Assembly (NCBI GenBank): GCA_025450235.1
Contig: JANWHX010000294.1
Coordinates: 1-56,113 of the forward strand
Length of the DNA stretch: 56,113 bases
Direction of reading: 5' to 3'
Origin: Chitinophagaceae bacterium
GTDB lineage: Bacteria > Bacteroidota > Bacteroidia > Chitinophagales > Chitinophagaceae
Shown here: piece by piece, positions 1 through 56,113 of the stretch
How positions within the stretch are numbered: the stretch's first letter is position 1
How the letters are laid out: the number at the start of each line of letters is the position of its first letter
Made by a program: the position numbers and the translations under genes
Notes under the pieces: model-generated
Seen by the model: the letters and a program-made list of their open reading frames with translations, nothing else
Told to the model about the DNA's origin: nothing
Databases searched by the model: none

Positions 1-2
1 AA

Positions 3-317
3 ATGATTGCGGCCAGCCTGAAAGAGTTTTTCTCTTCCAGGTTTCGCAACAGCGCAGATAAATGCCGGCTTAAGCTAAACAGGGGCATCATCCTCGGAAT
101 AACGGGAACAATTATAATGATCCTGAACACGGCCATTGGTTTTACGGGATCCCATACATTTCCTTTAATTGCTGGTCGGGTGATATTGGAACCGGCCGGC
201 TGGTTCCTGCTCTGGGCCTCCTTTGATTTCTTATTTTACAACTGGCAGGAGTTGAAAAAAGAAAGAGACTTCTTTAAAGAACTTGCCGAAATGAATATTC
301 ACTTTAAGTCATCCTGA
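3..317 (+). CDS. small hypothetical membrane protein; 5' end may lie outside the window
   Basis: The ORF is open from the window edge. It has two hydrophobic segments (GIILGITGTIIMILNTAIGF, AGWFLLWASFDFLFY). No family was recognised. Confidence 0.35.
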   Translation: MIAASLKEFFSSRFRNSADKCRLKLNRGIILGITGTIIMILNTAIGFTGSHTFPLIAGRVILEPAGWFLLWASFDFLFYNWQELKKERDFFKELAEMNIHFKSS

Positions 318-399
318 TCCGGAAGCTGACCACTATCAATGCCCGGTATGATGATAGTTCTGCATTAGGGTCCAACAATAAAATATTTTGCAGTCAGGT

Positions 400-810
400 A
401 TGTCTACTAATAAAAATATCTGTATGACCAATCCTGGTTTAAAGATCCGTCAGTTCCGCCACGAAATTGAAGCGTGGAAGAGAAGTCCTGAATTCATTAT
501 GCAGGAGAATTCAATATTGAAGAATCGCCTGGCCGAAGTTCTTAATGCCACTTCAAATCAAAGCAACTTCATTAACGAGTCTGAACAATACCAGAATTGT
601 TTTGTGCAGACAGACGAATATATCTGGCTGATAAGAAGAGAAATTGTTGAATTAGACCAATTGCTCGCGGGAAATGCATTTCCAAAAGGCAGGTCCCTGG
701 ATGATGTTATTCAAAAGCAAAAAAAACTTTCAGCCGATATGCAAAATGTGGGCAGGGAATTCAATAAATTGAAATTTGAGTTCAATAACTATCTGGGGGA
801 GGTGTTATGA
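400..810 (+). CDS. hypothetical helical protein
   Basis: The track ORF 388..810 begins at TTG and the first ATG is at 400. The stop overlaps the next gene's start (ATGA at 807-810). Confidence 0.45.
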   Translation: MSTNKNICMTNPGLKIRQFRHEIEAWKRSPEFIMQENSILKNRLAEVLNATSNQSNFINESEQYQNCFVQTDEYIWLIRREIVELDQLLAGNAFPKGRSLDDVIQKQKKLSADMQNVGREFNKLKFEFNNYLGEVL

Positions 811-2390
811 TCAGGAGAAAGATAGGCATCATAAAAATCGAGATCATTTATACGGTTTGTTTTTTTATCACGTCCGTGGCTTTAGCACAAGCAGGTCCCG
901 GTAAACTGGAAGAATTTCTTAATGACGGACCCCGACTAAGAAATATTTCGCTGCGATATTTGTCTGACGTAAATCAATTCTATAAAAAGCTGCAATATCA
1001 TCCTGTATGGACAGAAGATAATTTTTCACAACAGTATCTTTTATCGCTTCTGAAACGGTCATCCGATTATGGCTTAAATGCGGGTGATTATCAACCTGGG
1101 CGGGTAGTATCAATCGAAAATTATCATTTGTCTCCTGCAAACAGTGAAGATTCTATTATTTCAGAAATTCAATTAACAGATGCCCTGATCCACTTCCTTC
1201 ATGATATTGTGTATGGCAACACTCCGGTGCGACCCGGGTATAACGGCCTTGATTATTCTCCCGGCTGTCTCGATATTTCCAGTCTGCTTGCGGAGGCTGT
1301 TATAAATAGCCAATTGTCTTCGCTCCCGGCATCCATTGAGCAAAAAACAAATGAGTATGATTCACTCAAGAGGTTTATTTCAGGGTACAATAGGATTATT
1401 GGGACCACTAATTTCAATGAAGAGGTTGTGACTTCCGTTACTGTAAATGGGACAAATAAACCGCTTTTGACAAAACTATTTCAGCTGGGGCTCATAGATT
1501 CCGCAACTCAGAAATTAACAGATAAGGAGTTAAAAGAAAAAGTAAAAAAAGCGCAGATGTTATTCAACTTACTTGCAGACGGCATTTTGCGCAGTACAAC
1601 AATAGAGGCTTTTAATGTCCCGCTTGCAAACAGGTTGAAAGAAATAAATAATGCCATCAATGCCATTCGTTGGATGAACTGTATCAAACAATCACAAAAA
1701 GTTATAGTGGTGAATATTCCGTCAGCAAACTTGCTGGTATATGAAAATGGAACAGTGATTTTGGAATCAAGGGTCATCGTCGGCAAAAGGTCGACGCCTA
1801 CGCCCACGTTGTGTAGTAAGATCACTGAAGTTGACCTGTATCCTTATTGGATGGCGCCCTATTCAATAGCCACTAAGGAATTGCTGCCTTCTATAAAAAA
1901 AAATATCGGCTATCTTGATGCAAACGGATACCAGGTAATTAATAAGCAGGGCAGGGTCGTTAATCCTTATAAGATCGACTGGCAGGCATTAAATGCTTCA
2001 AACTTTCCATACACCATCCGCCAGTCTACCGGGTGTGATAATGCACTGGGCCTGGTAAAGCTGAATTTCTACAATCCTCATAGCGTGTATCTTCACGACA
2101 CTCCCAATAAGAGTCTTTTTAGCTTTAATAAAAGGTATTTCAGCCATGGCTGTATAAGGGTAGAAAAAGCAATGGAAAAGGCGCACCTTGTTTTAAAGAA
2201 TAATGGCATTGCTATAGACACACTCGAGGCAAAAGGATGTCTTTATAACCAGTCTCCCATCATTGTCTCCGCCGACGAGATCATTCCGGTATTTGTTTTA
2301 TACAATACTGCCTGGGTTGATTCCACAGGCAGGGTGAGCTTCTCGGAAGATATTTACAGGAAAAATCAATTTTACAAGAAGAAAAACTGA
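807..2390 (+). CDS. L,D-transpeptidase (YkuD-type catalytic domain, long YcbB-like form)
   Basis: N-terminal signal peptide. The C-terminal signature YLHDTPNKSLFSFNKRYFSHGCIRV matches the His/Cys catalytic motif (SHGCIR) of YkuD domains. Confidence 0.85.
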   Translation: MIRRKIGIIKIEIIYTVCFFITSVALAQAGPGKLEEFLNDGPRLRNISLRYLSDVNQFYKKLQYHPVWTEDNFSQQYLLSLLKRSSDYGLNAGDYQPGRVVSIENYHLSPANSEDSIISEIQLTDALIHFLHDIVYGNTPVRPGYNGLDYSPGCLDISSLLAEAVINSQLSSLPASIEQKTNEYDSLKRFISGYNRIIGTTNFNEEVVTSVTVNGTNKPLLTKLFQLGLIDSATQKLTDKELKEKVKKAQMLFNLLADGILRSTTIEAFNVPLANRLKEINNAINAIRWMNCIKQSQKVIVVNIPSANLLVYENGTVILESRVIVGKRSTPTPTLCSKITEVDLYPYWMAPYSIATKELLPSIKKNIGYLDANGYQVINKQGRVVNPYKIDWQALNASNFPYTIRQSTGCDNALGLVKLNFYNPHSVYLHDTPNKSLFSFNKRYFSHGCIRVEKAMEKAHLVLKNNGIAIDTLEAKGCLYNQSPIIVSADEIIPVFVLYNTAWVDSTGRVSFSEDIYRKNQFYKKKN

Positions 2391-2482
2391 TCATTTAATG
2401 ACAAGAGTTTGCCTCACTGTTGATCATTATCATAAATTCATTTTTTCGTCATGGCTACCTTGCTTTCATAAAAGAATTACTT

Positions 2483-3154
2483 ATGAAACAGGTATATAAG
2501 ATAGCCTTTGTTGCATTATTCTTTATTGTAGGATGCAATACTTCCAAAATAACCAGTTCATGGAAAGCCGAAAATGTTCAGCCCCGTGAATACAAAAAAA
2601 TACTGGTGCTTGGTTTGATTAATGAACCCGACAGAACCGTTCGGGAACAAATGGAAGAACACATAATGGGAGACCTCCGTGATCTTGGATATGATGCAGT
2701 TTGTTCCTGCGATGAATTTAATCCCAAAGCATTTGAAAATATGAAAGAGCAGGAAGCGTTGGCTAAACTTAATAATAGCGGAATAGATGCAGTATTGACT
2801 GTTGTATTGCTCGATATGCAAAAAGAAAGCCACTATGAACCCGGTAGAGTTTCCGGCGGAGTTTATCATGCTCCTTACGGTGATCATCCTAACAGATTTT
2901 GGGGCTACTACAACAATATGTATGGACGCGTTTATTCGAAGGGGTACTATGTTACAAATACCAAATACTTCTGGGAAAGCAATTTTTATGATCTCAGCAA
3001 TGGTACTGCACTGTTGTACTCAGTTCAAAGCCGGTCATTCGATCCTTCATCTGTAGGCAGCCTGAGCCATGAATATGGACAGATGATTGTAAAGGACATG
3101 GTAAAGAATAAAATACTTACTAACCGGAAAGAAATAGAACGAAAACCGATGTAA
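2483..3154 (+). CDS. putative lipoprotein, unknown function
   Basis: The ATG at 2483 gives MKQVYKIAFVALFFIVGC, a signal peptide with a lipobox-like Cys. The track start at 2420 is TTG and adds a non-signal extension. Confidence 0.55.
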   Translation: MKQVYKIAFVALFFIVGCNTSKITSSWKAENVQPREYKKILVLGLINEPDRTVREQMEEHIMGDLRDLGYDAVCSCDEFNPKAFENMKEQEALAKLNNSGIDAVLTVVLLDMQKESHYEPGRVSGGVYHAPYGDHPNRFWGYYNNMYGRVYSKGYYVTNTKYFWESNFYDLSNGTALLYSVQSRSFDPSSVGSLSHEYGQMIVKDMVKNKILTNRKEIERKPM

Positions 3155-3246
3155 TTGTTTGGTATTGACCCTGGTTTATTTAGTAACTAATGAAAGCATT
3201 TTGAACAATCAATAGATTTAATCTAAAGATTTTCAAAGAGACAAGG

Positions 3247-3885
3247 ATGAATAGAACAATAAATATAATGGGTTTTTGGACGGGACTTATTGCCTTTGGG
3301 GCAGCAGCAGCTTATGTTATCGTTCAGTTATTGCAGGTCGCTGGTTTCCTTTGGTTTCCAGTTGACGAGATATTAATTTATGGAACTTCTCTTTGCATTG
3401 TAATACCCTTTGTTCTTGAAATTCTTGCACTTCATTACGTAACACCTGTTGGAAAAAAGTATTGGAGCCACGCTGCTCTTATCTTTTCTGTCATTTATGC
3501 CGTATTTGTTACAGCCAATTACGTGGTCCAGTTGGCAACAGTGATTCCTATGAAGCTGAAAGGTACTTCTGACGAGGTACGGGTTCTTGAACAAACACCG
3601 CATTCTTTGTTTTGGGATTTCGATGCATTGGGATATATATTTATGGGTTTGACAACTCTGATAGCAACCCCGGTATTTGAAAAACAGGGATTTCAAAAAT
3701 GGGTTAGAATTTCTTTTTTAGCTAATGCCCTTGTTACCCCTTTAATTTCATTCGTATATTTTTATCCGGGCTATTCTGATAAACTTCTTCTGCTCGGGTT
3801 CCCCTGGGGAATTACAGCGCCATTGTCAATGCTACTACTGGCAATAATGTTTAAGAAGAATTACGAAATACAAAAATCATTTTAA
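3247..3885 (+). CDS. polytopic membrane protein, unknown function
   Basis: 212-aa ORF with about six hydrophobic helices. Confidence 0.5.
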   Translation: MNRTINIMGFWTGLIAFGAAAAYVIVQLLQVAGFLWFPVDEILIYGTSLCIVIPFVLEILALHYVTPVGKKYWSHAALIFSVIYAVFVTANYVVQLATVIPMKLKGTSDEVRVLEQTPHSLFWDFDALGYIFMGLTTLIATPVFEKQGFQKWVRISFLANALVTPLISFVYFYPGYSDKLLLLGFPWGITAPLSMLLLAIMFKKNYEIQKSF

Positions 3886-3909
3886 TGAGCAACTATCAAC
3901 TACCCGGAA

Positions 3910-4296
3910 GTGAGCGCTAAACATTTTTTGCTTTGGTTACCAATGATAGCGATTGCATTTGGAAATGCAACTTTAAGACAATTAGTTTTCATAGAGTATT
4001 TTAGTGAATTACGGGCGCATCAACTATCAACTATCACGTTAATCATCCTATGCTCAATTTATGTCATGCTTGTATTTCCATTTCTTAGTATTCAAAACGG
4101 CAAACAAGCCATCATGATTGGATGTCTGTGGGTGGGTTTAACCGTTTTATTTGAATTTTCATTAGGACGCATCGTTAACCGTTCGTGGGAAAACCTTTTG
4201 CAGGACTATAATTTAATGGAAGGACGTATTTGGTTGCTTTTTTTATTGTGCCTTTTACTTTTGCCGTTTGCGCTTTACCATATAAAGAAAGACTGA
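3910..4296 (+). CDS. small polytopic membrane protein
   Basis: 128-aa ORF with a GTG start and four hydrophobic segments. Confidence 0.45.
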   Translation: MSAKHFLLWLPMIAIAFGNATLRQLVFIEYFSELRAHQLSTITLIILCSIYVMLVFPFLSIQNGKQAIMIGCLWVGLTVLFEFSLGRIVNRSWENLLQDYNLMEGRIWLLFLLCLLLLPFALYHIKKD

Positions 4297-4441
4297 CCGG
4301 GGCAGGAGTTATTATTTGCACATGGAAAAAATGTCAGGCTTGCTTTCGATTTTCTGATTATCATATCAGGTGATGACATCCATCATTGGTTTTTTATTGA
4401 TCGCATGCTTTTCTTTGCAATGACTATCAAAAAATGAAGAA

Positions 4442-5179
4442 ATGAAACGAAAGATCTTGCTTATATGCGGTATACTGTCTTCGCTGCTATACATCGCTAT
4501 GAATGTCTTTATACCGTTGTTATATGAGGGGTATAACTCTGCCTCGCAAACAGTCAGCGAGCTTTCTGCAATTGATGCTCCAACAAGAACATTATGGGTT
4601 GTGCTCGGAACAGTTTACACATTGCTTGTGACTGCATTTGGCTGGGGTGTATGGTTGTCTGCGCGGGATAACCACTCATTGCGCGTGGTGGGAATCTTGC
4701 TGATCATTTATGGTATCGTTGGTATCTTCTGGCCATTGGGCCCTATGCACCGGCGTGAAGTGCTGGCCGGAGGGGGAGGAAACCTGAGTGATATTATGCA
4801 CATAGTTTTCACGATGATAACAGTTCCGCTTATGTTACTGGCCATGGGATTTGGAGCAGCGGCATTCGGAAAGCAATTCCGGTTCTATTCGATTGCGACT
4901 ATCCTGATCCTCTTAGTATTTGGCGTGTTAACCGGTGTTGATGCACCTGGGGTCCAGACCAATTCACCTACGCCCTTGCTGGGGGTGTGGGAACGCATCA
5001 TGATTGGTGTTTACCTTGTATGGGTAATTGTATTAGGGGTCATTCTTCTGCGGTCGGAAAAAAGACAAGGCTCAATATCTTCGCCAAATCCTCGTGAAGA
5101 TTTGCATACAGCTGAAGCAATAAACTTCAGAACGGATTGTGCTAACGACAACTTAAAAAGTATAACGTCAAATCGCTGA
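4442..5179 (+). CDS. polytopic membrane protein (DUF998-like)
   Basis: About six hydrophobic helices. The N-terminal pattern ...YEGYNSASQTVSELSAIDAPTR resembles DUF998 proteins from memory. It ends in a hydrophilic C-terminal tail. Confidence 0.5.
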   Translation: MKRKILLICGILSSLLYIAMNVFIPLLYEGYNSASQTVSELSAIDAPTRTLWVVLGTVYTLLVTAFGWGVWLSARDNHSLRVVGILLIIYGIVGIFWPLGPMHRREVLAGGGGNLSDIMHIVFTMITVPLMLLAMGFGAAAFGKQFRFYSIATILILLVFGVLTGVDAPGVQTNSPTPLLGVWERIMIGVYLVWVIVLGVILLRSEKRQGSISSPNPREDLHTAEAINFRTDCANDNLKSITSNR

Positions 5180-5330
5180 ATTGCTTTAGGATGCACCAAA
5201 CGAAAAATGCAAAACTCTGTTCACTAACCATTTGCAGAATTTTGCATCGCCTTGCAAGTTATCCAGCGGCCATCGTCCGCCGAAGCTGTATGAACGAACC
5301 GCACCTACGCTCGAGCTTCGGTGGGCGAAG

Positions 5331-5446
5331 GCGGAGACTGAGGGATGTGAACCTCATCGAAATTCTATTGTTATCCGACTGAAAATAAACCAGTTGCAAA
5401 GGACAAAAAACTTAAAGAACTTTCTGGTCTCTGAAATTACCTCTAC
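5331..5446 (-). other. degenerate copy of the ~117-nt tRNA-like element seen at 44869-44986
   Basis: Both ends align with the 44.9-kb copy. ttctggtctcYgaaattac occurs at 5422-5440 and 44962-44980. gcggag...agggat..gaacc occurs at 5331-5354 and 44870-44893. The middle is only weakly similar and the T-loop is degraded (GGTTCACATCC versus GGTTCGAATCC). Confidence 0.3.
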
Positions 5447-5524
5447 ATCAAATGACAATATAAAAGTAATTAATTCTCTCCACAGAGTGGATAGATGAAA
5501 ATAAATAGTGTCATTCCCTATTGT

Positions 5525-5632
5525 TTATACAATGCTGTCCTTAAGAATGCACAGTTTTTCCATCTTCGATTTCAATGTCGTAGGCGGAACATTCAATACC
5601 TCTGCAGCGCCGCCTAAACCATATTCTCCCAT
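5525..5632 (-). pseudogene. relic of a Fis-type HTH C-terminus (sigma-54 activator-like)
   Basis: A 35-codon ORF encodes MGEYGLGGAAEVLNVPPTTLKSKMEKLCILKDSIV. This resembles the terminal HTH of NtrC/Fis-family regulators (AA..L.i...TL..K..K.gI). An in-frame stop lies immediately upstream and no AAA+ domain is present. Confidence 0.35.
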
Positions 5633-5803
5633 TGCAATTTTTTAAAATGGCAATACATTTTGAAAGTTGTAAAAGCAGTATCTATAGATCGCACCATAAA
5701 ACGCCGGGAAGAATGACACATTTACCACATCCCACAAATATTCATCGTGTTGTTTATAATAAAGAAACTTTATCGGAAATAATTATAGGTTCGAACGGCT
5801 TAG

Positions 5804-6676
5804 TTAATAAGTGGCACGACCGCCGGACAAATCGAAAGTGAACCCGGTAGTAAAACTGTTTTCTTTAGAGACAATATAGGCCACGAGATTGGCTACCTCA
5901 TCCATTGTGCCGCATCTTTTCATCGGTATTTTGTCCGTCATGTATTTTACCTGCTTCTCAGGCAAGCCATCTACCATCGGCGTTTTGATCACCGTAGGAG
6001 CCAGCGCATTGATGGTAATTCCTGTTTCCGCATATTCTTTTCCTTGCACCTTGGTCATACCGATAACAGCTGCCTTTGAAGCGGAATAGGCAAGCATCCC
6101 TGCATTGCCTTCTTTACCGGCAATTGAAGCAAGGTATAGTATCCTACCATAATTGGCTTTTAACATGTGGGGCAGTATCGCCTTGGTCATATAAAAACTG
6201 CTCATGAAGTTCACTTCAAAAACCCTGTGGAGGTCTTCCGTGTTCACTTCGTGACTGGTGACATTGGCTACACCCGTAATGCCGGCACAATTGACCAGGA
6301 TATCAATCTTGTCAAATTCTCCTATTATCTTATTAATAGTTTTCGCGATCAACGATTCATGCGTAATATCCAGCGCAAATTTTCGCCCTTTTAATTTATA
6401 TGCTTTATACTCCTTGTTGAGTGCGGCTTCATTGATATCTATTAATGCCACACTAGCGCCTTCCTTCAACAATTTCTTGGAAATAGCCAGACCCAATCCT
6501 GATGCAGCACCGGTAACGACGGCTACCTGTCCCTCAAACCTGTTAGTTGGCGCAGATTCTTCCCGGAAAATTTCTGTGGTATACACCCGCGCATTATCTC
6601 CTTTTAACGACTGCGCATTTGCTGCATTTATTTTCCCATCATAATCTGTTTCGCCGTTTTGGTTCTTTTGTTTCAT
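5804..6676 (-). CDS. short-chain dehydrogenase/reductase (SDR)
   Basis: Contains VVTGAASGLGLA (TGxxxGxG), NCAG and the YSASK (YxxxK) catalytic motif. It is the last gene of the operon. Confidence 0.85.
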   Translation of the reverse strand: MKQKNQNGETDYDGKINAANAQSLKGDNARVYTTEIFREESAPTNRFEGQVAVVTGAASGLGLAISKKLLKEGASVALIDINEAALNKEYKAYKLKGRKFALDITHESLIAKTINKIIGEFDKIDILVNCAGITGVANVTSHEVNTEDLHRVFEVNFMSSFYMTKAILPHMLKANYGRILYLASIAGKEGNAGMLAYSASKAAVIGMTKVQGKEYAETGITINALAPTVIKTPMVDGLPEKQVKYMTDKIPMKRCGTMDEVANLVAYIVSKENSFTTGFTFDLSGGRATY

Positions 6677-6689
6677 AAACTAAGGTTTA

Positions 6690-7388
6690 TTAAAGTGATT
6701 TGTATTTATCATAAACTTCACGCAATGATTTTCCAGCAAGCAGTTCCTGTCTTGAAAGGTCTTCGCGATGTACTTTTTCCTGAACCTTCTCAAACACATC
6801 CGGTTCCAGTAACTTTGGAATAACTACGATGCCGTCAAAATCGGCATAGACTATATCACCACAATTGACCAATACTTCACCGCACCGCACCGGTACATCG
6901 CACGCGACGACGATTGCTCTTCCTTTTGAATCCAGCGGCCGGATACCAGAGTAATACACCGGGAATCCCATTTCGATGATCCGCACACAGTCACGAACCT
7001 GGCTATCGCATACACACCCTGCAACCCCTTTGCGTTTTGCAATAGTCGACATCAATTCTCCCCAGGGAGCATTGGTGCCTCCATAATCTGTTGAATGAAT
7101 AACTATGTCATTTTTTCTTAATGAATCAACGGCCTCTATCTCCAGGCCATAAGGGTCCTCTGATACATGATCCGTATCCATCCAGCGAAAGGTTCTCGCC
7201 CTGCCAATAAAACCGCAATTTTTTATGTCCGGAAGAAGAGGACGCAAACGGTGATGCATCACCTGGCACGTATGTCCCAATTCATCCAGTATATCGGATA
7301 CCGCAGCCACAAACAGGTGCTTTTTTATAAACTCAAAGAGATAGTCATCGCTTTGCATCTTAGTCATATGATCAATTTTTAGCGACAT
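6690..7388 (-). CDS. RraA-family protein (HMG/CHA-aldolase / oxaloacetate decarboxylase-like)
   Basis: The stretch ...GGTNAPWGELMSTIAKRKGVAGCVCDSQVRD...GFPVY fits the RraA-like pattern (GE...A...G..G.v.D..vRD...g.Pvf). Confidence 0.7.
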   Translation of the reverse strand: MSLKIDHMTKMQSDDYLFEFIKKHLFVAAVSDILDELGHTCQVMHHRLRPLLPDIKNCGFIGRARTFRWMDTDHVSEDPYGLEIEAVDSLRKNDIVIHSTDYGGTNAPWGELMSTIAKRKGVAGCVCDSQVRDCVRIIEMGFPVYYSGIRPLDSKGRAIVVACDVPVRCGEVLVNCGDIVYADFDGIVVIPKLLEPDVFEKVQEKVHREDLSRQELLAGKSLREVYDKYKSL

Positions 7389-8301
7389 GGTGAACCTGGC
7401 TGTTTACTAGTTTAATTATCCGCGCATTCAATTCTTTTACGTAGGCAATAGTAGATGCATCTGGTTTGTAAGTTGCCCGCCGCACCACGCTGTTATCCAG
7501 GATTCCCCTCGCAATCAGGAGTTCTTTTTCGATGTAATGAAACAATTCCATGTTTTGCAAAGCAAAAAATATTTGGGGCATCACTTTTTCAAATAAGTCA
7601 AAGGCTTTTTCATTTTCCCCATTCTTTCTCAGATCGAATATTCGCTGCAGGATATCCGAAACTGCCAGCCCGGGCATCACACCTACGATCCCAACGGGTA
7701 CTAATTCGAGCATATACAATCCGCCCCATCCTTCGAGCAACCCTACTCTTCCCCTCGTTGATTTGATGATCTCTTCAAACTTGGGGGCACACAGTGGCTC
7801 TTCCAGTTTTAAATATTTAAAATTCGGATGCTCTTCCAACAGTTCATTAATTAATCTAACGCTGATTGAAGCACCGCCGGGGTTAAAATCCTGGATTAAG
7901 ACCGGCGTGTCAGGAATAGCGTTAAAAAATCCGGAGAGATATTCTTTAATTGAAGTTTCCGGCAATCCAAAAATCCGGGGAACTGCCAGCGATATCACAT
8001 CGGCTCCGGCTTTTACATTCTCTTGCGCTAATTTGATCGCAACTTTTAAAGCAGGATGGTTAGATTGCGCCACAATCTGAATGCGCCCTGCTGACTGCTC
8101 GATCGCGATACGGACAACCTGCAGTTTTTCTTCTTCCGTTAGTTTATAAAACTCACTGGCATAGGCAGGCAAACAAACTGCGCCAATCCCATTTGAAACG
8201 GCAAAGTCAATAAGTCTTCGCAACGCTTTCTCGTCTACTTCTTCTTTTTCGTTAAATGGTGTAGGAATAATGGGTACTACACCTGATAATCCCTTTTTCA
8301 T
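7372..8301 (-). CDS. DapA/DHDPS-family class I aldolase or dehydratase
   Basis: The N-terminus GVVPIIPTPFNEKEEVDEKALRRLIDF and overall length are typical of the DHDPS/NAL family. The gene overlaps the next one by 17 nt. Confidence 0.8.
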   Translation of the reverse strand: MKKGLSGVVPIIPTPFNEKEEVDEKALRRLIDFAVSNGIGAVCLPAYASEFYKLTEEEKLQVVRIAIEQSAGRIQIVAQSNHPALKVAIKLAQENVKAGADVISLAVPRIFGLPETSIKEYLSGFFNAIPDTPVLIQDFNPGGASISVRLINELLEEHPNFKYLKLEEPLCAPKFEEIIKSTRGRVGLLEGWGGLYMLELVPVGIVGVMPGLAVSDILQRIFDLRKNGENEKAFDLFEKVMPQIFFALQNMELFHYIEKELLIARGILDNSVVRRATYKPDASTIAYVKELNARIIKLVNSQVHHVAKN

Positions 8302-8305
8302 TCTT

Positions 8306-9232
8306 TTATTGTGTAACTGCTTTAGGTGATGTATTTGTCATCCTATAATCAACTATCGTTATAATTAATGTTGAAATAAACACCAGTACCCCCCCCGCAA
8401 CCGCCTGCATATTCAATGTTTCTCCCAACCATATCGCTGCTACCGGCAATGCTAAAAAAGTAATGAGATAGTTGGACAGCGCCACTTGTATTGCATCCAG
8501 GTTTTTCAACGCCTTGAAGAAAAGGATCATCGAAAGGAAATTGTGGAATATCGTTAATAGTGATATCCCGATCCAGGTCTGTCCTGTAAAATGAGGAATA
8601 CGCGCAAAAATATCCGGCTCATAATACAACACCAGCGGCGTGAGGATAATGACCATGACGACATAAGTGTAAAAAACAAGTTCTATTTCGGTATATCTCT
8701 CAGCAATTTTCTTTATACCCACATTATAATAGGCATTACCAATTATAGCGAGAAAGATCAGCAGGTTGCCAAGGGCGTATTTTGATCCGAAATTCATTTG
8801 CTTTATATCTCCGGTGGAACAAAGAACGACGCCAATAATTGCAATAGCAAAACTGATCCATCGTATCTTATTCATTTTTTCCCGGAGAATAATAAAAGCG
8901 AAGAAGGCGGTAATTACAGGTAAACTCAATGTAATGATGGCTGCATTGCTGGCCAGCGAATATTGGGTGCCCCATGTCATCAGTACCTGGGCGGGGAAAA
9001 CTCCCAGCAAGGCGAGTTGAATAAAAATCAGGATATCCTTCAATCTCTTCCCGCTTTTTCTATAATCCTTGAGAGCAAAAGGCGCCAAAAGAACCGTGGC
9101 AAAAAGCATCGGCCCCCAGACTGTGAAATAAGGTCCCACCTGGTCCTGCGTAAGCTTTATACAGGTAAACTGCAGTGCCCACATCATATTGCAAATGACC
9201 AGCAGCGTCCAGGATAGAATTGATTTTTTCAT
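8306..9232 (-). CDS. EamA/DMT-superfamily transporter
   Basis: About ten hydrophobic helices in two homologous halves, as in EamA repeats. An ATGA overlap joins it to the upstream gene. Confidence 0.8.
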   Translation of the reverse strand: MKKSILSWTLLVICNMMWALQFTCIKLTQDQVGPYFTVWGPMLFATVLLAPFALKDYRKSGKRLKDILIFIQLALLGVFPAQVLMTWGTQYSLASNAAIITLSLPVITAFFAFIILREKMNKIRWISFAIAIIGVVLCSTGDIKQMNFGSKYALGNLLIFLAIIGNAYYNVGIKKIAERYTEIELVFYTYVVMVIILTPLVLYYEPDIFARIPHFTGQTWIGISLLTIFHNFLSMILFFKALKNLDAIQVALSNYLITFLALPVAAIWLGETLNMQAVAGGVLVFISTLIITIVDYRMTNTSPKAVTQ

Positions 9233-10374
9233 ATGGCATGCTCCAGCACCCGGCCGGTTTTGTATTTTTTTAATGCCAATTCGTCCAATGCAACACCCAA
9301 GCCATCGCTTTGCGGAACAACGGCGCTACCGTTTTCAAAACGAATTGGATCTTTTATCAGGTCATCTTCCCGAACCAATTCGCCAAAAAGATCCGACGGG
9401 ATTGTACAATTTATGCTCGCTGCTGCTATATGCAATGCCATTGCTTCCAATATCCCCAAATCGACCTCTGAACCGCGCCAGCATTTTTTTCCTTCCAAGT
9501 TGGCAATCTCAGCCAACAAAACCGAATTGTAAGCCGAACCATTGAAGTTGTAGCCATCTACCGCATCAGATCTTACAAAAGCAATGATGTCCTTAATATC
9601 CTGTGTATACGGAAGAGAAATATGCCGGTAGATAGGGATGTCGAGTTTTTGTTTTAAGTATTTAAAGCCATCCACATCCTCATGCAAAATGGGATCCTCG
9701 AGACCTAGCATGATATCATTTTCTACCCCTTTCATCAAACGGAGGGTTGTATCAACATCTTTCCATCGTTGATTGGGGTCGAGGAGGACTTTGATCCCGT
9801 TACCGCATTTCCTTTTTATCTCTTTTGTCCATAAGCGGACAGGATCTTCATCAGAACATTTGAACTTGAAAACACGGTGTCCTCTTTGCATGGCTTCAAA
9901 AGCCTTTACAGCTGCATCTTCCGGTGTCCTTCTACCCGTCCAACCCATGCACTCTACCCGATCCCTGTAGGCGCCTCCGAGTAACTGGTAAACGGGAACG
10001 CCGAGCAATTTGCCAATAAGATCCAACACCGCCATTTCAAAAGCTTCATATATCCGCTGATCAATTACCGGTAATCTTCTCCAGTTCAATTTTCTTATAT
10101 CTTTTCCCAGAAAGGTTTTCAAAGCCTCTTCAATCATCTCGCCGGAAGCGCTTCGATATGTTTCCCCGATGCCGACCAACCCGTTGGACAACTTTATTTG
10201 GATGATCCATTTGGATTGGTTGGCAAATTCAGTCCAGCTGGCGCCTGTTAAAAATTTTTTTGCAAACTCTTTGTCCTTGTCAAAAACAGAATCGGAATTG
10301 AGACTGCCCGGTTTTGACGGGACAATAACTTCTGTCGCGTCAATAGATCGTATGATTGTATTTTGCATATTCAT
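9229..10374 (-). CDS. enolase-superfamily enzyme (mandelate racemase / muconate lactonizing family)
   Basis: N-terminal capping pattern IQIKLSNGLVGIGETY. It has a KFK (KxK) motif and candidate metal ligands in LLDPNQRW and GLEDP. Confidence 0.8.
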   Translation of the reverse strand: MNMQNTIIRSIDATEVIVPSKPGSLNSDSVFDKDKEFAKKFLTGASWTEFANQSKWIIQIKLSNGLVGIGETYRSASGEMIEEALKTFLGKDIRKLNWRRLPVIDQRIYEAFEMAVLDLIGKLLGVPVYQLLGGAYRDRVECMGWTGRRTPEDAAVKAFEAMQRGHRVFKFKCSDEDPVRLWTKEIKRKCGNGIKVLLDPNQRWKDVDTTLRLMKGVENDIMLGLEDPILHEDVDGFKYLKQKLDIPIYRHISLPYTQDIKDIIAFVRSDAVDGYNFNGSAYNSVLLAEIANLEGKKCWRGSEVDLGILEAMALHIAAASINCTIPSDLFGELVREDDLIKDPIRFENGSAVVPQSDGLGVALDELALKKYKTGRVLEHAI

Positions 10375-11327
10375 TTGTCTCCGGCATTTTGCGGATATTT
10401 TTCCGAAACCTTCCTGATCTCGTAGGTAAATTCAACAAAAAGCTTTTCCCATTTTTCGGCGCTCTCTTTTGTATAAGGATAAAATCCATGTGCATTGCTG
10501 ACTCCTTTTGCTCCCGCAGCCACTAGTTTTTCCATTGATTCAGGCGCCCTGGTCGAATTATCGAGTTCAGGAAAAAGATCTTTCATTACATTGAGATAAG
10601 CCGGCACACCAGTCAGGTCCATGAAGCGAAAAATGCCGGCAAAAGTTATCCAATAACCAAAATCATTTCTGCAGGCGCGATCGATATCTTCATAACTGGC
10701 ATATCCATTTTCAACTAAGTGAAATGCTTCCCGCATCATTGCATACATCAGGCGGTTGGTAATAAATCCCCGAATATCTTTTCTTACCAGCGAAGGCTCC
10801 TTACCCCAACCTTCTGCCAGCGCCATCACTTTTTCAGCATATTTGATATCAGATTGAGCGCCGCAAATCACTTCCAAAAAGCGAAGCACATGAGCAGGTT
10901 CACCCCAATGTATGCCCAATAACCGTTCTGGATGATCTAATCCTTCCTGCAACTGGGTGACGGGTATTGCAGATGTATTGCTTCCGATAATAGCCGACGG
11001 TGACAAAATCATTTCAAGCCTCTGATACAAACGCTTTTTAACGGCAACGTCTTCCACTATCGATTCAATCACTAATTCATGGTTGGCCAGATCACTGATA
11101 TCGTTGGTAATTTTTAATTGGCTAATAACGCTTCCCGGTTCTTCATTTAATCTATTCTCGTCTTTCAATTGTTGCAGGAACCCATGTATTCTCTCCCTCG
11201 CTGCATCTCCTTTTTCCAGATGCTGCACCAGGGATGTTACCGCATGACCCGAGGCCAGCAGGCAGGTTGCGATACTGCTTCCCATTAATCCGAGTCCAAC
11301 TGTTGCAATGGGTATTTTTACACTCAT
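10371..11327 (-). CDS. 3-hydroxyacyl-CoA dehydrogenase-family NAD-dependent dehydrogenase
   Basis: Rossmann N-terminus ATVGLGLMGSSIA. The length and C-terminal helical domain fit the HADH / L-gulonate 3-DH family. Confidence 0.8.
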   Translation of the reverse strand: MSVKIPIATVGLGLMGSSIATCLLASGHAVTSLVQHLEKGDAARERIHGFLQQLKDENRLNEEPGSVISQLKITNDISDLANHELVIESIVEDVAVKKRLYQRLEMILSPSAIIGSNTSAIPVTQLQEGLDHPERLLGIHWGEPAHVLRFLEVICGAQSDIKYAEKVMALAEGWGKEPSLVRKDIRGFITNRLMYAMMREAFHLVENGYASYEDIDRACRNDFGYWITFAGIFRFMDLTGVPAYLNVMKDLFPELDNSTRAPESMEKLVAAGAKGVSNAHGFYPYTKESAEKWEKLFVEFTYEIRKVSEKYPQNAGDK

Positions 11328-11336
11328 TCTGCAGGG

Positions 11337-11726
11337 TTAATCATTTCCTTTTATCCTGGCAATAGCATCGATCTCTACCTTTATCCCGTGGGACAAAACA
11401 GACTGAACTGTCGTTCTTGCGGGCAGTATGCCGGAAAAAAACGATGCGTAAGCCTTGTTGTACCTGTCAAAATCATTGATGTCAGTAAGGTGAACGGTGC
11501 ATTTAACTATATCTGCGATAGTTCCGCCAGCAGCCTCAACGATTTTTTGTATATGAGATAAAGTATGAATTGTTTCTTCTTCAATACTGCCATGAACTAC
11601 TTTACCTGTTGACAGATCCACCGGCCCCTGCCCGCTGACAAATAACCATTCATCTATTAACACACCGGCTGAATAGGCCCCCGTGCTAACTGCCTTATCG
11701 GGATGTTTAACTTCAATCTTACTCAT
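11337..11726 (-). CDS. RidA/YjgF/UK114-family enamine/imine deaminase
   Basis: 129 aa. GAYSAGVLIDEWLFVSGQ ... ARTTVQSVLSHGIKVEIDAIA matches the RidA fold signature. Confidence 0.85.
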   Translation of the reverse strand: MSKIEVKHPDKAVSTGAYSAGVLIDEWLFVSGQGPVDLSTGKVVHGSIEEETIHTLSHIQKIVEAAGGTIADIVKCTVHLTDINDFDRYNKAYASFFSGILPARTTVQSVLSHGIKVEIDAIARIKGND

Positions 11727-12526
11727 CTTTGTTTAGATAAATTTTCAAGGAAAGGCCAGGTTTTAAATTCTTCCAGGAAATGCACCAATGCGTTTACCGC
11801 GTGCTCAAACAAATGTTTTCCTTTTTCAGCTGTTCCCAAACCTGGTTCTCCGCTACTTCCATTGCTTGAAATAAATTGTGTTTGTTTTGCGATGGTGACG
11901 CCCCGATAAGGCTCATCATCTTCCCACGCTATGAAACCATTGCTAGCAGGTCTTTTTGCTCTTTGTATTTCTGCGGGAAATACCTTTTCAGGAGCCAGGT
12001 GTAATAACAAACTGGTTTCATATTCGCAGGCATGACTCAGGGCTGGGCTTTCCATTGGGGGAAGACCGGCAAAACTCTTCCCCGCCAATTCCCAGTATGT
12101 TGCTAGAACAATGTTCGGGTTCAATGTAGAATCATGCTTATTGCTGAGCATTACGAGCGACTCACGCACTGGAGTGATATTGCCTCCATGCCCGTTTAAC
12201 AATACAATTCGTCGAAAGCCGCATTGCAATAAAGATTCCACCATTTCAATTATCACGCGGGTGTATGTAATAGCGGAAACACTTATGGTACCTCCGAAGG
12301 CGAGGTGGTGATGGCTGGAACCAAAAGGAAGTGTAGGACAGAGCAGCACATCATTTTCAAGCCTTTTTTCAGCGGCCATCGCTACCTGTGAAACAAGTTC
12401 AGTATCGGTTGAAACAGCAAGATGAGGACCATGTTGTTCGATAGCTCCCAGTGGAAACAATACGACCTTATTAACCGCATCGCCTCTAAGCGTTTTACTA
12501 CTCATCCCTGAAAATATCATAAGCAA
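11723..12526 (-). CDS. creatininase-family amidohydrolase
   Basis: Contains PLGAIEQHGPHLAVSTD (the family's EQHGxHLPxxTD motif) and LLNGHGGN. The true start may be Met8 (12505). First gene of the operon. Confidence 0.8.
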   Translation of the reverse strand: MLMIFSGMSSKTLRGDAVNKVVLFPLGAIEQHGPHLAVSTDTELVSQVAMAAEKRLENDVLLCPTLPFGSSHHHLAFGGTISVSAITYTRVIIEMVESLLQCGFRRIVLLNGHGGNITPVRESLVMLSNKHDSTLNPNIVLATYWELAGKSFAGLPPMESPALSHACEYETSLLLHLAPEKVFPAEIQRAKRPASNGFIAWEDDEPYRGVTIAKQTQFISSNGSSGEPGLGTAEKGKHLFEHAVNALVHFLEEFKTWPFLENLSKQR

Positions 12527-12538
12527 ACCTGTTGGTGA

Positions 12539-12603
12539 TAAAATTAGAAATTACGCAATTTTGATTGTTCTGTTTATTGATTAATTATGTATACTTTATT
12601 AAC
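12539..12603 (-). promoter_or_regulatory. promoter 'a' of the catabolic operon (shared architecture)
   Basis: On the minus strand: AATAAAGTATACA (GTATACA = 12588-12594), ATAAACAGAAC (12567-12577) and TAATTTTA (12539-12546). There are exactly 48 nt from the G of GTA to the T of the -7 box. Confidence 0.45.
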
Positions 12604-12758
12604 ACTGTATTGTATTATTTTTTTCAATATCGAATTGCAACTTACTCATTTCAAATATTGCAAATTGACCGTCAGTTTGCGCACCGCATTTGATTGCTGA
12701 AACGAGCCTGGGAACATGGCGAATACCCCTCTCGACAGGAAAAGAATCTAAAATATTA

Positions 12759-12766
12759 TACTTTTA
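12759..12766 (+). promoter_or_regulatory. candidate -7 box for the AraC genes
   Basis: TACTTTTA (TAnnTTTA) lies 45 nt upstream of the ATG at 12812. No good -33 TTTG was found. Confidence 0.25.
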
Positions 12767-12811
12767 AAACAAAAATTTCATTAAATTGGGGGTGGATTGT
12801 TAATTTAGTAT

Positions 12812-13675
12812 ATGAAGCCGCAACTCCACAGGCTGCCCGTTTCGGCGGACGCCTCTTTTCTATATAAACAACTTGATCTTCCCTATTTCGCCAACCCCTG
12901 GCATTTCCATAAAGAGTATGAGTTGGTACTTATTGATAAAAGCAGCGGCACAAGATTTATCGGCGATAGCGTCAGTCATTTTGAAGGCGGTGACCTTTGC
13001 TTCATTGGCTCAAATATTCCACACCTGTATCGAAACAGTGAAGCGCACTACGCGGGGAAAAGTAAGCTCAGGGCGAGATCGGTTTTTGTTCATTTTACCC
13101 GGGACTTTTTAGGAAACGACTTCTTTGATGTACCTGAAATGAAACACATTTACCGGTTGCTTGCAAAGCCATCATTAGCGTTCGAGATACACGGCAAAAC
13201 GAAAAAAAGTGCAATCACCATACTTCGGGACATGGAAGTTCAAAATCCTGCTCAACGATTATTGAGTTTGCTCGAAATACTGGTGCACTTGTCGCAAAGC
13301 CCGGATCTAAAGCCGCTGTTGTCTAAAGACTTTTCCGCTAATACCAGTTTGGACACTGAGAGAATAAACAAGGTTTTTGAATTTATTATTAGCAATTACA
13401 CACAGGAGATATATGTCCACGAAATAGCCTCAAAACTTGATATGAGTGTCGCCTCATTTTCAAGGTATTTCAAACATCACACACGCAAGACATTTTCCGA
13501 CTATGTAACAGAAATAAGAATCGGTCATGCGTGCCGGCTCCTGATGGAGGATAATTACAGTGTTTCAGAAGTCAGTTACCAGAGCGGGTTCAGCAACCTG
13601 GCCAATTTTTATCGTCACTTCAAGAAAAATGTTGGGGTGATACCCAAAGAATACAGGAACACATTTTTAAAATAA
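12812..13675 (+). CDS. AraC-family transcriptional regulator (cupin sensor + HTH)
   Basis: N-terminal cupin-like WHFHKEYELVLI...GDLCFIGSNIPH. C-terminal double HTH ...IRIGHACRLLMEDNYSVSEVSYQSGFSNLANFYRHFKK. Confidence 0.85.
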   Translation: MKPQLHRLPVSADASFLYKQLDLPYFANPWHFHKEYELVLIDKSSGTRFIGDSVSHFEGGDLCFIGSNIPHLYRNSEAHYAGKSKLRARSVFVHFTRDFLGNDFFDVPEMKHIYRLLAKPSLAFEIHGKTKKSAITILRDMEVQNPAQRLLSLLEILVHLSQSPDLKPLLSKDFSANTSLDTERINKVFEFIISNYTQEIYVHEIASKLDMSVASFSRYFKHHTRKTFSDYVTEIRIGHACRLLMEDNYSVSEVSYQSGFSNLANFYRHFKKNVGVIPKEYRNTFLK

Positions 13676-13684
13676 TTGCCGTTT

Positions 13685-14557
13685 ATGAAGCCACTACTTT
13701 CGAAAATACCGTTTTCATCGGATTCCTCCTTTCTATATAAAAAGCTGGAATGTGATTACTTCAATGATCCCTGGCATTTCCATAAGGAATTTGAACTGGT
13801 CATGATCAACCGGAGCAGTGGCACCAGATTCATTGGCGACAATGTGTCCAGTTTCAAAGAGGGAGACCTAACCTTTATCGGTTCCAATATCCCGCATATG
13901 CTACGGAACAACGAGGAGTTTCACCGGCGAAAGGGAAAATCAGGAGCCAGCGCTATTTATATTCATTTCACAAAAGATTTTCTTGGAAAGCATTACTTTG
14001 AAATACCCGAAATGAAATTAGTGAACCGGCTGCTACAGCGATCATCACTGGCACTTGACATTCATGGAAAAACCAAAAAATATACGACCGCCAAACTCCA
14101 GGATATGTTTGAGCAAGATCCAACCCGGCGTTTATTGAGTCTCCTGGAAATTCTTATCCAACTATCCCAAAGTAATGAAATGCGGCCGTTGCTCTCTACT
14201 GGTTACTCGGCAAACACTATCGGCGACACCGAGCGAATAAATAACGTGTTTGAGTTTATCATGGATAAGTACACTGAACAAATCTATGTACAGGAAATAG
14301 CGTCAAAATTAAACATGAGTGTCGCCGCATTTTCACGGTATTTCAAACACCGTACAAGAAGGACTTTTTCAGACTATGTAACAGAGATCAGGATCGGCCA
14401 TGCCTGCAGGCTGTTGATGGAAAACAATTGCAGCATATCTGAAGTAAGTTATCAAAGTGGTTTTGACAACCTTTCTAATTTTTACCGGCATTTCAAGAAA
14501 ATAGTTGGGATAATCCCTAAAGAATACCGGGACCGGTTCTTAAAAGTGTCTGCCTGA
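13685..14557 (+). CDS. AraC-family transcriptional regulator, tandem paralogue
   Basis: Collinear with the previous protein. The ATG at 13685 aligns MKPLLSKIPFSSDSSFLYKKL with MKPQLHRLPVSADASFLYKQL. The track start 13676 is TTG. Confidence 0.85.
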   Translation: MKPLLSKIPFSSDSSFLYKKLECDYFNDPWHFHKEFELVMINRSSGTRFIGDNVSSFKEGDLTFIGSNIPHMLRNNEEFHRRKGKSGASAIYIHFTKDFLGKHYFEIPEMKLVNRLLQRSSLALDIHGKTKKYTTAKLQDMFEQDPTRRLLSLLEILIQLSQSNEMRPLLSTGYSANTIGDTERINNVFEFIMDKYTEQIYVQEIASKLNMSVAAFSRYFKHRTRRTFSDYVTEIRIGHACRLLMENNCSISEVSYQSGFDNLSNFYRHFKKIVGIIPKEYRDRFLKVSA

Positions 14558-14564
14558 CGCCCGG

Positions 14565-15116
14565 TTAAGAATATTTATTGTAAAAATGATTGGCACTTTC
14601 AATCCAATCGAGAAAAGCCGGCTGCAGGTTATTTAAGTGCGCCAGTTCAACCAAAATCTTCTGAAGCGCTTCGATATTATCTTCATGCTGTTCTACACAA
14701 TAAATAACAAGTCCTTTTTCGGCTGCCCCATTACACCACTCAAATCGTTTGAATAAAATAGCCAGCAGTTTTCCAGGGAATGAAAAAGGTGGCACCAATT
14801 CAATATTGTCTCTCAACACGTCTTTCCTGACAACCCTTTTATTTGAAACGATCATTTCAAGATCATCGTTGCATCCACAGGCAAGCACGTCGTTCCAGTG
14901 TTCTTTTGCCAATAGTGTCCTGCTGATAAATGCTTTCGGGGTTTCGGCTTTGACCGAGCCACGGCTGGTTGACTTAATTATGACGACACTTCCTTCGATT
15001 CGTTTTGTGCCATCGGGAAGGTCAACGGAAAACGGGTTCATGCCTGGAAATGAATTCCAGGAGCCGAATAACAAGATTTTTTCCGGCATATGAAGAATAT
15101 TTTTTTTTGCAGCCAT
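14565..15116 (-). pseudogene. uxaB: truncated tagaturonate reductase (altronate oxidoreductase)-like fragment
   Basis: 183 aa, against ~480 aa for UxaB. LLAILFKRFEWCNGAAEKGLVIYCVEQHEDNIEALQKILVELAHLNNLQPAFLDWIESANHF aligns with remembered E. coli UxaB ...[62 protein letters not shown]. The dinucleotide motif is degenerate (FGSWNSFPG versus FGEGNFLRA). The C-terminal two-thirds are missing. Confidence 0.55.
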
Positions 15117-15168
15117 TGGCCTGTTTTCACCTGTTTATTCTAAGGAGCTGGGGAAGCTCTCTTTAAAG

Positions 15169-16623
15169 CTATTTAGATGTTTTACCTTGTTGCACTGTTG
15201 CAAAGGATTTTTGAATTTCCGCATGTGATAATAAAGCGTTCGCGGGCAATGGAAAGTCTTTGCTGAAAACATGCAGGTCCATATTCGGCTGGATTGTAAT
15301 ACTGCTTTCATCAATCTTTCCATCTTTTCCCGATATAGCTTTCAAGTCCATCTTAAACCATTTTGCAAAAAAATGGTACATGGGCGTCCTCTTGGAAATA
15401 CCATAATCATGCTTGTCATTAGGGAGATATACGCTGGATACATTTCCAGCTTTTCCATAAAAGCCATACACCTTTTTCAGATAGGGATAATCTGTTCCGG
15501 GTACCGAAGTTGTCCAATCAGAGCCATCAGAAATAACAAGCATAGGTTTCGGGGCAATCAACGCGGCAATTTCCGCATTATTAGTTTTATGTCCTTTACA
15601 TTCGTCATGAATGGGCAGTCCACTTTCGCAAGGGCAGCCGCCATAAAAACTTGAAGAAACCATTACAACGGGAACGGTAACAGTTACGCGGTTATCTACT
15701 GCCGCCACAAGAATAGTTTGAGTACCTCCACCTGAAGCTCCGGTTACTCCCACTCTCGTTTTGTCTGCACCAGGCAACGATAATAGAAAATCAAGAGCCC
15801 TGATACTGTTCCAAGTTTGTATGGCTTCGGAGAAACCTGTTTCATGAAATGAATAACCACCTGTTTGGTTGGCCGACTCACCCCAGGAATACATGTCATA
15901 ATTAAAAACAATGGCTCCCATTTTCGCTAGTCCTCCGCAGCGAAATTGCATATCCGCCCTGTAACGACCGCTGTCAACAGAACTCGAAGGATTCTGCTCA
16001 TTATAAAAATGCCCGTGGGGGCAGATAATAACAGCTAACGGTCCTTTTACATTGGTCGGTTTGTATACCGTACCCGTTACATAATATCCCGGAACGCTTT
16101 CAAAGGCTACATTTTGTACGCTATAGCCGTTCATAATCACTTCGGACCGGTAGATTGTGTTCAAAGGAGTTCTGTTATCAAAATTCGTAATTCCCAATGC
16201 ACTCAAAATACAGTCACGCAATTCTTTTTTTCGCTTATTGAACTTTTCAGCATTAGGATAAGCACGCAACAATTCATCGAGATGTTTTTTGCCTTCTGCC
16301 TCAGAACGTCGATAGTACTCATAGGGTCCTATCTCGTAAACATTTTTTCCTTTGTCCTGGTACGCAAGATTGAGAGGCTTCAGAATGTTGTCCAGTGTAT
16401 TTTTTACATCGGATGTAAACCGCCAGGTCGCATAACTTACATTTACATCGTTCACATCCCTGTCATCGTACCGGAGTTTCACATGATAGGTCTTCTCTAC
16501 ATTCTCCAGTACTTCCCTGAGCGGCTTTTTGTAAATATCCCCGGGTTGCTGGGCAATCGCCTGGTAAATAAAGGCGACAGACAATACCGTTAAGGAACAA
16601 ATACATTTCAACGTTCTTCGCAT
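15169..16623 (-). CDS. secreted alpha/beta-hydrolase (acetyl-xylan-esterase-like carbohydrate esterase)
   Basis: Signal peptide. The nucleophile elbow is GVTGASGGG (GxSxG). A candidate His sits in NDKHDYG. A ~130-aa N-terminal accessory domain is present. Confidence 0.65.
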   Translation of the reverse strand: MRRTLKCICSLTVLSVAFIYQAIAQQPGDIYKKPLREVLENVEKTYHVKLRYDDRDVNDVNVSYATWRFTSDVKNTLDNILKPLNLAYQDKGKNVYEIGPYEYYRRSEAEGKKHLDELLRAYPNAEKFNKRKKELRDCILSALGITNFDNRTPLNTIYRSEVIMNGYSVQNVAFESVPGYYVTGTVYKPTNVKGPLAVIICPHGHFYNEQNPSSSVDSGRYRADMQFRCGGLAKMGAIVFNYDMYSWGESANQTGGYSFHETGFSEAIQTWNSIRALDFLLSLPGADKTRVGVTGASGGGTQTILVAAVDNRVTVTVPVVMVSSSFYGGCPCESGLPIHDECKGHKTNNAEIAALIAPKPMLVISDGSDWTTSVPGTDYPYLKKVYGFYGKAGNVSSVYLPNDKHDYGISKRTPMYHFFAKWFKMDLKAISGKDGKIDESSITIQPNMDLHVFSKDFPLPANALLSHAEIQKSFATVQQGKTSK

Positions 16624-16760
16624 ATAAGGATGTTTATAGTGCAGGTTTTATTTGCAAGACTTCGCTATAATGCAAAAAATGCCCGCTGTGGAAACAGAGG
16701 GCCCTGAATTGCTTGCGAAAATCTAACATTTTGCTTAATCAATGTTATTACCTGCAGTAC

Positions 16761-16825
16761 CGAAACTAAGAACGGGCTTTTAGAAAAATATCAGAAATTC
16801 TATTCAAGATGTATACTTTTTTAAC
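16761..16825 (-). promoter_or_regulatory. promoter 'b' (shared architecture, weaker -7 box, long leader)
   Basis: On the minus strand: TTAAAAAAGTATACA (GTATACA = 16810-16816), then 48 nt to TAGTTTCG (16761-16768). The leader to the ATG at 16623 is ~137 nt. Confidence 0.3.
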
Positions 16826-16976
16826 CTTGTCAATTTTTCTGCTATAATCCAGCCAGATCCGTCGCCAAAAAAATATAATCTACAATAAATTGATTGCTCC
16901 TTAGCAAAAAAAAGATGTCGGTCAGGATGCGGATTTATATTTTCAATTTTGAACCGCAGATATGATCCATTTGGTT

Positions 16977-18311
16977 TTATTCTTGTTGTTCACCCATCCG
17001 CTTATTTTTGGTGAAATCAGTTGGCGGCCCCGCCGGGGATAAAACAAATACCTGGCACTCGTGCGATTGAAGCGAGGCAGATAATGTTCCATTGGAAGCT
17101 CCCAGTGGTTTATGTTTCCATACATCATATACATTGTAATGCGCGGCAGAATCCAACTCGATACTTTTAAATTCGGTTGTTATAGATTTACTTGTCGAGT
17201 TACGGTTGAAAAATGCAATAGCGAATCGGTTGCCTGAAAGTGGCTTCTTCCATACTTCCATTCCATCCTTTCGCAATACACGAATTCCTTGTTTGCCTAA
17301 GCTATCCTGGTCAATAGCAACCAGGTCTTTATTCAGAAGGATCTCCTTTGTTGTTTCATTCATATTCCGGATATCGCAGCCCACCATTAACGGCGCCGCC
17401 AACATGCACCACATGCTCATCTGTGTGCGATATTCAATATCATTACAACCGCCACCTTTTATAAAACCCGTATTGTTCAGCCCGACAACGAGCATGTCCG
17501 GATCATTCCAGCCACCGGGTCCTGTAAAACGATCGAGATTTGATACTACATCGATTGATGTGACGATGCCTATCGGGCTGGACTCATTTCTTGGAAGATC
17601 CCAGATATCATGTACATCATAGGAAGTGCGCCACATATGACCGCCCACTTCCTTTCCCCATAACCAGGGAGAACGCGGGCCCCATTCGCAAATGCTAAAA
17701 AGAATCGGCCTGCCGGTACTTTTCAAAGCATCACCCATCTTTTTATAACGTTCCATGGCCATTTTGTAATCGTTATTCTCAGATGCATAATCATTACAAT
17801 AGCAATAATCATATTTCAGGAAATCGACGCCCCATTCGGCAAAAAGCTTTGCGTCTTTTTCTTCGTATCCGTAACTGCCCGGCCTGTCGCCGCAGGTCAG
17901 TGTTCCCGCATCCGAGTATATTCCGAATTTCAGCCCTTTACTATGTACATAATCCGCAAGCGCTTTAATGCCTGAAGGGAAGCGAGCGGAATCAGGATAC
18001 AACAGTCCCGTTGAAGAATCCCGGCCGCCTTGCCATATATCATCAATGACAATGTACCTGAAGCCAACATCTTTTAATCCTGTTGCGGCCATGGCGTCCG
18101 CAGTTTCCCGAATCACCTGTTCACTTACATTTTTTCCGAAAGGGTTCCAACTATTCCAGCCCATCGGTGGAGTTTTGGCAAGATCGGCATAGTCTGCGTT
18201 CTCCTTAGCGACGTCGCCGGGTTTAGCTTCTGTATTCTCCTTTTTTTCATTGCAACTTATAAAAAAGATACTGATAAGACCTGCGATAAAGATTCCCTTG
18301 AATTTTTCCAT
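16977..18311 (-). CDS. GH27 alpha-galactosidase / alpha-N-acetylgalactosaminidase
   Basis: Lipoprotein-type signal (FFISC). Carries PPMGWNSWNPFG, FLKYDYC and CEWG, which are hallmarks of GH27 (melibiase) enzymes. Confidence 0.9.
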   Translation of the reverse strand: MEKFKGIFIAGLISIFFISCNEKKENTEAKPGDVAKENADYADLAKTPPMGWNSWNPFGKNVSEQVIRETADAMAATGLKDVGFRYIVIDDIWQGGRDSSTGLLYPDSARFPSGIKALADYVHSKGLKFGIYSDAGTLTCGDRPGSYGYEEKDAKLFAEWGVDFLKYDYCYCNDYASENNDYKMAMERYKKMGDALKSTGRPILFSICEWGPRSPWLWGKEVGGHMWRTSYDVHDIWDLPRNESSPIGIVTSIDVVSNLDRFTGPGGWNDPDMLVVGLNNTGFIKGGGCNDIEYRTQMSMWCMLAAPLMVGCDIRNMNETTKEILLNKDLVAIDQDSLGKQGIRVLRKDGMEVWKKPLSGNRFAIAFFNRNSTSKSITTEFKSIELDSAAHYNVYDVWKHKPLGASNGTLSASLQSHECQVFVLSPAGPPTDFTKNKRMGEQQE

Positions 18312-18340
18312 ATGATTTACTGATTTGATGTTAGCCGACT

Positions 18341-19453
18341 CTATACTTTAACGAATGTTTTCTTGCGATACATCCAATAGAGGATTAACCAGATTACGAT
18401 CAATGCGGCAAGTTCCTGTACAAATTCATTCCAGGGACCCAACCATTGAGCAAGGCCTCCCACAAACACGCTACCTATTAACGTAAAATGAAACAGATGC
18501 GTAGCGACATATACGGCGATTGCATTCATACCGATCACGACGAAGGGGAATGCCCATTTTTTATAGCCCCATACATCTATGACTAAATAGAATAATGCCA
18601 GCAGCAAAAAGCTCCATCCACCTGCATACAGCACCAGTGTACTGGTCCATAAATGATGTATAATCGGAAACCAGATACCCCAGATCTTACCCGCTGCAAG
18701 GCAGCCGACACCAATCAATGCCAGTTGAGCCGCTTTTTTCTTTTCTCCCTGTGCAGACATCAAAATCTTCCCGGCAAATACGCCAAGCATCACAGAACAA
18801 ACGAAGGTCATATTCGTGAGTATGTACGTCCAGCCTTCACCTTCCTGGAAATGGCCCAACACCCGGTTGTCGACATACAACGGAAGGTTTATCGTTGGCT
18901 CAAACATGCCTGCAGGATAGCCCGGTACCGGTATGAATGCTATCACGACCCAATACAGCGACAGCAAAAAGGCAGTGATGCCTATTTGCCACTTTAAATT
19001 CAGTTCGAGTAGTAAGACAGAACTGACGAGATAGCCCACTGCAATGGCGTGAAGGGTATCGGTCCACAAATGAATTTTATTGATATCGAAGGTCAGCAAA
19101 TGACCAGACGCGATCAATCCAAGGATATATAACCTGATAACCCTCCTCAACACATGTGCATAGATCTGCTTTTTGCTATCTCCCCTGTCGAGACGGGTTT
19201 TGAATGCTACCGGCATGACCACTCCAACAATAAACATGAATAGCGGCATTATGATATCATAAAAATGGAACCGGCCCCATTGGTGAGCAAAATGCTCCGC
19301 GAGCCCGTTTAAAAAATTGTTGGGATGAGCCTTTGCCAACGCAATAATCACATCGCCGCCACCGATGATCCAGAGCATGTCGAAACCTCTTAGGGCATCA
19401 ACGCAAATCAATCGCTTGTTAATATTGGCCGGGGTATTATGCGTGGCGCTCAT
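18341..19453 (-). CDS. polytopic membrane acyltransferase-like protein (DUF5009 / heparan-alpha-glucosaminide N-acetyltransferase-like)
   Basis: The N-terminal RLICVDALRGFDMLWIIGG motif and ~10 TM helices are as recalled for HGSNAT-like bacterial proteins. Confidence 0.7.
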   Translation of the reverse strand: MSATHNTPANINKRLICVDALRGFDMLWIIGGGDVIIALAKAHPNNFLNGLAEHFAHQWGRFHFYDIIMPLFMFIVGVVMPVAFKTRLDRGDSKKQIYAHVLRRVIRLYILGLIASGHLLTFDINKIHLWTDTLHAIAVGYLVSSVLLLELNLKWQIGITAFLLSLYWVVIAFIPVPGYPAGMFEPTINLPLYVDNRVLGHFQEGEGWTYILTNMTFVCSVMLGVFAGKILMSAQGEKKKAAQLALIGVGCLAAGKIWGIWFPIIHHLWTSTLVLYAGGWSFLLLALFYLVIDVWGYKKWAFPFVVIGMNAIAVYVATHLFHFTLIGSVFVGGLAQWLGPWNEFVQELAALIVIWLILYWMYRKKTFVKV

Positions 19454-19471
19454 AAGCTTGTTGACGGAAAA

Positions 19472-21271
19472 TTATTTTACTGCGTCAATCATGACAAGAT
19501 CATACTCTTTTAATATTCGTTTGAATGGCGCTCTATATACCACCGTTTCTTCCGATTTCTTATTCATTTTGTTATCCCAAATTACTACATGGATCTTTGA
19601 TCCTTCTGCAAGCCCCGGTATGGTCATCTCCAATTCAGTAGTCTCGATGGCTAAAAGCGCTGTTACATTTTTCCCGACGATTCCCCACACATTTGAAGAA
19701 GGCAATATACCGGCACCAGACAAAAGATTAGAGATAGGATACGCCACCTCCCAATTTAAAGATGTCGCTGTTAAAACATATTTATTATCCTTTCCTACAA
19801 TATAAGGACCACGGCCGTAGGTTTTGTTAGGTGCACAATAAACGGTTCCGTTAATGGCATCTTTGGGTATTACTGTGCCGGCCCGCAGATCAATTCCACG
19901 TTGCACATCCGACCCGGTGAACCGGAGATAGATATTTTTATAATAGCCGGTATATGGAATATCCTCTTCCTGGCTTTCGGGAACGGAAGCATCTGAAGGT
20001 CCGTCTGAGCCAGCGCCATACCTGAATGTTTTAGTTCCATCGACCCCACATTTTTCCAACGCGGTTTTCCAACTGGCATTTAATTGATTGCCGCTGGGAA
20101 CACTATTGGCGCATTGAATAAAAACAGGTTTGTTAGTATTAAACAAAGAAATTACATCGGCAGGCAAAACGTCATTATTGCCGCCTTTCGCGTATATATA
20201 ATAAGCATCGGCGCGAACCACTTTATCACTTACAACTATATTATATCCTGCATTCATGGCGCCTGATGTGATGGCATCTCCAGAATTGAATAAGCGATTC
20301 CATCCGGAATTTCCCTTTTCGTTTCCTGAATAGTTAGTCTCCTTATCCAGCAATACAACAATGTTCATAGTAGGCCGGTCCTTCTCCTGCTTGCCAACAT
20401 ACTCTTTTATCCAATTTTGATTTTTTGTTCTATCGAATACGCTTCCACCGAATATGATAAAATTATCAACCTTGAATTGAAGAGCCCTGATCATACATAA
20501 ATAAGGAACCACGGCAGGCGAATAGTCGGCCGCAATACCCCAATTGCGGTTAATCGGTGAAATTAGAGAGGTAGGTTTACCCCAGTATTTAGCCCAACCA
20601 TATCCAAGTGATCCATGCTGGGCAAGTGTAGCGATATTGTAAATCTTATCCCGCTTAAGGTAATAATTATAAATATCAATAATGCCGGTCTCAGGCCATA
20701 GCGAAGCAAAATTGGCTTCCCGCAACAGCATCGGGTCGGTGCCTGAAACATAATCGACTCCTTTACTTTTTAATGTCCTTGCCAGGGAGACAAATACATC
20801 TGATTTTACTTCGAAACATTCTTCAAATACTGCATCCACTCCCGCCCGGGCCAGGTCTTCAGCGACTGCTTTGATGTTTTCAGGTGTCCATTTATTTTGT
20901 GTCCAGTGATATGGATTTACCCCTTCCATATTGATCATTACCTTCATTCCCTTGCTATGCGCTTCCTTTACAATGGTGGAGAGACCATCTCCCTTGAATA
21001 CCGCCCAGTCCTGCTTTTCCAGGAATGGACATTTAAAATAATAACTCATTTTAGCGCCCGCCCGATCTGCTCCCCAAAACGTAATTCCTCTCCAGCCTTT
21101 GGCATAGGCATCATCAATTTTCTCCTTAATCTGTTGATCGGTCATTGCTTCAGTGCCCCGGGCATGCTCAAAAACTCCTTCGATCCAGTAACGGGGATCA
21201 TAGTTTTGCGCGTGAATGCAGGAAGAGATGACTAAAAAAAAGAAACCTAAGATGAGGATGTTTTTTCTCAT
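19472..21271 (-). CDS. secreted protein of unknown family, glycoside-hydrolase-like multidomain architecture
   Basis: Signal peptide. The N-terminal half has alternating beta/alpha character with acidic motifs (MKVMINMEGVNPYHW, VFEECFE). The middle segment is Rossmann/GATase-like (IVVLLDKETNY...YNIVVSDK...VFIQCANS). The tail is beta-rich. No confident family call. Confidence 0.45.
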   Translation of the reverse strand: MRKNILILGFFFLVISSCIHAQNYDPRYWIEGVFEHARGTEAMTDQQIKEKIDDAYAKGWRGITFWGADRAGAKMSYYFKCPFLEKQDWAVFKGDGLSTIVKEAHSKGMKVMINMEGVNPYHWTQNKWTPENIKAVAEDLARAGVDAVFEECFEVKSDVFVSLARTLKSKGVDYVSGTDPMLLREANFASLWPETGIIDIYNYYLKRDKIYNIATLAQHGSLGYGWAKYWGKPTSLISPINRNWGIAADYSPAVVPYLCMIRALQFKVDNFIIFGGSVFDRTKNQNWIKEYVGKQEKDRPTMNIVVLLDKETNYSGNEKGNSGWNRLFNSGDAITSGAMNAGYNIVVSDKVVRADAYYIYAKGGNNDVLPADVISLFNTNKPVFIQCANSVPSGNQLNASWKTALEKCGVDGTKTFRYGAGSDGPSDASVPESQEEDIPYTGYYKNIYLRFTGSDVQRGIDLRAGTVIPKDAINGTVYCAPNKTYGRGPYIVGKDNKYVLTATSLNWEVAYPISNLLSGAGILPSSNVWGIVGKNVTALLAIETTELEMTIPGLAEGSKIHVVIWDNKMNKKSEETVVYRAPFKRILKEYDLVMIDAVK

Positions 21272-21306
21272 AAGCTTTTCGGAATTGGTTGTGCGGTTCC
21301 CGGTTA

Positions 21307-21371
21307 TAAATTTATCGGCTTGTTATTTCACAAATATTCCATAATCAATTTAATCTCTGTACTTTTTTAAC
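21307..21371 (-). promoter_or_regulatory. promoter 'c' for 19472-21271 / 18341-19453 / 16977-18311
   Basis: On the minus strand: GTTAAAAAAGTACA (21358-21362), 23 nt, TTTG, 16 nt, TAAATTTA (21307-21314). The box lies 35 nt from the ATG. Confidence 0.5.
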
Positions 21372-21475
21372 ATTGATCTGAGCCAACATGGTGAATTGAT
21401 GTTTATTTATGCCAACGTTTGGTCCATAAAATCCAGTGTTGCCTGAAGAGTATTGTACCGGTTCGAAATTCAGGT

Positions 21476-23839
21476 CTAAGGTTTTTTAGGTTGAAAAGGT
21501 TCTCTTTTTTTAACCTTGCTGATTGCCGCTAACAATATCGCATTGCTTGGCATAGGAGCAGTTTCAACTTTGCCATAATCCTGTTGAAGAGCCTGGTAGT
21601 GATTGGACCCAACTAAATTTACTTTCGAAACGATTTTCCCGTAACGTTTGTTGACCCATTCAAAGGCAAAGAATTTAATATTGCTGTTCCCGGCCGAACA
21701 ATCCACCGGGTCAGCCTCATAACAATAAGCTTTCTGTGGCGCACCGGTTTCTCCTTCCAGTTTGTCAATGCTTTTTTCTCCTCCGGGGTTCCATTCTAAT
21801 ATATTTACACCATATTGTATAGGAACAATTTCCTTATATCCATCTTCATATACTATCTCGTACCAGCCAAGGAGGTCCGGTGAATCAAAATTATCAGGGA
21901 TATTAAAATAAGCTTTCTGGTTGCCCGCCGGCTGTGCACAGGCATGTAAAAAGATTAGGCTGCTGACATCTTCATTAATAATGATGTCTTCAGCCTTCGG
22001 GGGCAAAGGGTTTTTATCCTTTCCTTCCGCGCCTACCGCGATCACGGATTTATCCGCGTTGCCGAGGTTAAACAATTTAGCACCCTTGTTTACATGGCCA
22101 GATTTCAAATTGCGGATATCAATAGCAAAATCGGTTGAGCTTCTCGAAAAATTGAAATGCGATGAGATCTCAACTGTCTCTACAACATTATCATCTTCGC
22201 TGGGTATTCTCCTGGCTTTGAGGTTGGCGCGTATGGAAGGAACCATTTCCCAGACAACAGGAGGAAAATCCTCCGATTTGATTGCATGCCTGGACCATGT
22301 AAGATTGATACAACCGAGAAAATCAAGTATCAGGTCCTTGCCAAAATTAAATTCATTGGTGGAAGCCCATGAAGAAGGTGCGCCACCGGCCACTTTGATC
22401 TTTTTAATTCGCTGGTCCCAATTGCTGATGTTTGGCGTAAAGTTGCCGAAGAGTTGGGTAAAGCCCATGTCGTTCAATGCCTGTTCCTTCTTTTCATCAT
22501 CCCAAAACCAGTTGAAGATGAGAATATCTTTCGGCATCATTTCCTTCACTATAGACGGCGGCATGGCGCCGGGGGTCTCGTATTTAACACCCGTAGATGA
22601 AGTGCGTTTCTGCGTTCCTTTTTCTCTTACGCTTTCCAGTAAATAATCACCCCACATGGCGATCTTAATTCCTTTTTTGGCGAAATAGTCATGCAGCTTT
22701 CTCACATCACCTGCATATAATTTCGAATAGTCCTTTCCCCTGCACAAGGGGCAAACGCCTATCGGCGCTCCCCACCATTCATCATGTCCAATATGGACCA
22801 TTTTGGGTTTTATTACTTCGAGGTATTCATCATATACATCGAACATCAATTCATAACTTTTGGGATTCGAGGGACAATAAGTATCGGGCCAGGTGTCTCC
22901 CGGATACTCTGCCAGTTCAGGATGCCTGGTCAGAAGATAATATGCATGGGTCAATGAAGGTATCTCCGGAATGACTTCAAGGAAATTGTCATTGGCAAAC
23001 TTAACCAGATCTCTTACAGTTTCCTTTTCGATGATGAACCCATCACCGGCATCATAATGGCTCGAATTTTTTTCTTCGCCCCATAACCCTTCGGTCGAAT
23101 TGGATCGGGAGTATTGCATATATTTTACGAACTCCTGCCATCCGGTATTTACTTCAGGGTGACGGTCTAATCTCATACAGTTAAATTCAATAATGACTTT
23201 ATTGTACTTGTACAATGCCATAAAATCACCAAGGAAGCGTTTGAAAAAAGGTATATTGTCGGGACCGGGAACATACATCCGTATTGCACGGAAAGGGAGA
23301 TTGGGCCAATCTCTCACCTTCACTCCGCGGATTGTTTTTCCATTTCCATCCTGCAATAGCTGTCGCAAGGATTGAAATCCATAAAATGCACCTGCGTCAT
23401 CCGATCCACCAATAAATACCAGTTTTGAACCTATCTGCAACAGGTAACCTTCAGTACCCGGATTGGTGCGCGTCAACTGCAGGTGATTGGCTGCACAATA
23501 GTTTTTAACAAAGGCATTGGCAAATGTTCCCATTACGATAATTTTCTTATCTATGGGAAGCGTTCTGAATCGTTGCAATTTTATCGCGATGCCATATTTA
23601 TTATTAAGCTCTTTGATCAGGAGCCGCGCAAGTGAAATATCTTTTTCCCCAGCATTTTCAGGCAGGGCGATTAAAACCGTTTCATCCATGGCAAAGGCTT
23701 CGCCGGTCAGTTGAAGTTCCTGTGGGATAGGAAAGATCAGCGGTTTATCGATTGCAGCCGCATTGATGGAAGAGGCTAAACCGGCCGCAACGATGATAGC
23801 GCAATAAATGCACCTTTTTAAACCATTTATTTTTATCAT
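21476..23839 (-). CDS. GH20-like hexosaminidase-family protein with C-terminal accessory domain
   Basis: Signal peptide. VRDWPNLPFRAIRMYVPG matches the GH20 'DxPRFxxRG' entry. HIGHDEWWG places the D-E pair where GH20 has HxGGDE. It is a paralogue of 28948..31254. Confidence 0.65.
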   Translation of the reverse strand: MIKINGLKRCIYCAIIVAAGLASSINAAAIDKPLIFPIPQELQLTGEAFAMDETVLIALPENAGEKDISLARLLIKELNNKYGIAIKLQRFRTLPIDKKIIVMGTFANAFVKNYCAANHLQLTRTNPGTEGYLLQIGSKLVFIGGSDDAGAFYGFQSLRQLLQDGNGKTIRGVKVRDWPNLPFRAIRMYVPGPDNIPFFKRFLGDFMALYKYNKVIIEFNCMRLDRHPEVNTGWQEFVKYMQYSRSNSTEGLWGEEKNSSHYDAGDGFIIEKETVRDLVKFANDNFLEVIPEIPSLTHAYYLLTRHPELAEYPGDTWPDTYCPSNPKSYELMFDVYDEYLEVIKPKMVHIGHDEWWGAPIGVCPLCRGKDYSKLYAGDVRKLHDYFAKKGIKIAMWGDYLLESVREKGTQKRTSSTGVKYETPGAMPPSIVKEMMPKDILIFNWFWDDEKKEQALNDMGFTQLFGNFTPNISNWDQRIKKIKVAGGAPSSWASTNEFNFGKDLILDFLGCINLTWSRHAIKSEDFPPVVWEMVPSIRANLKARRIPSEDDNVVETVEISSHFNFSRSSTDFAIDIRNLKSGHVNKGAKLFNLGNADKSVIAVGAEGKDKNPLPPKAEDIIINEDVSSLIFLHACAQPAGNQKAYFNIPDNFDSPDLLGWYEIVYEDGYKEIVPIQYGVNILEWNPGGEKSIDKLEGETGAPQKAYCYEADPVDCSAGNSNIKFFAFEWVNKRYGKIVSKVNLVGSNHYQALQQDYGKVETAPMPSNAILLAAISKVKKREPFQPKKP

Positions 23840-23854
23840 GGAATAAATTATGTT

Positions 23855-24790
23855 TTAAAGTTTATACTTGTGAATACAATGGGCATAGTGATCCGTTATG
23901 TAAACACAACCATCGCTACCTGTTGCAATGCCCAGGGGAAAATATTTATCGTCCTCAAAAATTCCGGTGGCGAGCCATTGGGCTTTCGAAGCGCCGTTAC
24001 CATCTAATTCTTGGATGCGGAAATTATACCGGTCAGTTATATAGATATCGCCGGCTGCGCTCACCGCCAGGCCATGTGGTTCGCTGAATTGCCCGGCTTT
24101 TGCATCTTTTCCTTCTCCGTATTCCCCGATCCGCTTTACAAGGGTGCCATCTTTTGAAAAGATTGCCAAACGATGATTTTGCCTGTCGCTCAGGATTACA
24201 TTCCCTTCTTTAGTTATCGCTATTTCATGCGGCATATATAATTTAATACCGATACTTTCCGCGGAGCCCCATTTTGACAGGAATTTGAGGTCCGCCGTAA
24301 ATTTCTTTATACAATAATTGAATGCATCGATGACATATAGCACGTCATTATTATCAATTGCAATCCCATAAGGATATTTCAATTGTGCATCTCCTGTTCC
24401 ATATGATCCAACCGAGCCAATATAATCACCTTTCGAAGAAAATTTCTGAACACGATTGTTATTCATGTCGGAGACGTACACGTTGCCTTTTGAGTCTATC
24501 CCAATGCCGTAAGGATAATTAAACTCACCGGCACCCGTACCGAATTTGCCCCACATCTGGATAAAATTTCCGTTGGCATCAAATTTTTGTACACGATGAT
24601 TATGCTGATCCACTACATATACGTTCGAATCTTTACTGACAGCCAGCATTGCAGGGAATTTGAACTGGCCGGGCTTATCGCCAAACTCTCCCCATTTGGT
24701 TACCATAACGGCGCCCGTTTGCGAAAGAGCAACAAGGCTGGTTAGAGTACTGGCGACAAGAGTTGAAATTATATAGATATGCTTTTTCAT
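23855..24790 (-). CDS. NHL-repeat six-bladed beta-propeller protein
   Basis: Signal peptide. Six repeats of the form YPYGIAID..G.VYV.D..N.R(V/I)QKF. Confidence 0.8.
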   Translation of the reverse strand: MKKHIYIISTLVASTLTSLVALSQTGAVMVTKWGEFGDKPGQFKFPAMLAVSKDSNVYVVDQHNHRVQKFDANGNFIQMWGKFGTGAGEFNYPYGIGIDSKGNVYVSDMNNNRVQKFSSKGDYIGSVGSYGTGDAQLKYPYGIAIDNNDVLYVIDAFNYCIKKFTADLKFLSKWGSAESIGIKLYMPHEIAITKEGNVILSDRQNHRLAIFSKDGTLVKRIGEYGEGKDAKAGQFSEPHGLAVSAAGDIYITDRYNFRIQELDGNGASKAQWLATGIFEDDKYFPLGIATGSDGCVYITDHYAHCIHKYKL

Positions 24791-24818
24791 TTTTCTATCA
24801 TTAATTTATCAGAGCCTT

Positions 24819-25709
24819 CTATTTGGTATTGTCAAGCACAGTAATAAATTCTTCTATTACTTCCTTTGGCTGGGTTTCATTGCCCATTACGTAATCTCTT
24901 CCAAAACCTCCATTCTGGCTGATATGTTTGTTGAGGGCCGTGTATTTTGTTTTCAGGTAAGCCTTCACATCGATATGTACATCGGGTTTTCCACGACCAG
25001 TGCGCTGGGCTTCTTTATCTAAAAACCAGCCGTTGACCACCATCCATAATTTGCCGACAGGCACATGATTGTCCATTGCTTTTTTAAATGCCAGGTAAAT
25101 AAGATAGGCGGTGTTGCCATGATCCATCTTTTCGCCGCCCAGCGTATGTGTAATTACAATTTCGGGCTGATATTTCTTCAATAGCTCATACACAGAATCC
25201 ACTTCGCTGTCCATATAAGTAGCGATAGGAATAAGCGGCCGCCCCGGCGGATCAAACGCATCATATTCAGGGGAACCGTAGTAAACGATCTTTCTTCCAA
25301 TAAAAAAAGTAGGCTCTTTATAGTTTAAAAAGATAGGAATAGCAGGATACACGGCAGCCGCGGCTTTTGCTTCTTCTTCCCTGATCTGGCTTGTCTCCAA
25401 AGCATCGACGCGGTACTTATGGGGTGAATTGGAAATAGTGAAGTTCGGTCCTTTGTCATACCAGGGTGTACGTTCCAGGTTGCATCCGTCCAGGTTGTTG
25501 ATGGCACAAACATATATTCCTTCGTATCCCATCGCCACATATTTTGCAAGCGTGCCTCCGGCGTTCTCATCTACATCGTCGGCATGAGCGCCAAATATCA
25601 TGATGCACTTCCGTGGCTTTCCGCTTGTTTGGGCAGCCGCGACAGAAAAAATAAAAAGTTGCGTAAATAGCAGCGGCAACAAGATTTCCTTAGCAGTTTT
25701 GGCAATCAT
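24819..25709 (-). CDS. secreted PIG-L/LmbE-family deacetylase
   Basis: Signal peptide, then IMIFGAHADDVDENAGG (the family's AHPDD-type motif) and HTLGGEKMDHGNT. Confidence 0.75.
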   Translation of the reverse strand: MIAKTAKEILLPLLFTQLFIFSVAAAQTSGKPRKCIMIFGAHADDVDENAGGTLAKYVAMGYEGIYVCAINNLDGCNLERTPWYDKGPNFTISNSPHKYRVDALETSQIREEEAKAAAAVYPAIPIFLNYKEPTFFIGRKIVYYGSPEYDAFDPPGRPLIPIATYMDSEVDSVYELLKKYQPEIVITHTLGGEKMDHGNTAYLIYLAFKKAMDNHVPVGKLWMVVNGWFLDKEAQRTGRGKPDVHIDVKAYLKTKYTALNKHISQNGGFGRDYVMGNETQPKEVIEEFITVLDNTK

Positions 25710-25738
25710 GATATTTCATAAGTTTAGTTTCAGAAATG

Positions 25739-26632
25739 CTATCGTGTGATATCAATTACGGTAATGAACTCTTCTACTTGATCGTTATAAGGTCCCCTCT
25801 TATTACTAAGAACATAATCCCTTCCAAAGCCACCGTTCTGGCTTATGTGCTTATCATAAGCGGCATACTTTATGGGCAAATATTCTTTTACATCAATGCC
25901 TATATCTGGCTTTCCACGTCCGTTTTTTTGCGCGGCTGTTTCCGAAAACCAACCCCGCACCGGCATCCACAATTTACCAAGCGGCATTTTCTCTTTCATC
26001 ACCCGTTTAAAAGCCAGGTAAACAAGATAAGCAGTATTGCCATGATCGAGCTTTTCGCCGCCAAGAGTATGCGTGATCACAATCTCTGGCTGATATTTTC
26101 TAAGCAACTCGCAAACGACATCTACATCCGCCGATACAATGGTGGCAATGCTGATCAATTTTCGTCCCGGGGGTGAAAACTGCTGGTACTGAATGGTACC
26201 GTAGTCGATCTGTTTTCTTCCCATCGAGAACCAGGGTTCCCTGAAATCCAGGAATATGGGCGTTGCGCCAAACACTTCCGCCGCCTGCAAAGCTTCTTCC
26301 TGCCGGATCTGGCTTGTTTCAAGGGCATCAACGGGGTATTTGCGTGGTGAATTAGAAATGGTGAAAAGAGGCGCTCCATTAAAATATGGTGTCTTTTCCA
26401 GGCTGCAACCTGCAAGATTATTTATAGTACCCACATAAATCCCTTTATAACCCATCGCGATGTATTTTGCTAGAGTACCTCCTGCAATGGACTCAACATC
26501 ATCGGCATGGGCTCCAAACACCATTATACATTTTTGCGGTTTACCTGTTGGCTGGGCAGAAACGGTTTCTATTGAAAAAAAACTCAAAAGAAAAACCAGC
26601 ATGATGGTTGCCAAAAATTTCTTTTGTTTCAT
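25739..26632 (-). CDS. secreted PIG-L/LmbE-family deacetylase, tandem paralogue
   Basis: Collinear with the previous protein over its full length (IMVFGAHADDVESIAGG, HTLGGEKLDHGNT). Most aligned residues look identical by eye. Confidence 0.75.
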   Translation of the reverse strand: MKQKKFLATIMLVFLLSFFSIETVSAQPTGKPQKCIMVFGAHADDVESIAGGTLAKYIAMGYKGIYVGTINNLAGCSLEKTPYFNGAPLFTISNSPRKYPVDALETSQIRQEEALQAAEVFGATPIFLDFREPWFSMGRKQIDYGTIQYQQFSPPGRKLISIATIVSADVDVVCELLRKYQPEIVITHTLGGEKLDHGNTAYLVYLAFKRVMKEKMPLGKLWMPVRGWFSETAAQKNGRGKPDIGIDVKEYLPIKYAAYDKHISQNGGFGRDYVLSNKRGPYNDQVEEFITVIDITR

Positions 26633-26660
26633 TTGATGGTTTTAAGATATGAGACCGTAC

Positions 26661-26725
26661 CAAATTTATCGGGTTGATGATGTATAAACGTCTTATAATT
26701 TGTTCATGATGTGTACTTTTTTAAC
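26661..26725 (-). promoter_or_regulatory. promoter 'd' for the PIG-L/NHL/GH20-like unit
   Basis: On the minus strand: GTTAAAAAAGTACA (26712-26716), 23 nt, TTTA, 16 nt, TAAATTTG (26661-26668, a perfect TAnnTTTG). The box lies 28 nt from the ATG at 26632. Confidence 0.55.
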
Positions 26726-26728
26726 GGC

Positions 26729-27020
26729 CTCGCGCAGAGGAAAGGAGCTAAAAGAGATTATGGACGCACCGGTCTTTTCCTCCTTTTCTCCTATCCTCTG
26801 CGCGAGATTTTTTTTTCGTCCGCACGACGAACAGAAACTCGCACAGAGGAAAGGAGCTAAAAGAGATTATGAACGCACCGGTCTTTTCCTCCTTTTCTCC
26901 TATCCTCTGCGAGAATTTTTTTTTTCGTCCGCATGACGAACAGAAACTCGCGCAGAGAAAAAGAGGTAAAAGAGATTCATGAACTTAACACTGTGTTGAC
27001 TCTTTTCTCTAATCCCGCCG
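26729..27020. repeat. tandem 109-bp repeat, ~2.7 copies, each with a long imperfect palindrome and T-run
   Basis: Copies start at 26729, 26838 and 26947; the third is degenerate. Copy 1 has an 11-bp perfect stem, cgcgcagagga (26731-26741) with tcctctgcgcg (26794-26804), followed by T9 (26808-26816). A second small hairpin is ttcgtc-cgcac-gacgaa. Confidence 0.85.
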
Positions 27021-28919
27021 TCAGTCAGTAAAGCCAATGTCCTGGTAACGCAAATATGCTTTCGCGATCTTCAAACCTGTTCCATTTTCACCGGCCGCAA
27101 TCTCAAATTCAATGCTTTCATTTTTATCATATTGTTTCAACAGGGAAATAGGTGCCCATCCCCATTTGTCCCAATTCACCTGGAACTCCTGGACCAGTCC
27201 ATCGTATTTGATCAATATCTTCCCGGGTTTGGACGAGGTGTTCAACACCAGCAGACAAAGTTGTAAAGCGCCTTTTTTCGAATTTAATTTTACTTTCAAT
27301 GGCCCTGTCTTAAGATCATGGGCATTTAGCCCCTGCAGCTTTTCACCTTCCTCAACGGTATATTTAATTTCTGTTTTGAAATCTTCAAAAGTATTTTCAT
27401 CCGGCAACATTGCTACGCTGGTCGTTTCTTTTTGTTCGGGTTGGAGAATATTATTGGACAGTTTGAAAACGGAAGGATCATTTCCTTCTACCTCAATTAG
27501 CCTCGCGCTCTTATTGAGCGACTGGCAAAAAGAAACACTGATATTATTTGAATTCCTCATGTGCAATATTGGAGCGGTGGGATTTTCCCCTTCTGCTCTT
27601 GCAAAATAAATGCCGCCATCATATACCCGGTCAAAGACGAACGCGGGCCGCTTTTCTTTTTCCGCAGAATAAATATTTATATTTTGTAAAGTAAGGCCAT
27701 CCACGCTCCGGCAATAGATTCCGTAAGCTGGCAAACCTTTAAACATAACGGCGGCAGGATAATCAAATTCCTGGAAAGGAACCTCATTGTAGGCAACAGG
27801 CAACTGGCTTTCTTCATACCTGGCAGTATAGTTACTGATCGTTATATTTTTGACAGGTTGGCGGTGAAGACCGATAATACTCGAAGGGAGTTTTGCATTA
27901 AGGACAGTAATATTAGTGAGCGAAATATCCTTTACATCATCGATCTTCTTCACATACTGTGAATCTTCAAAAGGACGGGCCCGAATACCCAACCGTATAA
28001 AAAACGGGGTGCCGACATTATTCATGCTGATATTATTCACTAAGATATTTTCCATTACTCCGCCATCAACGGTCATCAATTCAATCCCGGCATGAACCGA
28101 AATATTATTAAGAGTACAGTTGTTAATCGTAATGTTTCTGAACCCGCCATTTGATTCGGTGCCGGTCTTGATAGCCGAGCCGCCACAAGCCGTAACGATG
28201 CAGTTCGTGATCACGACATTTTCGCATAGTTCATCATTGGTCGCTTTTAATACAATAGCATCATCGGTGGTGGAGAAGCGGGAGTTTGAAACTTTGATGC
28301 GCTGGCTTGCATCAATATCCAGGCCATCCCTGTTGCCGTCGCCGTTTGTTTCAATCACGATGCCATCTACATTAACTTCCCGGCATCCAAGCAGGTGCAA
28401 GGTCCAGTTGGCAGATTCCAGCAACCTTATGTCCCGTATGATTACATTCTCACAATTGACTAACCTGATCATATACGGACGCAGGTTCTGTGGCCTCGAT
28501 TCCTGGAAATGTTTCAGACCATTACCATGAATCGTCCCCGGTCCGGTGATAGAAATATTTTTTGCACGTTCAGCGAAGATCATAAAGTACCTGGCGTATA
28601 GCTCCCGCGTTCTCGATGAGAGGTTTTGTTTTACGGCGGTGTAATCATGATAATCGGGACTGCCCAACAGCATGGCGCCGGCTTCGAGGTGAAGTTCTAC
28701 ATTGTCCTTAAGTATAAGCGTGCCGATCTTATAAGTACCGGGTGGAATAATTACAACTCCGCCTTTGCCCTGGTATGCCTTATCGATTGCCTGTTGCACT
28801 GATTTTGTGTCTAATGTCGCTCCATTACCCCGTGCGCCAAAGTTCCTTACATTATACTGACCATGTAAACCCGTAAACAAAAAACAAAACAAACAAAAAC
28901 TTATAATGACCTTCTTCAT
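27021..28919 (-). CDS. GH28-like right-handed beta-helix glycosidase (polygalacturonase family) with C-terminal extra domain
   Basis: Signal peptide. YNVRNFGARGNGATLDTKSVQQAIDKA is an N-terminal cap typical of the pectate-lyase superfamily. NRDGLDID, TTDDAIVLK and GGSAIKTG correspond to the GH28 NTDG / G-DD / G-HG blocks. Confidence 0.75.
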   Translation of the reverse strand: MKKVIISFCLFCFLFTGLHGQYNVRNFGARGNGATLDTKSVQQAIDKAYQGKGGVVIIPPGTYKIGTLILKDNVELHLEAGAMLLGSPDYHDYTAVKQNLSSRTRELYARYFMIFAERAKNISITGPGTIHGNGLKHFQESRPQNLRPYMIRLVNCENVIIRDIRLLESANWTLHLLGCREVNVDGIVIETNGDGNRDGLDIDASQRIKVSNSRFSTTDDAIVLKATNDELCENVVITNCIVTACGGSAIKTGTESNGGFRNITINNCTLNNISVHAGIELMTVDGGVMENILVNNISMNNVGTPFFIRLGIRARPFEDSQYVKKIDDVKDISLTNITVLNAKLPSSIIGLHRQPVKNITISNYTARYEESQLPVAYNEVPFQEFDYPAAVMFKGLPAYGIYCRSVDGLTLQNINIYSAEKEKRPAFVFDRVYDGGIYFARAEGENPTAPILHMRNSNNISVSFCQSLNKSARLIEVEGNDPSVFKLSNNILQPEQKETTSVAMLPDENTFEDFKTEIKYTVEEGEKLQGLNAHDLKTGPLKVKLNSKKGALQLCLLVLNTSSKPGKILIKYDGLVQEFQVNWDKWGWAPISLLKQYDKNESIEFEIAAGENGTGLKIAKAYLRYQDIGFTD

Positions 28920-28947
28920 AGCTTATCATTAATATAATCGGGTAATA

Positions 28948-31254
28948 TTATTGAGCTTCCGTTCCACGGGCTTTTCCGCCTTTTTCATTCTCTGAAATAC
29001 TCAGGGCTAAAAGGATAATGGCGTTTTCATCACCTTTCTTGTAATTGACCGGTCGCATTGTTATTTCTTTTATTTTTTTCCCGACTCGCGGGTTTAGCCA
29101 TTCAAATGCAAAAAAAGTAAGGGGGTCAGAATTGTTTGAGCAATTCACTGCCTCAGCCTGGTAGGCGTATTTGTTCTGGCTGTATTTGGTTTTTTCTTTT
29201 TCGTTAGCCAGGATCCTTTGATGCCAGCGCCAGTCCAGAATATTCACTCCGTATCGAATAGGTATTGTTTCCTTCAACCCATCATCGTAGGTAACCTCGT
29301 AAAAACCCAATGGTTCAGCTGTATCGTCAAAATCATATATCGCACCATAGGCTTTATCATTCCTGGCTTCCCTGGCGCAGGCATGCAGGAAGACGATACT
29401 GCTCGCATCCTTATTTATCGCGATAGGGCGATCGATGATTGGTTTATCGTTTGAAACTACTATTGCCTTTTTATCCTGTATCGTATTTGTGCGGAAGACC
29501 TTGTTGCCAGCTTTTACATCTCCGGATAAAAGACTCGCGCCATCTATTCCGAATCCCGGTTCCTTTAGCGACGAATTGAAATAAGCAGAAATGTCAACTG
29601 AATGCAATTTCGATCCGTCGTCAACAGGGAGTCCTTTTCCGTTAAGGCTTCTGTAAATATTACCGATAAGGGGTTCGGTTTGAATAGCTAGCTGAACCGG
29701 GGATAAATAACGATACGACCAAAGTAAGTTAGCCGATCCCAAAAAATCAGTTAGCTGGTCTTTCCCAATATTATATTCAGTGGTAGCGGCCCACGAAGAT
29801 GGAGCCCCACCCAAAACGCCTTTTATTTTATCTCTATCATCCCAATTGCCGATGTCGACGCGAAGATTTCCATACACCTGTTTCAAGCCAAATGCGGAAA
29901 CCTGCTGGTCATTCTTAATATCACTCCAAAACCAATTGAATACAAGAATATCTTTTGGGATCAATTTCGAGACCTGTTCGGGACGTAAGGCCCCGGGTAT
30001 CTTATAAGTATAGCCTGTTGAGCTTTTCCATGTTTGATGATCTTTTTCGGTGACCGATTCCAGTAAATGATCACCCCAGATAGCCGTTTTAATACCCTTT
30101 TTTGCCAGGTAATTGTGAATCTTATTCAGATCAGTTGCATAAAGTTCACCATAGTCTCTTCCCCTGCACAGTTCGCAAATATCTTTTTCCATTCTCCATT
30201 CGTCGTGTCCGACATGAATCATCGATGGATGAATGACGGCGATATATTCGTCCAATACATCAAAATACAATTTGTAGACGGCCGGTTTCAAGGGACAATA
30301 GGTATCCGGGTAAGGTTGGTTCATATTTTCCGCAAGTTCCCTATGCCCCGCCAACAAATAATAAGAATGAGTAAGCGAAGGCAATTCGGGAATAACTTCT
30401 ATCCCAAAGCTTCGCATATATTTAACCAGATCCGCTACCTCATCTTTTTCCAGAATTTGCCCGTCGGCATTATCCTGGTGCGATGAGTTCTGGTATTCCA
30501 TATGTACACCGGGCGGGCGGTCAAGTCGACTATATTTCAGGTGTTTTGCAAATTCCACAGCGCCTATATTGAGCTCCGGGTGTTTATCCAGGCGCATGTT
30601 GGCGTTGAGTTCAAGGATGATCTTATTGTATTTATATAACACGACAAAATCCCTGATAAACCGCTTAAAAAATTGAAAGTTCTCTTTTCCCGGTACGTAT
30701 AATTTGATTCCCCTGAATTGAAATCTTGGTTTATCCTCGATAAAAATTTGCGGAACAGTAATATCATCACCTTTTTTTCGAATAAGTTGACGGAGCGAAG
30801 ACAGTCCCCACATGACTCCCTTCCCGTTATTCGCGGTAATGATGATCTTATTTTTACTGACTGATAAAATATATCCTTCATCGCCGAGCGATTGTAATCG
30901 GGAAGTCCAGCCCTCCCGCAGACAATAAGCCCGAACTGTAGGATCACTGATATCTCCGATCAGTATATACTTGTCGCTGCCCTTTAAGCTAGAACGGTTC
31001 ACAACTGGCAATGCAATTTGGTATTTGTCGATCAACTCAATGGAAAGTAAAGCAACAAGTACATTGTTCGTGCCGTTTTTAATGCTAGACTGAACAATGG
31101 ACACGGATTTGCCCAGGAAAAATTCCTCATGTCCTGCTTCCATTTTCAATGGAAGCGGAAAGATCAAAGGCTTTTCCTGCGCCGTAGTAGTTTGAAATAG
31201 TATAGCAAGATTTGCAGCAGTCAATGCAAAAATCCTGCATATGCCTTTGCTCAT
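28948..31254 (-). CDS. GH20-like hexosaminidase-family protein, paralogue of 21476..23839
   Basis: IEDKPRFQFRGIKLYVPG and HVGHDEWRM. It has the same domain order and C-terminal domain as its paralogue. Confidence 0.65.
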   Translation of the reverse strand: MSKGICRIFALTAANLAILFQTTTAQEKPLIFPLPLKMEAGHEEFFLGKSVSIVQSSIKNGTNNVLVALLSIELIDKYQIALPVVNRSSLKGSDKYILIGDISDPTVRAYCLREGWTSRLQSLGDEGYILSVSKNKIIITANNGKGVMWGLSSLRQLIRKKGDDITVPQIFIEDKPRFQFRGIKLYVPGKENFQFFKRFIRDFVVLYKYNKIILELNANMRLDKHPELNIGAVEFAKHLKYSRLDRPPGVHMEYQNSSHQDNADGQILEKDEVADLVKYMRSFGIEVIPELPSLTHSYYLLAGHRELAENMNQPYPDTYCPLKPAVYKLYFDVLDEYIAVIHPSMIHVGHDEWRMEKDICELCRGRDYGELYATDLNKIHNYLAKKGIKTAIWGDHLLESVTEKDHQTWKSSTGYTYKIPGALRPEQVSKLIPKDILVFNWFWSDIKNDQQVSAFGLKQVYGNLRVDIGNWDDRDKIKGVLGGAPSSWAATTEYNIGKDQLTDFLGSANLLWSYRYLSPVQLAIQTEPLIGNIYRSLNGKGLPVDDGSKLHSVDISAYFNSSLKEPGFGIDGASLLSGDVKAGNKVFRTNTIQDKKAIVVSNDKPIIDRPIAINKDASSIVFLHACAREARNDKAYGAIYDFDDTAEPLGFYEVTYDDGLKETIPIRYGVNILDWRWHQRILANEKEKTKYSQNKYAYQAEAVNCSNNSDPLTFFAFEWLNPRVGKKIKEITMRPVNYKKGDENAIILLALSISENEKGGKARGTEAQ

Positions 31255-31284
31255 GCGGAAAATGGTTTTAATTCAATCGTATTT

Positions 31285-31349
31285 TAAAAATAGCCCCCGG
31301 CTCCAGATTTTAGTTCTGCTTATCAATTGACTTTATGTACTTTTTTGCC
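31285..31349 (-). promoter_or_regulatory. promoter 'e' for the GH20-like/GH28-like unit
   Basis: On the minus strand: GGCAAAAAAGTACA (31336-31340), ATAAGCAGAAC (31313-31323) and TATTTTTA (31285-31292). Same 48-nt spacing. The -33 position reads TAAA, which is poor. Confidence 0.45.
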
Positions 31350-31360
31350 AATACAGCACG

Positions 31361-33205
31361 CTAGTTGATCGCCCTTTGTTTTACTTCTGTCAGCGAAGAA
31401 GAACTATCCGTTAATGATTGAAAGAAGGCAATAATACTTCTTATTTCTTCTTTAGTTAACTTCAATGGAGTGGATGACAGCGTTTGGTTTGGCACTTTCA
31501 AGCCCATTCCTTGTCCGCCACCCTTGTTATAAAAATCCAAAACAGATTCGAGCGTGGGAAATTGCCCGTTGTGCATGTAAGGGGCGGTTTTCGCTATGTC
31601 ACGCAGGCCGGGAGTTTTAAATGCTCCTTTGAGAAATGCAAGCCGATAAGTTGCATACCTCCCGCTATCAGGATCGAGATGTGGCGATTTGAAATTGATG
31701 TTGGTGGTCGTCCCCACTACCTCCAATGACGTTTTATTGTATAACGGTGGCGTCAACCCGTTAAACAAAGGCGCAGTATGACAGGTTCCACACAATGCTT
31801 TGCCCATAAATAAATTGAATCCTTTTTTCTGTTCGGGATTCATCGCAGTGTTATCCCCCCTGATATACCTGTCAAATGGAGAATCAAATGGCGCAAGGGT
31901 TTTTAAAAAGGCGGAAATGGATAAAACAACATTGTCGATCGTTATCGCATCCTGTTCTTTGTTGCCGGGAAATGCTCCATTGAAATCATGGACGTAGTGT
32001 TCTTTATCTTTCAGTCGTTTAACAATTACTACGTGATCCGCATTCATTTCGATGGGATTTCTTAAAACTGTTTTTACCTGGTCTTCAAAATTCTTCACGC
32101 TTCCATCCCAGAATTGGGAATACTGAAAAGCCGAATAGAGAAGGGTTGGGGCATTTCTTTTGACAGTAGAAACGCCGTCCATAGTTATGCTTTTGGTCAA
32201 ACCATCGGTAAAATATTTTTCCGGTTGGTGACAAGTGGCGCAGCTCCTGCTATTATTTCCGGACAAAACTGTTTCGAAAAAAAGCTTTCGTCCTAAGGCC
32301 ACAAGTGCTGGCGATATTTCCCGGTTGTCGTTTACAATAATAGCGCGAGGGTCGAAAAGATTATCGGCCTCATAGTTCAAGGCTTTGACAGTGTTTAGAC
32401 CGAATCCATTTTCCCGAATAAACAGGTTCAAGTAGTGTTCGAACGGCAACGCGGCATTAGTAAGAAAATCCAACCTGTCAAAGGAATTGAAATTGCTGTT
32501 ACCGGTCCGCTTAACCGCGGCATTTAAATAATAAGTTACGCTGTCTGCCATCCTTCCTTTTGTATCCAGATAGGGCGACAGCAGGAGTTGGAATGCTGTC
32601 AATACCTGCTTTGCTTCGCTGATTCCTGTTTTTAATTCAGGTGCATCAAACCCGGCAATCCCCTGGGTCATCACACTGATCAGCTCAAGCCGGATACTTT
32701 CCAATATTTGGGCATCATCAATGGGTAGATTGTATAAAAGTGAATTGAGGTCCTCTGCCGCTGTCCGGATAAGCGACACCTGTTGAAGCATTTCCTTTTT
32801 TTGTTTTTCAGGCTTTGCTGAAAACAGCAATTGCTCTATTACCTGCAGACCCGTAGGATCGCGATATTCCAAGAAAGGTTCTTCGGCCTCCGGCACCGGG
32901 GGCGCATTGTAAATGATAGCCACGGTGCTGAAAAAATAGTTAAGAAAGAATTCGATGTTTTTATACTGGAGACGGCATTTCTTCAACGCCCCTTTTGCTG
33001 ACGCCAACTTAGAGGGATCGCTGTCTTTTATCTTCCTGATTTTTTCCTGCAAATCAGCTGTACTTTGGGCAAAGCTTACCGACTGCTGTTTAAAATAGTT
33101 TAGGGTTGATTCAACGCCTATTGCCTCAAGTTTTTTGGGAACTATCGTCAGACTCAGCAAGCCTACACAAAGACCAATCAAACCAATGGTGAAGTATTTC
33201 CTCAT
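31361..33205 (-). CDS. di-haem cytochrome c peroxidase (CCP/MauG family) with ~300-aa N-terminal helical extension
   Basis: Signal peptide. Two CxxCH haem sites (SCATCHQPE and CGTCHTAP). The spacing and flanks are typical of bacterial CCP. Confidence 0.85.
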   Translation of the reverse strand: MRKYFTIGLIGLCVGLLSLTIVPKKLEAIGVESTLNYFKQQSVSFAQSTADLQEKIRKIKDSDPSKLASAKGALKKCRLQYKNIEFFLNYFFSTVAIIYNAPPVPEAEEPFLEYRDPTGLQVIEQLLFSAKPEKQKKEMLQQVSLIRTAAEDLNSLLYNLPIDDAQILESIRLELISVMTQGIAGFDAPELKTGISEAKQVLTAFQLLLSPYLDTKGRMADSVTYYLNAAVKRTGNSNFNSFDRLDFLTNAALPFEHYLNLFIRENGFGLNTVKALNYEADNLFDPRAIIVNDNREISPALVALGRKLFFETVLSGNNSRSCATCHQPEKYFTDGLTKSITMDGVSTVKRNAPTLLYSAFQYSQFWDGSVKNFEDQVKTVLRNPIEMNADHVVIVKRLKDKEHYVHDFNGAFPGNKEQDAITIDNVVLSISAFLKTLAPFDSPFDRYIRGDNTAMNPEQKKGFNLFMGKALCGTCHTAPLFNGLTPPLYNKTSLEVVGTTTNINFKSPHLDPDSGRYATYRLAFLKGAFKTPGLRDIAKTAPYMHNGQFPTLESVLDFYNKGGGQGMGLKVPNQTLSSTPLKLTKEEIRSIIAFFQSLTDSSSSLTEVKQRAIN

Positions 33206-33220
33206 CTCACTATGCTTTAC

Positions 33221-34789
33221 TCATTCCACTATTATTCTGAATGTATCACGCAGACAAAGATATTTATCATGAACCGTATATTCAGATATTCCTGGAGTTG
33301 GCGAAATTCGGATAGTGCGGGTCTTTTGTTTCGTGTTCCATTCATAATCTCCCACAAATGAAGCGGTCAAAGCAATGGTCTGTCCTTTTTTGAGATGGAT
33401 GATCGTATTCCAGTTTACATTTTTCATGATCGTAAACTGGTCACGTATTACACCATCTTCACATATCCATTTTAGGTCAAGCCGGTTTCCGTTCACTTCA
33501 AGCATATTCGCTCCGCCATGAATAGAATCTGCATAATACATTGCGTTGTGTGGCCAGGTAGGCTGAACCGAACTAACAGTTTCCGAGGAGGCACCGGTCA
33601 CAACATACACGGTTCCCCGATTCGTTGAATCTTTGATATAAGGACAGGAATTGCGATTGCCATTGTAAAGGCCCGAAGAATTGCCCAGGTTGTATTTCGC
33701 CGCGTCGAAACTTCCTTCAACTCCATAGTGTCCGTGCATTAACCGTGTACGTTCATAATTATGGGTGTGGCCGCATAAAACAAGATCAACACCGTAACGT
33801 TCCAGCAACGGTACCACATTTTCTCTTATCCTTGACTCCATATCATTGTCGGAGCTATGTGAACCCATACTATAGGGTGGATGATGCCAGTAAGCAATGA
33901 CCCAATCCGTATTTTTATTCTTAGCCAAATCTTTTTTTAACCACTGAAATTGGATTCCTGTTGTGTCGGACAAATTCGTACTGTCCTGTTGGCCAAAAGA
34001 ATCCAGCGCTATCAAATGGATGTTCCCGATATCATATGAATAAAATGCCTGGTTATGCGATGGAACTCCGCCGCTTTCCCCGTTTTCAGGCATCGAAAAT
34101 ATTTTAAAATAATCCAGTTTACTATGATCCAGGAAAGCGCTATCATCGTTGTCCCAATAGTCGTGGTTACCCGTGACCGGGAACACAGGATATTTTTTTA
34201 GCATGTTCTTGTAAATATTAAAGAACTCAACCTGGTATTCCGCGTCTAATCCAAAATTATAAGCGTTGTCTCCAAGTGTGATCCAGGCCAGCATATCCTT
34301 GCTGCCAAGATATTTTGAAAATTGGTCACGGACTTGCGGCTGCATGGTAGTAAGACTTCCCGGATCGCCAAATACACCGATACGCAAACCCCCCTTTTCA
34401 CCAGCCGGCGGTAACGTAATAAAAAGATTGTTAACGTCACCTTGTAACACCACATCTTTTGAACCTATCGCATAATAATATCTTGTTTTAGCGTCCAATC
34501 CCTCCAGTTTTACCATATGATCAATAACAAGAGTATTGTCAAACGCCGTCTTATCAAGATGACCCGGTGCCTTGCCAAACCGAACAGAACTGGAGCTGGC
34601 GATATCCGTCCTCCAACGTACAATGATGCTGTTGTCGCTGAGGACCTGCAGATAGGGTCCACGTATCAATATGGGTTTTGGCTCCGCTTTTTTACTTATG
34701 CTTCCAATGTTGTCGTGGATTGAATAATCGAATGCGCTATCAAAAGAAGACATTGTGACAAGATATATGGCTACAAATAGATACTTCAT
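33221..34789 (-). CDS. purple-acid-phosphatase-like metallophosphoesterase (paralogue 3 of 3)
   Basis: Contains the five PAP blocks: GVFGDPG, LGDNAYNFG (GDxxY), TGNHDY, WHHPPYS and CGHTHNYER. A conserved C-terminal ~90-aa domain is present (WICEDGVIRDQFT). Confidence 0.8.
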   Translation of the reverse strand: MKYLFVAIYLVTMSSFDSAFDYSIHDNIGSISKKAEPKPILIRGPYLQVLSDNSIIVRWRTDIASSSSVRFGKAPGHLDKTAFDNTLVIDHMVKLEGLDAKTRYYYAIGSKDVVLQGDVNNLFITLPPAGEKGGLRIGVFGDPGSLTTMQPQVRDQFSKYLGSKDMLAWITLGDNAYNFGLDAEYQVEFFNIYKNMLKKYPVFPVTGNHDYWDNDDSAFLDHSKLDYFKIFSMPENGESGGVPSHNQAFYSYDIGNIHLIALDSFGQQDSTNLSDTTGIQFQWLKKDLAKNKNTDWVIAYWHHPPYSMGSHSSDNDMESRIRENVVPLLERYGVDLVLCGHTHNYERTRLMHGHYGVEGSFDAAKYNLGNSSGLYNGNRNSCPYIKDSTNRGTVYVVTGASSETVSSVQPTWPHNAMYYADSIHGGANMLEVNGNRLDLKWICEDGVIRDQFTIMKNVNWNTIIHLKKGQTIALTASFVGDYEWNTKQKTRTIRISPTPGISEYTVHDKYLCLRDTFRIIVE

Positions 34790-34825
34790 GTTCTTTTTTC
34801 AAAATATTATACCACCCGATGAGTT

Positions 34826-36400
34826 TTATCTTGAAACATTTACTTCAAAAATATCTTTCAAACATCCGAATTTGTCATTTACCGTGTACGTTGTCTTTCC
34901 AACTGGTGGGACAATCTCGATCGTACGTTGATCCTGTTTGCTTTTGTTCCAAATATATTTATCGCTGATAAATGAGGCGGTTAATTTCACGGCTTGTCCT
35001 TTTGCGGATTGAATCACCGATTTTTTGTTTACATTTTTCATCAGGGTAAACTGGTCCCGGATCACTCCATCTGCACAGATCCATTTAAAATCCAAGCGGT
35101 TCTCCTGTACCTCGAGCATGCCGGCGCCGGCATCCGTTGCATTTGAATAGCGCATGGCTGCATGCGGAAAACTGGTATCCGGTTTTCCTACATAACTGGA
35201 AGTACCACTTACGACGTACACGGTACCATGATCGGGAGAAGCCCCTTTAATATAAGGGCATGAGTTTTTACTTCCATTATATAAACCGGTGGACGGACTT
35301 AGACTGTATTTCTTTTCATCATAATCAGCTTCCTTTCCAAAATAGTTGTTGATTAAACCGGAGCGTTCATATACATGGCTGTGACCACATATGATTAGGT
35401 CAACCCCATACCGCTCGAGTATGCCGATAAAATTCTGACGTATCGCGGACATGATGCCGTCTGAATCGGAATTGTGAGTGCCCATAGAGTAGGGAGGGTA
35501 ATGAAAAAATGCGATCACCCATTCTTTATTTCTGTTGGCTTCAAGATCTTTCTTGACCCACTGAACCTGCGGCCCCAGCGTATCAAAGAGAAAATATTTA
35601 CTTTCCTCTTTTCCGTAAGAATCCAGCGACAGGAAATGAATATTGCCAAGATCAAAAGAATAAAACGCCTTATTGTGGGACGCCACTCCGCCTCCTTCGC
35701 CATTCACTGGCATAGAAAAATTCTGATAGTAAGCAGTTGAATGATTATTCTGCGCATAATTTGCTGTGAAATCGACATCGTGGTAATCATGATTACCGGG
35801 ATTTGGAAACACGGGGTATTTTTTCAGGAGCTTATCCTGGAAAATATTAAAAAACTTCGCCTGGTATTCCATGTCCGACCCATCGTTATAGGCGTTATCG
35901 CCCAGCAGGATCCATGCGTTAAGAAGATCATTTCCCAAATATTTGACAAACTGATCACGCACGTTAGCCTGGTTAAGTGACAAACTTCCCGGGTCTCCGA
36001 AAACGCCAACCCGGTAAAATCCTTCCGTACCGCGTGCCGGCAACGTATAAAAATAGATTTCGTCTCCATATTGAAGTGTATCCTGCAAAGTGCCAATTGA
36101 ATAATAATATTTGGTTTTAGATTGGAGTGCTGTAAGTTTTATTTCATGCTCGGTTTTTAATGCCAGGTCGTCTTTTACGAGGTTGAGGTTACCGGCAACA
36201 GTTCCGTATCTCACCCTGCTCCTTGTGGAGGCGTCTGTTCTCCAGCGGATCACCATGCTTGTATCTGTCGCTACCTGTAGGTAAGGTCCCCTGATCAGCA
36301 AGGGCTTGTTTTTAAACCGAGGGTCGTTTTTTGGCGCTGAGTTCTGCGTCCAACCATTCATCACCATAAATAGAGACAACAATAAAAATAAATTCCTCAT
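34826..36400 (-). CDS. purple-acid-phosphatase-like metallophosphoesterase (paralogue 2 of 3)
   Basis: GVFGDPG, LGDNAYNDG, PGNHDY, FHYPPYS and CGHSHVYER, plus a signal peptide. Confidence 0.8.
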   Translation of the reverse strand: MRNLFLLLSLFMVMNGWTQNSAPKNDPRFKNKPLLIRGPYLQVATDTSMVIRWRTDASTRSRVRYGTVAGNLNLVKDDLALKTEHEIKLTALQSKTKYYYSIGTLQDTLQYGDEIYFYTLPARGTEGFYRVGVFGDPGSLSLNQANVRDQFVKYLGNDLLNAWILLGDNAYNDGSDMEYQAKFFNIFQDKLLKKYPVFPNPGNHDYHDVDFTANYAQNNHSTAYYQNFSMPVNGEGGGVASHNKAFYSFDLGNIHFLSLDSYGKEESKYFLFDTLGPQVQWVKKDLEANRNKEWVIAFFHYPPYSMGTHNSDSDGIMSAIRQNFIGILERYGVDLIICGHSHVYERSGLINNYFGKEADYDEKKYSLSPSTGLYNGSKNSCPYIKGASPDHGTVYVVSGTSSYVGKPDTSFPHAAMRYSNATDAGAGMLEVQENRLDFKWICADGVIRDQFTLMKNVNKKSVIQSAKGQAVKLTASFISDKYIWNKSKQDQRTIEIVPPVGKTTYTVNDKFGCLKDIFEVNVSR

Positions 36401-36412
36401 TGTTTTACTTCA

Positions 36413-37978
36413 TCATTTAGACACGTTAACTGTAAAAACATCTTCAATACAATTGGATGGATCCTTTACTTTATAAACAGAAGTGCCGGGACGCGGCTTA
36501 ATTGTGATGCTTCTCGTAGTTTTATTAGATCCTTCCCACCGGTACTGTCCCACGAAAGATGCTTTTAGTTCAACAGATTGACCACGTTTTACTGTGATCG
36601 TGGATCTTTTATTGACATTCTTCATTAGCGTAAACTGGTCGCGTATGACTCCGTCTGCGCAGATCCATTTCATGTCAATCCGATTACCCTCAATTTCCAG
36701 CAAAGTAGCGCCACCGATCGTGACATTTGAAAATGGAAGAGCGTTATGTGGAAATGTGCTTTGCGAGTAATCCACCCTGCCAGAAGAGCCGGTCACAATA
36801 TACACTGTGCCTCTGTTAGAACTATCTTTTACAAACGGACAGGAGTTTGCAGACCCATCATATGCTCCCGAAGAGTTACTTAACAAGTGAATTTCAGTGG
36901 AAAAACTAGCTTCGGGTCCATAATGCCCCTTCATTAATTTGGAACGTTCATAAGAATGACTGTGCCCGCATATTACAAGATCAACTCCATATCGCTCAAG
37001 TATCGGGATAAAATTCTGCCTGATCTTCACCATCTGGGTTTCACTATCAGAATTATGAGAGCCCATAGAATAAGGTGGATGATGCCAGTAGGCGATAATC
37101 CATTCCTTGCCTTTATTTGCTTCAAGATCTTTCTTTATCCATTTTACCTGGCTGCCGGTTGTATCAAACAATCTTGTGCCATAGTCCTCTTCACCCTGCG
37201 AGTCTAACGAAAGAAAATGGATATTATCAATATCAAAGGAATAAAAAGCGGAACTATTAGAGGACACACCACCTGCTTCACCCCGGGTTGGCATCGTGAA
37301 GTTCTGGTAATAGGCCACTTCACCCGAGCGTTGAGCCACCTCCGCAAGCATAGGCAGATCCTGGTAATCATGATTACCCGGTGCGGGGTACAACGGTGAT
37401 TGTTTGAGAAGAAAATCCTTGTAAACGTTAAAGAAATTCGATTGATATTCCACATCCTTTCCAAAAGAATAAGCATTGTCTCCGACAAGTATCCATGCGT
37501 TCAGAGGATTGCTGCCAAGTTTTTTTAAAAACTGGTCCCGGACGTTATGTTGGATAGTTGAGTTTGTACCACAATCACCAAAAACACCTATGCGGTATTT
37601 ATTCTCCGCACCTGCAGGCGGCAATGTAGTGAAGTGATTGCTTTCATCCCATTGAAGCGTGTCTTTGAACCCTTCAATCAGATAGTAATACTTTGTATAA
37701 GGCTCGAGGTTTGTTAATGTAACAATATGCTCATGAGTACGGCTGCCATTACCCGCAAGCCCGTCAAATTTGCCTTCTTGTTTGCCGTATCGTACAAAAC
37801 TTACATCCAACTCATCGGTCCGCCATCTAACTATGATACTGGTCGGTGTAGCTACCTGCAGGTAAGGCCCCCTGATTAATTCCGGTCGTATGCCATAATA
37901 TCTTTTGGGGTTTATCTGTGACCTTACAATAAACGGAAGAAAGATCAAAAAAAGGAAGTATAGAATTGTCTTTTTCAT
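36413..37978 (-). CDS. purple-acid-phosphatase-like metallophosphoesterase (paralogue 1 of 3)
   Basis: GVFGDCG, VGDNAYSFG, PGNHDY, WHHPPYS and CGHSHSYER, plus a signal peptide. Confidence 0.8.
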   Translation of the reverse strand: MKKTILYFLFLIFLPFIVRSQINPKRYYGIRPELIRGPYLQVATPTSIIVRWRTDELDVSFVRYGKQEGKFDGLAGNGSRTHEHIVTLTNLEPYTKYYYLIEGFKDTLQWDESNHFTTLPPAGAENKYRIGVFGDCGTNSTIQHNVRDQFLKKLGSNPLNAWILVGDNAYSFGKDVEYQSNFFNVYKDFLLKQSPLYPAPGNHDYQDLPMLAEVAQRSGEVAYYQNFTMPTRGEAGGVSSNSSAFYSFDIDNIHFLSLDSQGEEDYGTRLFDTTGSQVKWIKKDLEANKGKEWIIAYWHHPPYSMGSHNSDSETQMVKIRQNFIPILERYGVDLVICGHSHSYERSKLMKGHYGPEASFSTEIHLLSNSSGAYDGSANSCPFVKDSSNRGTVYIVTGSSGRVDYSQSTFPHNALPFSNVTIGGATLLEIEGNRIDMKWICADGVIRDQFTLMKNVNKRSTITVKRGQSVELKASFVGQYRWEGSNKTTRSITIKPRPGTSVYKVKDPSNCIEDVFTVNVSK

Positions 37979-37997
37979 ATTGGCTAAATCAGCGCCT

Positions 37998-39791
37998 TTA
38001 TTTTAATAAAAATGTTCCGGAGTTTTTATAATCATCGTCACTACCCCAAATTGGCTTCCAATACAAAGTGGCCGAGGTTTTCTCTGGGAAATTATCCTGG
38101 TCACGATACCCGATATTGACCCGGACCGAATTATCTGTCTTTGTTAGCGTAACAGCAGGCAGGGTGATATCCATCATTAAAATAGAATCAGAAAAATATC
38201 TTTTTGTCTTTATGTCTTTGGCCCCAATGCTACCCTTTCCTTCGATAGTTATTTTGCCATCGCCCGGTGATATTGTCAACAAAATTTGCCGACCGGCTGA
38301 ATCTTCAACATAGAGAAATAAAAGATCCCTGGGTTTTGATGGATCGTTTATCCATTGGTCATCATTTACCAGTACAACCAGGTGAATTAATTTGCTATCC
38401 TTTATTAATTTAAATCGGAAAAAAACATCACCGGGACCCGACCAATACCATCTTCCATCGAGTTGTTCAGGTTCTACTACCGCAATCATACCCGAAGTAT
38501 CCTGCCCGTGATATACTTGCCTGGCTGGGTTGGTATTGTTTGATTCCAGGGGAACAAGTTTCCAGCTAAGCAGGAGTCTTTTATTGGCTGTTATCGAATA
38601 GGATGTATTCTTGTATGAATATTCGCCCATTAAAGAAATATCGACAAAAGGAAGATCAGCCAAATCAACCAATGAGTTATCCTTTTTCGAAATTGTTATA
38701 GGCTGTGTGATTGTTTGGTGCGGTTCAACAATCGCATTTATTTCACAGGGAGTTACCAAATATTGTTTTTTATCGCACAACTGTCCGGTTACTTTAAGGG
38801 GATAGTCCGTCGGATTATCCAATTTTATTTCCGCCGTTAAGGCTTTCTCCTGTTGATGTTCGCTTACCAAGGAAACCGGGTGTAACCAGGTCTGATCAAT
38901 CAATGCCTGCGTAATTGAATATGTAGTGTCATTGACCACATCTTCTTTTATTATACCCTGCAATTTTAAATTCACAATCCTGGGTTCGCCGCTGGTGAGA
39001 GTAACTATTGTCAGGTGATCATATTCGCCAAATTTTTCTCCCCGCAGGTCGCTTCCTCCTCCGGTACTGCCCAGAACAAAATATTTATTCCCGTTCTTCA
39101 TCATCTTTACGTAGGTGTGATGATGGCCGGAAAAAAGGGTATAGTTATTTCCTTTCAGCAGCGCCTCAATTTTTTCGAAACCTTCTTCCCTCTCATTTCT
39201 ACCTTGCCAAACCGGCCGGTGCATGAAAAGAAAGGTCCAGCGTACGCCGGCATTATCTGCTATCGCTTTCTTAAAATAATTTACCTGTTCGTCCCGGATG
39301 CCTCCATGCCCTCCATCTTCCGTGTTTATGCACAGGAACAATACATTCTTGTAAACAAAATGATAATAGGGCGGACCAACATATTTTTTCCATTGCTGTT
39401 CCATTAAAGGATTGCCGATATCGTGATTCCCGGGAACATAAAAGAAACGCATTCCCAGAGGTTTGATATCTGCATTAAACTCCTGCCATTGTCTTTCAAT
39501 AACGGCAGTATCGTAAGTTTTTCCATCAGTGAGATCGCCTACAGATATTACAAATTGAGGTTGTAATAGCTGTAGTTTTTCAACTGCATCCTCAAATACA
39601 CCGGGTCGCCTGCCGCCCCACACGTCAGAAATGATTGCAAACTGTAATTTGCCCGTATCATCATTGAATGGAAGGTTGGTGGAAGACATACGGTTCCCCG
39701 TACCTTGCTGAGCAATGGTAACACTTGCGGAAAGAAGAATTAAATAAATGACAAGTGTCCTTCTTGCAGTAGTGGCCGCTTTCAAATTCAA
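37998..39791 (-). CDS. calcineurin-like metallophosphoesterase with ~330-aa C-terminal beta-rich domain
   Basis: FAIISDVWGG, VGDLTDG, PGNHDI, FMHRP and SGHHHTY motifs. This is a different subfamily from the three PAP-like genes. Confidence 0.75.
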   Translation of the reverse strand: MNLKAATTARRTLVIYLILLSASVTIAQQGTGNRMSSTNLPFNDDTGKLQFAIISDVWGGRRPGVFEDAVEKLQLLQPQFVISVGDLTDGKTYDTAVIERQWQEFNADIKPLGMRFFYVPGNHDIGNPLMEQQWKKYVGPPYYHFVYKNVLFLCINTEDGGHGGIRDEQVNYFKKAIADNAGVRWTFLFMHRPVWQGRNEREEGFEKIEALLKGNNYTLFSGHHHTYVKMMKNGNKYFVLGSTGGGSDLRGEKFGEYDHLTIVTLTSGEPRIVNLKLQGIIKEDVVNDTTYSITQALIDQTWLHPVSLVSEHQQEKALTAEIKLDNPTDYPLKVTGQLCDKKQYLVTPCEINAIVEPHQTITQPITISKKDNSLVDLADLPFVDISLMGEYSYKNTSYSITANKRLLLSWKLVPLESNNTNPARQVYHGQDTSGMIAVVEPEQLDGRWYWSGPGDVFFRFKLIKDSKLIHLVVLVNDDQWINDPSKPRDLLFLYVEDSAGRQILLTISPGDGKITIEGKGSIGAKDIKTKRYFSDSILMMDITLPAVTLTKTDNSVRVNIGYRDQDNFPEKTSATLYWKPIWGSDDDYKNSGTFLLK

Positions 39792-39871
39792 AAAAATTAG
39801 TTTTAGTCGGGTTAAAGTAAAGAAGAATATGGTTACTGGGAATTAGAAATAAATCAGGTTTAGTATTAAAG

Positions 39872-39906
39872 AAATAGCCCATATTAATAATAAATACGGG
39901 CTATTT
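39872..39906 (-). terminator. hairpin just downstream of susD-like gene (attenuator/terminator candidate)
   Basis: On the minus strand: AAATAGCCC, a 17-nt loop, then GGGCTATTT (a 9-bp perfect stem) followed by CTTTAAT. It begins 13 nt after the SusD-like stop. Confidence 0.35.
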
Positions 39907-39918
39907 AGGTGGAGGGGC

Positions 39919-41436
39919 TTATGGTTTGTCCCACCAAACACGGGTGGAAGTAATATCTTGTCCTTGCCTGGTAACAGCTTCGTTGATATTCGGGTTCGAT
40001 GCGTATTCGTCACGCGGATAATATAGTCTTCTTGGAAGTTGGGCTCCTAAATTGCCGCTTAAGCTAAGATTCAAGCCGCTATAAGTATCTGGGTAGCCGC
40101 TTCTACGCATGTTGGCCCAGGCCTCGTAATAGTTTGGAAAAGTTTCTATCCAGTATTGTGTATTGATCTGAATTAATGCATTTGCGGGATCATAAGGATT
40201 AGCTGCGAGGTAAGCATTTTGCTGAGCCACTGTGATAGCCCCACTATTCCATCCGTCAGTGCCGTAAATAGCTAACTCGCCCATGGCCGCTTTTACACCA
40301 TTTTCATAGAGGGTTTGGGCATTTCCTGGAACGATATTTCTTACAGCTAATTCAGCGAGCTGAAATTGAACCTGGGCATAGCTTAAGTGAACAAAGGGAG
40401 CTGAGTATTTTCCCAGAGTTCTAATGTTCGCAACCGATGCACTGTCTCTTTGTACCGATTGCACAAATTGATCACGTCCCCTTTGATTTGCTGGATTATG
40501 ATCTCCTTCCTGGTAGGATGTTAAAGGGAGTTTCTCTCTCATACAGTATGCAGGAGTACGGGGGTCATTACGGAGCTTTAATGAATCCACAAAAGGCTGA
40601 GCAAGCCGGTATGTAGTGATGTAGCTTGAACTGATCCATGTGTGGGCAGTGCCATTGGATGTGGTGCCTGTCCCTGCTAGCTGGGTAGTATAATTGACAA
40701 TAAAATTATCGCTATTGCTTGTCATCAGTCCACCAGCGACAGCCTGCTCTGCATACTTTTTTGCGTTAGCAGGGTCCACTTTCACTATCCGCAAGGCCAA
40801 TCTCAGCATAAGGCTATTGGCAAACTTTTTCCATTTTGTGATATCGCCATTATATACAATGTCAGCAGACAGGGGCGTTCCTTTCGAAGAATTGAATCCC
40901 GCGATGGCCTCAGTTAATTCTTTGAACATGTCTTCATATATCTTTTGCTGGGGATCATATTTAGGCGTTGTAACTCCCTGCGAATACCCTTTAATCGCTT
41001 CGAAATAGGGAATATCTCCATAACTATCTGTAACCGAGTGAAACAAATAAACTCTTAAAATACGCCCGATACTCAGGTAATTAACTTTACTCGGATCTTC
41101 CTCGCAACGCTCAATGAAATCAACTATATTTTTAAGAGGGTTCTTGTAAATCCAGACCCAATGCTCTGACATTTCCGTTGGCTTGTAAGCTGTAATGGAA
41201 GGAAAGGAAACATTCGTGTTGATCTGGCTTGCATATGCTGCGGCATAGTAGGTTTGAGTATAATAATTCTTATCAACCATCGTAAGTTCAACATAAGGAA
41301 GCAGAAACTCCAGCGTCGGAGTTGACACAAAGTCAACGCTTGTATTTATGTCCTTGAACCCTTTGTCGCATGAAGGGAGCGTTCCTGCGAGGGTTAGAAA
41401 CGTGACTAGAACATAAAGCTTAGATTTATTTTTCAT
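39919..41436 (-). CDS. SusD/RagB-family outer-membrane nutrient-binding lipoprotein
   Basis: Lipoprotein signal (LAGTLPSCD). It sits immediately downstream of the SusC-like gene. It is TPR-like and helix-rich with a typical C-terminal ...RVWWD. Confidence 0.8.
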   Translation of the reverse strand: MKNKSKLYVLVTFLTLAGTLPSCDKGFKDINTSVDFVSTPTLEFLLPYVELTMVDKNYYTQTYYAAAYASQINTNVSFPSITAYKPTEMSEHWVWIYKNPLKNIVDFIERCEEDPSKVNYLSIGRILRVYLFHSVTDSYGDIPYFEAIKGYSQGVTTPKYDPQQKIYEDMFKELTEAIAGFNSSKGTPLSADIVYNGDITKWKKFANSLMLRLALRIVKVDPANAKKYAEQAVAGGLMTSNSDNFIVNYTTQLAGTGTTSNGTAHTWISSSYITTYRLAQPFVDSLKLRNDPRTPAYCMREKLPLTSYQEGDHNPANQRGRDQFVQSVQRDSASVANIRTLGKYSAPFVHLSYAQVQFQLAELAVRNIVPGNAQTLYENGVKAAMGELAIYGTDGWNSGAITVAQQNAYLAANPYDPANALIQINTQYWIETFPNYYEAWANMRRSGYPDTYSGLNLSLSGNLGAQLPRRLYYPRDEYASNPNINEAVTRQGQDITSTRVWWDKP

Positions 41437-41463
41437 GATCTTCGTTTTAAAGAATTGAATAGA

Positions 41464-44400
41464 TTATTTCAAGGTGAACTTTATTGTCAAGCCGTAGCTA
41501 CGTGTAGGGGGAAAGCCCAATCTTTCAATACCCTGCTGGTTATTGGCAGCTATATTACTTTCCGGATCGACATTTTCTAAATCCTTGTCTTTATAAATTG
41601 TGAGCAGGTTTCGAACAACGAACGAAATAGCCGCGTTGGTAATCCCCACTTTACTCAATGCTCTGTCTGAAATCCTGTACCTGAGGGCAACTTCTCTCAA
41701 TTTTACAAAACTCGCGTTATAGATGAACTGCTCCGATATGTTCCCGATCTGGTTGTAGTATGAACTTAAATTATCAGGCAATACCATTACTGTATTTTTC
41801 CCTCCGGTTTGATTTAACCCGTCTGCTATAAATCCTTCCTCTCTTCCAAAGAGGGTGGCCATGTGTTTACCATTTTTATATGCTGTTGCATTAGTTTCGG
41901 AATAGATATCTGCACCGAATTTTGCATCAACAAATACATACAATGAAAGATTTTTATAAGTAAATGTGTTGCTAAACCCAAACATTTTGTCGTATGTACT
42001 GTTGCCCAAATATTTGGCTGTAGAATTGACGACAGGGAAACCTCGTGTATCATAAATCTTCTGGCCGCTGGCTGAATCCCTTGCATAGCTGAATCCATAG
42101 ATGCCACCATATCTTTCCCCCTCGGTCAGGCGCACGAAGGCGTTGCCGCTTTTTGACGTGGCCAGGATAATGGGAACGCCCATTACACCATCGCCCAGCG
42201 CCACTATGGTGTTGTTATTCTTGGTAAACGTAGCCGTCATGTCCCAGGTAAAATTGTTTTTCCTGATAGGCGTACCTCTCAGCAATACCTCAATCCCACT
42301 GTTTTTAAGTTTGCCTACATTAAGTACGGCGGTGCTATAGCCCGTTGTGCTGGATACGGCAGTTCTTACAATATCATCTTTAATTTGCCGGTTGTAGTAA
42401 CTGGCATCAAAACCAATTCTGCCGTTCAGGAAGTCCATCTCCAGTCCAATTTCATAATCAGTTGAGAGGAGGGGCTTGAGTTTCTTATTTGGTATGTTGC
42501 TGGTGCCGATCAACTGGAGAGGAAGGTTATTGTTATACAGAAACGCATCGAGGGAATAACTCAGGTCAAGTTGATAAGGATCGGTATCTCCACTTACCTG
42601 CGCGCTTGAAGTCCTAAGCTTGGCAAAGGATATTGCCGATGGTAATCTAAACGCATCCGAGAAAACAAACGATAGCGAAGCGGCAGGGTAGAATAGATTA
42701 TTATTATCAAGAGGTAACGTAGAAAACCAATCATTTCTTCCTGTTAATGTCAAATACAGGTATTTATTGTATGACACCTCCACACTTCCAAAGAGCGAAT
42801 TTGTCCTTCGCTTGCTTTCACTGGTTGATGGCAGCTTTGTTTTTAGATTGTTGAAGGTATAAACGTTTGGAACGATGAATGTATTTCCGGACTCGATCAG
42901 TTGAGAAGCGGCACGCCAACTGATGTTTCCACCCACGAAGGCGTTTACTGCAAATTTGCCTTTAAGATCGGGGTTTATTCCCATCATGATTTCATATTCA
43001 TTGGCGGAACTTTCAACATTGCGCTGGTTAAGTATGCCCCCGATGTTACTGGGAGAATTATATGGGAAACTTGACGAGGCATTCCCATCCGGAATGTATT
43101 GCAATCTTTTTGATAAGTAATAGTCCCGTGTCATCCTACCTCTCACATACAACCATTTTGTTATTTCATATTTAAGCATTACAGATCCCCAGAACCTGTT
43201 CTTTGAATCCGTTTCTTTTTCCTTATTTAATATATAATATGGATTGGAGACGCCTTGTGTGTAAAGGAATTCGCGACCTGTCGAATCATAACCTGGCTTT
43301 AATGGATCCAGGTCTATGGTATTAGGAAGGTATAATAATGAATAAAGCGAATTGTCGTGATTGCCTCCAATGAAAGGGCGGTTGTTTGACTTTTCAAAAG
43401 TATAGTTCAATAAAAGATCAACGTCCATTTTGCCAAACTTTGAATGAGTCTTTGTATTAATACTGGTTCTGGCGAAATTGGCGTTGGGAGTAATATCCGT
43501 GTTTCTCAGGTCCGATAACGACAACCTGTAATCATGGTTAGCATTACTTCCATATAATGACAGCGTATTGGTAATAGTATTACCAGTCCTGAAAAAGCGA
43601 TCATAAATATCTTCTACCGGGCTGAATGGCCTGACGACCCCGTCAAACTGTGGCGCCGGCGTGCCATCCATAATGTGTCCCCAGCTATCGGATCCTTTCG
43701 CATTATCGGCGCTGGTTGGCAGTTCCCGGGCATTTGCCTGGTTTATTGAACTTTGTCCATACACATTTTGGAAATTGGACAGGTCGATAAGCTTATCGAT
43801 CAATAACGATGTACTGAAATCAACATTTGTTTTTCCTCTTGCAGATTTACCACTCTTTGTTGTGACAAGGATTACTCCGTTAGCTGCCCTTGATCCATAC
43901 AAGGCCGCTGCGGCATTGCCTTTTAATACGCTGATGGTCTCAATGTCGTCCGGGTTTATGCCGGTTAGACCGTCACCAAAATCATATCCTCCTTCAGGTG
44001 TATTCGTTGCCAATCCTCCGAGGCTGCTCGAATTTATCGGAACACCATCTATAACCCACAAAGGATTATTATCCCCGGTTAAGGAAGTGGCCCCACGAAT
44101 AACAACTCTCTTTGTACCGGCAACTCCATTAGCGATATTACCAACATCAACGCCGGCAACTTTGCCTGACAAGGCATTGACAAGACTGGGTGTCTGAACC
44201 GTATTTACTTTGCTACCGTCAATCTGGGCAATAGAATATCCAAGGCTCCTGGGATTCTTTTTAATATTTAATGCCGTCACTACAACATCACCCAATTCTC
44301 TTGAATCGGGAAAAAGACTGATGTTGATGTGTGCCTGGTTTTTGACTTGTGCTTCTTGCGTGAGTAATCCGACAAAAGAAAACACAATCACGGCGCGTTT

Positions 44401-44616
44401 ATCGGCAACCAATATTGAGTAGCTTCCCAAAGCGTCGGTCGTTGTGCTTACACGTGTTCCTTTAACGGTAACTGTTACACCCATCAACGCTTCACTATTT
44501 TCATTCGTTACAATCCCTTTTATTGTTATTGGGTTGTTTTGAGCAATCCCCGGATTAGGATACCATAGGCACAGAAATAAAAGAAGCAGGGTTAGAATGG
44601 TTGATAAGTATCTCAT
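41464..44616 (-). CDS. SusC/RagA-family TonB-dependent outer-membrane transporter
   Basis: Carboxypeptidase-regulatory-like N-domain (ITIKGIVTNENSEALMGVTVTVKG). Plug (TonB-box region DVVVTAL). It ends in an aromatic-rich barrel terminus. The start is moved to Met16 (44616) because the longer ORF would begin inside the promoter motif. Confidence 0.9.
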   Translation of the reverse strand: MRYLSTILTLLLLFLCLWYPNPGIAQNNPITIKGIVTNENSEALMGVTVTVKGTRVSTTTDALGSYSILVADKRAVIVFSFVGLLTQEAQVKNQAHINISLFPDSRELGDVVVTALNIKKNPRSLGYSIAQIDGSKVNTVQTPSLVNALSGKVAGVDVGNIANGVAGTKRVVIRGATSLTGDNNPLWVIDGVPINSSSLGGLATNTPEGGYDFGDGLTGINPDDIETISVLKGNAAAALYGSRAANGVILVTTKSGKSARGKTNVDFSTSLLIDKLIDLSNFQNVYGQSSINQANARELPTSADNAKGSDSWGHIMDGTPAPQFDGVVRPFSPVEDIYDRFFRTGNTITNTLSLYGSNANHDYRLSLSDLRNTDITPNANFARTSINTKTHSKFGKMDVDLLLNYTFEKSNNRPFIGGNHDNSLYSLLYLPNTIDLDPLKPGYDSTGREFLYTQGVSNPYYILNKEKETDSKNRFWGSVMLKYEITKWLYVRGRMTRDYYLSKRLQYIPDGNASSSFPYNSPSNIGGILNQRNVESSANEYEIMMGINPDLKGKFAVNAFVGGNISWRAASQLIESGNTFIVPNVYTFNNLKTKLPSTSESKRRTNSLFGSVEVSYNKYLYLTLTGRNDWFSTLPLDNNNLFYPAASLSFVFSDAFRLPSAISFAKLRTSSAQVSGDTDPYQLDLSYSLDAFLYNNNLPLQLIGTSNIPNKKLKPLLSTDYEIGLEMDFLNGRIGFDASYYNRQIKDDIVRTAVSSTTGYSTAVLNVGKLKNSGIEVLLRGTPIRKNNFTWDMTATFTKNNNTIVALGDGVMGVPIILATSKSGNAFVRLTEGERYGGIYGFSYARDSASGQKIYDTRGFPVVNSTAKYLGNSTYDKMFGFSNTFTYKNLSLYVFVDAKFGADIYSETNATAYKNGKHMATLFGREEGFIADGLNQTGGKNTVMVLPDNLSSYYNQIGNISEQFIYNASFVKLREVALRYRISDRALSKVGITNAAISFVVRNLLTIYKDKDLENVDPESNIAANNQQGIERLGFPPTRSYGLTIKFTLK

Positions 44617-44634
44617 TAGCAAAGATTTTATAGT

Positions 44635-44700
44635 TAAATGTAAAATTTGTCCCACCCGCATAGTTCTGCTTATTAATCTATTTTGTGTACTTTTTTTGCA
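44635..44700 (-). promoter_or_regulatory. promoter 'f' for the SusC/SusD-phosphatase operon
   Basis: On the minus strand: TGCAAAAAAAGTACA (44686-44690), ATAAGCAGAAC (44663-44673) and TACATTTA (44635-44642). Same 48-nt spacing. The box lies 18 nt from the ATG at 44616. Confidence 0.5.
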
Positions 44701-44868
44701 TGAACATTCCCAATCCCGGGCGAATACATAAAAAAAATTATACTAAAATGAACATTGTGTTAACTAATGATTACGATTCTAAAAGGAAAGTAAATAATTG
44801 CATGGATTGAGCAATTCTTTTGGCAGGTTTTCTGAAGATTATTAAACAGGCTCATTGAAGAGTCTTCT

Positions 44869-44986
44869 TGCGGAGGAGCAGGGATTCGAACCCTGAAACC
44901 TTGACACGCTTTCTAACATTGAATTCGAACCAAATACACGACTACGAAAAATGCAAACTAATTCTGGTCTCCGAAATTACTCCTCA
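44869..44986 (-). other. tRNA-like element: intact T-arm and acceptor 3' strand, no complete cloverleaf
   Basis: The minus strand ends ...CAGGGTTCGAATCCCTGCTCCTCCGCA, a canonical T-stem/loop plus a 7-nt acceptor strand. A complementary GAGGAG followed by TA lies 118 nt upstream. The interior is ~30 nt too long and lacks an anticodon arm. Confidence 0.35.
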
Positions 44987-45019
44987 AGCCCAGCAGATGG
45001 ACTCTTGGTGTTATTAGTT

Positions 45020-45532
45020 TCATTTCAAATCTGTCTCGACTTTTATATTCATTGGCATTAACGCTTTGTGTAGATATTCAAATCTAGCCTTGCTGCCTTT
45101 TGGAACTTGAACTTCATAAAAGTTTCGACCGCATATTAGTGGCCAATTATCTGAAAAATATTTATAATCGATAACTACAGGAATGATGTAAAACTTATCA
45201 TATTCATAGCAATGACTCGTGTCGGCACATTGCATTTTTTTTGCTTTAGCTTTTAATTGATTGCGATTATTAAGAAAATTAACTCTGATTCCGTTTTTGA
45301 AAACAATACTTATATTGCTATCCTCCAACATCCTTAAATTGAAGTAATTCACTGGATAAAAAAAATCATGAAAACCTACAGGTCTTGCATGAACTCCATC
45401 GTAATCATACAAATAATTATAACTTGACAAAAACAAAAAACCTTTTTGCTTCTTTACTAAAGTCGTGTCTTCTTGTGCAGAGCAAATCATTGAATTTAAC
45501 GTAACTAAGAGTATCGCAGCAAGTATTTTAAT
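45020..45532 (-). CDS. orphan immunity-like paralogue; canonical ATG replaced by ATT
   Basis: The track ORF starts at the internal Met (45490). The in-frame upstream codons encode IKILAAILLVTLNS-, which aligns with the signal peptide MKILVLAIACLSFS of the paralogue. The start position reads ATT and is preceded by a stop. Confidence 0.45.
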   Translation of the reverse strand: MKILAAILLVTLNSMICSAQEDTTLVKKQKGFLFLSSYNYLYDYDGVHARPVGFHDFFYPVNYFNLRMLEDSNISIVFKNGIRVNFLNNRNQLKAKAKKMQCADTSHCYEYDKFYIIPVVIDYKYFSDNWPLICGRNFYEVQVPKGSKARFEYLHKALMPMNIKVETDLK

Positions 45533-45795
45533 TTATCTATTTTTATTGTGATAGCTCTGGCTTTCAAAGCCGCCGTGTTTATCCGGACAAAGCAAATGTG
45601 AAAGAACACTTAGCACAATGGCGCCTTATCATAAAAATCCTAAAGTCGAATTTGTCTTATTGGAATTATAACAATAGAGAGAACCGAGAGTATCGGGAAA
45701 TTGAACAATATTCGCTGACCTCATACCGCCACCTCACTATCAAGCCCATCAAAAGGTAGAACATTGGCAATATCAGAACTCACCGCATTGAATTT

Positions 45796-46305
45796 CTATT
45801 TCTGCTTCTGAATTTTTATATTTATTGGAATTAATGCTTTATGAAGGTACTCAAATCTAAGCCTGCTACCACCAACTACTTGCAGCTCATAATAGTTTCG
45901 GTCGCATACATATGGCTCATAATCCTCGAACATTTTGTAATCCATTGTAACAGGAACGATATAAAAACTTGAGTATTGATAACATTGGCTACTATCTATA
46001 CAATTAATAGAAAAACTCTGAGTTTTTATCCCATACCTCCCATTGATAAATTTGATTCGAATACCATTCTTAAAGACAATATTCAAATTGCTGTCGAGGA
46101 TACACTTGACATCTAGACAGGAGGTTGGATAGTAAAAATCATGAAATCCTAAAGGTCTGATATGTGTTCCCTCAGAATCGTACTGATAATTATATTTTGT
46201 CAAGAATAAGAGGCCTTTTTGCTGCCTTCTCCTGATTGTATCAGTTTGAGAGTAAGAAATTGATGAAAAGCTCAAACATGCTATCGCCAAAACTAATATC
46301 TTCAT
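45796..46305 (-). CDS. cognate immunity-like protein with Sec signal peptide
   Basis: The ATG at 46305 (MKILVLAIACLSFSSISYSQ) lies 7 nt after the Rhs stop codon (46313-46315). The longer track ORF would overlap the Rhs 3' end. Confidence 0.6.
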   Translation of the reverse strand: MKILVLAIACLSFSSISYSQTDTIRRRQQKGLLFLTKYNYQYDSEGTHIRPLGFHDFYYPTSCLDVKCILDSNLNIVFKNGIRIKFINGRYGIKTQSFSINCIDSSQCYQYSSFYIVPVTMDYKMFEDYEPYVCDRNYYELQVVGGSRLRFEYLHKALIPINIKIQKQK

Positions 46306-46312
46306 GGCAATT

Positions 46313-49300
46313 TTATTTTTTAATTGTAATTCTTCGCGGCTGCCAACCCTGAGGAATATCCCCAGCAGCGGGAGCTGATCTTGTGGAGGCATCGATAATA
46401 CCTGCCACATTGATCGTATTCGAGTTCGTCCGAGACTCTGGCCGTAAATGAGCCTCACTTTTTATTAATTTAAAAATAGTATAATTTACAATATCATCAT
46501 AATGACTTTGATTTAGGTTATTTGAAGACGATCCCATTAAATCGTTCTTATATCCGACGTGAGCTATTGTTCTATGATCGCTCGGATTCTTAGGATCTTC
46601 GTACTCGCTATAACGATCAGTTAGTCCTAGCATATGGCCAACCTCATGCGTCCTGCCGACATAAGTTGTGCTCGGAATGATTGCCTTACTGTAGCTTCCC
46701 GATAGACTCCCTCTTCCCTCTTGAGTCTTCGACTTATCTACCTCCATTATATTCTCGTGGGCTTCCAAGTCCTCTTGCTTAATTTCATCTTTGCCCACTT
46801 TGGCCTCAGCACTTATATCAAATTTTAGAGTGTAAGTTACCTCTCCAATTTTTACAGTACCATCCTTAAAAACATCTTTAAGTTCCTTATTGACCGCTTC
46901 CATCAGAACATCTCGGGCATTTTGATTTCTAGGTAGATCTTTACCTTGATAATAAATTTTAGCTTTAACAGTTATAGTTTTTGTGTTTTCGTCTAAAGTG
47001 TAAACTGCATTTTGCCCGTCCGGATCAATAACGTTAGCAGGATTGTTTACTGCATAATTATAAGGAGAATATGTATTCCATTTATCAGCCTTTGGGTCCA
47101 GCGCATGCCATCGTCCGATCTGTGCATCATACATCCTTGCGCCATAATCCAACCATTCCAATCCAATCCCATCTGTAAATTCTTTATCTTGTTTTTCTTT
47201 GCCATTATACTCATTCTTATTATCCGGGTTTCCGAAGTTTAAAGCCTTCGAGCTAATTGCTGCCATTACTAACCCAAACGGATAATAATGCGTTTCTTCG
47301 GTTATGGGACCTCGCTCATGTTTCACCTGTAAATTATCAAAGTACACTAAGTTATTACTTTCATTGCTAACAAAGACGTATGCGTAGCCATTTTTAACAG
47401 CTTCTTTGGCGCTCCCGTCCACCCTTGTTATCGTTTGGCCGCTACCTTTTGTATCCACCTGTATGATTTCACTGTTTGTGCTGACAAATCTAAACTGTTC
47501 GTCAAAAAAAATAATTGTTACGTAGGCTTTAGGCATGGCGCCCCCGCTTCCTGCCTGCGGCGCGAGGAAATTCGTAAAGGGAGTTACGTTGTTTAAATTC
47601 GACGTTATTGTACTGCCGCTGCCGTGAACCGCGGTAGTTACACTGCTATTGTCAACCAGGCTGGTCAGCAAGGTTAATATTGAATTTAGGCCATTGGCGC
47701 CACTATTATCGGTCGCATCATTCTGGATGTAATAATTCACCTTTATATGGAGTTTGTCTTTGGCCATTACTTTTAGCAATTTTCCGACACCTATTCTCGT
47801 GGTACTGTTTCGCAAGAGTTGGACTGTATCCCCATTTGTTCCTTGCGAATAGAAAGATCCCGGCCTGCTTGTCCGTCCGACATATACGTTTTCGTAGAAG
47901 ACGTTTTCATTATTTACCGTCAGATTCTCCAATTTCGCCTCAGGATATATTGCTGTGTCCTTTTGCTCCGTCAATACCATTCTTATGTTGCCTAAGTGAT
48001 CTTTAATAAAGTAATCGTATTGCAGTGTCGCATTGGCAACATTAAACCTTATCCTTCCTTCTTCCATACCCATAAATTCCAGGGTGTCGTTACGGTACAC
48101 GGACCCGCACATATAGAGCGTAGTAGTCACCAGGCTTCCTTCTGTCGTTACTTTCTTCAGTTTACTGCCTGATGCATCATACATGTATTTTATATTTCCT
48201 TTACCCGTCACCGTTATACTGTCAGGCAGGTTCAGGTGGTTATAACGGATATGGCCGATCGCCTTATTATTGTCGATATACATATTACCGTTGCCATCAT
48301 AACTATAATCATTATTACTCCCATTGGAACCGTCATAAAAATCACCCAGCTGATTGTTTGAGCTGATGCCGTCCACTACCTTTAACAACCGATTACTATT
48401 GGCAATGAAAGTATATGCCATGCTGTCAATTGTTGTAGGAGCGGTCAGTTTCCAACCTCGTTGTTTCATGGTCATGATATTGCCATTGACGTCATAGCTT
48501 AAACTACTTACACTGAAATCAATACCGGCATTTTTACTAAAGCTGTTGTTAGTTAGCTGGTTAAAGTCTGCTCCGGTAAGGCGATTGGCCGCGTCGTAAG
48601 TAAAATCATATTTCCTTAACTGATCATCACCGGTGGATTTCCACAGCAATCCTTCTATATTACCATTGTATTGAGCGGTTGAATACGATTTATTGCTCCC
48701 ATTTACAATAAAATTTGTCTTTTCGTAACCCAGGTCATATCCAAATAGATTAGATGAGCTGGTCGTATCTTTGACGTAACTGCGGTTCATCCCAAGCAAC
48801 CATCCACGAATGTTATATTCATAAGCCATAGAATCCAACGGAACACCTCCTAATTTCTTCTTCTTTAGCTGGCTTATCGCATCGTACTCATTTTGACAAA
48901 TAGTTGTCCAGCCGCCGGGCATGCTGCCACCGCTTACCACGGTATTGCTCGCTCTTTTCTCAATCTTCGTTAGTCTGCCAAGATCATCATAAGTGAATTT
49001 CGTCAGCGCAATTGTCGTTTGCGAATTTGTTCCACCTTTTACGTGCTTTTTGATATTTAAAAGCACCTGGCCCGACCAGGAATATTGGGTGCTTATTATA
49101 TCTGTATTGCCACTTAGGTTTTGTCCTTGCACCTGTATTGCTCTTGAATTTTCATCAAAAAAGGTAACTAAATACAGATAGTTTGATGTACCCAATACTT
49201 TTGTTTTTGTGCCTGTCGCCAGACCCAATAACCTCGTTGTTTGTCCCGTTGCGTCCTGAGGATATGGCCATACCGTATTAGAGGTGCTTTGTAAATAGCT

Positions 49301-50626
49301 GTCATTACTGTTATCTCTGGCTGAAGATAAAGGATTGCCTTCGGAACTTCTCCAGGCATAACTATCATAAAACATTTGAGAAAGTATTTCGTTTGTATAA
49401 CTGCCCAACGCCGGATAATCAATACTGCCTTCTGCAAGGCCGCGATGGTAGGAAGCGCTACTGTAATGAGCGTCATCAGTTATCCAACCCATTGAATCGG
49501 GCCGATTCAGATCATCATACTTTGTGTACAACCATTTGTGTGCTGCCCTTAGTAATGAATCCTGTGACATCACCAACCGGTCTCTGGCGTCATAAATCAT
49601 ATAAACTGTTCCGGCGCCTGGCACTTTCTTCATGATTATTCGGCGCTGGCTATCATACTCGTAACGAAAACATTGCTCATTAAGCAATACTCCACTGGAG
49701 TAACTTAGATCCCAACCCGTGATTGCCAATACTCCAACGCCTTTTGGTTGGATAACACATCTCAGCTGGCCAAGATCATCATAAATGTAGTAAGTGCAAA
49801 GCCAGCCAGTATGGTTTTTTCCGGCTCCCGCATCACTGCTGTCTGAAACCAGTTGCACTTTCTTCAATATTACCCTGCCTTCCTTGTCTGTAAATTCTAT
49901 ACTCTGTTTATTGTGTTCATCAGCCGTTACATTCTTGTACAGTTGCCCTGCTTCATATATAGACGAGGTAGCGTAGCTACCAAAGTTATTCGTTACGTCT
50001 GTCACGTTCCATACTCTTACACTGTCTGCTGTTTTGTTGGTCCATGATTTCGTTTTCACACTACGCCTATTGGCTTCATTTGTTTCTCCGGATGTACCCA
50101 CCCAGCTATTGCCTTGGGAGAAGCGTTCCAACACACGATTTACTGGCGACCCTTCAAAAACCACCTTGCCGTAGTAATATGTTTCATCGCTAAATATTGC
50201 TTTATTAAAAGTCGAATCTTGCTGGAATGGATTGAGTTTAAACAAACCATCACTCATCGACGTATTGCTTCCCGTATTATTGGCAGCAAACGGTAAATAT
50301 TGATATACCTCTCTGCCAAACTCGTCATAGACAACAGGCATCACAAAGTCTCTCGCAGTATCACCAGTTATCAATGATCCTTTTTTAACTACGGTTTGCA
50401 AAGGTTGACCGAGACCATCAAGATACTTTGTAATCTGTTTAACATCCTTCAAAAATCTTGTCAATAACGTGTCGGGATGGTCAATTGGCGCCGTCGCGTC
50501 CCAGGTTCTGACATAGTTTATTTTGACATTGGTGTTGTAAGCAACTGGGGCAATTTGCTGTGCTTCAATTATATTTACAACTAATGTTGCCAACAACGCA
50601 AGGAATATTTTTAAATTGCAGTTCAT
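46313..50626 (-). CDS. Rhs/YD-repeat polymorphic toxin with Sec signal peptide and C-terminal zinc-metallopeptidase-like tip
   Basis: Many YD repeats (YDDLGRL, YDAANRL, YDVNGN, YDGNGN...). The core has DHLGNIRMV ... [18 protein letters not shown] ... NVIDPDGQN (DPxG at 47009-47026). The 231-aa tail carries [11 protein letters not shown] (46616-46648). The start at Met20 ([24 protein letters not shown]) gives a signal peptide. Confidence 0.9.
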
Positions 50627-50645
50627 CAGATAAAGAATTTGAAGG

Positions 50646-53600
50646 TTATTGTTGATAGCTGGCCTGGTATCTATAATCCACACGCTTTATTATCTTCTTA
50701 TCTTCATCTTTTATCAATTTCAAGCGACCAAAACTGTCGTACTCATAATAAGTGATTCTGTTATTAGCATCGCACTGGGTGCTTGTTCCAATCAGGGGAA
50801 TATAGGTATAGGAGATCATTAATGCACCCTTCGGATAAAGTCGCATCTCATCAATATAGGCTGTGCCGGCGATTGTTAAACTTGTTGTCCCCGAAATTTC
50901 GTGTGAGTACAATTTCCAGCCATTCTTTGTCACGAGGACGGTGCCATTCCCGCTATTCACCGTAACAGTACTCGAACTATCTCTCTTCCAGTACGTGATG
51001 TTATACGTAGTCCCGGCAGTAAGTCCGGACTTTGTAATGTTCCCTCCCGCAAGACTGTACCCCTTTGTCCCGGTAGGTGCTGAAGGATGGGTTGTTGTTG
51101 AGCCGGAAAATGACCAGTTTCCCTTGCCGTCGGCTTCAAAAGAGGTAAATGCTATCGATGCGCTGTCAGCGTTCGTCACTTGGGCAATGGGATAGGCCTG
51201 CTGATAGTCCCAGACATAAGACAATTTAATATCATTCTCTTTCGAAACAGTAAGAACGTTTCTCTTGTTGTCGTAAGATGAAAAGCGCAACTTCGTTTGT
51301 AAACTGTTATTTAAGACACGTTGCTCTACTGTAGCAGGTGCAATGAACGAATTTCCCTGCCAAAATTGATAATTTGTTTTTGTCTTTGATAATTCTCTAT
51401 TGAGCGTAATATTTTTTTGTGATTGCTCAATCACCGCCGTAATCATATTTCGCGAGATCATATCGGTATAAGGTGATGTGCCTGAAAAATCATGAGGATA
51501 CTTATTAGTCGTGGATATGGAATCTCCCTTCGAATTCTTCTGCTTGACAAGCGTAGGTTGCATATGAGCCAAATTACCATAGGCAAACGATTGAGCGATA
51601 GTCAAAGAGTCCCCGGTATCGGTGTATGTTTTTGTTATGCTGGTATCGAGATGCATCCAGTTAGAATAAATGAAATACTTGTTTACATCATAATGAATAA
51701 AATATTTAATCCAATTAAAATTAAGCATAGGTGTTAGCGTGCGCCTGATCGAATAGAGCGTGTCCTTAAATGACCACCTCGAATCTATGGAATAGATATT
51801 TTTTGTCCTGCTCGCAATAAGTTTTGTCGTCGGGTTACTCATTTTGAAGACTGTCGTTTCCAGTTCGGCTCCATTATGTAAATCGGTATTTGTCCAAGGT
51901 CCACCTGGCACAGTTATCTTTGCATACGTTGAGTCGGTGAAGTTTGCCGGCCAACCATATATGATATCTTGCTCTCCAAGGTATTGCGGTTTCGTCTTCC
52001 CATTTATTAAGAATTTGTGTTCAATACCACCCGTCACATTGTCTGATTTATCCCTAAATTCTTCCGTAACATTGGTGTACTGTGGATTACCCATTCCATT
52101 CATATATAGAGGAAACTGAGAACTGGAAAACAGCTGCATAAGAGTATAGACATAAAACTGTCCGTCGCTTATCACTTTAGTTCCCCGATATGCCTGATAA
52201 AACAAGTCCTCGCTGTTTGGATTGAGTAACGACGGCAGTAAATTAGCGGTAGCAACAAGCTTATACTGAAAGGTTCTTTTATTTTGTACTTTACCAAGTC
52301 CATCATTATCATATAGGCTTTTTACCCTCAGGCCCCCAGCGGGAGTAAGTGGCTGAACACTGCTCGGCAAAAATCTGAATATTCTTATAGTAAAGTCAAC
52401 TTCGGGCGGGTAGGTAGACTGGACAGTAACCGTGTAGGTATCCTGATTGGCGATGTACATATGTGGCAAAAAGTAAGGAGCCCAGACACTGCCTATATAA
52501 CTATAGATCGTTTCGTTGCTGCTGTTTTTAATCGTAACATAAATGTTCATATCCGGCTCTGGCTCCTGCGGCTCATTTTCGCCTGGGGGCTCGTATGGGT
52601 CTGCAGAGGGCACGATAGAGAATTTTGAAACGCCCGGGTAGAGAGTAAAGGATGATGTAGTGTATAAATTATTCGACGGATTAACACTATTACTAAAATT
52701 GAGTGTGTCAAAGATCGGTTTCCAACTTAGAAATGAATCAGCCGGTTCGTAGGTATAATCTGTATATCCACCCGTTGGATATGTAATCTTTTTCAATATT
52801 CCTTTTTGACAACTCTCAAAGTGGCCCCGTCGGTCCGCGCCAAACTCAAAGCCGCCCCACAGATACATTCCCCCCGGCGTCCATGCAGGGAAGAAGTTCA
52901 GATCCTGGCCCGATATCCCGTTGTAATAACCCCAATAGTCCTGCGCATAACTTAATCTTGGTGCAAGAGAATTGAAGTCATTATACTCAAATTTATATGA
53001 TAGCGTATCCGGTCCCATATAATCATTGACCGAAGTAAGAAATAGCCTTTTACGTAACTCCGGGTACAGTGCCTGAATTGTAGAGCCTGACCAAACGTAC
53101 TGTTTGCTATCATATGCGGTGCTGGAATTATACGAATATTGATATCCAAATTTGTATTTTTTGACTACTAGAGAATCGGTGTTTTGAATATGCAAACTGT
53201 CCAATTTCTTTTCACCGTCGATATCATCCCTCGAAGAATAGAACAATTTCACTTTGCCGCCAGGGAATTTAATCTCTTTCAATACTCTACCTGCATACAC
53301 GGTAAGCTGGTAACAGGTTTTATATGGATATTCCGAATAAGAAAATTCCAAATAATTGAATAAATAAAGCGGCTTGAAAGAATAGGTTTGATTCACACCG
53401 GTGAGGTAAGTTGCACTAACTCCCTCATATTCATAATTTATTGTCTGGCCGTTTGTAAGGCGTATAGTACTTAGATACCAGGCTGTTTGGGGCGCACTGG
53501 ACCCAAATTCCGATATACATTCGCCACCACCGCCGCCGGGAAGCGAAGTATTTTCTGCCACGTCACCCCCGTTTGGACCGAAAATAAAAATGTTGCCATC

Positions 53601-54194
53601 CGGCGTGACAATGCGAAAACTGTCAATTTCGCCATAGAGAGTTATTTGCAAATTATTATATGGCAACTGGATAATGTTCCAGTTTTTATCTAGAACAAAC
53701 GATCCCGAGTATCCCGGAATAGAGTAATTAAACATATCCGGATGAGCTTCCTCCCATACACCACCGGCTCCCGCTATTTCAAGGAAATCATAAAAGCCCC
53801 AGCTTGCCGTATCATGAGTTGAGGGCCGGCAACTTTCCTGATCAGTTTCATCAGGATTGCCAATAATCGTTCTGTTGATTACACCTGCAAAGTCCATTTT
53901 CCATTGCATGCCTACACGGCTCGCGACTTCATCTACTCTCAGACCATTGGAACTATAACTTAGAGAGATCGGGATTGTGATCCCGTTAAGTTTTAAATTA
54001 TAGAGAGGTACACTGTAAGAAACCGTGCCGCTAAACAGGCCAATCGGATTGTTACCAAATTTCCCAATTGCAAATGCCTCGGGCGTGGGAGGAATTACAG
54101 TTGGAAGAACATTGACGTCAGCAGGCGATTCTTGCCCAAAGATTCCCCTGACTGTAAAAAGCAACGCGAATAAAATTAAAAGTGATCGTTTCAT
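50646..54194 (-). CDS. large secreted protein with SpvB/TcB-like N-terminal motif and terminal YD-like repeat
   Basis: Signal peptide. [33 protein letters not shown]...VGMQWKMDF resembles the SpvB-domain pattern (G.aslSlPl...g.g..P.LsL.YnSg.gn...G.GW). The C-terminus reads ...[17 protein letters not shown]. Confidence 0.55.
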
Positions 54195-54225
54195 TTTACA
54201 TCATATTATTGGTTCAATGGCAATT

Positions 54226-54579
54226 TTACTGGGTGGATGTGGTTGGTCTCATTTTCCTTGTGATCATCTGTACATACCTTTCATAGACTTCAGTGCCTAA
54301 GATTGTTTTAAGGCGGCTATTCGCTTGAATTCTCAGGGCCTGTACCTGGTCGCTCTGCTGGACTCTTGTTAGGGTGGAATTTAAACGAACATCGCGTACC
54401 GCTGCATTGTAATCATTTTTCTCAGTTAAGAATTCTGCGATGACGCTGTCACTTAGCTGCAGCGAATCGCGCATCATTTTCTTTTGAACTGAATCAAGTT
54501 GATTTGATAATGTACTCCCTTGGCTAAAACACGAAGCCGACAAAAAGAAAAGTGCTACGTTTAGAATTACTGTTTTCAT
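54226..54579 (-). CDS. small secreted helical protein
   Basis: Signal peptide MKTVILNVALFFLSASCFSQ. The 117-aa protein is helical with L-x-x-Q-like repeats, possibly Spy/CpxP-like (unverified). Confidence 0.45.
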   Translation of the reverse strand: MKTVILNVALFFLSASCFSQGSTLSNQLDSVQKKMMRDSLQLSDSVIAEFLTEKNDYNAAVRDVRLNSTLTRVQQSDQVQALRIQANSRLKTILGTEVYERYVQMITRKMRPTTSTQ

Positions 54580-54590
54580 TTAGCATTTTT

Positions 54591-56018
54591 TTAAAAATTA
54601 TAGCCAACTCTAAAAATTACCGGCTGAGTCCTCGGCACTTGCTGATAACTCAAAAAATCCCAGAGCAACTGCAACTTTGTCTTCTTAAAGAATTTACTTT
54701 TTACATTTAAAACCTTACTGGCTCCCAATAGGCCGCTTTGTTGCCAGGCGGAACGGTCCTGAAGTATACTAAGACTATTGAAAGCAGTTCTATAATTCAT
54801 TTCATAACCACCACTTATCCAAAAGCCACCTTTCAACTTCCAGTCTATGTAACTTCTGAGTCCGGCACCTTCATTGGTAAATTTTATATGATTCCATCCC
54901 TGGCCCCATCCCAGCTTGTAACTAGCGCCGATACCAATGATTGATTTATTATTCAGTTTATAGCCTAAAGACAAACCAACGTCACTTATTACAGGAAAGA
55001 AATTGGTGGCCTTCTGCGTTTGAATGTTGGCACCGTACTCGAGTCGCTTCCAAAAGCTTTTTGTTTTCTGATCGTTTGGTTTAAATCCTTCGGGCATGAC
55101 GTCATCACTGCTGCCCCCATCGAATTGACTTATTTTATTTTTTAACTTATCTATTTCTGATTGGGCGCTCTGCATGTTTTGACGAAATTGGTCCATCGCG
55201 CCGGGGCCGCCGGATGCGATTTGTTGCTGAATGAGCGTATTTACCTGCACCCTTGTTTGCAAACCTGCAAGATTGGCCAGTGTCGCAGGATCATTCGGGT
55301 CACTTGGAAAACGAAACAAGGACGCAATCATGCTGTTCTTCCGCATGAAGTCCTGGAACAGTTTTGTCTTACTTAATAACTCAATCGCCTTGCGCTCTGC
55401 TTTCCGCGAATCTTTGAGTAGTTCTCTATATTCTTTTATCTGTGCAGAGTAGTAGTAAACCTCTTTATTGAATTTCTTTAGTTCTTTCACCAGTCCAAGA
55501 TTTTCCAATTGAACTTTCAATTGCTGTCTTCTTTCCCGGATAAACTTTTTTATCTCTTCAGCTTGCTGAAACTTTCCCTGAAGCAATTCAGTTTTAGCGA
55601 GGGCGTCTTGTACTTTTCCAGTAATACCATTCTGTTCAAGAAATTTTAATGATGTAGTCAGCGTATCAAGCTTGGGGATGTACTGTTTGGCAGCGCCGGG
55701 AATCGGAGGATTTTCTATTTTATTCTTGAGAGATTTGTATTTATTCTTGATATCGCCCAGTGCTATCTTTGCCTGCAATGAATCCTTTGTGGCAAGCATC
55801 CGGCGATATATTTTTTCCTCATGCTTCTGTAGTTTGCCGAGTGTCTTCAGAGAACTGGCTATGATCTTTTCCTGTAGTTGCTCAGCTTTTCTTTCGATGG
55901 AAGCCGACCATTTTTCGGGATCAATTTTGTCTAAGAGCGAATCAAGTCTATACTGTGAAAAGGAAAAAACTCCGGTGAGTAGGAATACAATAATCAGCAG
56001 AATTCTCAGTGTGGTCAA
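54591..56018 (-). CDS. secreted protein: long coiled-coil N-region plus C-terminal small beta-barrel (outer-membrane-protein-like)
   Basis: Signal peptide. About 330 aa are heptad-rich and K/E/Q-rich. The last ~140 aa have alternating hydrophobic beta-strand patterns and a terminal ...FRVGYNF (C-terminal Phe, as in OM barrels). Confidence 0.5.
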   Translation of the reverse strand: MTTLRILLIIVFLLTGVFSFSQYRLDSLLDKIDPEKWSASIERKAEQLQEKIIASSLKTLGKLQKHEEKIYRRMLATKDSLQAKIALGDIKNKYKSLKNKIENPPIPGAAKQYIPKLDTLTTSLKFLEQNGITGKVQDALAKTELLQGKFQQAEEIKKFIRERRQQLKVQLENLGLVKELKKFNKEVYYYSAQIKEYRELLKDSRKAERKAIELLSKTKLFQDFMRKNSMIASLFRFPSDPNDPATLANLAGLQTRVQVNTLIQQQIASGGPGAMDQFRQNMQSAQSEIDKLKNKISQFDGGSSDDVMPEGFKPNDQKTKSFWKRLEYGANIQTQKATNFFPVISDVGLSLGYKLNNKSIIGIGASYKLGWGQGWNHIKFTNEGAGLRSYIDWKLKGGFWISGGYEMNYRTAFNSLSILQDRSAWQQSGLLGASKVLNVKSKFFKKTKLQLLWDFLSYQQVPRTQPVIFRVGYNF

Positions 56019-56113
56019 AGTATGTGATTGAGAATTTAAGTTAAGCGAGAGTTACATACGTTTTTGAAAAAAGTCACAAACGTCCAAAATCGGGGAACGA
56101 AAGTATCAATTGA

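What the first reader, a model, noticed from the sequence alone, without database searches (positions are those of the whole stretch)
12539..44700. Six operons share a rigid promoter architecture: A-tract-GTA(C/TAC)A, exactly 48 nt, then TAnnTTTR
Seen on the minus strand. The distance from the G of GTA to the first T of a TAnnTTTR box is exactly 48 nt in all six cases. a) GTATACA 12588-12594 and TAATTTTA 12539-12546. b) GTATACA 16810-16816 and TAGTTTCG 16761-16768. c) GTACA 21358-21362 and TAAATTTA 21307-21314. d) GTACA 26712-26716 and TAAATTTG 26661-26668. e) GTACA 31336-31340 and TATTTTTA 31285-31292. f) GTACA 44686-44690 and TACATTTA 44635-44642. Each GTACA is preceded by AAAAAA (AATAAA in a). 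Sites a, e and f also share ATAARCAGAAC (12567-12577, 31313-31323, 44663-44673) abutting the -33 position. Established: Bacteroidota sigma-A promoters use a -7 TAnnTTTG and a -33 TTTG. Inference: the extra element centred near -60 is an activator site or UP-like element. It would couple the catabolic operon, four glycan units and the SusCD-phosphatase operon into one regulon. The adjacent tandem AraC paralogues are the obvious candidate binders.
Basis: partly seen in the sequence, partly recalled or inferred. Interest (0 to 1): 0.65.

Follow-up and report, generated by a model that had tools for sequence, protein, structure and literature searches.

The report
AraC-type operator shared by six promoters
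Six operons of a soil Chitinophagaceae glycan-degradation cluster each carry the same conserved DNA box exactly 48 bases upstream of their promoter's -7 element, and comparison with related genomes points to the neighbouring AraC-family regulators as its binders, which is a new example of an ordinary kind of gene switch.

Summary
All six minus-strand sites have the G of GTA exactly 48 nt upstream of a TAnnTT box (6 found, 0.00 expected). They occupy every large intergenic gap of the cluster from 5.8 to 44.7 kb.

- Box 1 is GTTAAAAAAGTAYAYA.
- Box 2 is about T-AA---ATTAT--GA--TTT and abuts the -33 position.
- A non-conserved 17-nt spacer follows, then the -7 box.

The same architecture, always with the 48-nt spacing, recurs at 32 distinct sites in related clusters (Chitinophagaceae, a Pedobacter-like genome, soil metagenomes). 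It is absent from non-cluster promoters.

The link to AraC is strong. In 679 kb of metagenome DNA chosen only by the DNA pattern, all 12 homologues of the window's AraC proteins lie 30-212 bp from the motif. Loci chosen only by AraC homology all carry it. In other lineages a second half-site lies 21 bp downstream, as in araI1-I2.

Best reading: this is the operator of a cupin-type AraC activator that drives activator-dependent sigma-A promoters and unites six operons in one regulon.

No transcription start or binding data exist. I rate it a new member of a known kind, of moderate interest.

The parts
12588..12603 (-). Site a, box 1 (GTTAATAAAGTATACA). The G of GTA is at 12594. It lies upstream of the creatininase-RidA-3HCDH-enolase-EamA-DHDPS-RraA-SDR operon.
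   Evidence: 25.1 bits. Orthologous sites occur in L068, L201, L202, L204.
12564..12584 (-). Site a, box 2 (+10 to +30), which contains ATAAACAGAAC.
12539..12546 (-). Site a, -7 box TAATTTTA. The ATG lies 26 nt downstream of its first T.
16810..16825 (-). Site b, box 1 (GTTAAAAAAGTATACA). The G is at 16816. It lies upstream of the glucuronoyl-esterase-like gene and the gene of unknown function (183 aa).
   Evidence: 28.7 bits
16786..16806 (-). Site b, box 2 (GAATAGAATTTCTGATATTTT).
16761..16768 (-). Site b, -7 box TAGTTTCG (an imperfect TAnnTTCG).
21356..21371 (-). Site c, box 1. The G is at 21362. It lies upstream of an operon with a 599-aa gene of unknown function, a NagX-like gene and a GH27 gene.
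   Evidence: (26.0 bits)
21332..21352 (-). Site c, box 2 (TAAATTGATTATGGAATATTT). It is followed by a G, which makes the only full TTTG -33 element among the six.
21307..21314 (-). Site c, -7 box TAAATTTA.
26710..26725 (-). Site d, box 1. The G is at 26716. It lies upstream of the PIG-L, PIG-L, NHL, GH20-like operon.
   Evidence: 25.8 bits
26686..26706 (-). Site d, box 2.
26661..26668 (-). Site d, -7 box TAAATTTG.
31334..31349 (-). Site e, box 1 (GGCAAAAAAGTACATA, the weakest of the six). The G is at 31340. It lies upstream of the GH20-like and GH28 genes.
   Evidence: 18.7 bits
31310..31330 (-). Site e, box 2, which contains ATAAGCAGAAC.
31285..31292 (-). Site e, -7 box TATTTTTA.
44684..44699 (-). 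Site f, box 1 (GCAAAAAAAGTACACA). The G is at 44690. It lies upstream of the operon with SusC, SusD, four metallophosphoesterases and a cytochrome c peroxidase.
   Evidence: 20.6 bits
44660..44680 (-). Site f, box 2, which contains ATAAGCAGAAC.
44635..44642 (-). Site f, -7 box TACATTTA. The ATG lies 26 nt downstream, so the real SusC start is near 44616, not 44661.
12812..13675 (+). AraC1. It has a cupin-type N-terminal domain and a dual-HTH AraC/XylS DNA-binding domain. It is transcribed divergently from site a.
13676..14557 (+). AraC2, a tandem paralogue 67% identical to AraC1. Its start is probably the ATG at 13685.
12757..12770 (+). An inverted box-1-like copy, TATACTTTTAAAAC, 51-52 nt upstream of the AraC1 ATG. 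It contains TACTTTTA (TAnnTTT), so it is probably the -7 box of the AraC1 promoter and a candidate autoregulatory operator.
   Evidence: The same position is conserved in L202, L203, L204, L206, and similar copies occur in L201, L045, L068.

Best explanation
Box 1 and box 2 together form a roughly 40-bp operator, at about -70 to -30 relative to the inferred transcription start. I propose that it is bound by the cluster-encoded cupin-type AraC-family activators, AraC1 and/or AraC2, probably as a dimer.

Proposed mechanism (inferred, not shown):
- One DNA-binding domain sits on the strong distal half-site, GTTA-N5-GTAYA. Its two sub-elements are about one helical turn apart, which suits the two helix-turn-helix motifs of one AraC-type domain.
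- The second subunit sits on the weaker proximal half-site, which abuts or replaces the -33 element.
- From there it recruits RNA polymerase carrying the Bacteroidota primary sigma factor to a normal -7 box (TAnnTTT).
- The fixed 48-nt distance is the register this contact requires.

A ligand, presumably a breakdown product of the glycan the cluster degrades, would switch on all six units together: SusCD plus phosphoesterases, four enzyme units and the catabolic operon.

Shown: the sequence architecture, its conservation, its specificity for this kind of cluster, and its genomic linkage to the AraC subfamily. Inferred: binding, activation rather than repression, dimer geometry, the transcription start and the ligand.
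For: 1. Six of six operon starts carry the element with identical spacing, and chance expectation is about 0.

2. There are 32 non-identical sites in the window, nine related genome loci and metagenome contigs, all with the 48-nt distance. G-9 to A+4, A17 and A25 are invariant or nearly so. The flanks and the +31 to +47 spacer sit at 0.25-0.28 pairwise identity, so these are discrete footprints and not a copied cassette.

3. The downstream genes of pattern-selected family hits are again cluster families: metallophosphoesterases, PIG-L, the unknown 599-aa/NagX-like/GH27 unit, the creatininase operon and PhoX plus esterase. 28 of 47 promoter-like gaps in the same lineages lack the element, including those of non-cluster genes.

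4. All 12 AraC1/2 homologues in 679 kb of pattern-selected DNA lie 30-212 bp from the motif. Eight of these have only 28-31% identity and are in other lineages.

5. Loci selected only by AraC homology carry the motif at 9 of 9 gene-facing intergenic box-1 hits. One of these is a different SusCD-GH97 locus.

6. In the other lineages the best second match to the box-1 core within +12 to +33 is at +21 in 6 of 8 promoters. Aligning AraC-adjacent promoters on the -7 box puts GTA at -48 and/or -27. A 21-bp direct repeat is what has been predicted for AraC-type DNA-binding domains in Bacteroides (PMC3878776, PMC3870299).

7. The proteins have HTH_18 plus AraC_binding/cupin domains and RhaS-like full-length similarity.

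8. Sites a, e and f lack any TTT at the -33 position, as expected of activator-dependent promoters.
Against: - No transcription start could be mapped, because there are no RNA runs, and no binding data exist.
- In the window's own family the proximal block is not a recognisable copy of box 1. The best self-match is at +18, not +21. The dimer model therefore rests on other lineages, where the absolute scores are weak.
- The same 12-nt box 1 is shared by regulators only about 30% identical. This raises an unanswered specificity problem and leaves room for box 1 being read by a common factor.
- The reverse complement of box 1 itself resembles a -7 box.
- No whole-genome scan of the source organism was possible.
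Confidence: 0.74

Rival explanations
1. Box 1 is read by a factor other than the AraC proteins. That factor could be the RNA polymerase alpha C-terminal domain (an UP-like element) or a shared nucleoid or global regulator. In this reading only the variable box 2 is the AraC site.
For: Box 1 contains a six-base A-tract and lies upstream of -40. It is nearly identical in lineages whose AraC proteins are only about 30% identical, whereas the proximal block differs between lineages and between promoter classes.
Against: - The invariant G-9, T-8, T-7, G0, T1 and A2 are more sequence-specific than known UP elements, which are A/T tracts (my own knowledge of E. coli UP elements).
- It is absent from 28 of 47 promoter-like gaps.
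- It is found only beside AraC-subfamily genes or their regulon.
- The same half-site consensus reappears at the proximal -27 register in other lineages, which points to one protein reading both positions.
Confidence: 0.12
2. Box 1 is a -7 box on the opposite strand (TACTTTTT). Each unit would then have a back-to-back antisense or divergent promoter about 70 bp from the sense start.
For: The reverse complement of box 1 matches TAnnTTT. A near-identical copy in that orientation sits 51-52 nt upstream of the AraC ATG in the window and in L202, L203, L204, L206. In L147 and L118 box 1 itself is 47-79 bp from the AraC start.
Against: - At five of the six window sites there is no gene to drive on the plus strand.
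- Box 1 is constrained at positions that real -7 boxes leave free: C3, T4, T8 and the following TAAC are invariant, and G is never found at position 8.
- In seven tandem loci it would fire back into the AraC gene.
- The rigid register to the sense -7 box would be left unexplained.
Confidence: 0.06
3. The operator is real and AraC binds it, but the protein acts mainly as a repressor or by looping, and not as a class II-type activator.
For: - Extra box-1 copies without a -7 partner occur near the AraC promoter.
- A convergent pair lies inside the esterase gene of the Pedobacter-like loci, reminiscent of the distal araO2-type site.
- Sites b, c and d keep a TTT at -33.
Against: The operator lies wholly upstream of the -7 box and ends at -33. 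That is an activator position and not one that blocks polymerase. Sites a, e and f have no -33 element at all.
Confidence: 0.06
4. The similarity is a by-product of recent duplication of one promoter cassette and carries no regulatory meaning.
For: Sites c and d also share CCGATAAATTT around the -7 box.
Against: Spacer and flank identity among the six is 0.25, which is random, while box 1 is at 0.77. Orthologous promoters in genomes with 65-79% protein identity keep the boxes and the 48-nt distance.
Confidence: 0.01

Closest known systems
E. coli AraC at araI1-araI2 of pBAD (also RhaS at rhaBAD)
   Same: - The regulator has a cupin sensor domain and a dual-HTH domain and is encoded divergently from a target operon.
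- The operator spans about 40 bp upstream of the promoter, with a strong distal half-site and a weak proximal half-site that touches the -35-equivalent element.
- There is 21-bp phasing, seen here in relatives.
- There is probable autoregulation through a site at the regulator's own promoter.

The pBAD geometry is quoted from my own knowledge.
   Different: - The host promoter is the Bacteroidota -33/-7 type, not -35/-10.
- The half-site sequence is unrelated.
- The proteins score far below the RhaS and AraC equivalog cut-offs (77.9 against 288 bits; 51.8 against 208 bits).
- The proximal half-site in the window family is not a recognisable repeat.
- One operator type serves six operons of a glycan-utilisation cluster.
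Predicted operators of Bacteroides RhaR (BT3768) and of hybrid two-component systems with AraC-type DNA-binding domains
   Same: They are Bacteroidota sugar or glycan regulons whose predicted motifs are direct repeats with 21-bp periodicity upstream of target operons (PMC3870299, PMC3878776). The best solved-structure match of AraC1 is the DNA-binding part of a hybrid two-component system protein.
   Different: Those regulators are a different AraC subgroup or are membrane-bound sensor kinases. No fixed distance to the -7 box and no GTTAAAAAAGTA half-site turned up in the text I searched. Their motif sequences could not be retrieved for a direct comparison.
Non-HTCS AraC regulators listed among regulators of polysaccharide utilisation loci in marine flavobacteria
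   Same: This is the same category of regulator next to SusCD-type loci (PMC7641319, introduction).
   Different: That paper says the regulatory mechanisms of such loci have been characterised for only a few cases. No operator is given there for this class.

Membership tests
AraC/XylS family transcription factor (the proteins at 12812-14557) | A C-terminal domain of about 100 aa with two helix-turn-helix motifs | tested here: met
   PF12833 HTH_18 scores 82.2 bits against a cut-off of 33.6 for both proteins, and PF00165 is also above its cut-off. PDB hits over residues 175-285 are to AraC-type domains.
AraC/XylS family transcription factor (the proteins at 12812-14557) | An N-terminal cupin-type ligand-binding and dimerisation domain (the AraC/RhaS architecture) | tested here: met
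   AraC1 matches PF02311 at 22.3 bits against a cut-off of 21.1. Homologues carry precomputed PF07883 and PF02311 hits. The alignment to the RhaS model covers residues 23-283. AraC2 has no Pfam hit of its own in this region, but it is 67% identical to AraC1 over its whole length.
RhaS or AraC equivalogs (the same function as the E. coli proteins) | A score above the curated NCBIfam cut-off | tested here: not met
   RhaS scores 77.9 bits against 288, and AraC scores 51.8 against 208. The window proteins share the architecture but are not orthologues.
araI1-I2-type operator (AraC dimer on direct repeats) | [quoted passage not shown] | tested here: inconclusive
   Window family: there is no box-1-like match at +21, and the best is at +18. 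Only scattered identities are shared in the 21-bp register. Other lineages with homologous AraC genes: the best offset is +21 in 6 of 8 promoters, and GTA lies at -48 and -27.
araI1-I2-type operator (AraC dimer on direct repeats) | The proximal half-site abuts or overlaps the -35-equivalent element | tested here: met
   The conserved block ends at +30, with T28 and T30 lying 17-19 nt upstream of the -7 box.
araI1-I2-type operator (AraC dimer on direct repeats) | The regulator binds the site and activates transcription in response to a ligand | not testable with these tools
   This needs EMSA or footprinting and reporter assays.
Bacteroidota primary-sigma (sigma-ABfr) promoter | A -7 box TAnnTTTG | tested here: met
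   Five of the six sites fit TAnnTTT(A/G); site b is TAnnTTCG. T48, A49, T52 and T53 are 32/32, but the site selection required them (TA..TT at +48). T54 is 30/32 and position 55 is mostly A or G, and neither was selected for. The consensus is taken from PMC7366714.
Bacteroidota primary-sigma (sigma-ABfr) promoter | A -33 TTTG element | tested here: not met
   Only site c has TTTG. Sites b and d have TTTT and TTTA. Sites a, e and f have none. The literature treats -33 as dispensable (PMC2483708, PMC7366714), so this fits a weak, activator-dependent promoter.
Bacteroidota primary-sigma (sigma-ABfr) promoter | A transcription start a few nucleotides downstream of the -7 box | not testable with these tools
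   No RNA runs hold this sequence. The start codons lie 26-43 nt (146 nt for site b) after the first T of the box.
UP element (alpha-CTD site) | A generic A/T-rich enhancer of strong promoters, not tied to one regulator | tested here: not met
   The element is absent from 28 of 47 promoter-like gaps in the same lineages. It has invariant G/T/A positions and is always linked to the AraC subfamily or its regulon.

The most novel reading that the evidence does not exclude
GTTAAAAAAGTA, held in a fixed register at -48 and/or -27 from the -7 box, would be the common half-site of a whole AraC subfamily found across Bacteroidota classes: Chitinophagia, Sphingobacteriia, Bacteroidia and contigs that look flavobacterial. 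Because its reverse complement is itself a -7 box, the same sequence would double as the -7 element of the regulator's own promoter. That would give built-in autorepression: occupancy that activates the target operon would occlude the regulator's promoter. In this window the duplicated AraC pair might further split the regulon by box-2 class, with ATAARCAGAAC at sites a, e and f against ATTATnnGAWATTT at sites b, c and d.
Probability: 0.25. Interest if true: 0.6.

Novelty: new member of a known kind. Interest (0 to 1): 0.4.

Why it matters
- **Annotation.** It gives a concrete, testable operator and regulon for a class of regulators of polysaccharide utilisation loci (non-HTCS AraC proteins) whose mechanisms have been worked out for only a few loci (PMC7641319). 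It also ties about 36 genes of a widespread soil Chitinophagaceae gene cluster of unknown substrate into one unit. That helps in assigning functions to the several genes in it that have no family.
- **Scanning rule.** The strict 48-nt rule, and the sharing of the half-site across distant lineages, give a simple way to find such regulons in Bacteroidota genomes.
- **Tools.** It is a possible starting point for inducible promoters in a phylum where genetic tools are scarce.
- **Limits.** It does not overturn anything. The mechanism is the classical AraC one, transposed onto the Bacteroidota promoter type.

Tried and rejected
- **RNA evidence for transcription starts.** Only three soil DNA metagenome runs hold the sequence, and no RNA run does.
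- **Known RNA families.** There are no Rfam matches in the window, so the conserved blocks are not a described leader RNA.
- **Literature.** No paper in the library holds the motif together with Bacteroidetes promoters. The AraC/TAnnTTTG and AraC/PUL searches gave only general background. The rhamnose-regulon supplements did not contain RhaR site sequences for comparison.
- **Direct repeat inside the window family.** Sliding the box-1 matrix over +8 to +39 gave no peak at +21. I therefore do not claim a repeat in the window itself.
- **Applying the window-family matrix to the Bacteroidales AraC-adjacent regions.** They are too diverged for it. The -48/-27 register there rests on alignment by eye and is only suggestive.
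- **Sigma-70 promoter and terminator scan of 12-32 kb.** Counts were at shuffle level (44 against 46.5; 24 against 20.6). It gives no information on unit boundaries.
- **ECF-sigma reading of CAGAAC.** Rejected by inspection, because nothing is conserved 16-17 nt downstream of it in sites a, e and f.
- **Whole-genome scan of the source organism.** Not possible.


Full report
**Checking the observation.** I read the minus strand at the six stated places. The pattern AAAGTAYA-N43-TANNTT occurs six times in the 56-kb window, only at these places and only on the minus strand. None was found in 100 dinucleotide-preserving shuffles. The ten-base core AWAAAGTAYA occurs eight times against 0.89 expected. 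The two extras are at 5155 on the plus strand and at 6769-6778 inside an RraA-like ORF, and neither has a partner box. A weight matrix of the upstream box alone scores the six sites at 18.7-28.7 bits and nothing else above 11.1 bits. ATAARCAGAAC occurs exactly three times, at sites a, e and f. One detail is wrong: site b's box TAGTTTCG is TAnnTTCG, not TAnnTTTR.

**The surroundings.** The window is 42% G+C. The same DNA is in assembly GCA_044448505.1, the closest relatives are Chitinophagaceae metagenome-assembled genomes, and the only sequencing runs holding it are soil metagenomes. The minus strand from 5.8 to 44.7 kb carries six transcription units:
- SusC, SusD, four metallophosphoesterases and a di-haem peroxidase;
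- a GH20-like gene and a GH28 gene;
- two PIG-L deacetylases, an NHL-repeat protein and a second GH20-like gene;
- a 599-aa protein with no family, a NagX-like membrane acetyltransferase and a GH27 gene;
- a glucuronoyl-esterase-like protein and a small unknown;
- a catabolic operon of creatininase-fold hydrolase, RidA, 3-hydroxyacyl-CoA-dehydrogenase-like, enolase-superfamily, EamA, DHDPS-like, RraA-like and SDR genes.

Each unit begins after one of the large intergenic gaps, and each of those gaps holds one site. Two tandem AraC-family genes, 67% identical to each other, lie on the plus strand and are divergent from site a.

**Anatomy.** The conserved element is longer than GTACA plus an A-tract. 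Positions are counted from the G of GTA as 0.
- Box 1 is GTTAAAAAAGTAYAYA, from -9 to +6.
- T10, A12 and A13 follow.
- Then comes box 2, roughly ATTAT--GA--T-T, from +17 to +30.
- Then comes a 17-nt stretch with no conservation.
- The -7 box is at +48.

GTACA and GTATACA are the same length of element (GTA-YA-YA), so there is no indel. Among the six window sites the pairwise identity is 0.77 in box 1, 0.55 in box 2 and 0.72 in the -7 box. It is 0.25 in the upstream flank and in the spacer. These are separate footprints and not a copied cassette. The start codons lie 26-43 nt after the first T of the -7 box, or 146 nt at site b. That suits the short leaders usual in this phylum.

**Conservation elsewhere.** A scan of one genome per species with the GH20-like protein returned 80 loci. 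The element appears in front of the orthologous operons in nine of them. These are L002, L003, L004, L005 (weak), L006, L016, L044, L045 and L068, from Chitinophagaceae, Hanamia, Flavitalea, Chitinophaga alhagiae T22 and an unclassified Bacteroidota genome. In every case it has exactly 48 nt to a TAnnTT box. A metagenome scan with GTTAAAAAAGTA-N45-TANNTTT stopped at 120 stretches. About 14 of these share box 2 and lie upstream of metallophosphoesterase, PIG-L, the 599-aa/NagX-like/GH27 unit, the creatininase operon or PhoX plus esterase. A few lie upstream of other carbohydrate-type proteins. In all I collected 32 non-identical sites. G-9, A-6, A-3 to A2, A4, A17 and A25 are invariant in them. 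Box 1 and the TA..TT at +48 were part of the selection; box 2 was only loosely selected.

**Specific or generic?** In the window and six related genome loci there are 47 intergenic gaps of 70 nt or more in front of a gene. Nineteen carry the element, counting the SusC site that my ORF call had masked. The other 28 do not. These include the AraC genes' own promoters, the plus-strand genes at 0.4-5 kb, the genes at 45-50 kb and unrelated SusC genes. Together with the gene content downstream of the metagenome hits, this argues against a general promoter feature of the lineage. A whole-genome scan could not be done.

**Who binds it?** The strongest result came from searching the loci with the two AraC proteins.
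- In the 679 kb of metagenome DNA picked only by the DNA pattern, there are 12 homologues, and all 12 lie 30-212 bp from the motif. Four are orthologues (56-71% identity) in divergent arrangement. Eight are only 28-31% identical and belong to other lineages, with contig G+C of 0.33 to 0.56. Seven of those eight are arranged AraC gene, then motif, then target gene, and one is divergent.
- For the converse test I took homologues of AraC1 from the protein database and fetched their contigs. In a Pedobacter-like complete genome (L202), a second Pedobacter-like contig (L203), a 5.36-Mb genome (L204), L206, and a locus with a different SusCD-GH97 cluster (L205), every gene-facing intergenic box-1 hit has TA..TT at +48 (9 of 9).

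The linkage therefore holds whichever way the loci are chosen.

**Geometry.** In the other lineages a second, weaker copy of the box-1 core lies 21 bp downstream, for example GTTAAAAAAGTAT then GCTAAATTCGTAT in L146. Within offsets +12 to +33 the best match is at +21 in 6 of 8 promoters, which form about three independent groups. AraC-adjacent promoters of Bacteroidales GH20 loci were not chosen by motif. When they are aligned on the -7 box, they show GTA at -48 and/or -27. That alignment was made by eye, and the window-family matrix is too diverged to confirm it. In the window's own family the proximal block is not a recognisable copy of box 1. Direct repeats with 21-bp periodicity are what comparative studies predicted for AraC-type DNA-binding domains in Bacteroides (PMC3878776, PMC3870299). 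If the start lies a few nucleotides after the -7 box, box 1 spans about -70 to -54 and box 2 about -50 to -30. From my own knowledge, that is the layout of araI1 and araI2 at pBAD. Sites a, e and f have no TTT at -33 and carry ATAARCAGAAC there instead. Sites b, c and d keep TTT. A weak or missing -33 element fits dependence on an activator. The -33 element is reported as helpful but not essential (PMC2483708, PMC7366714).

**The proteins.** Both have the dual-HTH domain. AraC1 has an AraC_binding hit just above the cut-off, and homologues carry cupin hits. The best full-length model is RhaS, far below its cut-off, so they share the architecture but are not orthologues. The second recognition helix (GF-N-SNF-R-FK) is conserved across all the homologues I aligned, and the first less so. 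This may explain a shared half-site. It leaves open how paralogues avoid cross-talk.

**A further feature.** The reverse complement of box 1 reads TATACTTTTTTAAC, which contains a -7-like TAnnTTT. A near copy in that orientation has its G 51-52 nt upstream of the AraC start codon in the window (12757-12770, TATACTTTTAAAAC) and in L202, L203, L204 and L206. Similar copies occur in L201, L045 and L068. It is probably the -7 box of the regulator's promoter, shaped so that the regulator can sit on it. That would be autoregulation, and it is inference only. It also raises the rival that box 1 is an antisense promoter. I rate this low for four reasons:
- five of the six sites have nothing to drive on the plus strand;
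- box 1 is fixed at positions that real -7 boxes leave free;
- in the tandem loci it would fire into the AraC gene;
- the fixed register to the sense -7 box would be left unexplained.

**Verdict.** The best explanation is an AraC-type activator operator placed in fixed register on Bacteroidota sigma-A promoters, uniting six operons in one regulon (confidence about 0.74). I found no description of this motif in the searchable literature. It is a new member of a known kind and is of moderate interest. The most interesting open possibility is that the half-site and its register are common to an AraC subfamily across the phylum. Binding, transcription starts, the direction of regulation and the inducer all remain to be shown.

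Noticed in passing
window 12757-12770 (+); L202 around 9949; L203 around 8615; L204 around 9949; L206 around 9949: An inverted box-1-like sequence (TATACTTTTAAAAC in the window) always has its G 51-52 nt upstream of the AraC start codon. It contains a TAnnTTT box, so it may be both the -7 element of the regulator's promoter and an autoregulatory site.
   Followed up: partly
window 12797-12814 (+): A weak box-1-like string, TTGTTAATTTAGTATATG (8.1 bits), overlaps the AraC1 start codon. It may be chance.
   Followed up: no
window 12812-14557 (+): The two AraC genes are a tandem duplication, 67% identical, with almost identical recognition helices. Several relatives have two homologues on one contig, while L068, L202, L204 and L206 show one. 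I did not resolve whether the pair divides the two box-2 classes between them (ATAARCAGAAC at sites a, e, f; ATTATnnGAWATTT at sites b, c, d).
   Followed up: partly
window 16624-16976: Site b is followed by a 146-nt leader within a 353-nt gap. In relatives (L002, L202, L204, L168) a PhoX-type phosphatase gene sits between this promoter and the esterase gene. The window appears to have lost it.
   Followed up: partly
window 5804-44661 (-): The gene content includes two PIG-L-type de-N-acetylases, a NagX-like membrane acetyltransferase and a creatininase-fold protein with similarity to an inosose hydrolase (IolN). It also includes RidA, an enolase-superfamily dehydratase, four metallophosphoesterases, GH27, GH28, two GH20-like genes and a glucuronoyl-esterase-like protein. 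This hints at a phosphorylated amino-sugar/inositol-type glycan, such as glycosyl-inositol-phospholipid head groups, as the substrate. This is pure speculation.
   Followed up: no
L202 11160 (+) and 11257 (-); L203 9828 (+) and 9925 (-): A convergent pair of good box-1 matches (18-21 bits), about 100 bp apart, lies inside the esterase ORF just beyond the 3' end of the AraC gene in two Pedobacter-like loci. Neither has a -7 partner. It is unexplained and might be a distal looping site.
   Followed up: no
L115, L146, L155, L167, L176 (metagenome contigs, G+C 0.50-0.56): In a separate lineage an AraC homologue (28-31% identity) is followed within 30-71 bp by GTTAAAAAAGTATCA, a second half-site 21 bp on, a TAAnTTTGCA box at +48, and a secreted protein starting MSANIMK. 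This is a different regulon using the same half-site.
   Followed up: partly
L205 10001-20885: An AraC homologue 66% identical to AraC1 sits in front of a different SusC/SusD/GH97 cluster, with a full box1-box2-(-7) site at 11031. The same operator type is therefore used for a second glycan locus in a relative.
   Followed up: partly
window 46313-54194 (-): There are two very large ORFs of 1456 and 1182 aa, the first with a DUF6443 domain. They lie to the right of the cluster, have no motif and were not examined further.
   Followed up: no
window 6769-6778 (-): A seventh exact copy of AAAAAGTACA lies inside the RraA-like ORF. It lacks the GTT prefix, box 2 and a -7 box at +48, so I took it as chance.
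   Followed up: yes

What the first reader, a model, noticed from the sequence alone, without database searches (positions are those of the whole stretch)
45020..56018. Six-gene Sec-only Rhs toxin operon with its own beta-barrel and SpvB-like partner: candidate undescribed delivery system
Seen in the sequence: six co-oriented ORFs are separated by only 7-31 nt for the first five. They are 54591..56018, 54226..54579, 50646..54194, 46313..50626 and 45796..46305, plus a sixth at 45020..45532. The first five products start with Sec-type signal peptides. I could not recognise any PAAR/VgrG/Hcp, TpsB/POTRA, type IX C-terminal sorting domain or phage-tail gene here. Established knowledge: Rhs/YD shells encapsulate a C-terminal toxin and normally ride on T6SS, Tc (TcA/TcB/TcC) or other machines. 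Inference: the conserved-looking partners are a coiled-coil plus beta-barrel protein, a small periplasmic protein and an 1182-aa SpvB-motif protein. They may form a dedicated outer-membrane export or presentation route for a Sec-exported Rhs cocoon in Bacteroidota.
Basis: partly seen in the sequence, partly recalled or inferred. Interest (0 to 1): 0.8.

Follow-up and report, generated by a model that had tools for sequence, protein, structure and literature searches.

The report
Sec-exported two-part Rhs toxin module
An uncultured Chitinophagaceae bacterium carries a widespread, essentially unstudied Bacteroidota toxin operon: an insecticidal-toxin-like (TcB-like) half-shell protein, an Rhs toxin and a dedicated outer-membrane protein travel together, with no known secretion machine attached.

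Summary
The six minus-strand ORFs are real and the first five are packed 7-31 nt apart. D (46313-50626) is a polymorphic Rhs toxin: signal peptide, DUF6443, Rhs core, and a rare HExxH C-terminal domain. E is the likely periplasmic immunity protein and F a 51%-identical orphan copy whose aligned start is ATT. C (1182 aa) has no Pfam hit, but its model matches TcB subunits of Tc toxins best. A is a helical domain followed by an 8-stranded outer-membrane barrel.

Synteny is strong. A DUF6443-Rhs gene follows C in 61/80 genome loci across Bacteroidota. C follows A in 63/64 metagenome loci, and the Rhs gene follows in 30/30. A is therefore a dedicated partner, although it occurs mainly in Chitinophagales. 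B is a movable small periplasmic accessory.

No PAAR, VgrG, POTRA, type IX C-terminal domain or TcA was detected. Six A-less loci instead sit beside a secretin/type II-like gene set.

My reading is a Sec-dependent, TcB/TcC-like Rhs cocoon system for interbacterial killing, with a lineage-specific outer-membrane component. The gene content and synteny are shown; the export mechanism is inferred. It is a new variant of a known kind, and I found no paper describing it.

The parts
54591..56018 (-). A: signal peptide, about 290 aa of long helices (coiled-coil-like), a low-confidence linker, then a C-terminal 8-stranded beta-barrel ending ...RVGYNF. It is the system-specific outer-membrane protein.
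   Evidence: ORF. No Pfam or NCBIfam family. AF2 model: helices aa 2-296 and 8 strands aa 325-473, barrel pLDDT about 70. Only weak Foldseek hits, to 8-stranded OM barrels such as OmpX, OmpA-TM and OprF-N. The family has 1725 clusters at 50% identity, all about 470-500 aa. C lies directly downstream in 63/64 loci.
54226..54579 (-). B: small (117 aa) signal-peptide-bearing helical protein, a probable periplasmic accessory or chaperone-like factor.
   Evidence: ORF. It matches, over its full length, an HMM built from a ~112-aa family that lies between C and D in 15 related loci. The match is modest (19.9 bits, E 3.6e-8 in a one-sequence search). One member of that family has a weak LTXXQ hit. 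A 119-aa gene sits in the same A|C position in the 75%-identical relative.
50646..54194 (-). C: signal peptide plus a toxin-less, TcB-like Rhs/YD half-shell protein. It has an SpvB-like N-terminal region and ends in a YD repeat (YEYDSFGRL).
   Evidence: AF2 model pLDDT 79, pTM 0.77. Foldseek top hits are SGS1, YenB and TcdB2-TccC3, E 1e-17 to 1e-18 and TMq 0.26-0.31, against about 0.1 for T6SS Rhs and teneurins. Family members carry RHS_repeat (12/27) and SpvB (2/27). The family has more than 1161 homologues.
46313..50626 (-). D: polymorphic Rhs toxin, 1437 aa. It has a signal peptide, DUF6443, the Rhs shell, the Rhs-associated core and a C-terminal toxin.
   Evidence: DUF6443 E 3.8e-30. Rhs_assc_core E 1.6e-12 over the full 76-position model. 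The shell is 28-58% identical to 78 related loci, whereas the C-terminal domain matches none of 160 loci.
50075..50509 (-). DUF6443 domain of D (aa 40-184), the N-terminal signature of this Rhs class.
   Evidence: It is present in the Rhs gene downstream of C in 61/80 loci.
47012..47287 (-). Rhs-associated core of D (aa 1114-1205), ending ...[29 protein letters not shown]. This is the predicted autoproteolytic release site.
   Evidence: motif located.
46316..47011 (-). C-terminal toxin domain of D (aa 1206-1437) with an [13 protein letters not shown] zinc-metallopeptidase motif.
   Evidence: Motif read from the translation. Weak Peptidase_M6 hit, E 0.0066. Only 6 homologues in the 5.8-billion-protein set, mostly short 'RHS repeat-associated' cassettes.
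45796..46305 (-). E: 169-aa protein with a signal peptide, 7 nt after D. It is the putative cognate periplasmic immunity protein.
   Evidence: It has no family hit and no homologue in 160 related loci, so it varies together with the toxin.
45020..45532 (-). F: orphan paralogue of E (51% identity over 166 aa). Its aligned start codon is ATT; the first ATG is at 45490.

Best explanation
The locus encodes a Sec-dependent polymorphic Rhs toxin system for competition between bacteria, built on a TcB/TcC-like pair.

**Shown**
- D is an Rhs protein with a signal peptide, a DUF6443 N-terminal domain, an Rhs core and a variable HExxH C-terminal domain.
- C is a toxin-less protein with a TcB-like fold.
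- A is a helical-domain-plus-small-barrel protein that is almost never found without C and D.
- E and F are variable small signal-peptide proteins next to the toxin.

**Inferred**
1. All components cross the inner membrane through Sec.
2. In the periplasm C and D associate, as TcB and TcC do. They either build one large cocoon or C caps D's shell. The metallopeptidase domain is enclosed after the Rhs core cleaves it off.
3. B, or its LTXXQ-like and peroxidase-like counterparts in relatives, assists folding.
4. E neutralises any toxin that escapes in the producer's periplasm. This also suggests the toxin acts on an envelope or periplasmic target.
5. A sits in the outer membrane with its helical domain in the periplasm. 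It is the lineage-specific component that docks the cocoon and mediates its passage to, or presentation at, the cell surface.
6. In several A-less lineages a linked secretin/type II-like set may play that part.
For: - **Domains of D:**
- **Polymorphism:** in 38 loci holding all three genes, identity to the window is 55% for A, 44% for the D shell and 30% for C. The toxin C-terminal domain and E match none of 160 loci. The toxin has only 6 homologues, mostly orphan Rhs C-terminal cassettes. Extra Rhs fragments lie downstream in many loci.
- **TcB-like fold of C:**. There is also a weak YenB sequence match at the equivalent N-terminal region, and SpvB and RHS_repeat hits in relatives.
- **C-D adjacency:** 61/80 loci across at least five Bacteroidota orders.
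- **A-C-D linkage:** 63/64 and 30/30, and from individual A homologues. One permuted locus has the order C-A-D (L056).
- **Architecture of A:**. The C-terminal ...Y-N-F is read from the sequence.
- **Family-wide signal-peptide-like N-termini:**
- **No T6SS, T9SS or T5SS marks:**
- **Secretin/T2SS-like genes:** beside C-D in 6 A-less loci from 6 genera, in three arrangements.
Against: - No experiment or complex prediction supports C-D or A-C contact.
- D's shell region (about 1000 aa) is long enough to close a cocoon alone, as T6SS Rhs proteins do, so a composite cocoon is not required.
- C lacks the TcB beta-propeller domains, and the window's C fails the Pfam SpvB model.
- The Foldseek TM-scores to TcB are only about 0.3.
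- A is absent from about two thirds of C-D loci, so it cannot be a universal requirement.
- An 8-stranded monomeric barrel cannot conduct a roughly 250-kDa folded particle, and the A model is of low confidence overall (pLDDT 59.5, pTM 0.35).
- The immunity role of E and the toxicity of the C-terminal domain are untested.
- The B-family link is modest and partly carried by the signal peptide.
Confidence: 0.5

Rival explanations
1. The toxin module is the same, but A is not an export device. It is an outer-membrane anchor or periplasmic scaffold that tethers the C-D particle under the outer membrane. The toxin then leaves the cell passively, in outer-membrane vesicles or by lysis of a subpopulation, as Tc toxins leave through lysis cassettes.
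For: A is predicted to have only 8 strands, like OmpA/OmpX-type anchors. Most C-D loci work without A. A is the most conserved component (55% against 30-44%), as expected for a part that contacts conserved envelope structures rather than the fast-evolving toxin.
Against: No lysis cassette (holin, endolysin) lies in the operon or the contig. The near-obligate A-C-D linkage and the alternative linkage to a secretin system point to an active outer-membrane step. The vesicle route is untested.
Confidence: 0.22
2. It is an anti-eukaryote Tc-like toxin aimed at grazers or hosts such as amoebae, nematodes or insects. C-D would be a BC-type cocoon, and an unrecognised component would replace TcA.
For: The best structural matches for C are TcB subunits and mosquito SGS1. 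Some relatives of C carry DUF5977, which has been classed as an adhesin stalk domain (PMC8286594).
Against: No TcA-like gene is present in the window or conserved in 160 related loci. The TcA-binding propeller is not detected in C. D has the hallmarks of interbacterial polymorphic toxins: a hypervariable C-terminal domain, a co-varying small downstream gene with a signal peptide, an orphan paralogue and orphan C-terminal cassettes. Canonical Tc subunits, to my knowledge, lack Sec signal peptides.
Confidence: 0.1
3. C-D is cargo of a general Bacteroidota machine encoded elsewhere (T9SS, or T6SS subtype iii), and A and B are incidental neighbours.
For: The source genome beyond this 56-kb contig is unseen. 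In one relative (L054) a protein with a type IX C-terminal domain lies just upstream of C.
Against: No type IX C-terminal domain (A or B type), PAAR or VgrG was found in A-F, even at E<=10. A C-terminal sorting domain is incompatible with a C-terminal cleaved toxin. Sec signal peptides are, to my knowledge, not a feature of T6SS effectors. A is linked to C in 63/64 loci, so it is not incidental.
Confidence: 0.06

Closest known systems
Tc (ABC) toxin BC subcomplex: TcB/TcC of Photorhabdus and Yersinia (e.g. TcdB2-TccC3, YenB-YenC)
   Same: Two adjacent genes are involved. The first is a large toxin-less Rhs/YD shell protein with an SpvB-like N-terminus. The second is an Rhs protein with an Rhs core and a hypervariable C-terminal toxin. 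C's best structural matches are TcB chains. The combined length of C plus the D shell (about 2340 aa) is similar to a BC cocoon; that comparison rests on my knowledge of Tc sizes.
   Different: No TcA is present. TcB beta-propeller domains are not detected in C. All components carry Sec signal peptides. D has a DUF6443 N-terminus and a shell long enough to close alone. A dedicated outer-membrane barrel protein and immunity-type genes are present. The likely target is bacterial rather than insect.
'TcdB/TcaC-like export pathway' and 'T2SS' (signal-peptide-only) RHS toxins of Zhang et al. 2012 (PMC3482391)
   Same: That comparative-genomics survey already noted RHS polymorphic toxins in Bacteroidetes that carry signal peptides or SpvB-type N-terminal modules.
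   Different: There the SpvB plus integrin-like propeller is described as an N-terminal module. In the passages I read I found no mention of a separate TcB-like gene, the DUF6443 class or an A-type outer-membrane partner. I did not read the whole paper.
T6SS-delivered Rhs effectors (RhsA, Tse5, RhsP, Tre23-Rhs)
   Same: Both have an Rhs cocoon, an Rhs core aspartyl autoprotease motif, a polymorphic C-terminal toxin and a downstream immunity gene.
   Different: This locus has no PAAR, VgrG or chaperone gene, and D has a Sec signal peptide and DUF6443 instead. C matches these structures with a TM-score of only about 0.1.
Sec-dependent surface Rhs/YD toxins: bacterial teneurin-like proteins (PMC13018210) and, from my own knowledge, Bacillus subtilis WapA
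   Same: Both are signal-peptide-bearing YD-shell proteins that encase a toxic C-terminal domain, with a downstream immunity gene and a proposed surface display.
   Different: Teneurin-like proteins are single polypeptides with a teneurin superfold. The word stem 'Bacteroid' does not occur in that paper. C matches the TLP structure 9ifo weakly (TMq 0.09). This system is multi-gene and must also cross an outer membrane.

Membership tests
Rhs/YD polymorphic toxin (D) | Rhs-associated core domain with DPxG-type autoprotease motifs, placed before the C-terminal domain | tested here: met
   TIGR03696 E 1.6e-12, model positions 1-76 of 76, aa 1114-1205. Motif ...LDPKAD...VIDPDGQ.
Rhs/YD polymorphic toxin (D) | RHS/YD repeats forming the shell | tested here: met
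   The individual repeat hits are weak: YD_repeat_2x E 0.0028 and RHS_repeat E 0.056. Several YDxxG motifs are present, and the shell is 28-58% identical to 78 Rhs genes of related loci.
Rhs/YD polymorphic toxin (D) | Hypervariable C-terminal toxin with a co-varying downstream immunity gene | tested here: met
   The C-terminal domain and E have no homologue in 160 related loci, while the shell is conserved. The toxin has only 6 homologues overall. E has the paralogue F. Immunity function itself was not tested.
Tc toxin TcB (C) | N-terminal SpvB domain (PF03534) | tested here: inconclusive
   The window's C has no hit even at E<=10. Two of 27 family members do hit (best E 7e-6). The family profile aligns weakly to the YenB N-terminus (E 0.36).
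Tc toxin TcB (C) | Central beta-propeller (TcdB_toxin_midN/midC) that docks onto TcA | tested here: not met
   No such Pfam hit in C or in 27 relatives.
Tc toxin TcB (C) | TcB-like Rhs half-shell fold | tested here: met
   Foldseek hits to YenB, TcdB2-TccC3 and TcdB1, E about 1e-17 and TMq 0.26-0.31, clearly above other Rhs proteins at about 0.1. The TM-score is still modest.
Tc toxin complex | TcA translocator gene in the locus | tested here: not met
   No large helical-shell gene is present in the contig, and none is conserved among neighbours in the 80 C-anchored loci.
T6SS Rhs effector | PAAR or VgrG-binding N-terminus with linked vgrG, hcp or chaperone genes, and no Sec signal | tested here: not met
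   No PAAR, VgrG, Hcp or DUF1795 hit. D starts with a signal-peptide-like segment. No T6SS gene is among the ORFs scanned between 12.8 and 44.7 kb. The ORFs in the first 12.5 kb were not scanned.
T9SS cargo | C-terminal sorting domain (Por_Secre_tail or type B CTD) | tested here: not met
   No hit in A-F at E<=0.01 or in A-D at E<=10.
Two-partner secretion / CDI | TpsB with POTRA domains and a TPS domain on the toxin | tested here: not met
   No POTRA, ShlB or haemagglutination-domain hit. A has 8 predicted strands, not 16.
Small 8-stranded outer-membrane barrel proteins (OmpA-TM/OmpX-like), for the C-terminal domain of A | 8 antiparallel transmembrane strands with a C-terminal aromatic beta-signal | tested here: inconclusive
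   AF2 predicts 8 strands at pLDDT about 70, and the sequence ends in ...YNF. All Foldseek matches have E>=0.01, and there is no sequence-family hit.

The most novel reading that the evidence does not exclude
A defines a previously unrecognised Sec-dependent route, specific to Bacteroidota, that moves or displays a folded cocoon of more than 250 kDa (TcB-like plus Rhs) across the outer membrane. In this reading A oligomerises into a larger pore or docking ring. The secretin/type II-like sets linked to C-D in Sphingobacteriia and Flavobacteriia are an alternative solution to the same problem. That would amount to a new secretion or presentation pathway for Rhs toxins.
Probability: 0.25. Interest if true: 0.85.

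Novelty: new variant of a known kind. Interest (0 to 1): 0.66.

Why it matters
- **An open export question.** Rhs toxins are known to ride on T6SS or Tc complexes, or to sit on Gram-positive cell walls. How a Sec-exported Rhs cocoon leaves a diderm cell is not explained by any described system.
- **Abundance.** The module is common in soil and aquatic Bacteroidota. The A family has 1725 clusters at 50% identity, and C has more than 1161 homologues. Even so, A and the window's C (like most of its relatives) match no Pfam family, and D's signature domain is a DUF that no searchable paper mentions.
- **A testable handle.** The near-obligate A-C-D linkage, together with the alternative secretin linkage, gives a concrete genetic entry point to that export question.
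- **Possible uses.** Tc-like cocoons are being explored as protein-delivery vehicles, and a TcA-free variant might be relevant to that work.

Tried and rejected
- **Sequence searches of solved structures.** A, C, D and the toxin domain returned nothing significant. The C family profile reached YenB only at E 0.36.
- **Pfam and NCBIfam.** Both were empty for A, B, C, E and F.
- **Foldseek on the A model.** It gave only generic small-barrel and helical-bundle matches, so no homology claim is made.
- **tRNA-linked island idea.** A T-arm-like hairpin lies at 44879-44895, but ARAGORN finds no tRNA and Rfam gives only tmRNA at E 0.12. I dropped the idea.
- **Promoter and terminator scans.** Counts were at background level. 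Bacteroidota promoters are not covered by that scan anyway.
- **A single conserved partner upstream of C in A-less lineages.** The neighbours are heterogeneous: LRR, fn3, beta-helix, a protein with a type IX C-terminal domain, and a Big_7-containing family in 12 loci.
- **Direct phmmer of B against related loci.** Only weak hits (best E 0.03). The link to the small ~112-aa family came only from a family HMM.
- **Literature searches.** DUF6443, DUF5977, Sec-dependent Rhs in Bacteroidota and Tc-like systems in Bacteroidetes returned no description of this module. Subscription journals are not covered.


Full report
**1. Observation**

The six ORFs exist on the minus strand at the stated coordinates.

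| Gene | Coordinates | Size | Note |
|---|---|---|---|
| A | 54591-56018 | 475 aa | TTG start |
| B | 54226-54579 | 117 aa | |
| C | 50646-54194 | 1182 aa | |
| D | 46313-50626 | 1437 aa | counted from the ATG that yields a signal peptide |
| E | 45796-46305 | 169 aa | |
| F | 45020-45532 | 170 aa | aligned start is ATT |

The gaps are 11, 31, 19 and 7 nt, followed by 263 nt before F. F's proposed start is ATT, directly after a stop codon. The first ATG (45490) would remove the signal peptide.

A to E each begin with a basic residue, a hydrophobic core and a small-x-small site followed by Gln. I read this from the sequence. From my own knowledge, Gln at +1 fits the Bacteroidetes 'Q-rule' for signal peptidase I substrates.

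The window appears to be a whole metagenomic contig, because the longest contig recorded for C's protein is 56113 bases. The best matches of A and C are Chitinophagaceae.

**2. What the proteins are**

- **D.** It carries DUF6443 (aa 40-184, E 3.8e-30) and a full Rhs-associated core (aa 1114-1205) ending in ...VIDPDGQ. A 232-aa C-terminal domain follows, with an [13 protein letters not shown] zinc-peptidase motif and only a weak Peptidase_M6 hit.
- **The toxin domain is rare.** It has six homologues among 5.8 billion proteins, mostly short 'RHS repeat-associated' cassettes.
- **E and F.** They are 51% identical and match no family.
- **C.** It has no Pfam or NCBIfam hit, although relatives carry RHS_repeat (12/27), SpvB (2/27) or DUF5977.
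  - Its AF2 model is good (pLDDT 79, pTM 0.77).
  - The best matches are TcB subunits of Tc toxins and mosquito SGS1, at E 1e-17 to 1e-18 and TMq 0.26-0.31. T6SS Rhs proteins and teneurins score TMq of about 0.1.
  - The family profile's only sequence match in the PDB is YenB, at the equivalent N-terminal region, and it is not significant (E 0.36).
  - No TcB propeller domain is detected.
- **A.** It has no family hit.
  - Its model is of low confidence overall (pLDDT 59.5).
  - It shows about 290 aa of long helices, a disordered linker and eight beta-strands (aa 325-473, pLDDT about 70), ending in ...RVGYNF.
  - Foldseek finds only weak similarity to 8-stranded outer-membrane barrels.
- **B.** It is a small signal-peptide-bearing helical protein.

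**3. Conservation**

*Anchored on C, in one genome per species.* Eighty loci were kept, spanning Chitinophagales, Sphingobacteriales, Flavobacteriales, Cytophagales, Bacteroidales and Prolixibacteraceae.

- A DUF6443-Rhs gene lies directly downstream of C in 61 of the 80. Most exceptions are truncated contigs.
- An A homologue lies directly upstream of C in 27. A 28th, divergent copy was found in L040.
- These A-bearing loci are nearly all Chitinophagales, plus a few Cytophagales.
- One locus has the permuted order C-A-D (L056).

*Anchored on A, in metagenomes.*

- C follows A in 63 of 64 loci with at least 400 nt of room downstream.
- The DUF6443-Rhs gene follows in 30 of 30 loci with at least 6.5 kb of room.
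- Two further A homologues on long contigs show A, then C, then a glutathione-peroxidase-like gene, then the DUF6443-Rhs gene, then a small gene.

*Other points.*

- The A family is large and uniform: 1725 clusters at 50% identity, all about 470-500 aa.
- A 75%-identical relative of C has the full A-B-C-D-E order.
- Elsewhere the small accessory sits between C and D. It is peroxidase-like in 18 loci and belongs to a ~112-aa helical family in 15.
- B matches the HMM of that ~112-aa family over its full length, at a modest score.
- In the 38 loci holding all three genes, identity to the window is 55% for A, 44% for the D shell and 30% for C. The toxin C-terminal domain and E match nothing in 160 loci.
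- Many loci carry extra Rhs fragments downstream.

Together these are the hallmarks of a polymorphic toxin locus with a conserved delivery scaffold.

**4. What is absent**

No PAAR, VgrG, Hcp, POTRA or type IX C-terminal-domain hit appears, even at E<=10, and no TcA-like gene was seen. The ORFs scanned across roughly 12.8-44.7 kb form a polysaccharide utilisation locus with SusC/SusD, four metallophosphoesterase paralogues, GH20, GH28, PIG-L and an alpha-galactosidase. The ORFs in the first 12.5 kb were not scanned.

**5. A lead from relatives**

Six A-less loci from six genera carry a type II/type IV-pilus-like gene set within 10 kb of C-D. The loci are:

- L006 (Mucilaginibacter)
- L021 (a metagenome-assembled genome)
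- L046 (Flavobacteriaceae)
- L048 (Polaribacter)
- L066 (Allomuricauda)
- L076 (Pedobacter)

The gene set comprises a secretin, a T2SSE ATPase, T2SSF, a pilin and two conserved unknowns. It occurs in three different arrangements. In L006 and L021 it is co-directional and tightly packed with C-D.

By my rough estimate this is far more often than chance would give for a gene set that occurs about once per genome. It suggests that C-D modules recruit an outer-membrane device, either A or a secretin system.

**6. Mechanism**

Shown:

- the domain content;
- the TcB-like fold of C;
- the near-obligate A-C-D and C-D linkages;
- the polymorphism of the toxin and of E.

Inferred:

1. All parts are exported through Sec.
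2. C and D associate in the periplasm as TcB and TcC do.
3. The Rhs core cleaves off the metallopeptidase domain, which stays encapsulated.
4. Periplasmic E protects the producer, which also implies an envelope target.
5. A docks the particle at the outer membrane, with its barrel in the membrane and its helices in the periplasm, and mediates export or presentation.

The weak points are these:

- D's shell is long enough to close on its own.
- C lacks a recognisable propeller.
- A is absent from most C-D loci.
- An 8-stranded monomer cannot pass a cocoon.

A scaffold or vesicle role for A is therefore a serious rival. An anti-eukaryote Tc-like role, or hidden dependence on T9SS or T6SS, is less likely.

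**7. Comparison with what is known, and novelty**

The closest known system is the TcB/TcC cocoon of Tc toxins. This module differs from it in several ways:

- there is no TcA;
- no propeller is detected in C;
- every component has a Sec signal;
- D has a DUF6443 N-terminus;
- immunity-type genes are present;
- there is a dedicated outer-membrane protein.

Zhang et al. 2012 (PMC3482391) listed signal-peptide and SpvB-type RHS toxins in Bacteroidetes. In the passages I read, this multi-gene module does not appear.

Bacterial teneurin-like proteins (PMC13018210) are Sec-dependent YD-shell toxins with immunity genes. They are single polypeptides, and that paper reports none from Bacteroidota.

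No searchable paper mentions DUF6443.

I rate the module a new variant of a known kind. It is abundant, unannotated and directly testable.

Noticed in passing
L006:3429-13525, L021:1790-12349, L048:1-13345, L046:799-13441, L066:2718-13279, L076:9986-23015: A type II secretion/type IV pilus-like gene set lies next to the TcB-like/Rhs pair in six A-less loci from six genera, in three different arrangements. The set comprises a secretin, a T2SSE ATPase, T2SSF, an N-methyl pilin and conserved 405-aa and 178-aa unknowns.
   Followed up: partly
window 45020-45532 (-): F, the orphan immunity-like paralogue of E (51% identity), aligns from an ATT codon directly after a stop. The first ATG (45490) would delete its signal peptide. 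It is either a rare start codon or a gene in decay.
   Followed up: partly
window 45533-45795 (+ strand frame): The E-F spacer holds the tail of an unidentified plus-strand reading frame of about 70 aa, ...HLAQWRLIIKILKSNLSYWNYNNRENREYREIEQYSLTSYRHLTIKPIKR*. It may be a gene remnant.
   Followed up: no
window 44879-44895 (-): A T-arm-like hairpin, CAGGGTTCGAATCCCTG, lies between the operon and the SusC gene. ARAGORN calls no tRNA and Rfam gives only tmRNA at E 0.12, so it is probably chance or an old attachment-site scar.
   Followed up: yes
window 33221-39791 (-): Four tandem paralogues of calcineurin-like/purple-acid-phosphatase-type metallophosphoesterases (about 520-600 aa each) lie inside a SusC/SusD polysaccharide utilisation locus, alongside GH20, GH28, PIG-L deacetylases and an alpha-galactosidase. 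This is an unusual enzyme content for such a locus.
   Followed up: no
L022:14078-14611, L081:15739-16254, L082:15027-15539 and 15 other loci: A signal-peptide-bearing glutathione-peroxidase-like (thioredoxin-fold) protein of about 170-190 aa recurs between the TcB-like gene and the Rhs gene. It occupies the same position as the LTXXQ-like small protein in other loci.
   Followed up: partly
L011:14590-16059, L018:914-7052 and 10 other loci: A family of proteins of 288-655 aa, one scanned member of which carries a Big_7 domain, recurs upstream of C or between C and D in 12 loci, sometimes in tandem copies. It is absent from the window.
   Followed up: no
window 23855-24790 (-): A 311-aa NHL-repeat beta-propeller protein (which also hits the teneurin NHL model) lies in the polysaccharide utilisation locus, about 22 kb from the Rhs operon. 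It is probably unrelated to the operon.
   Followed up: no
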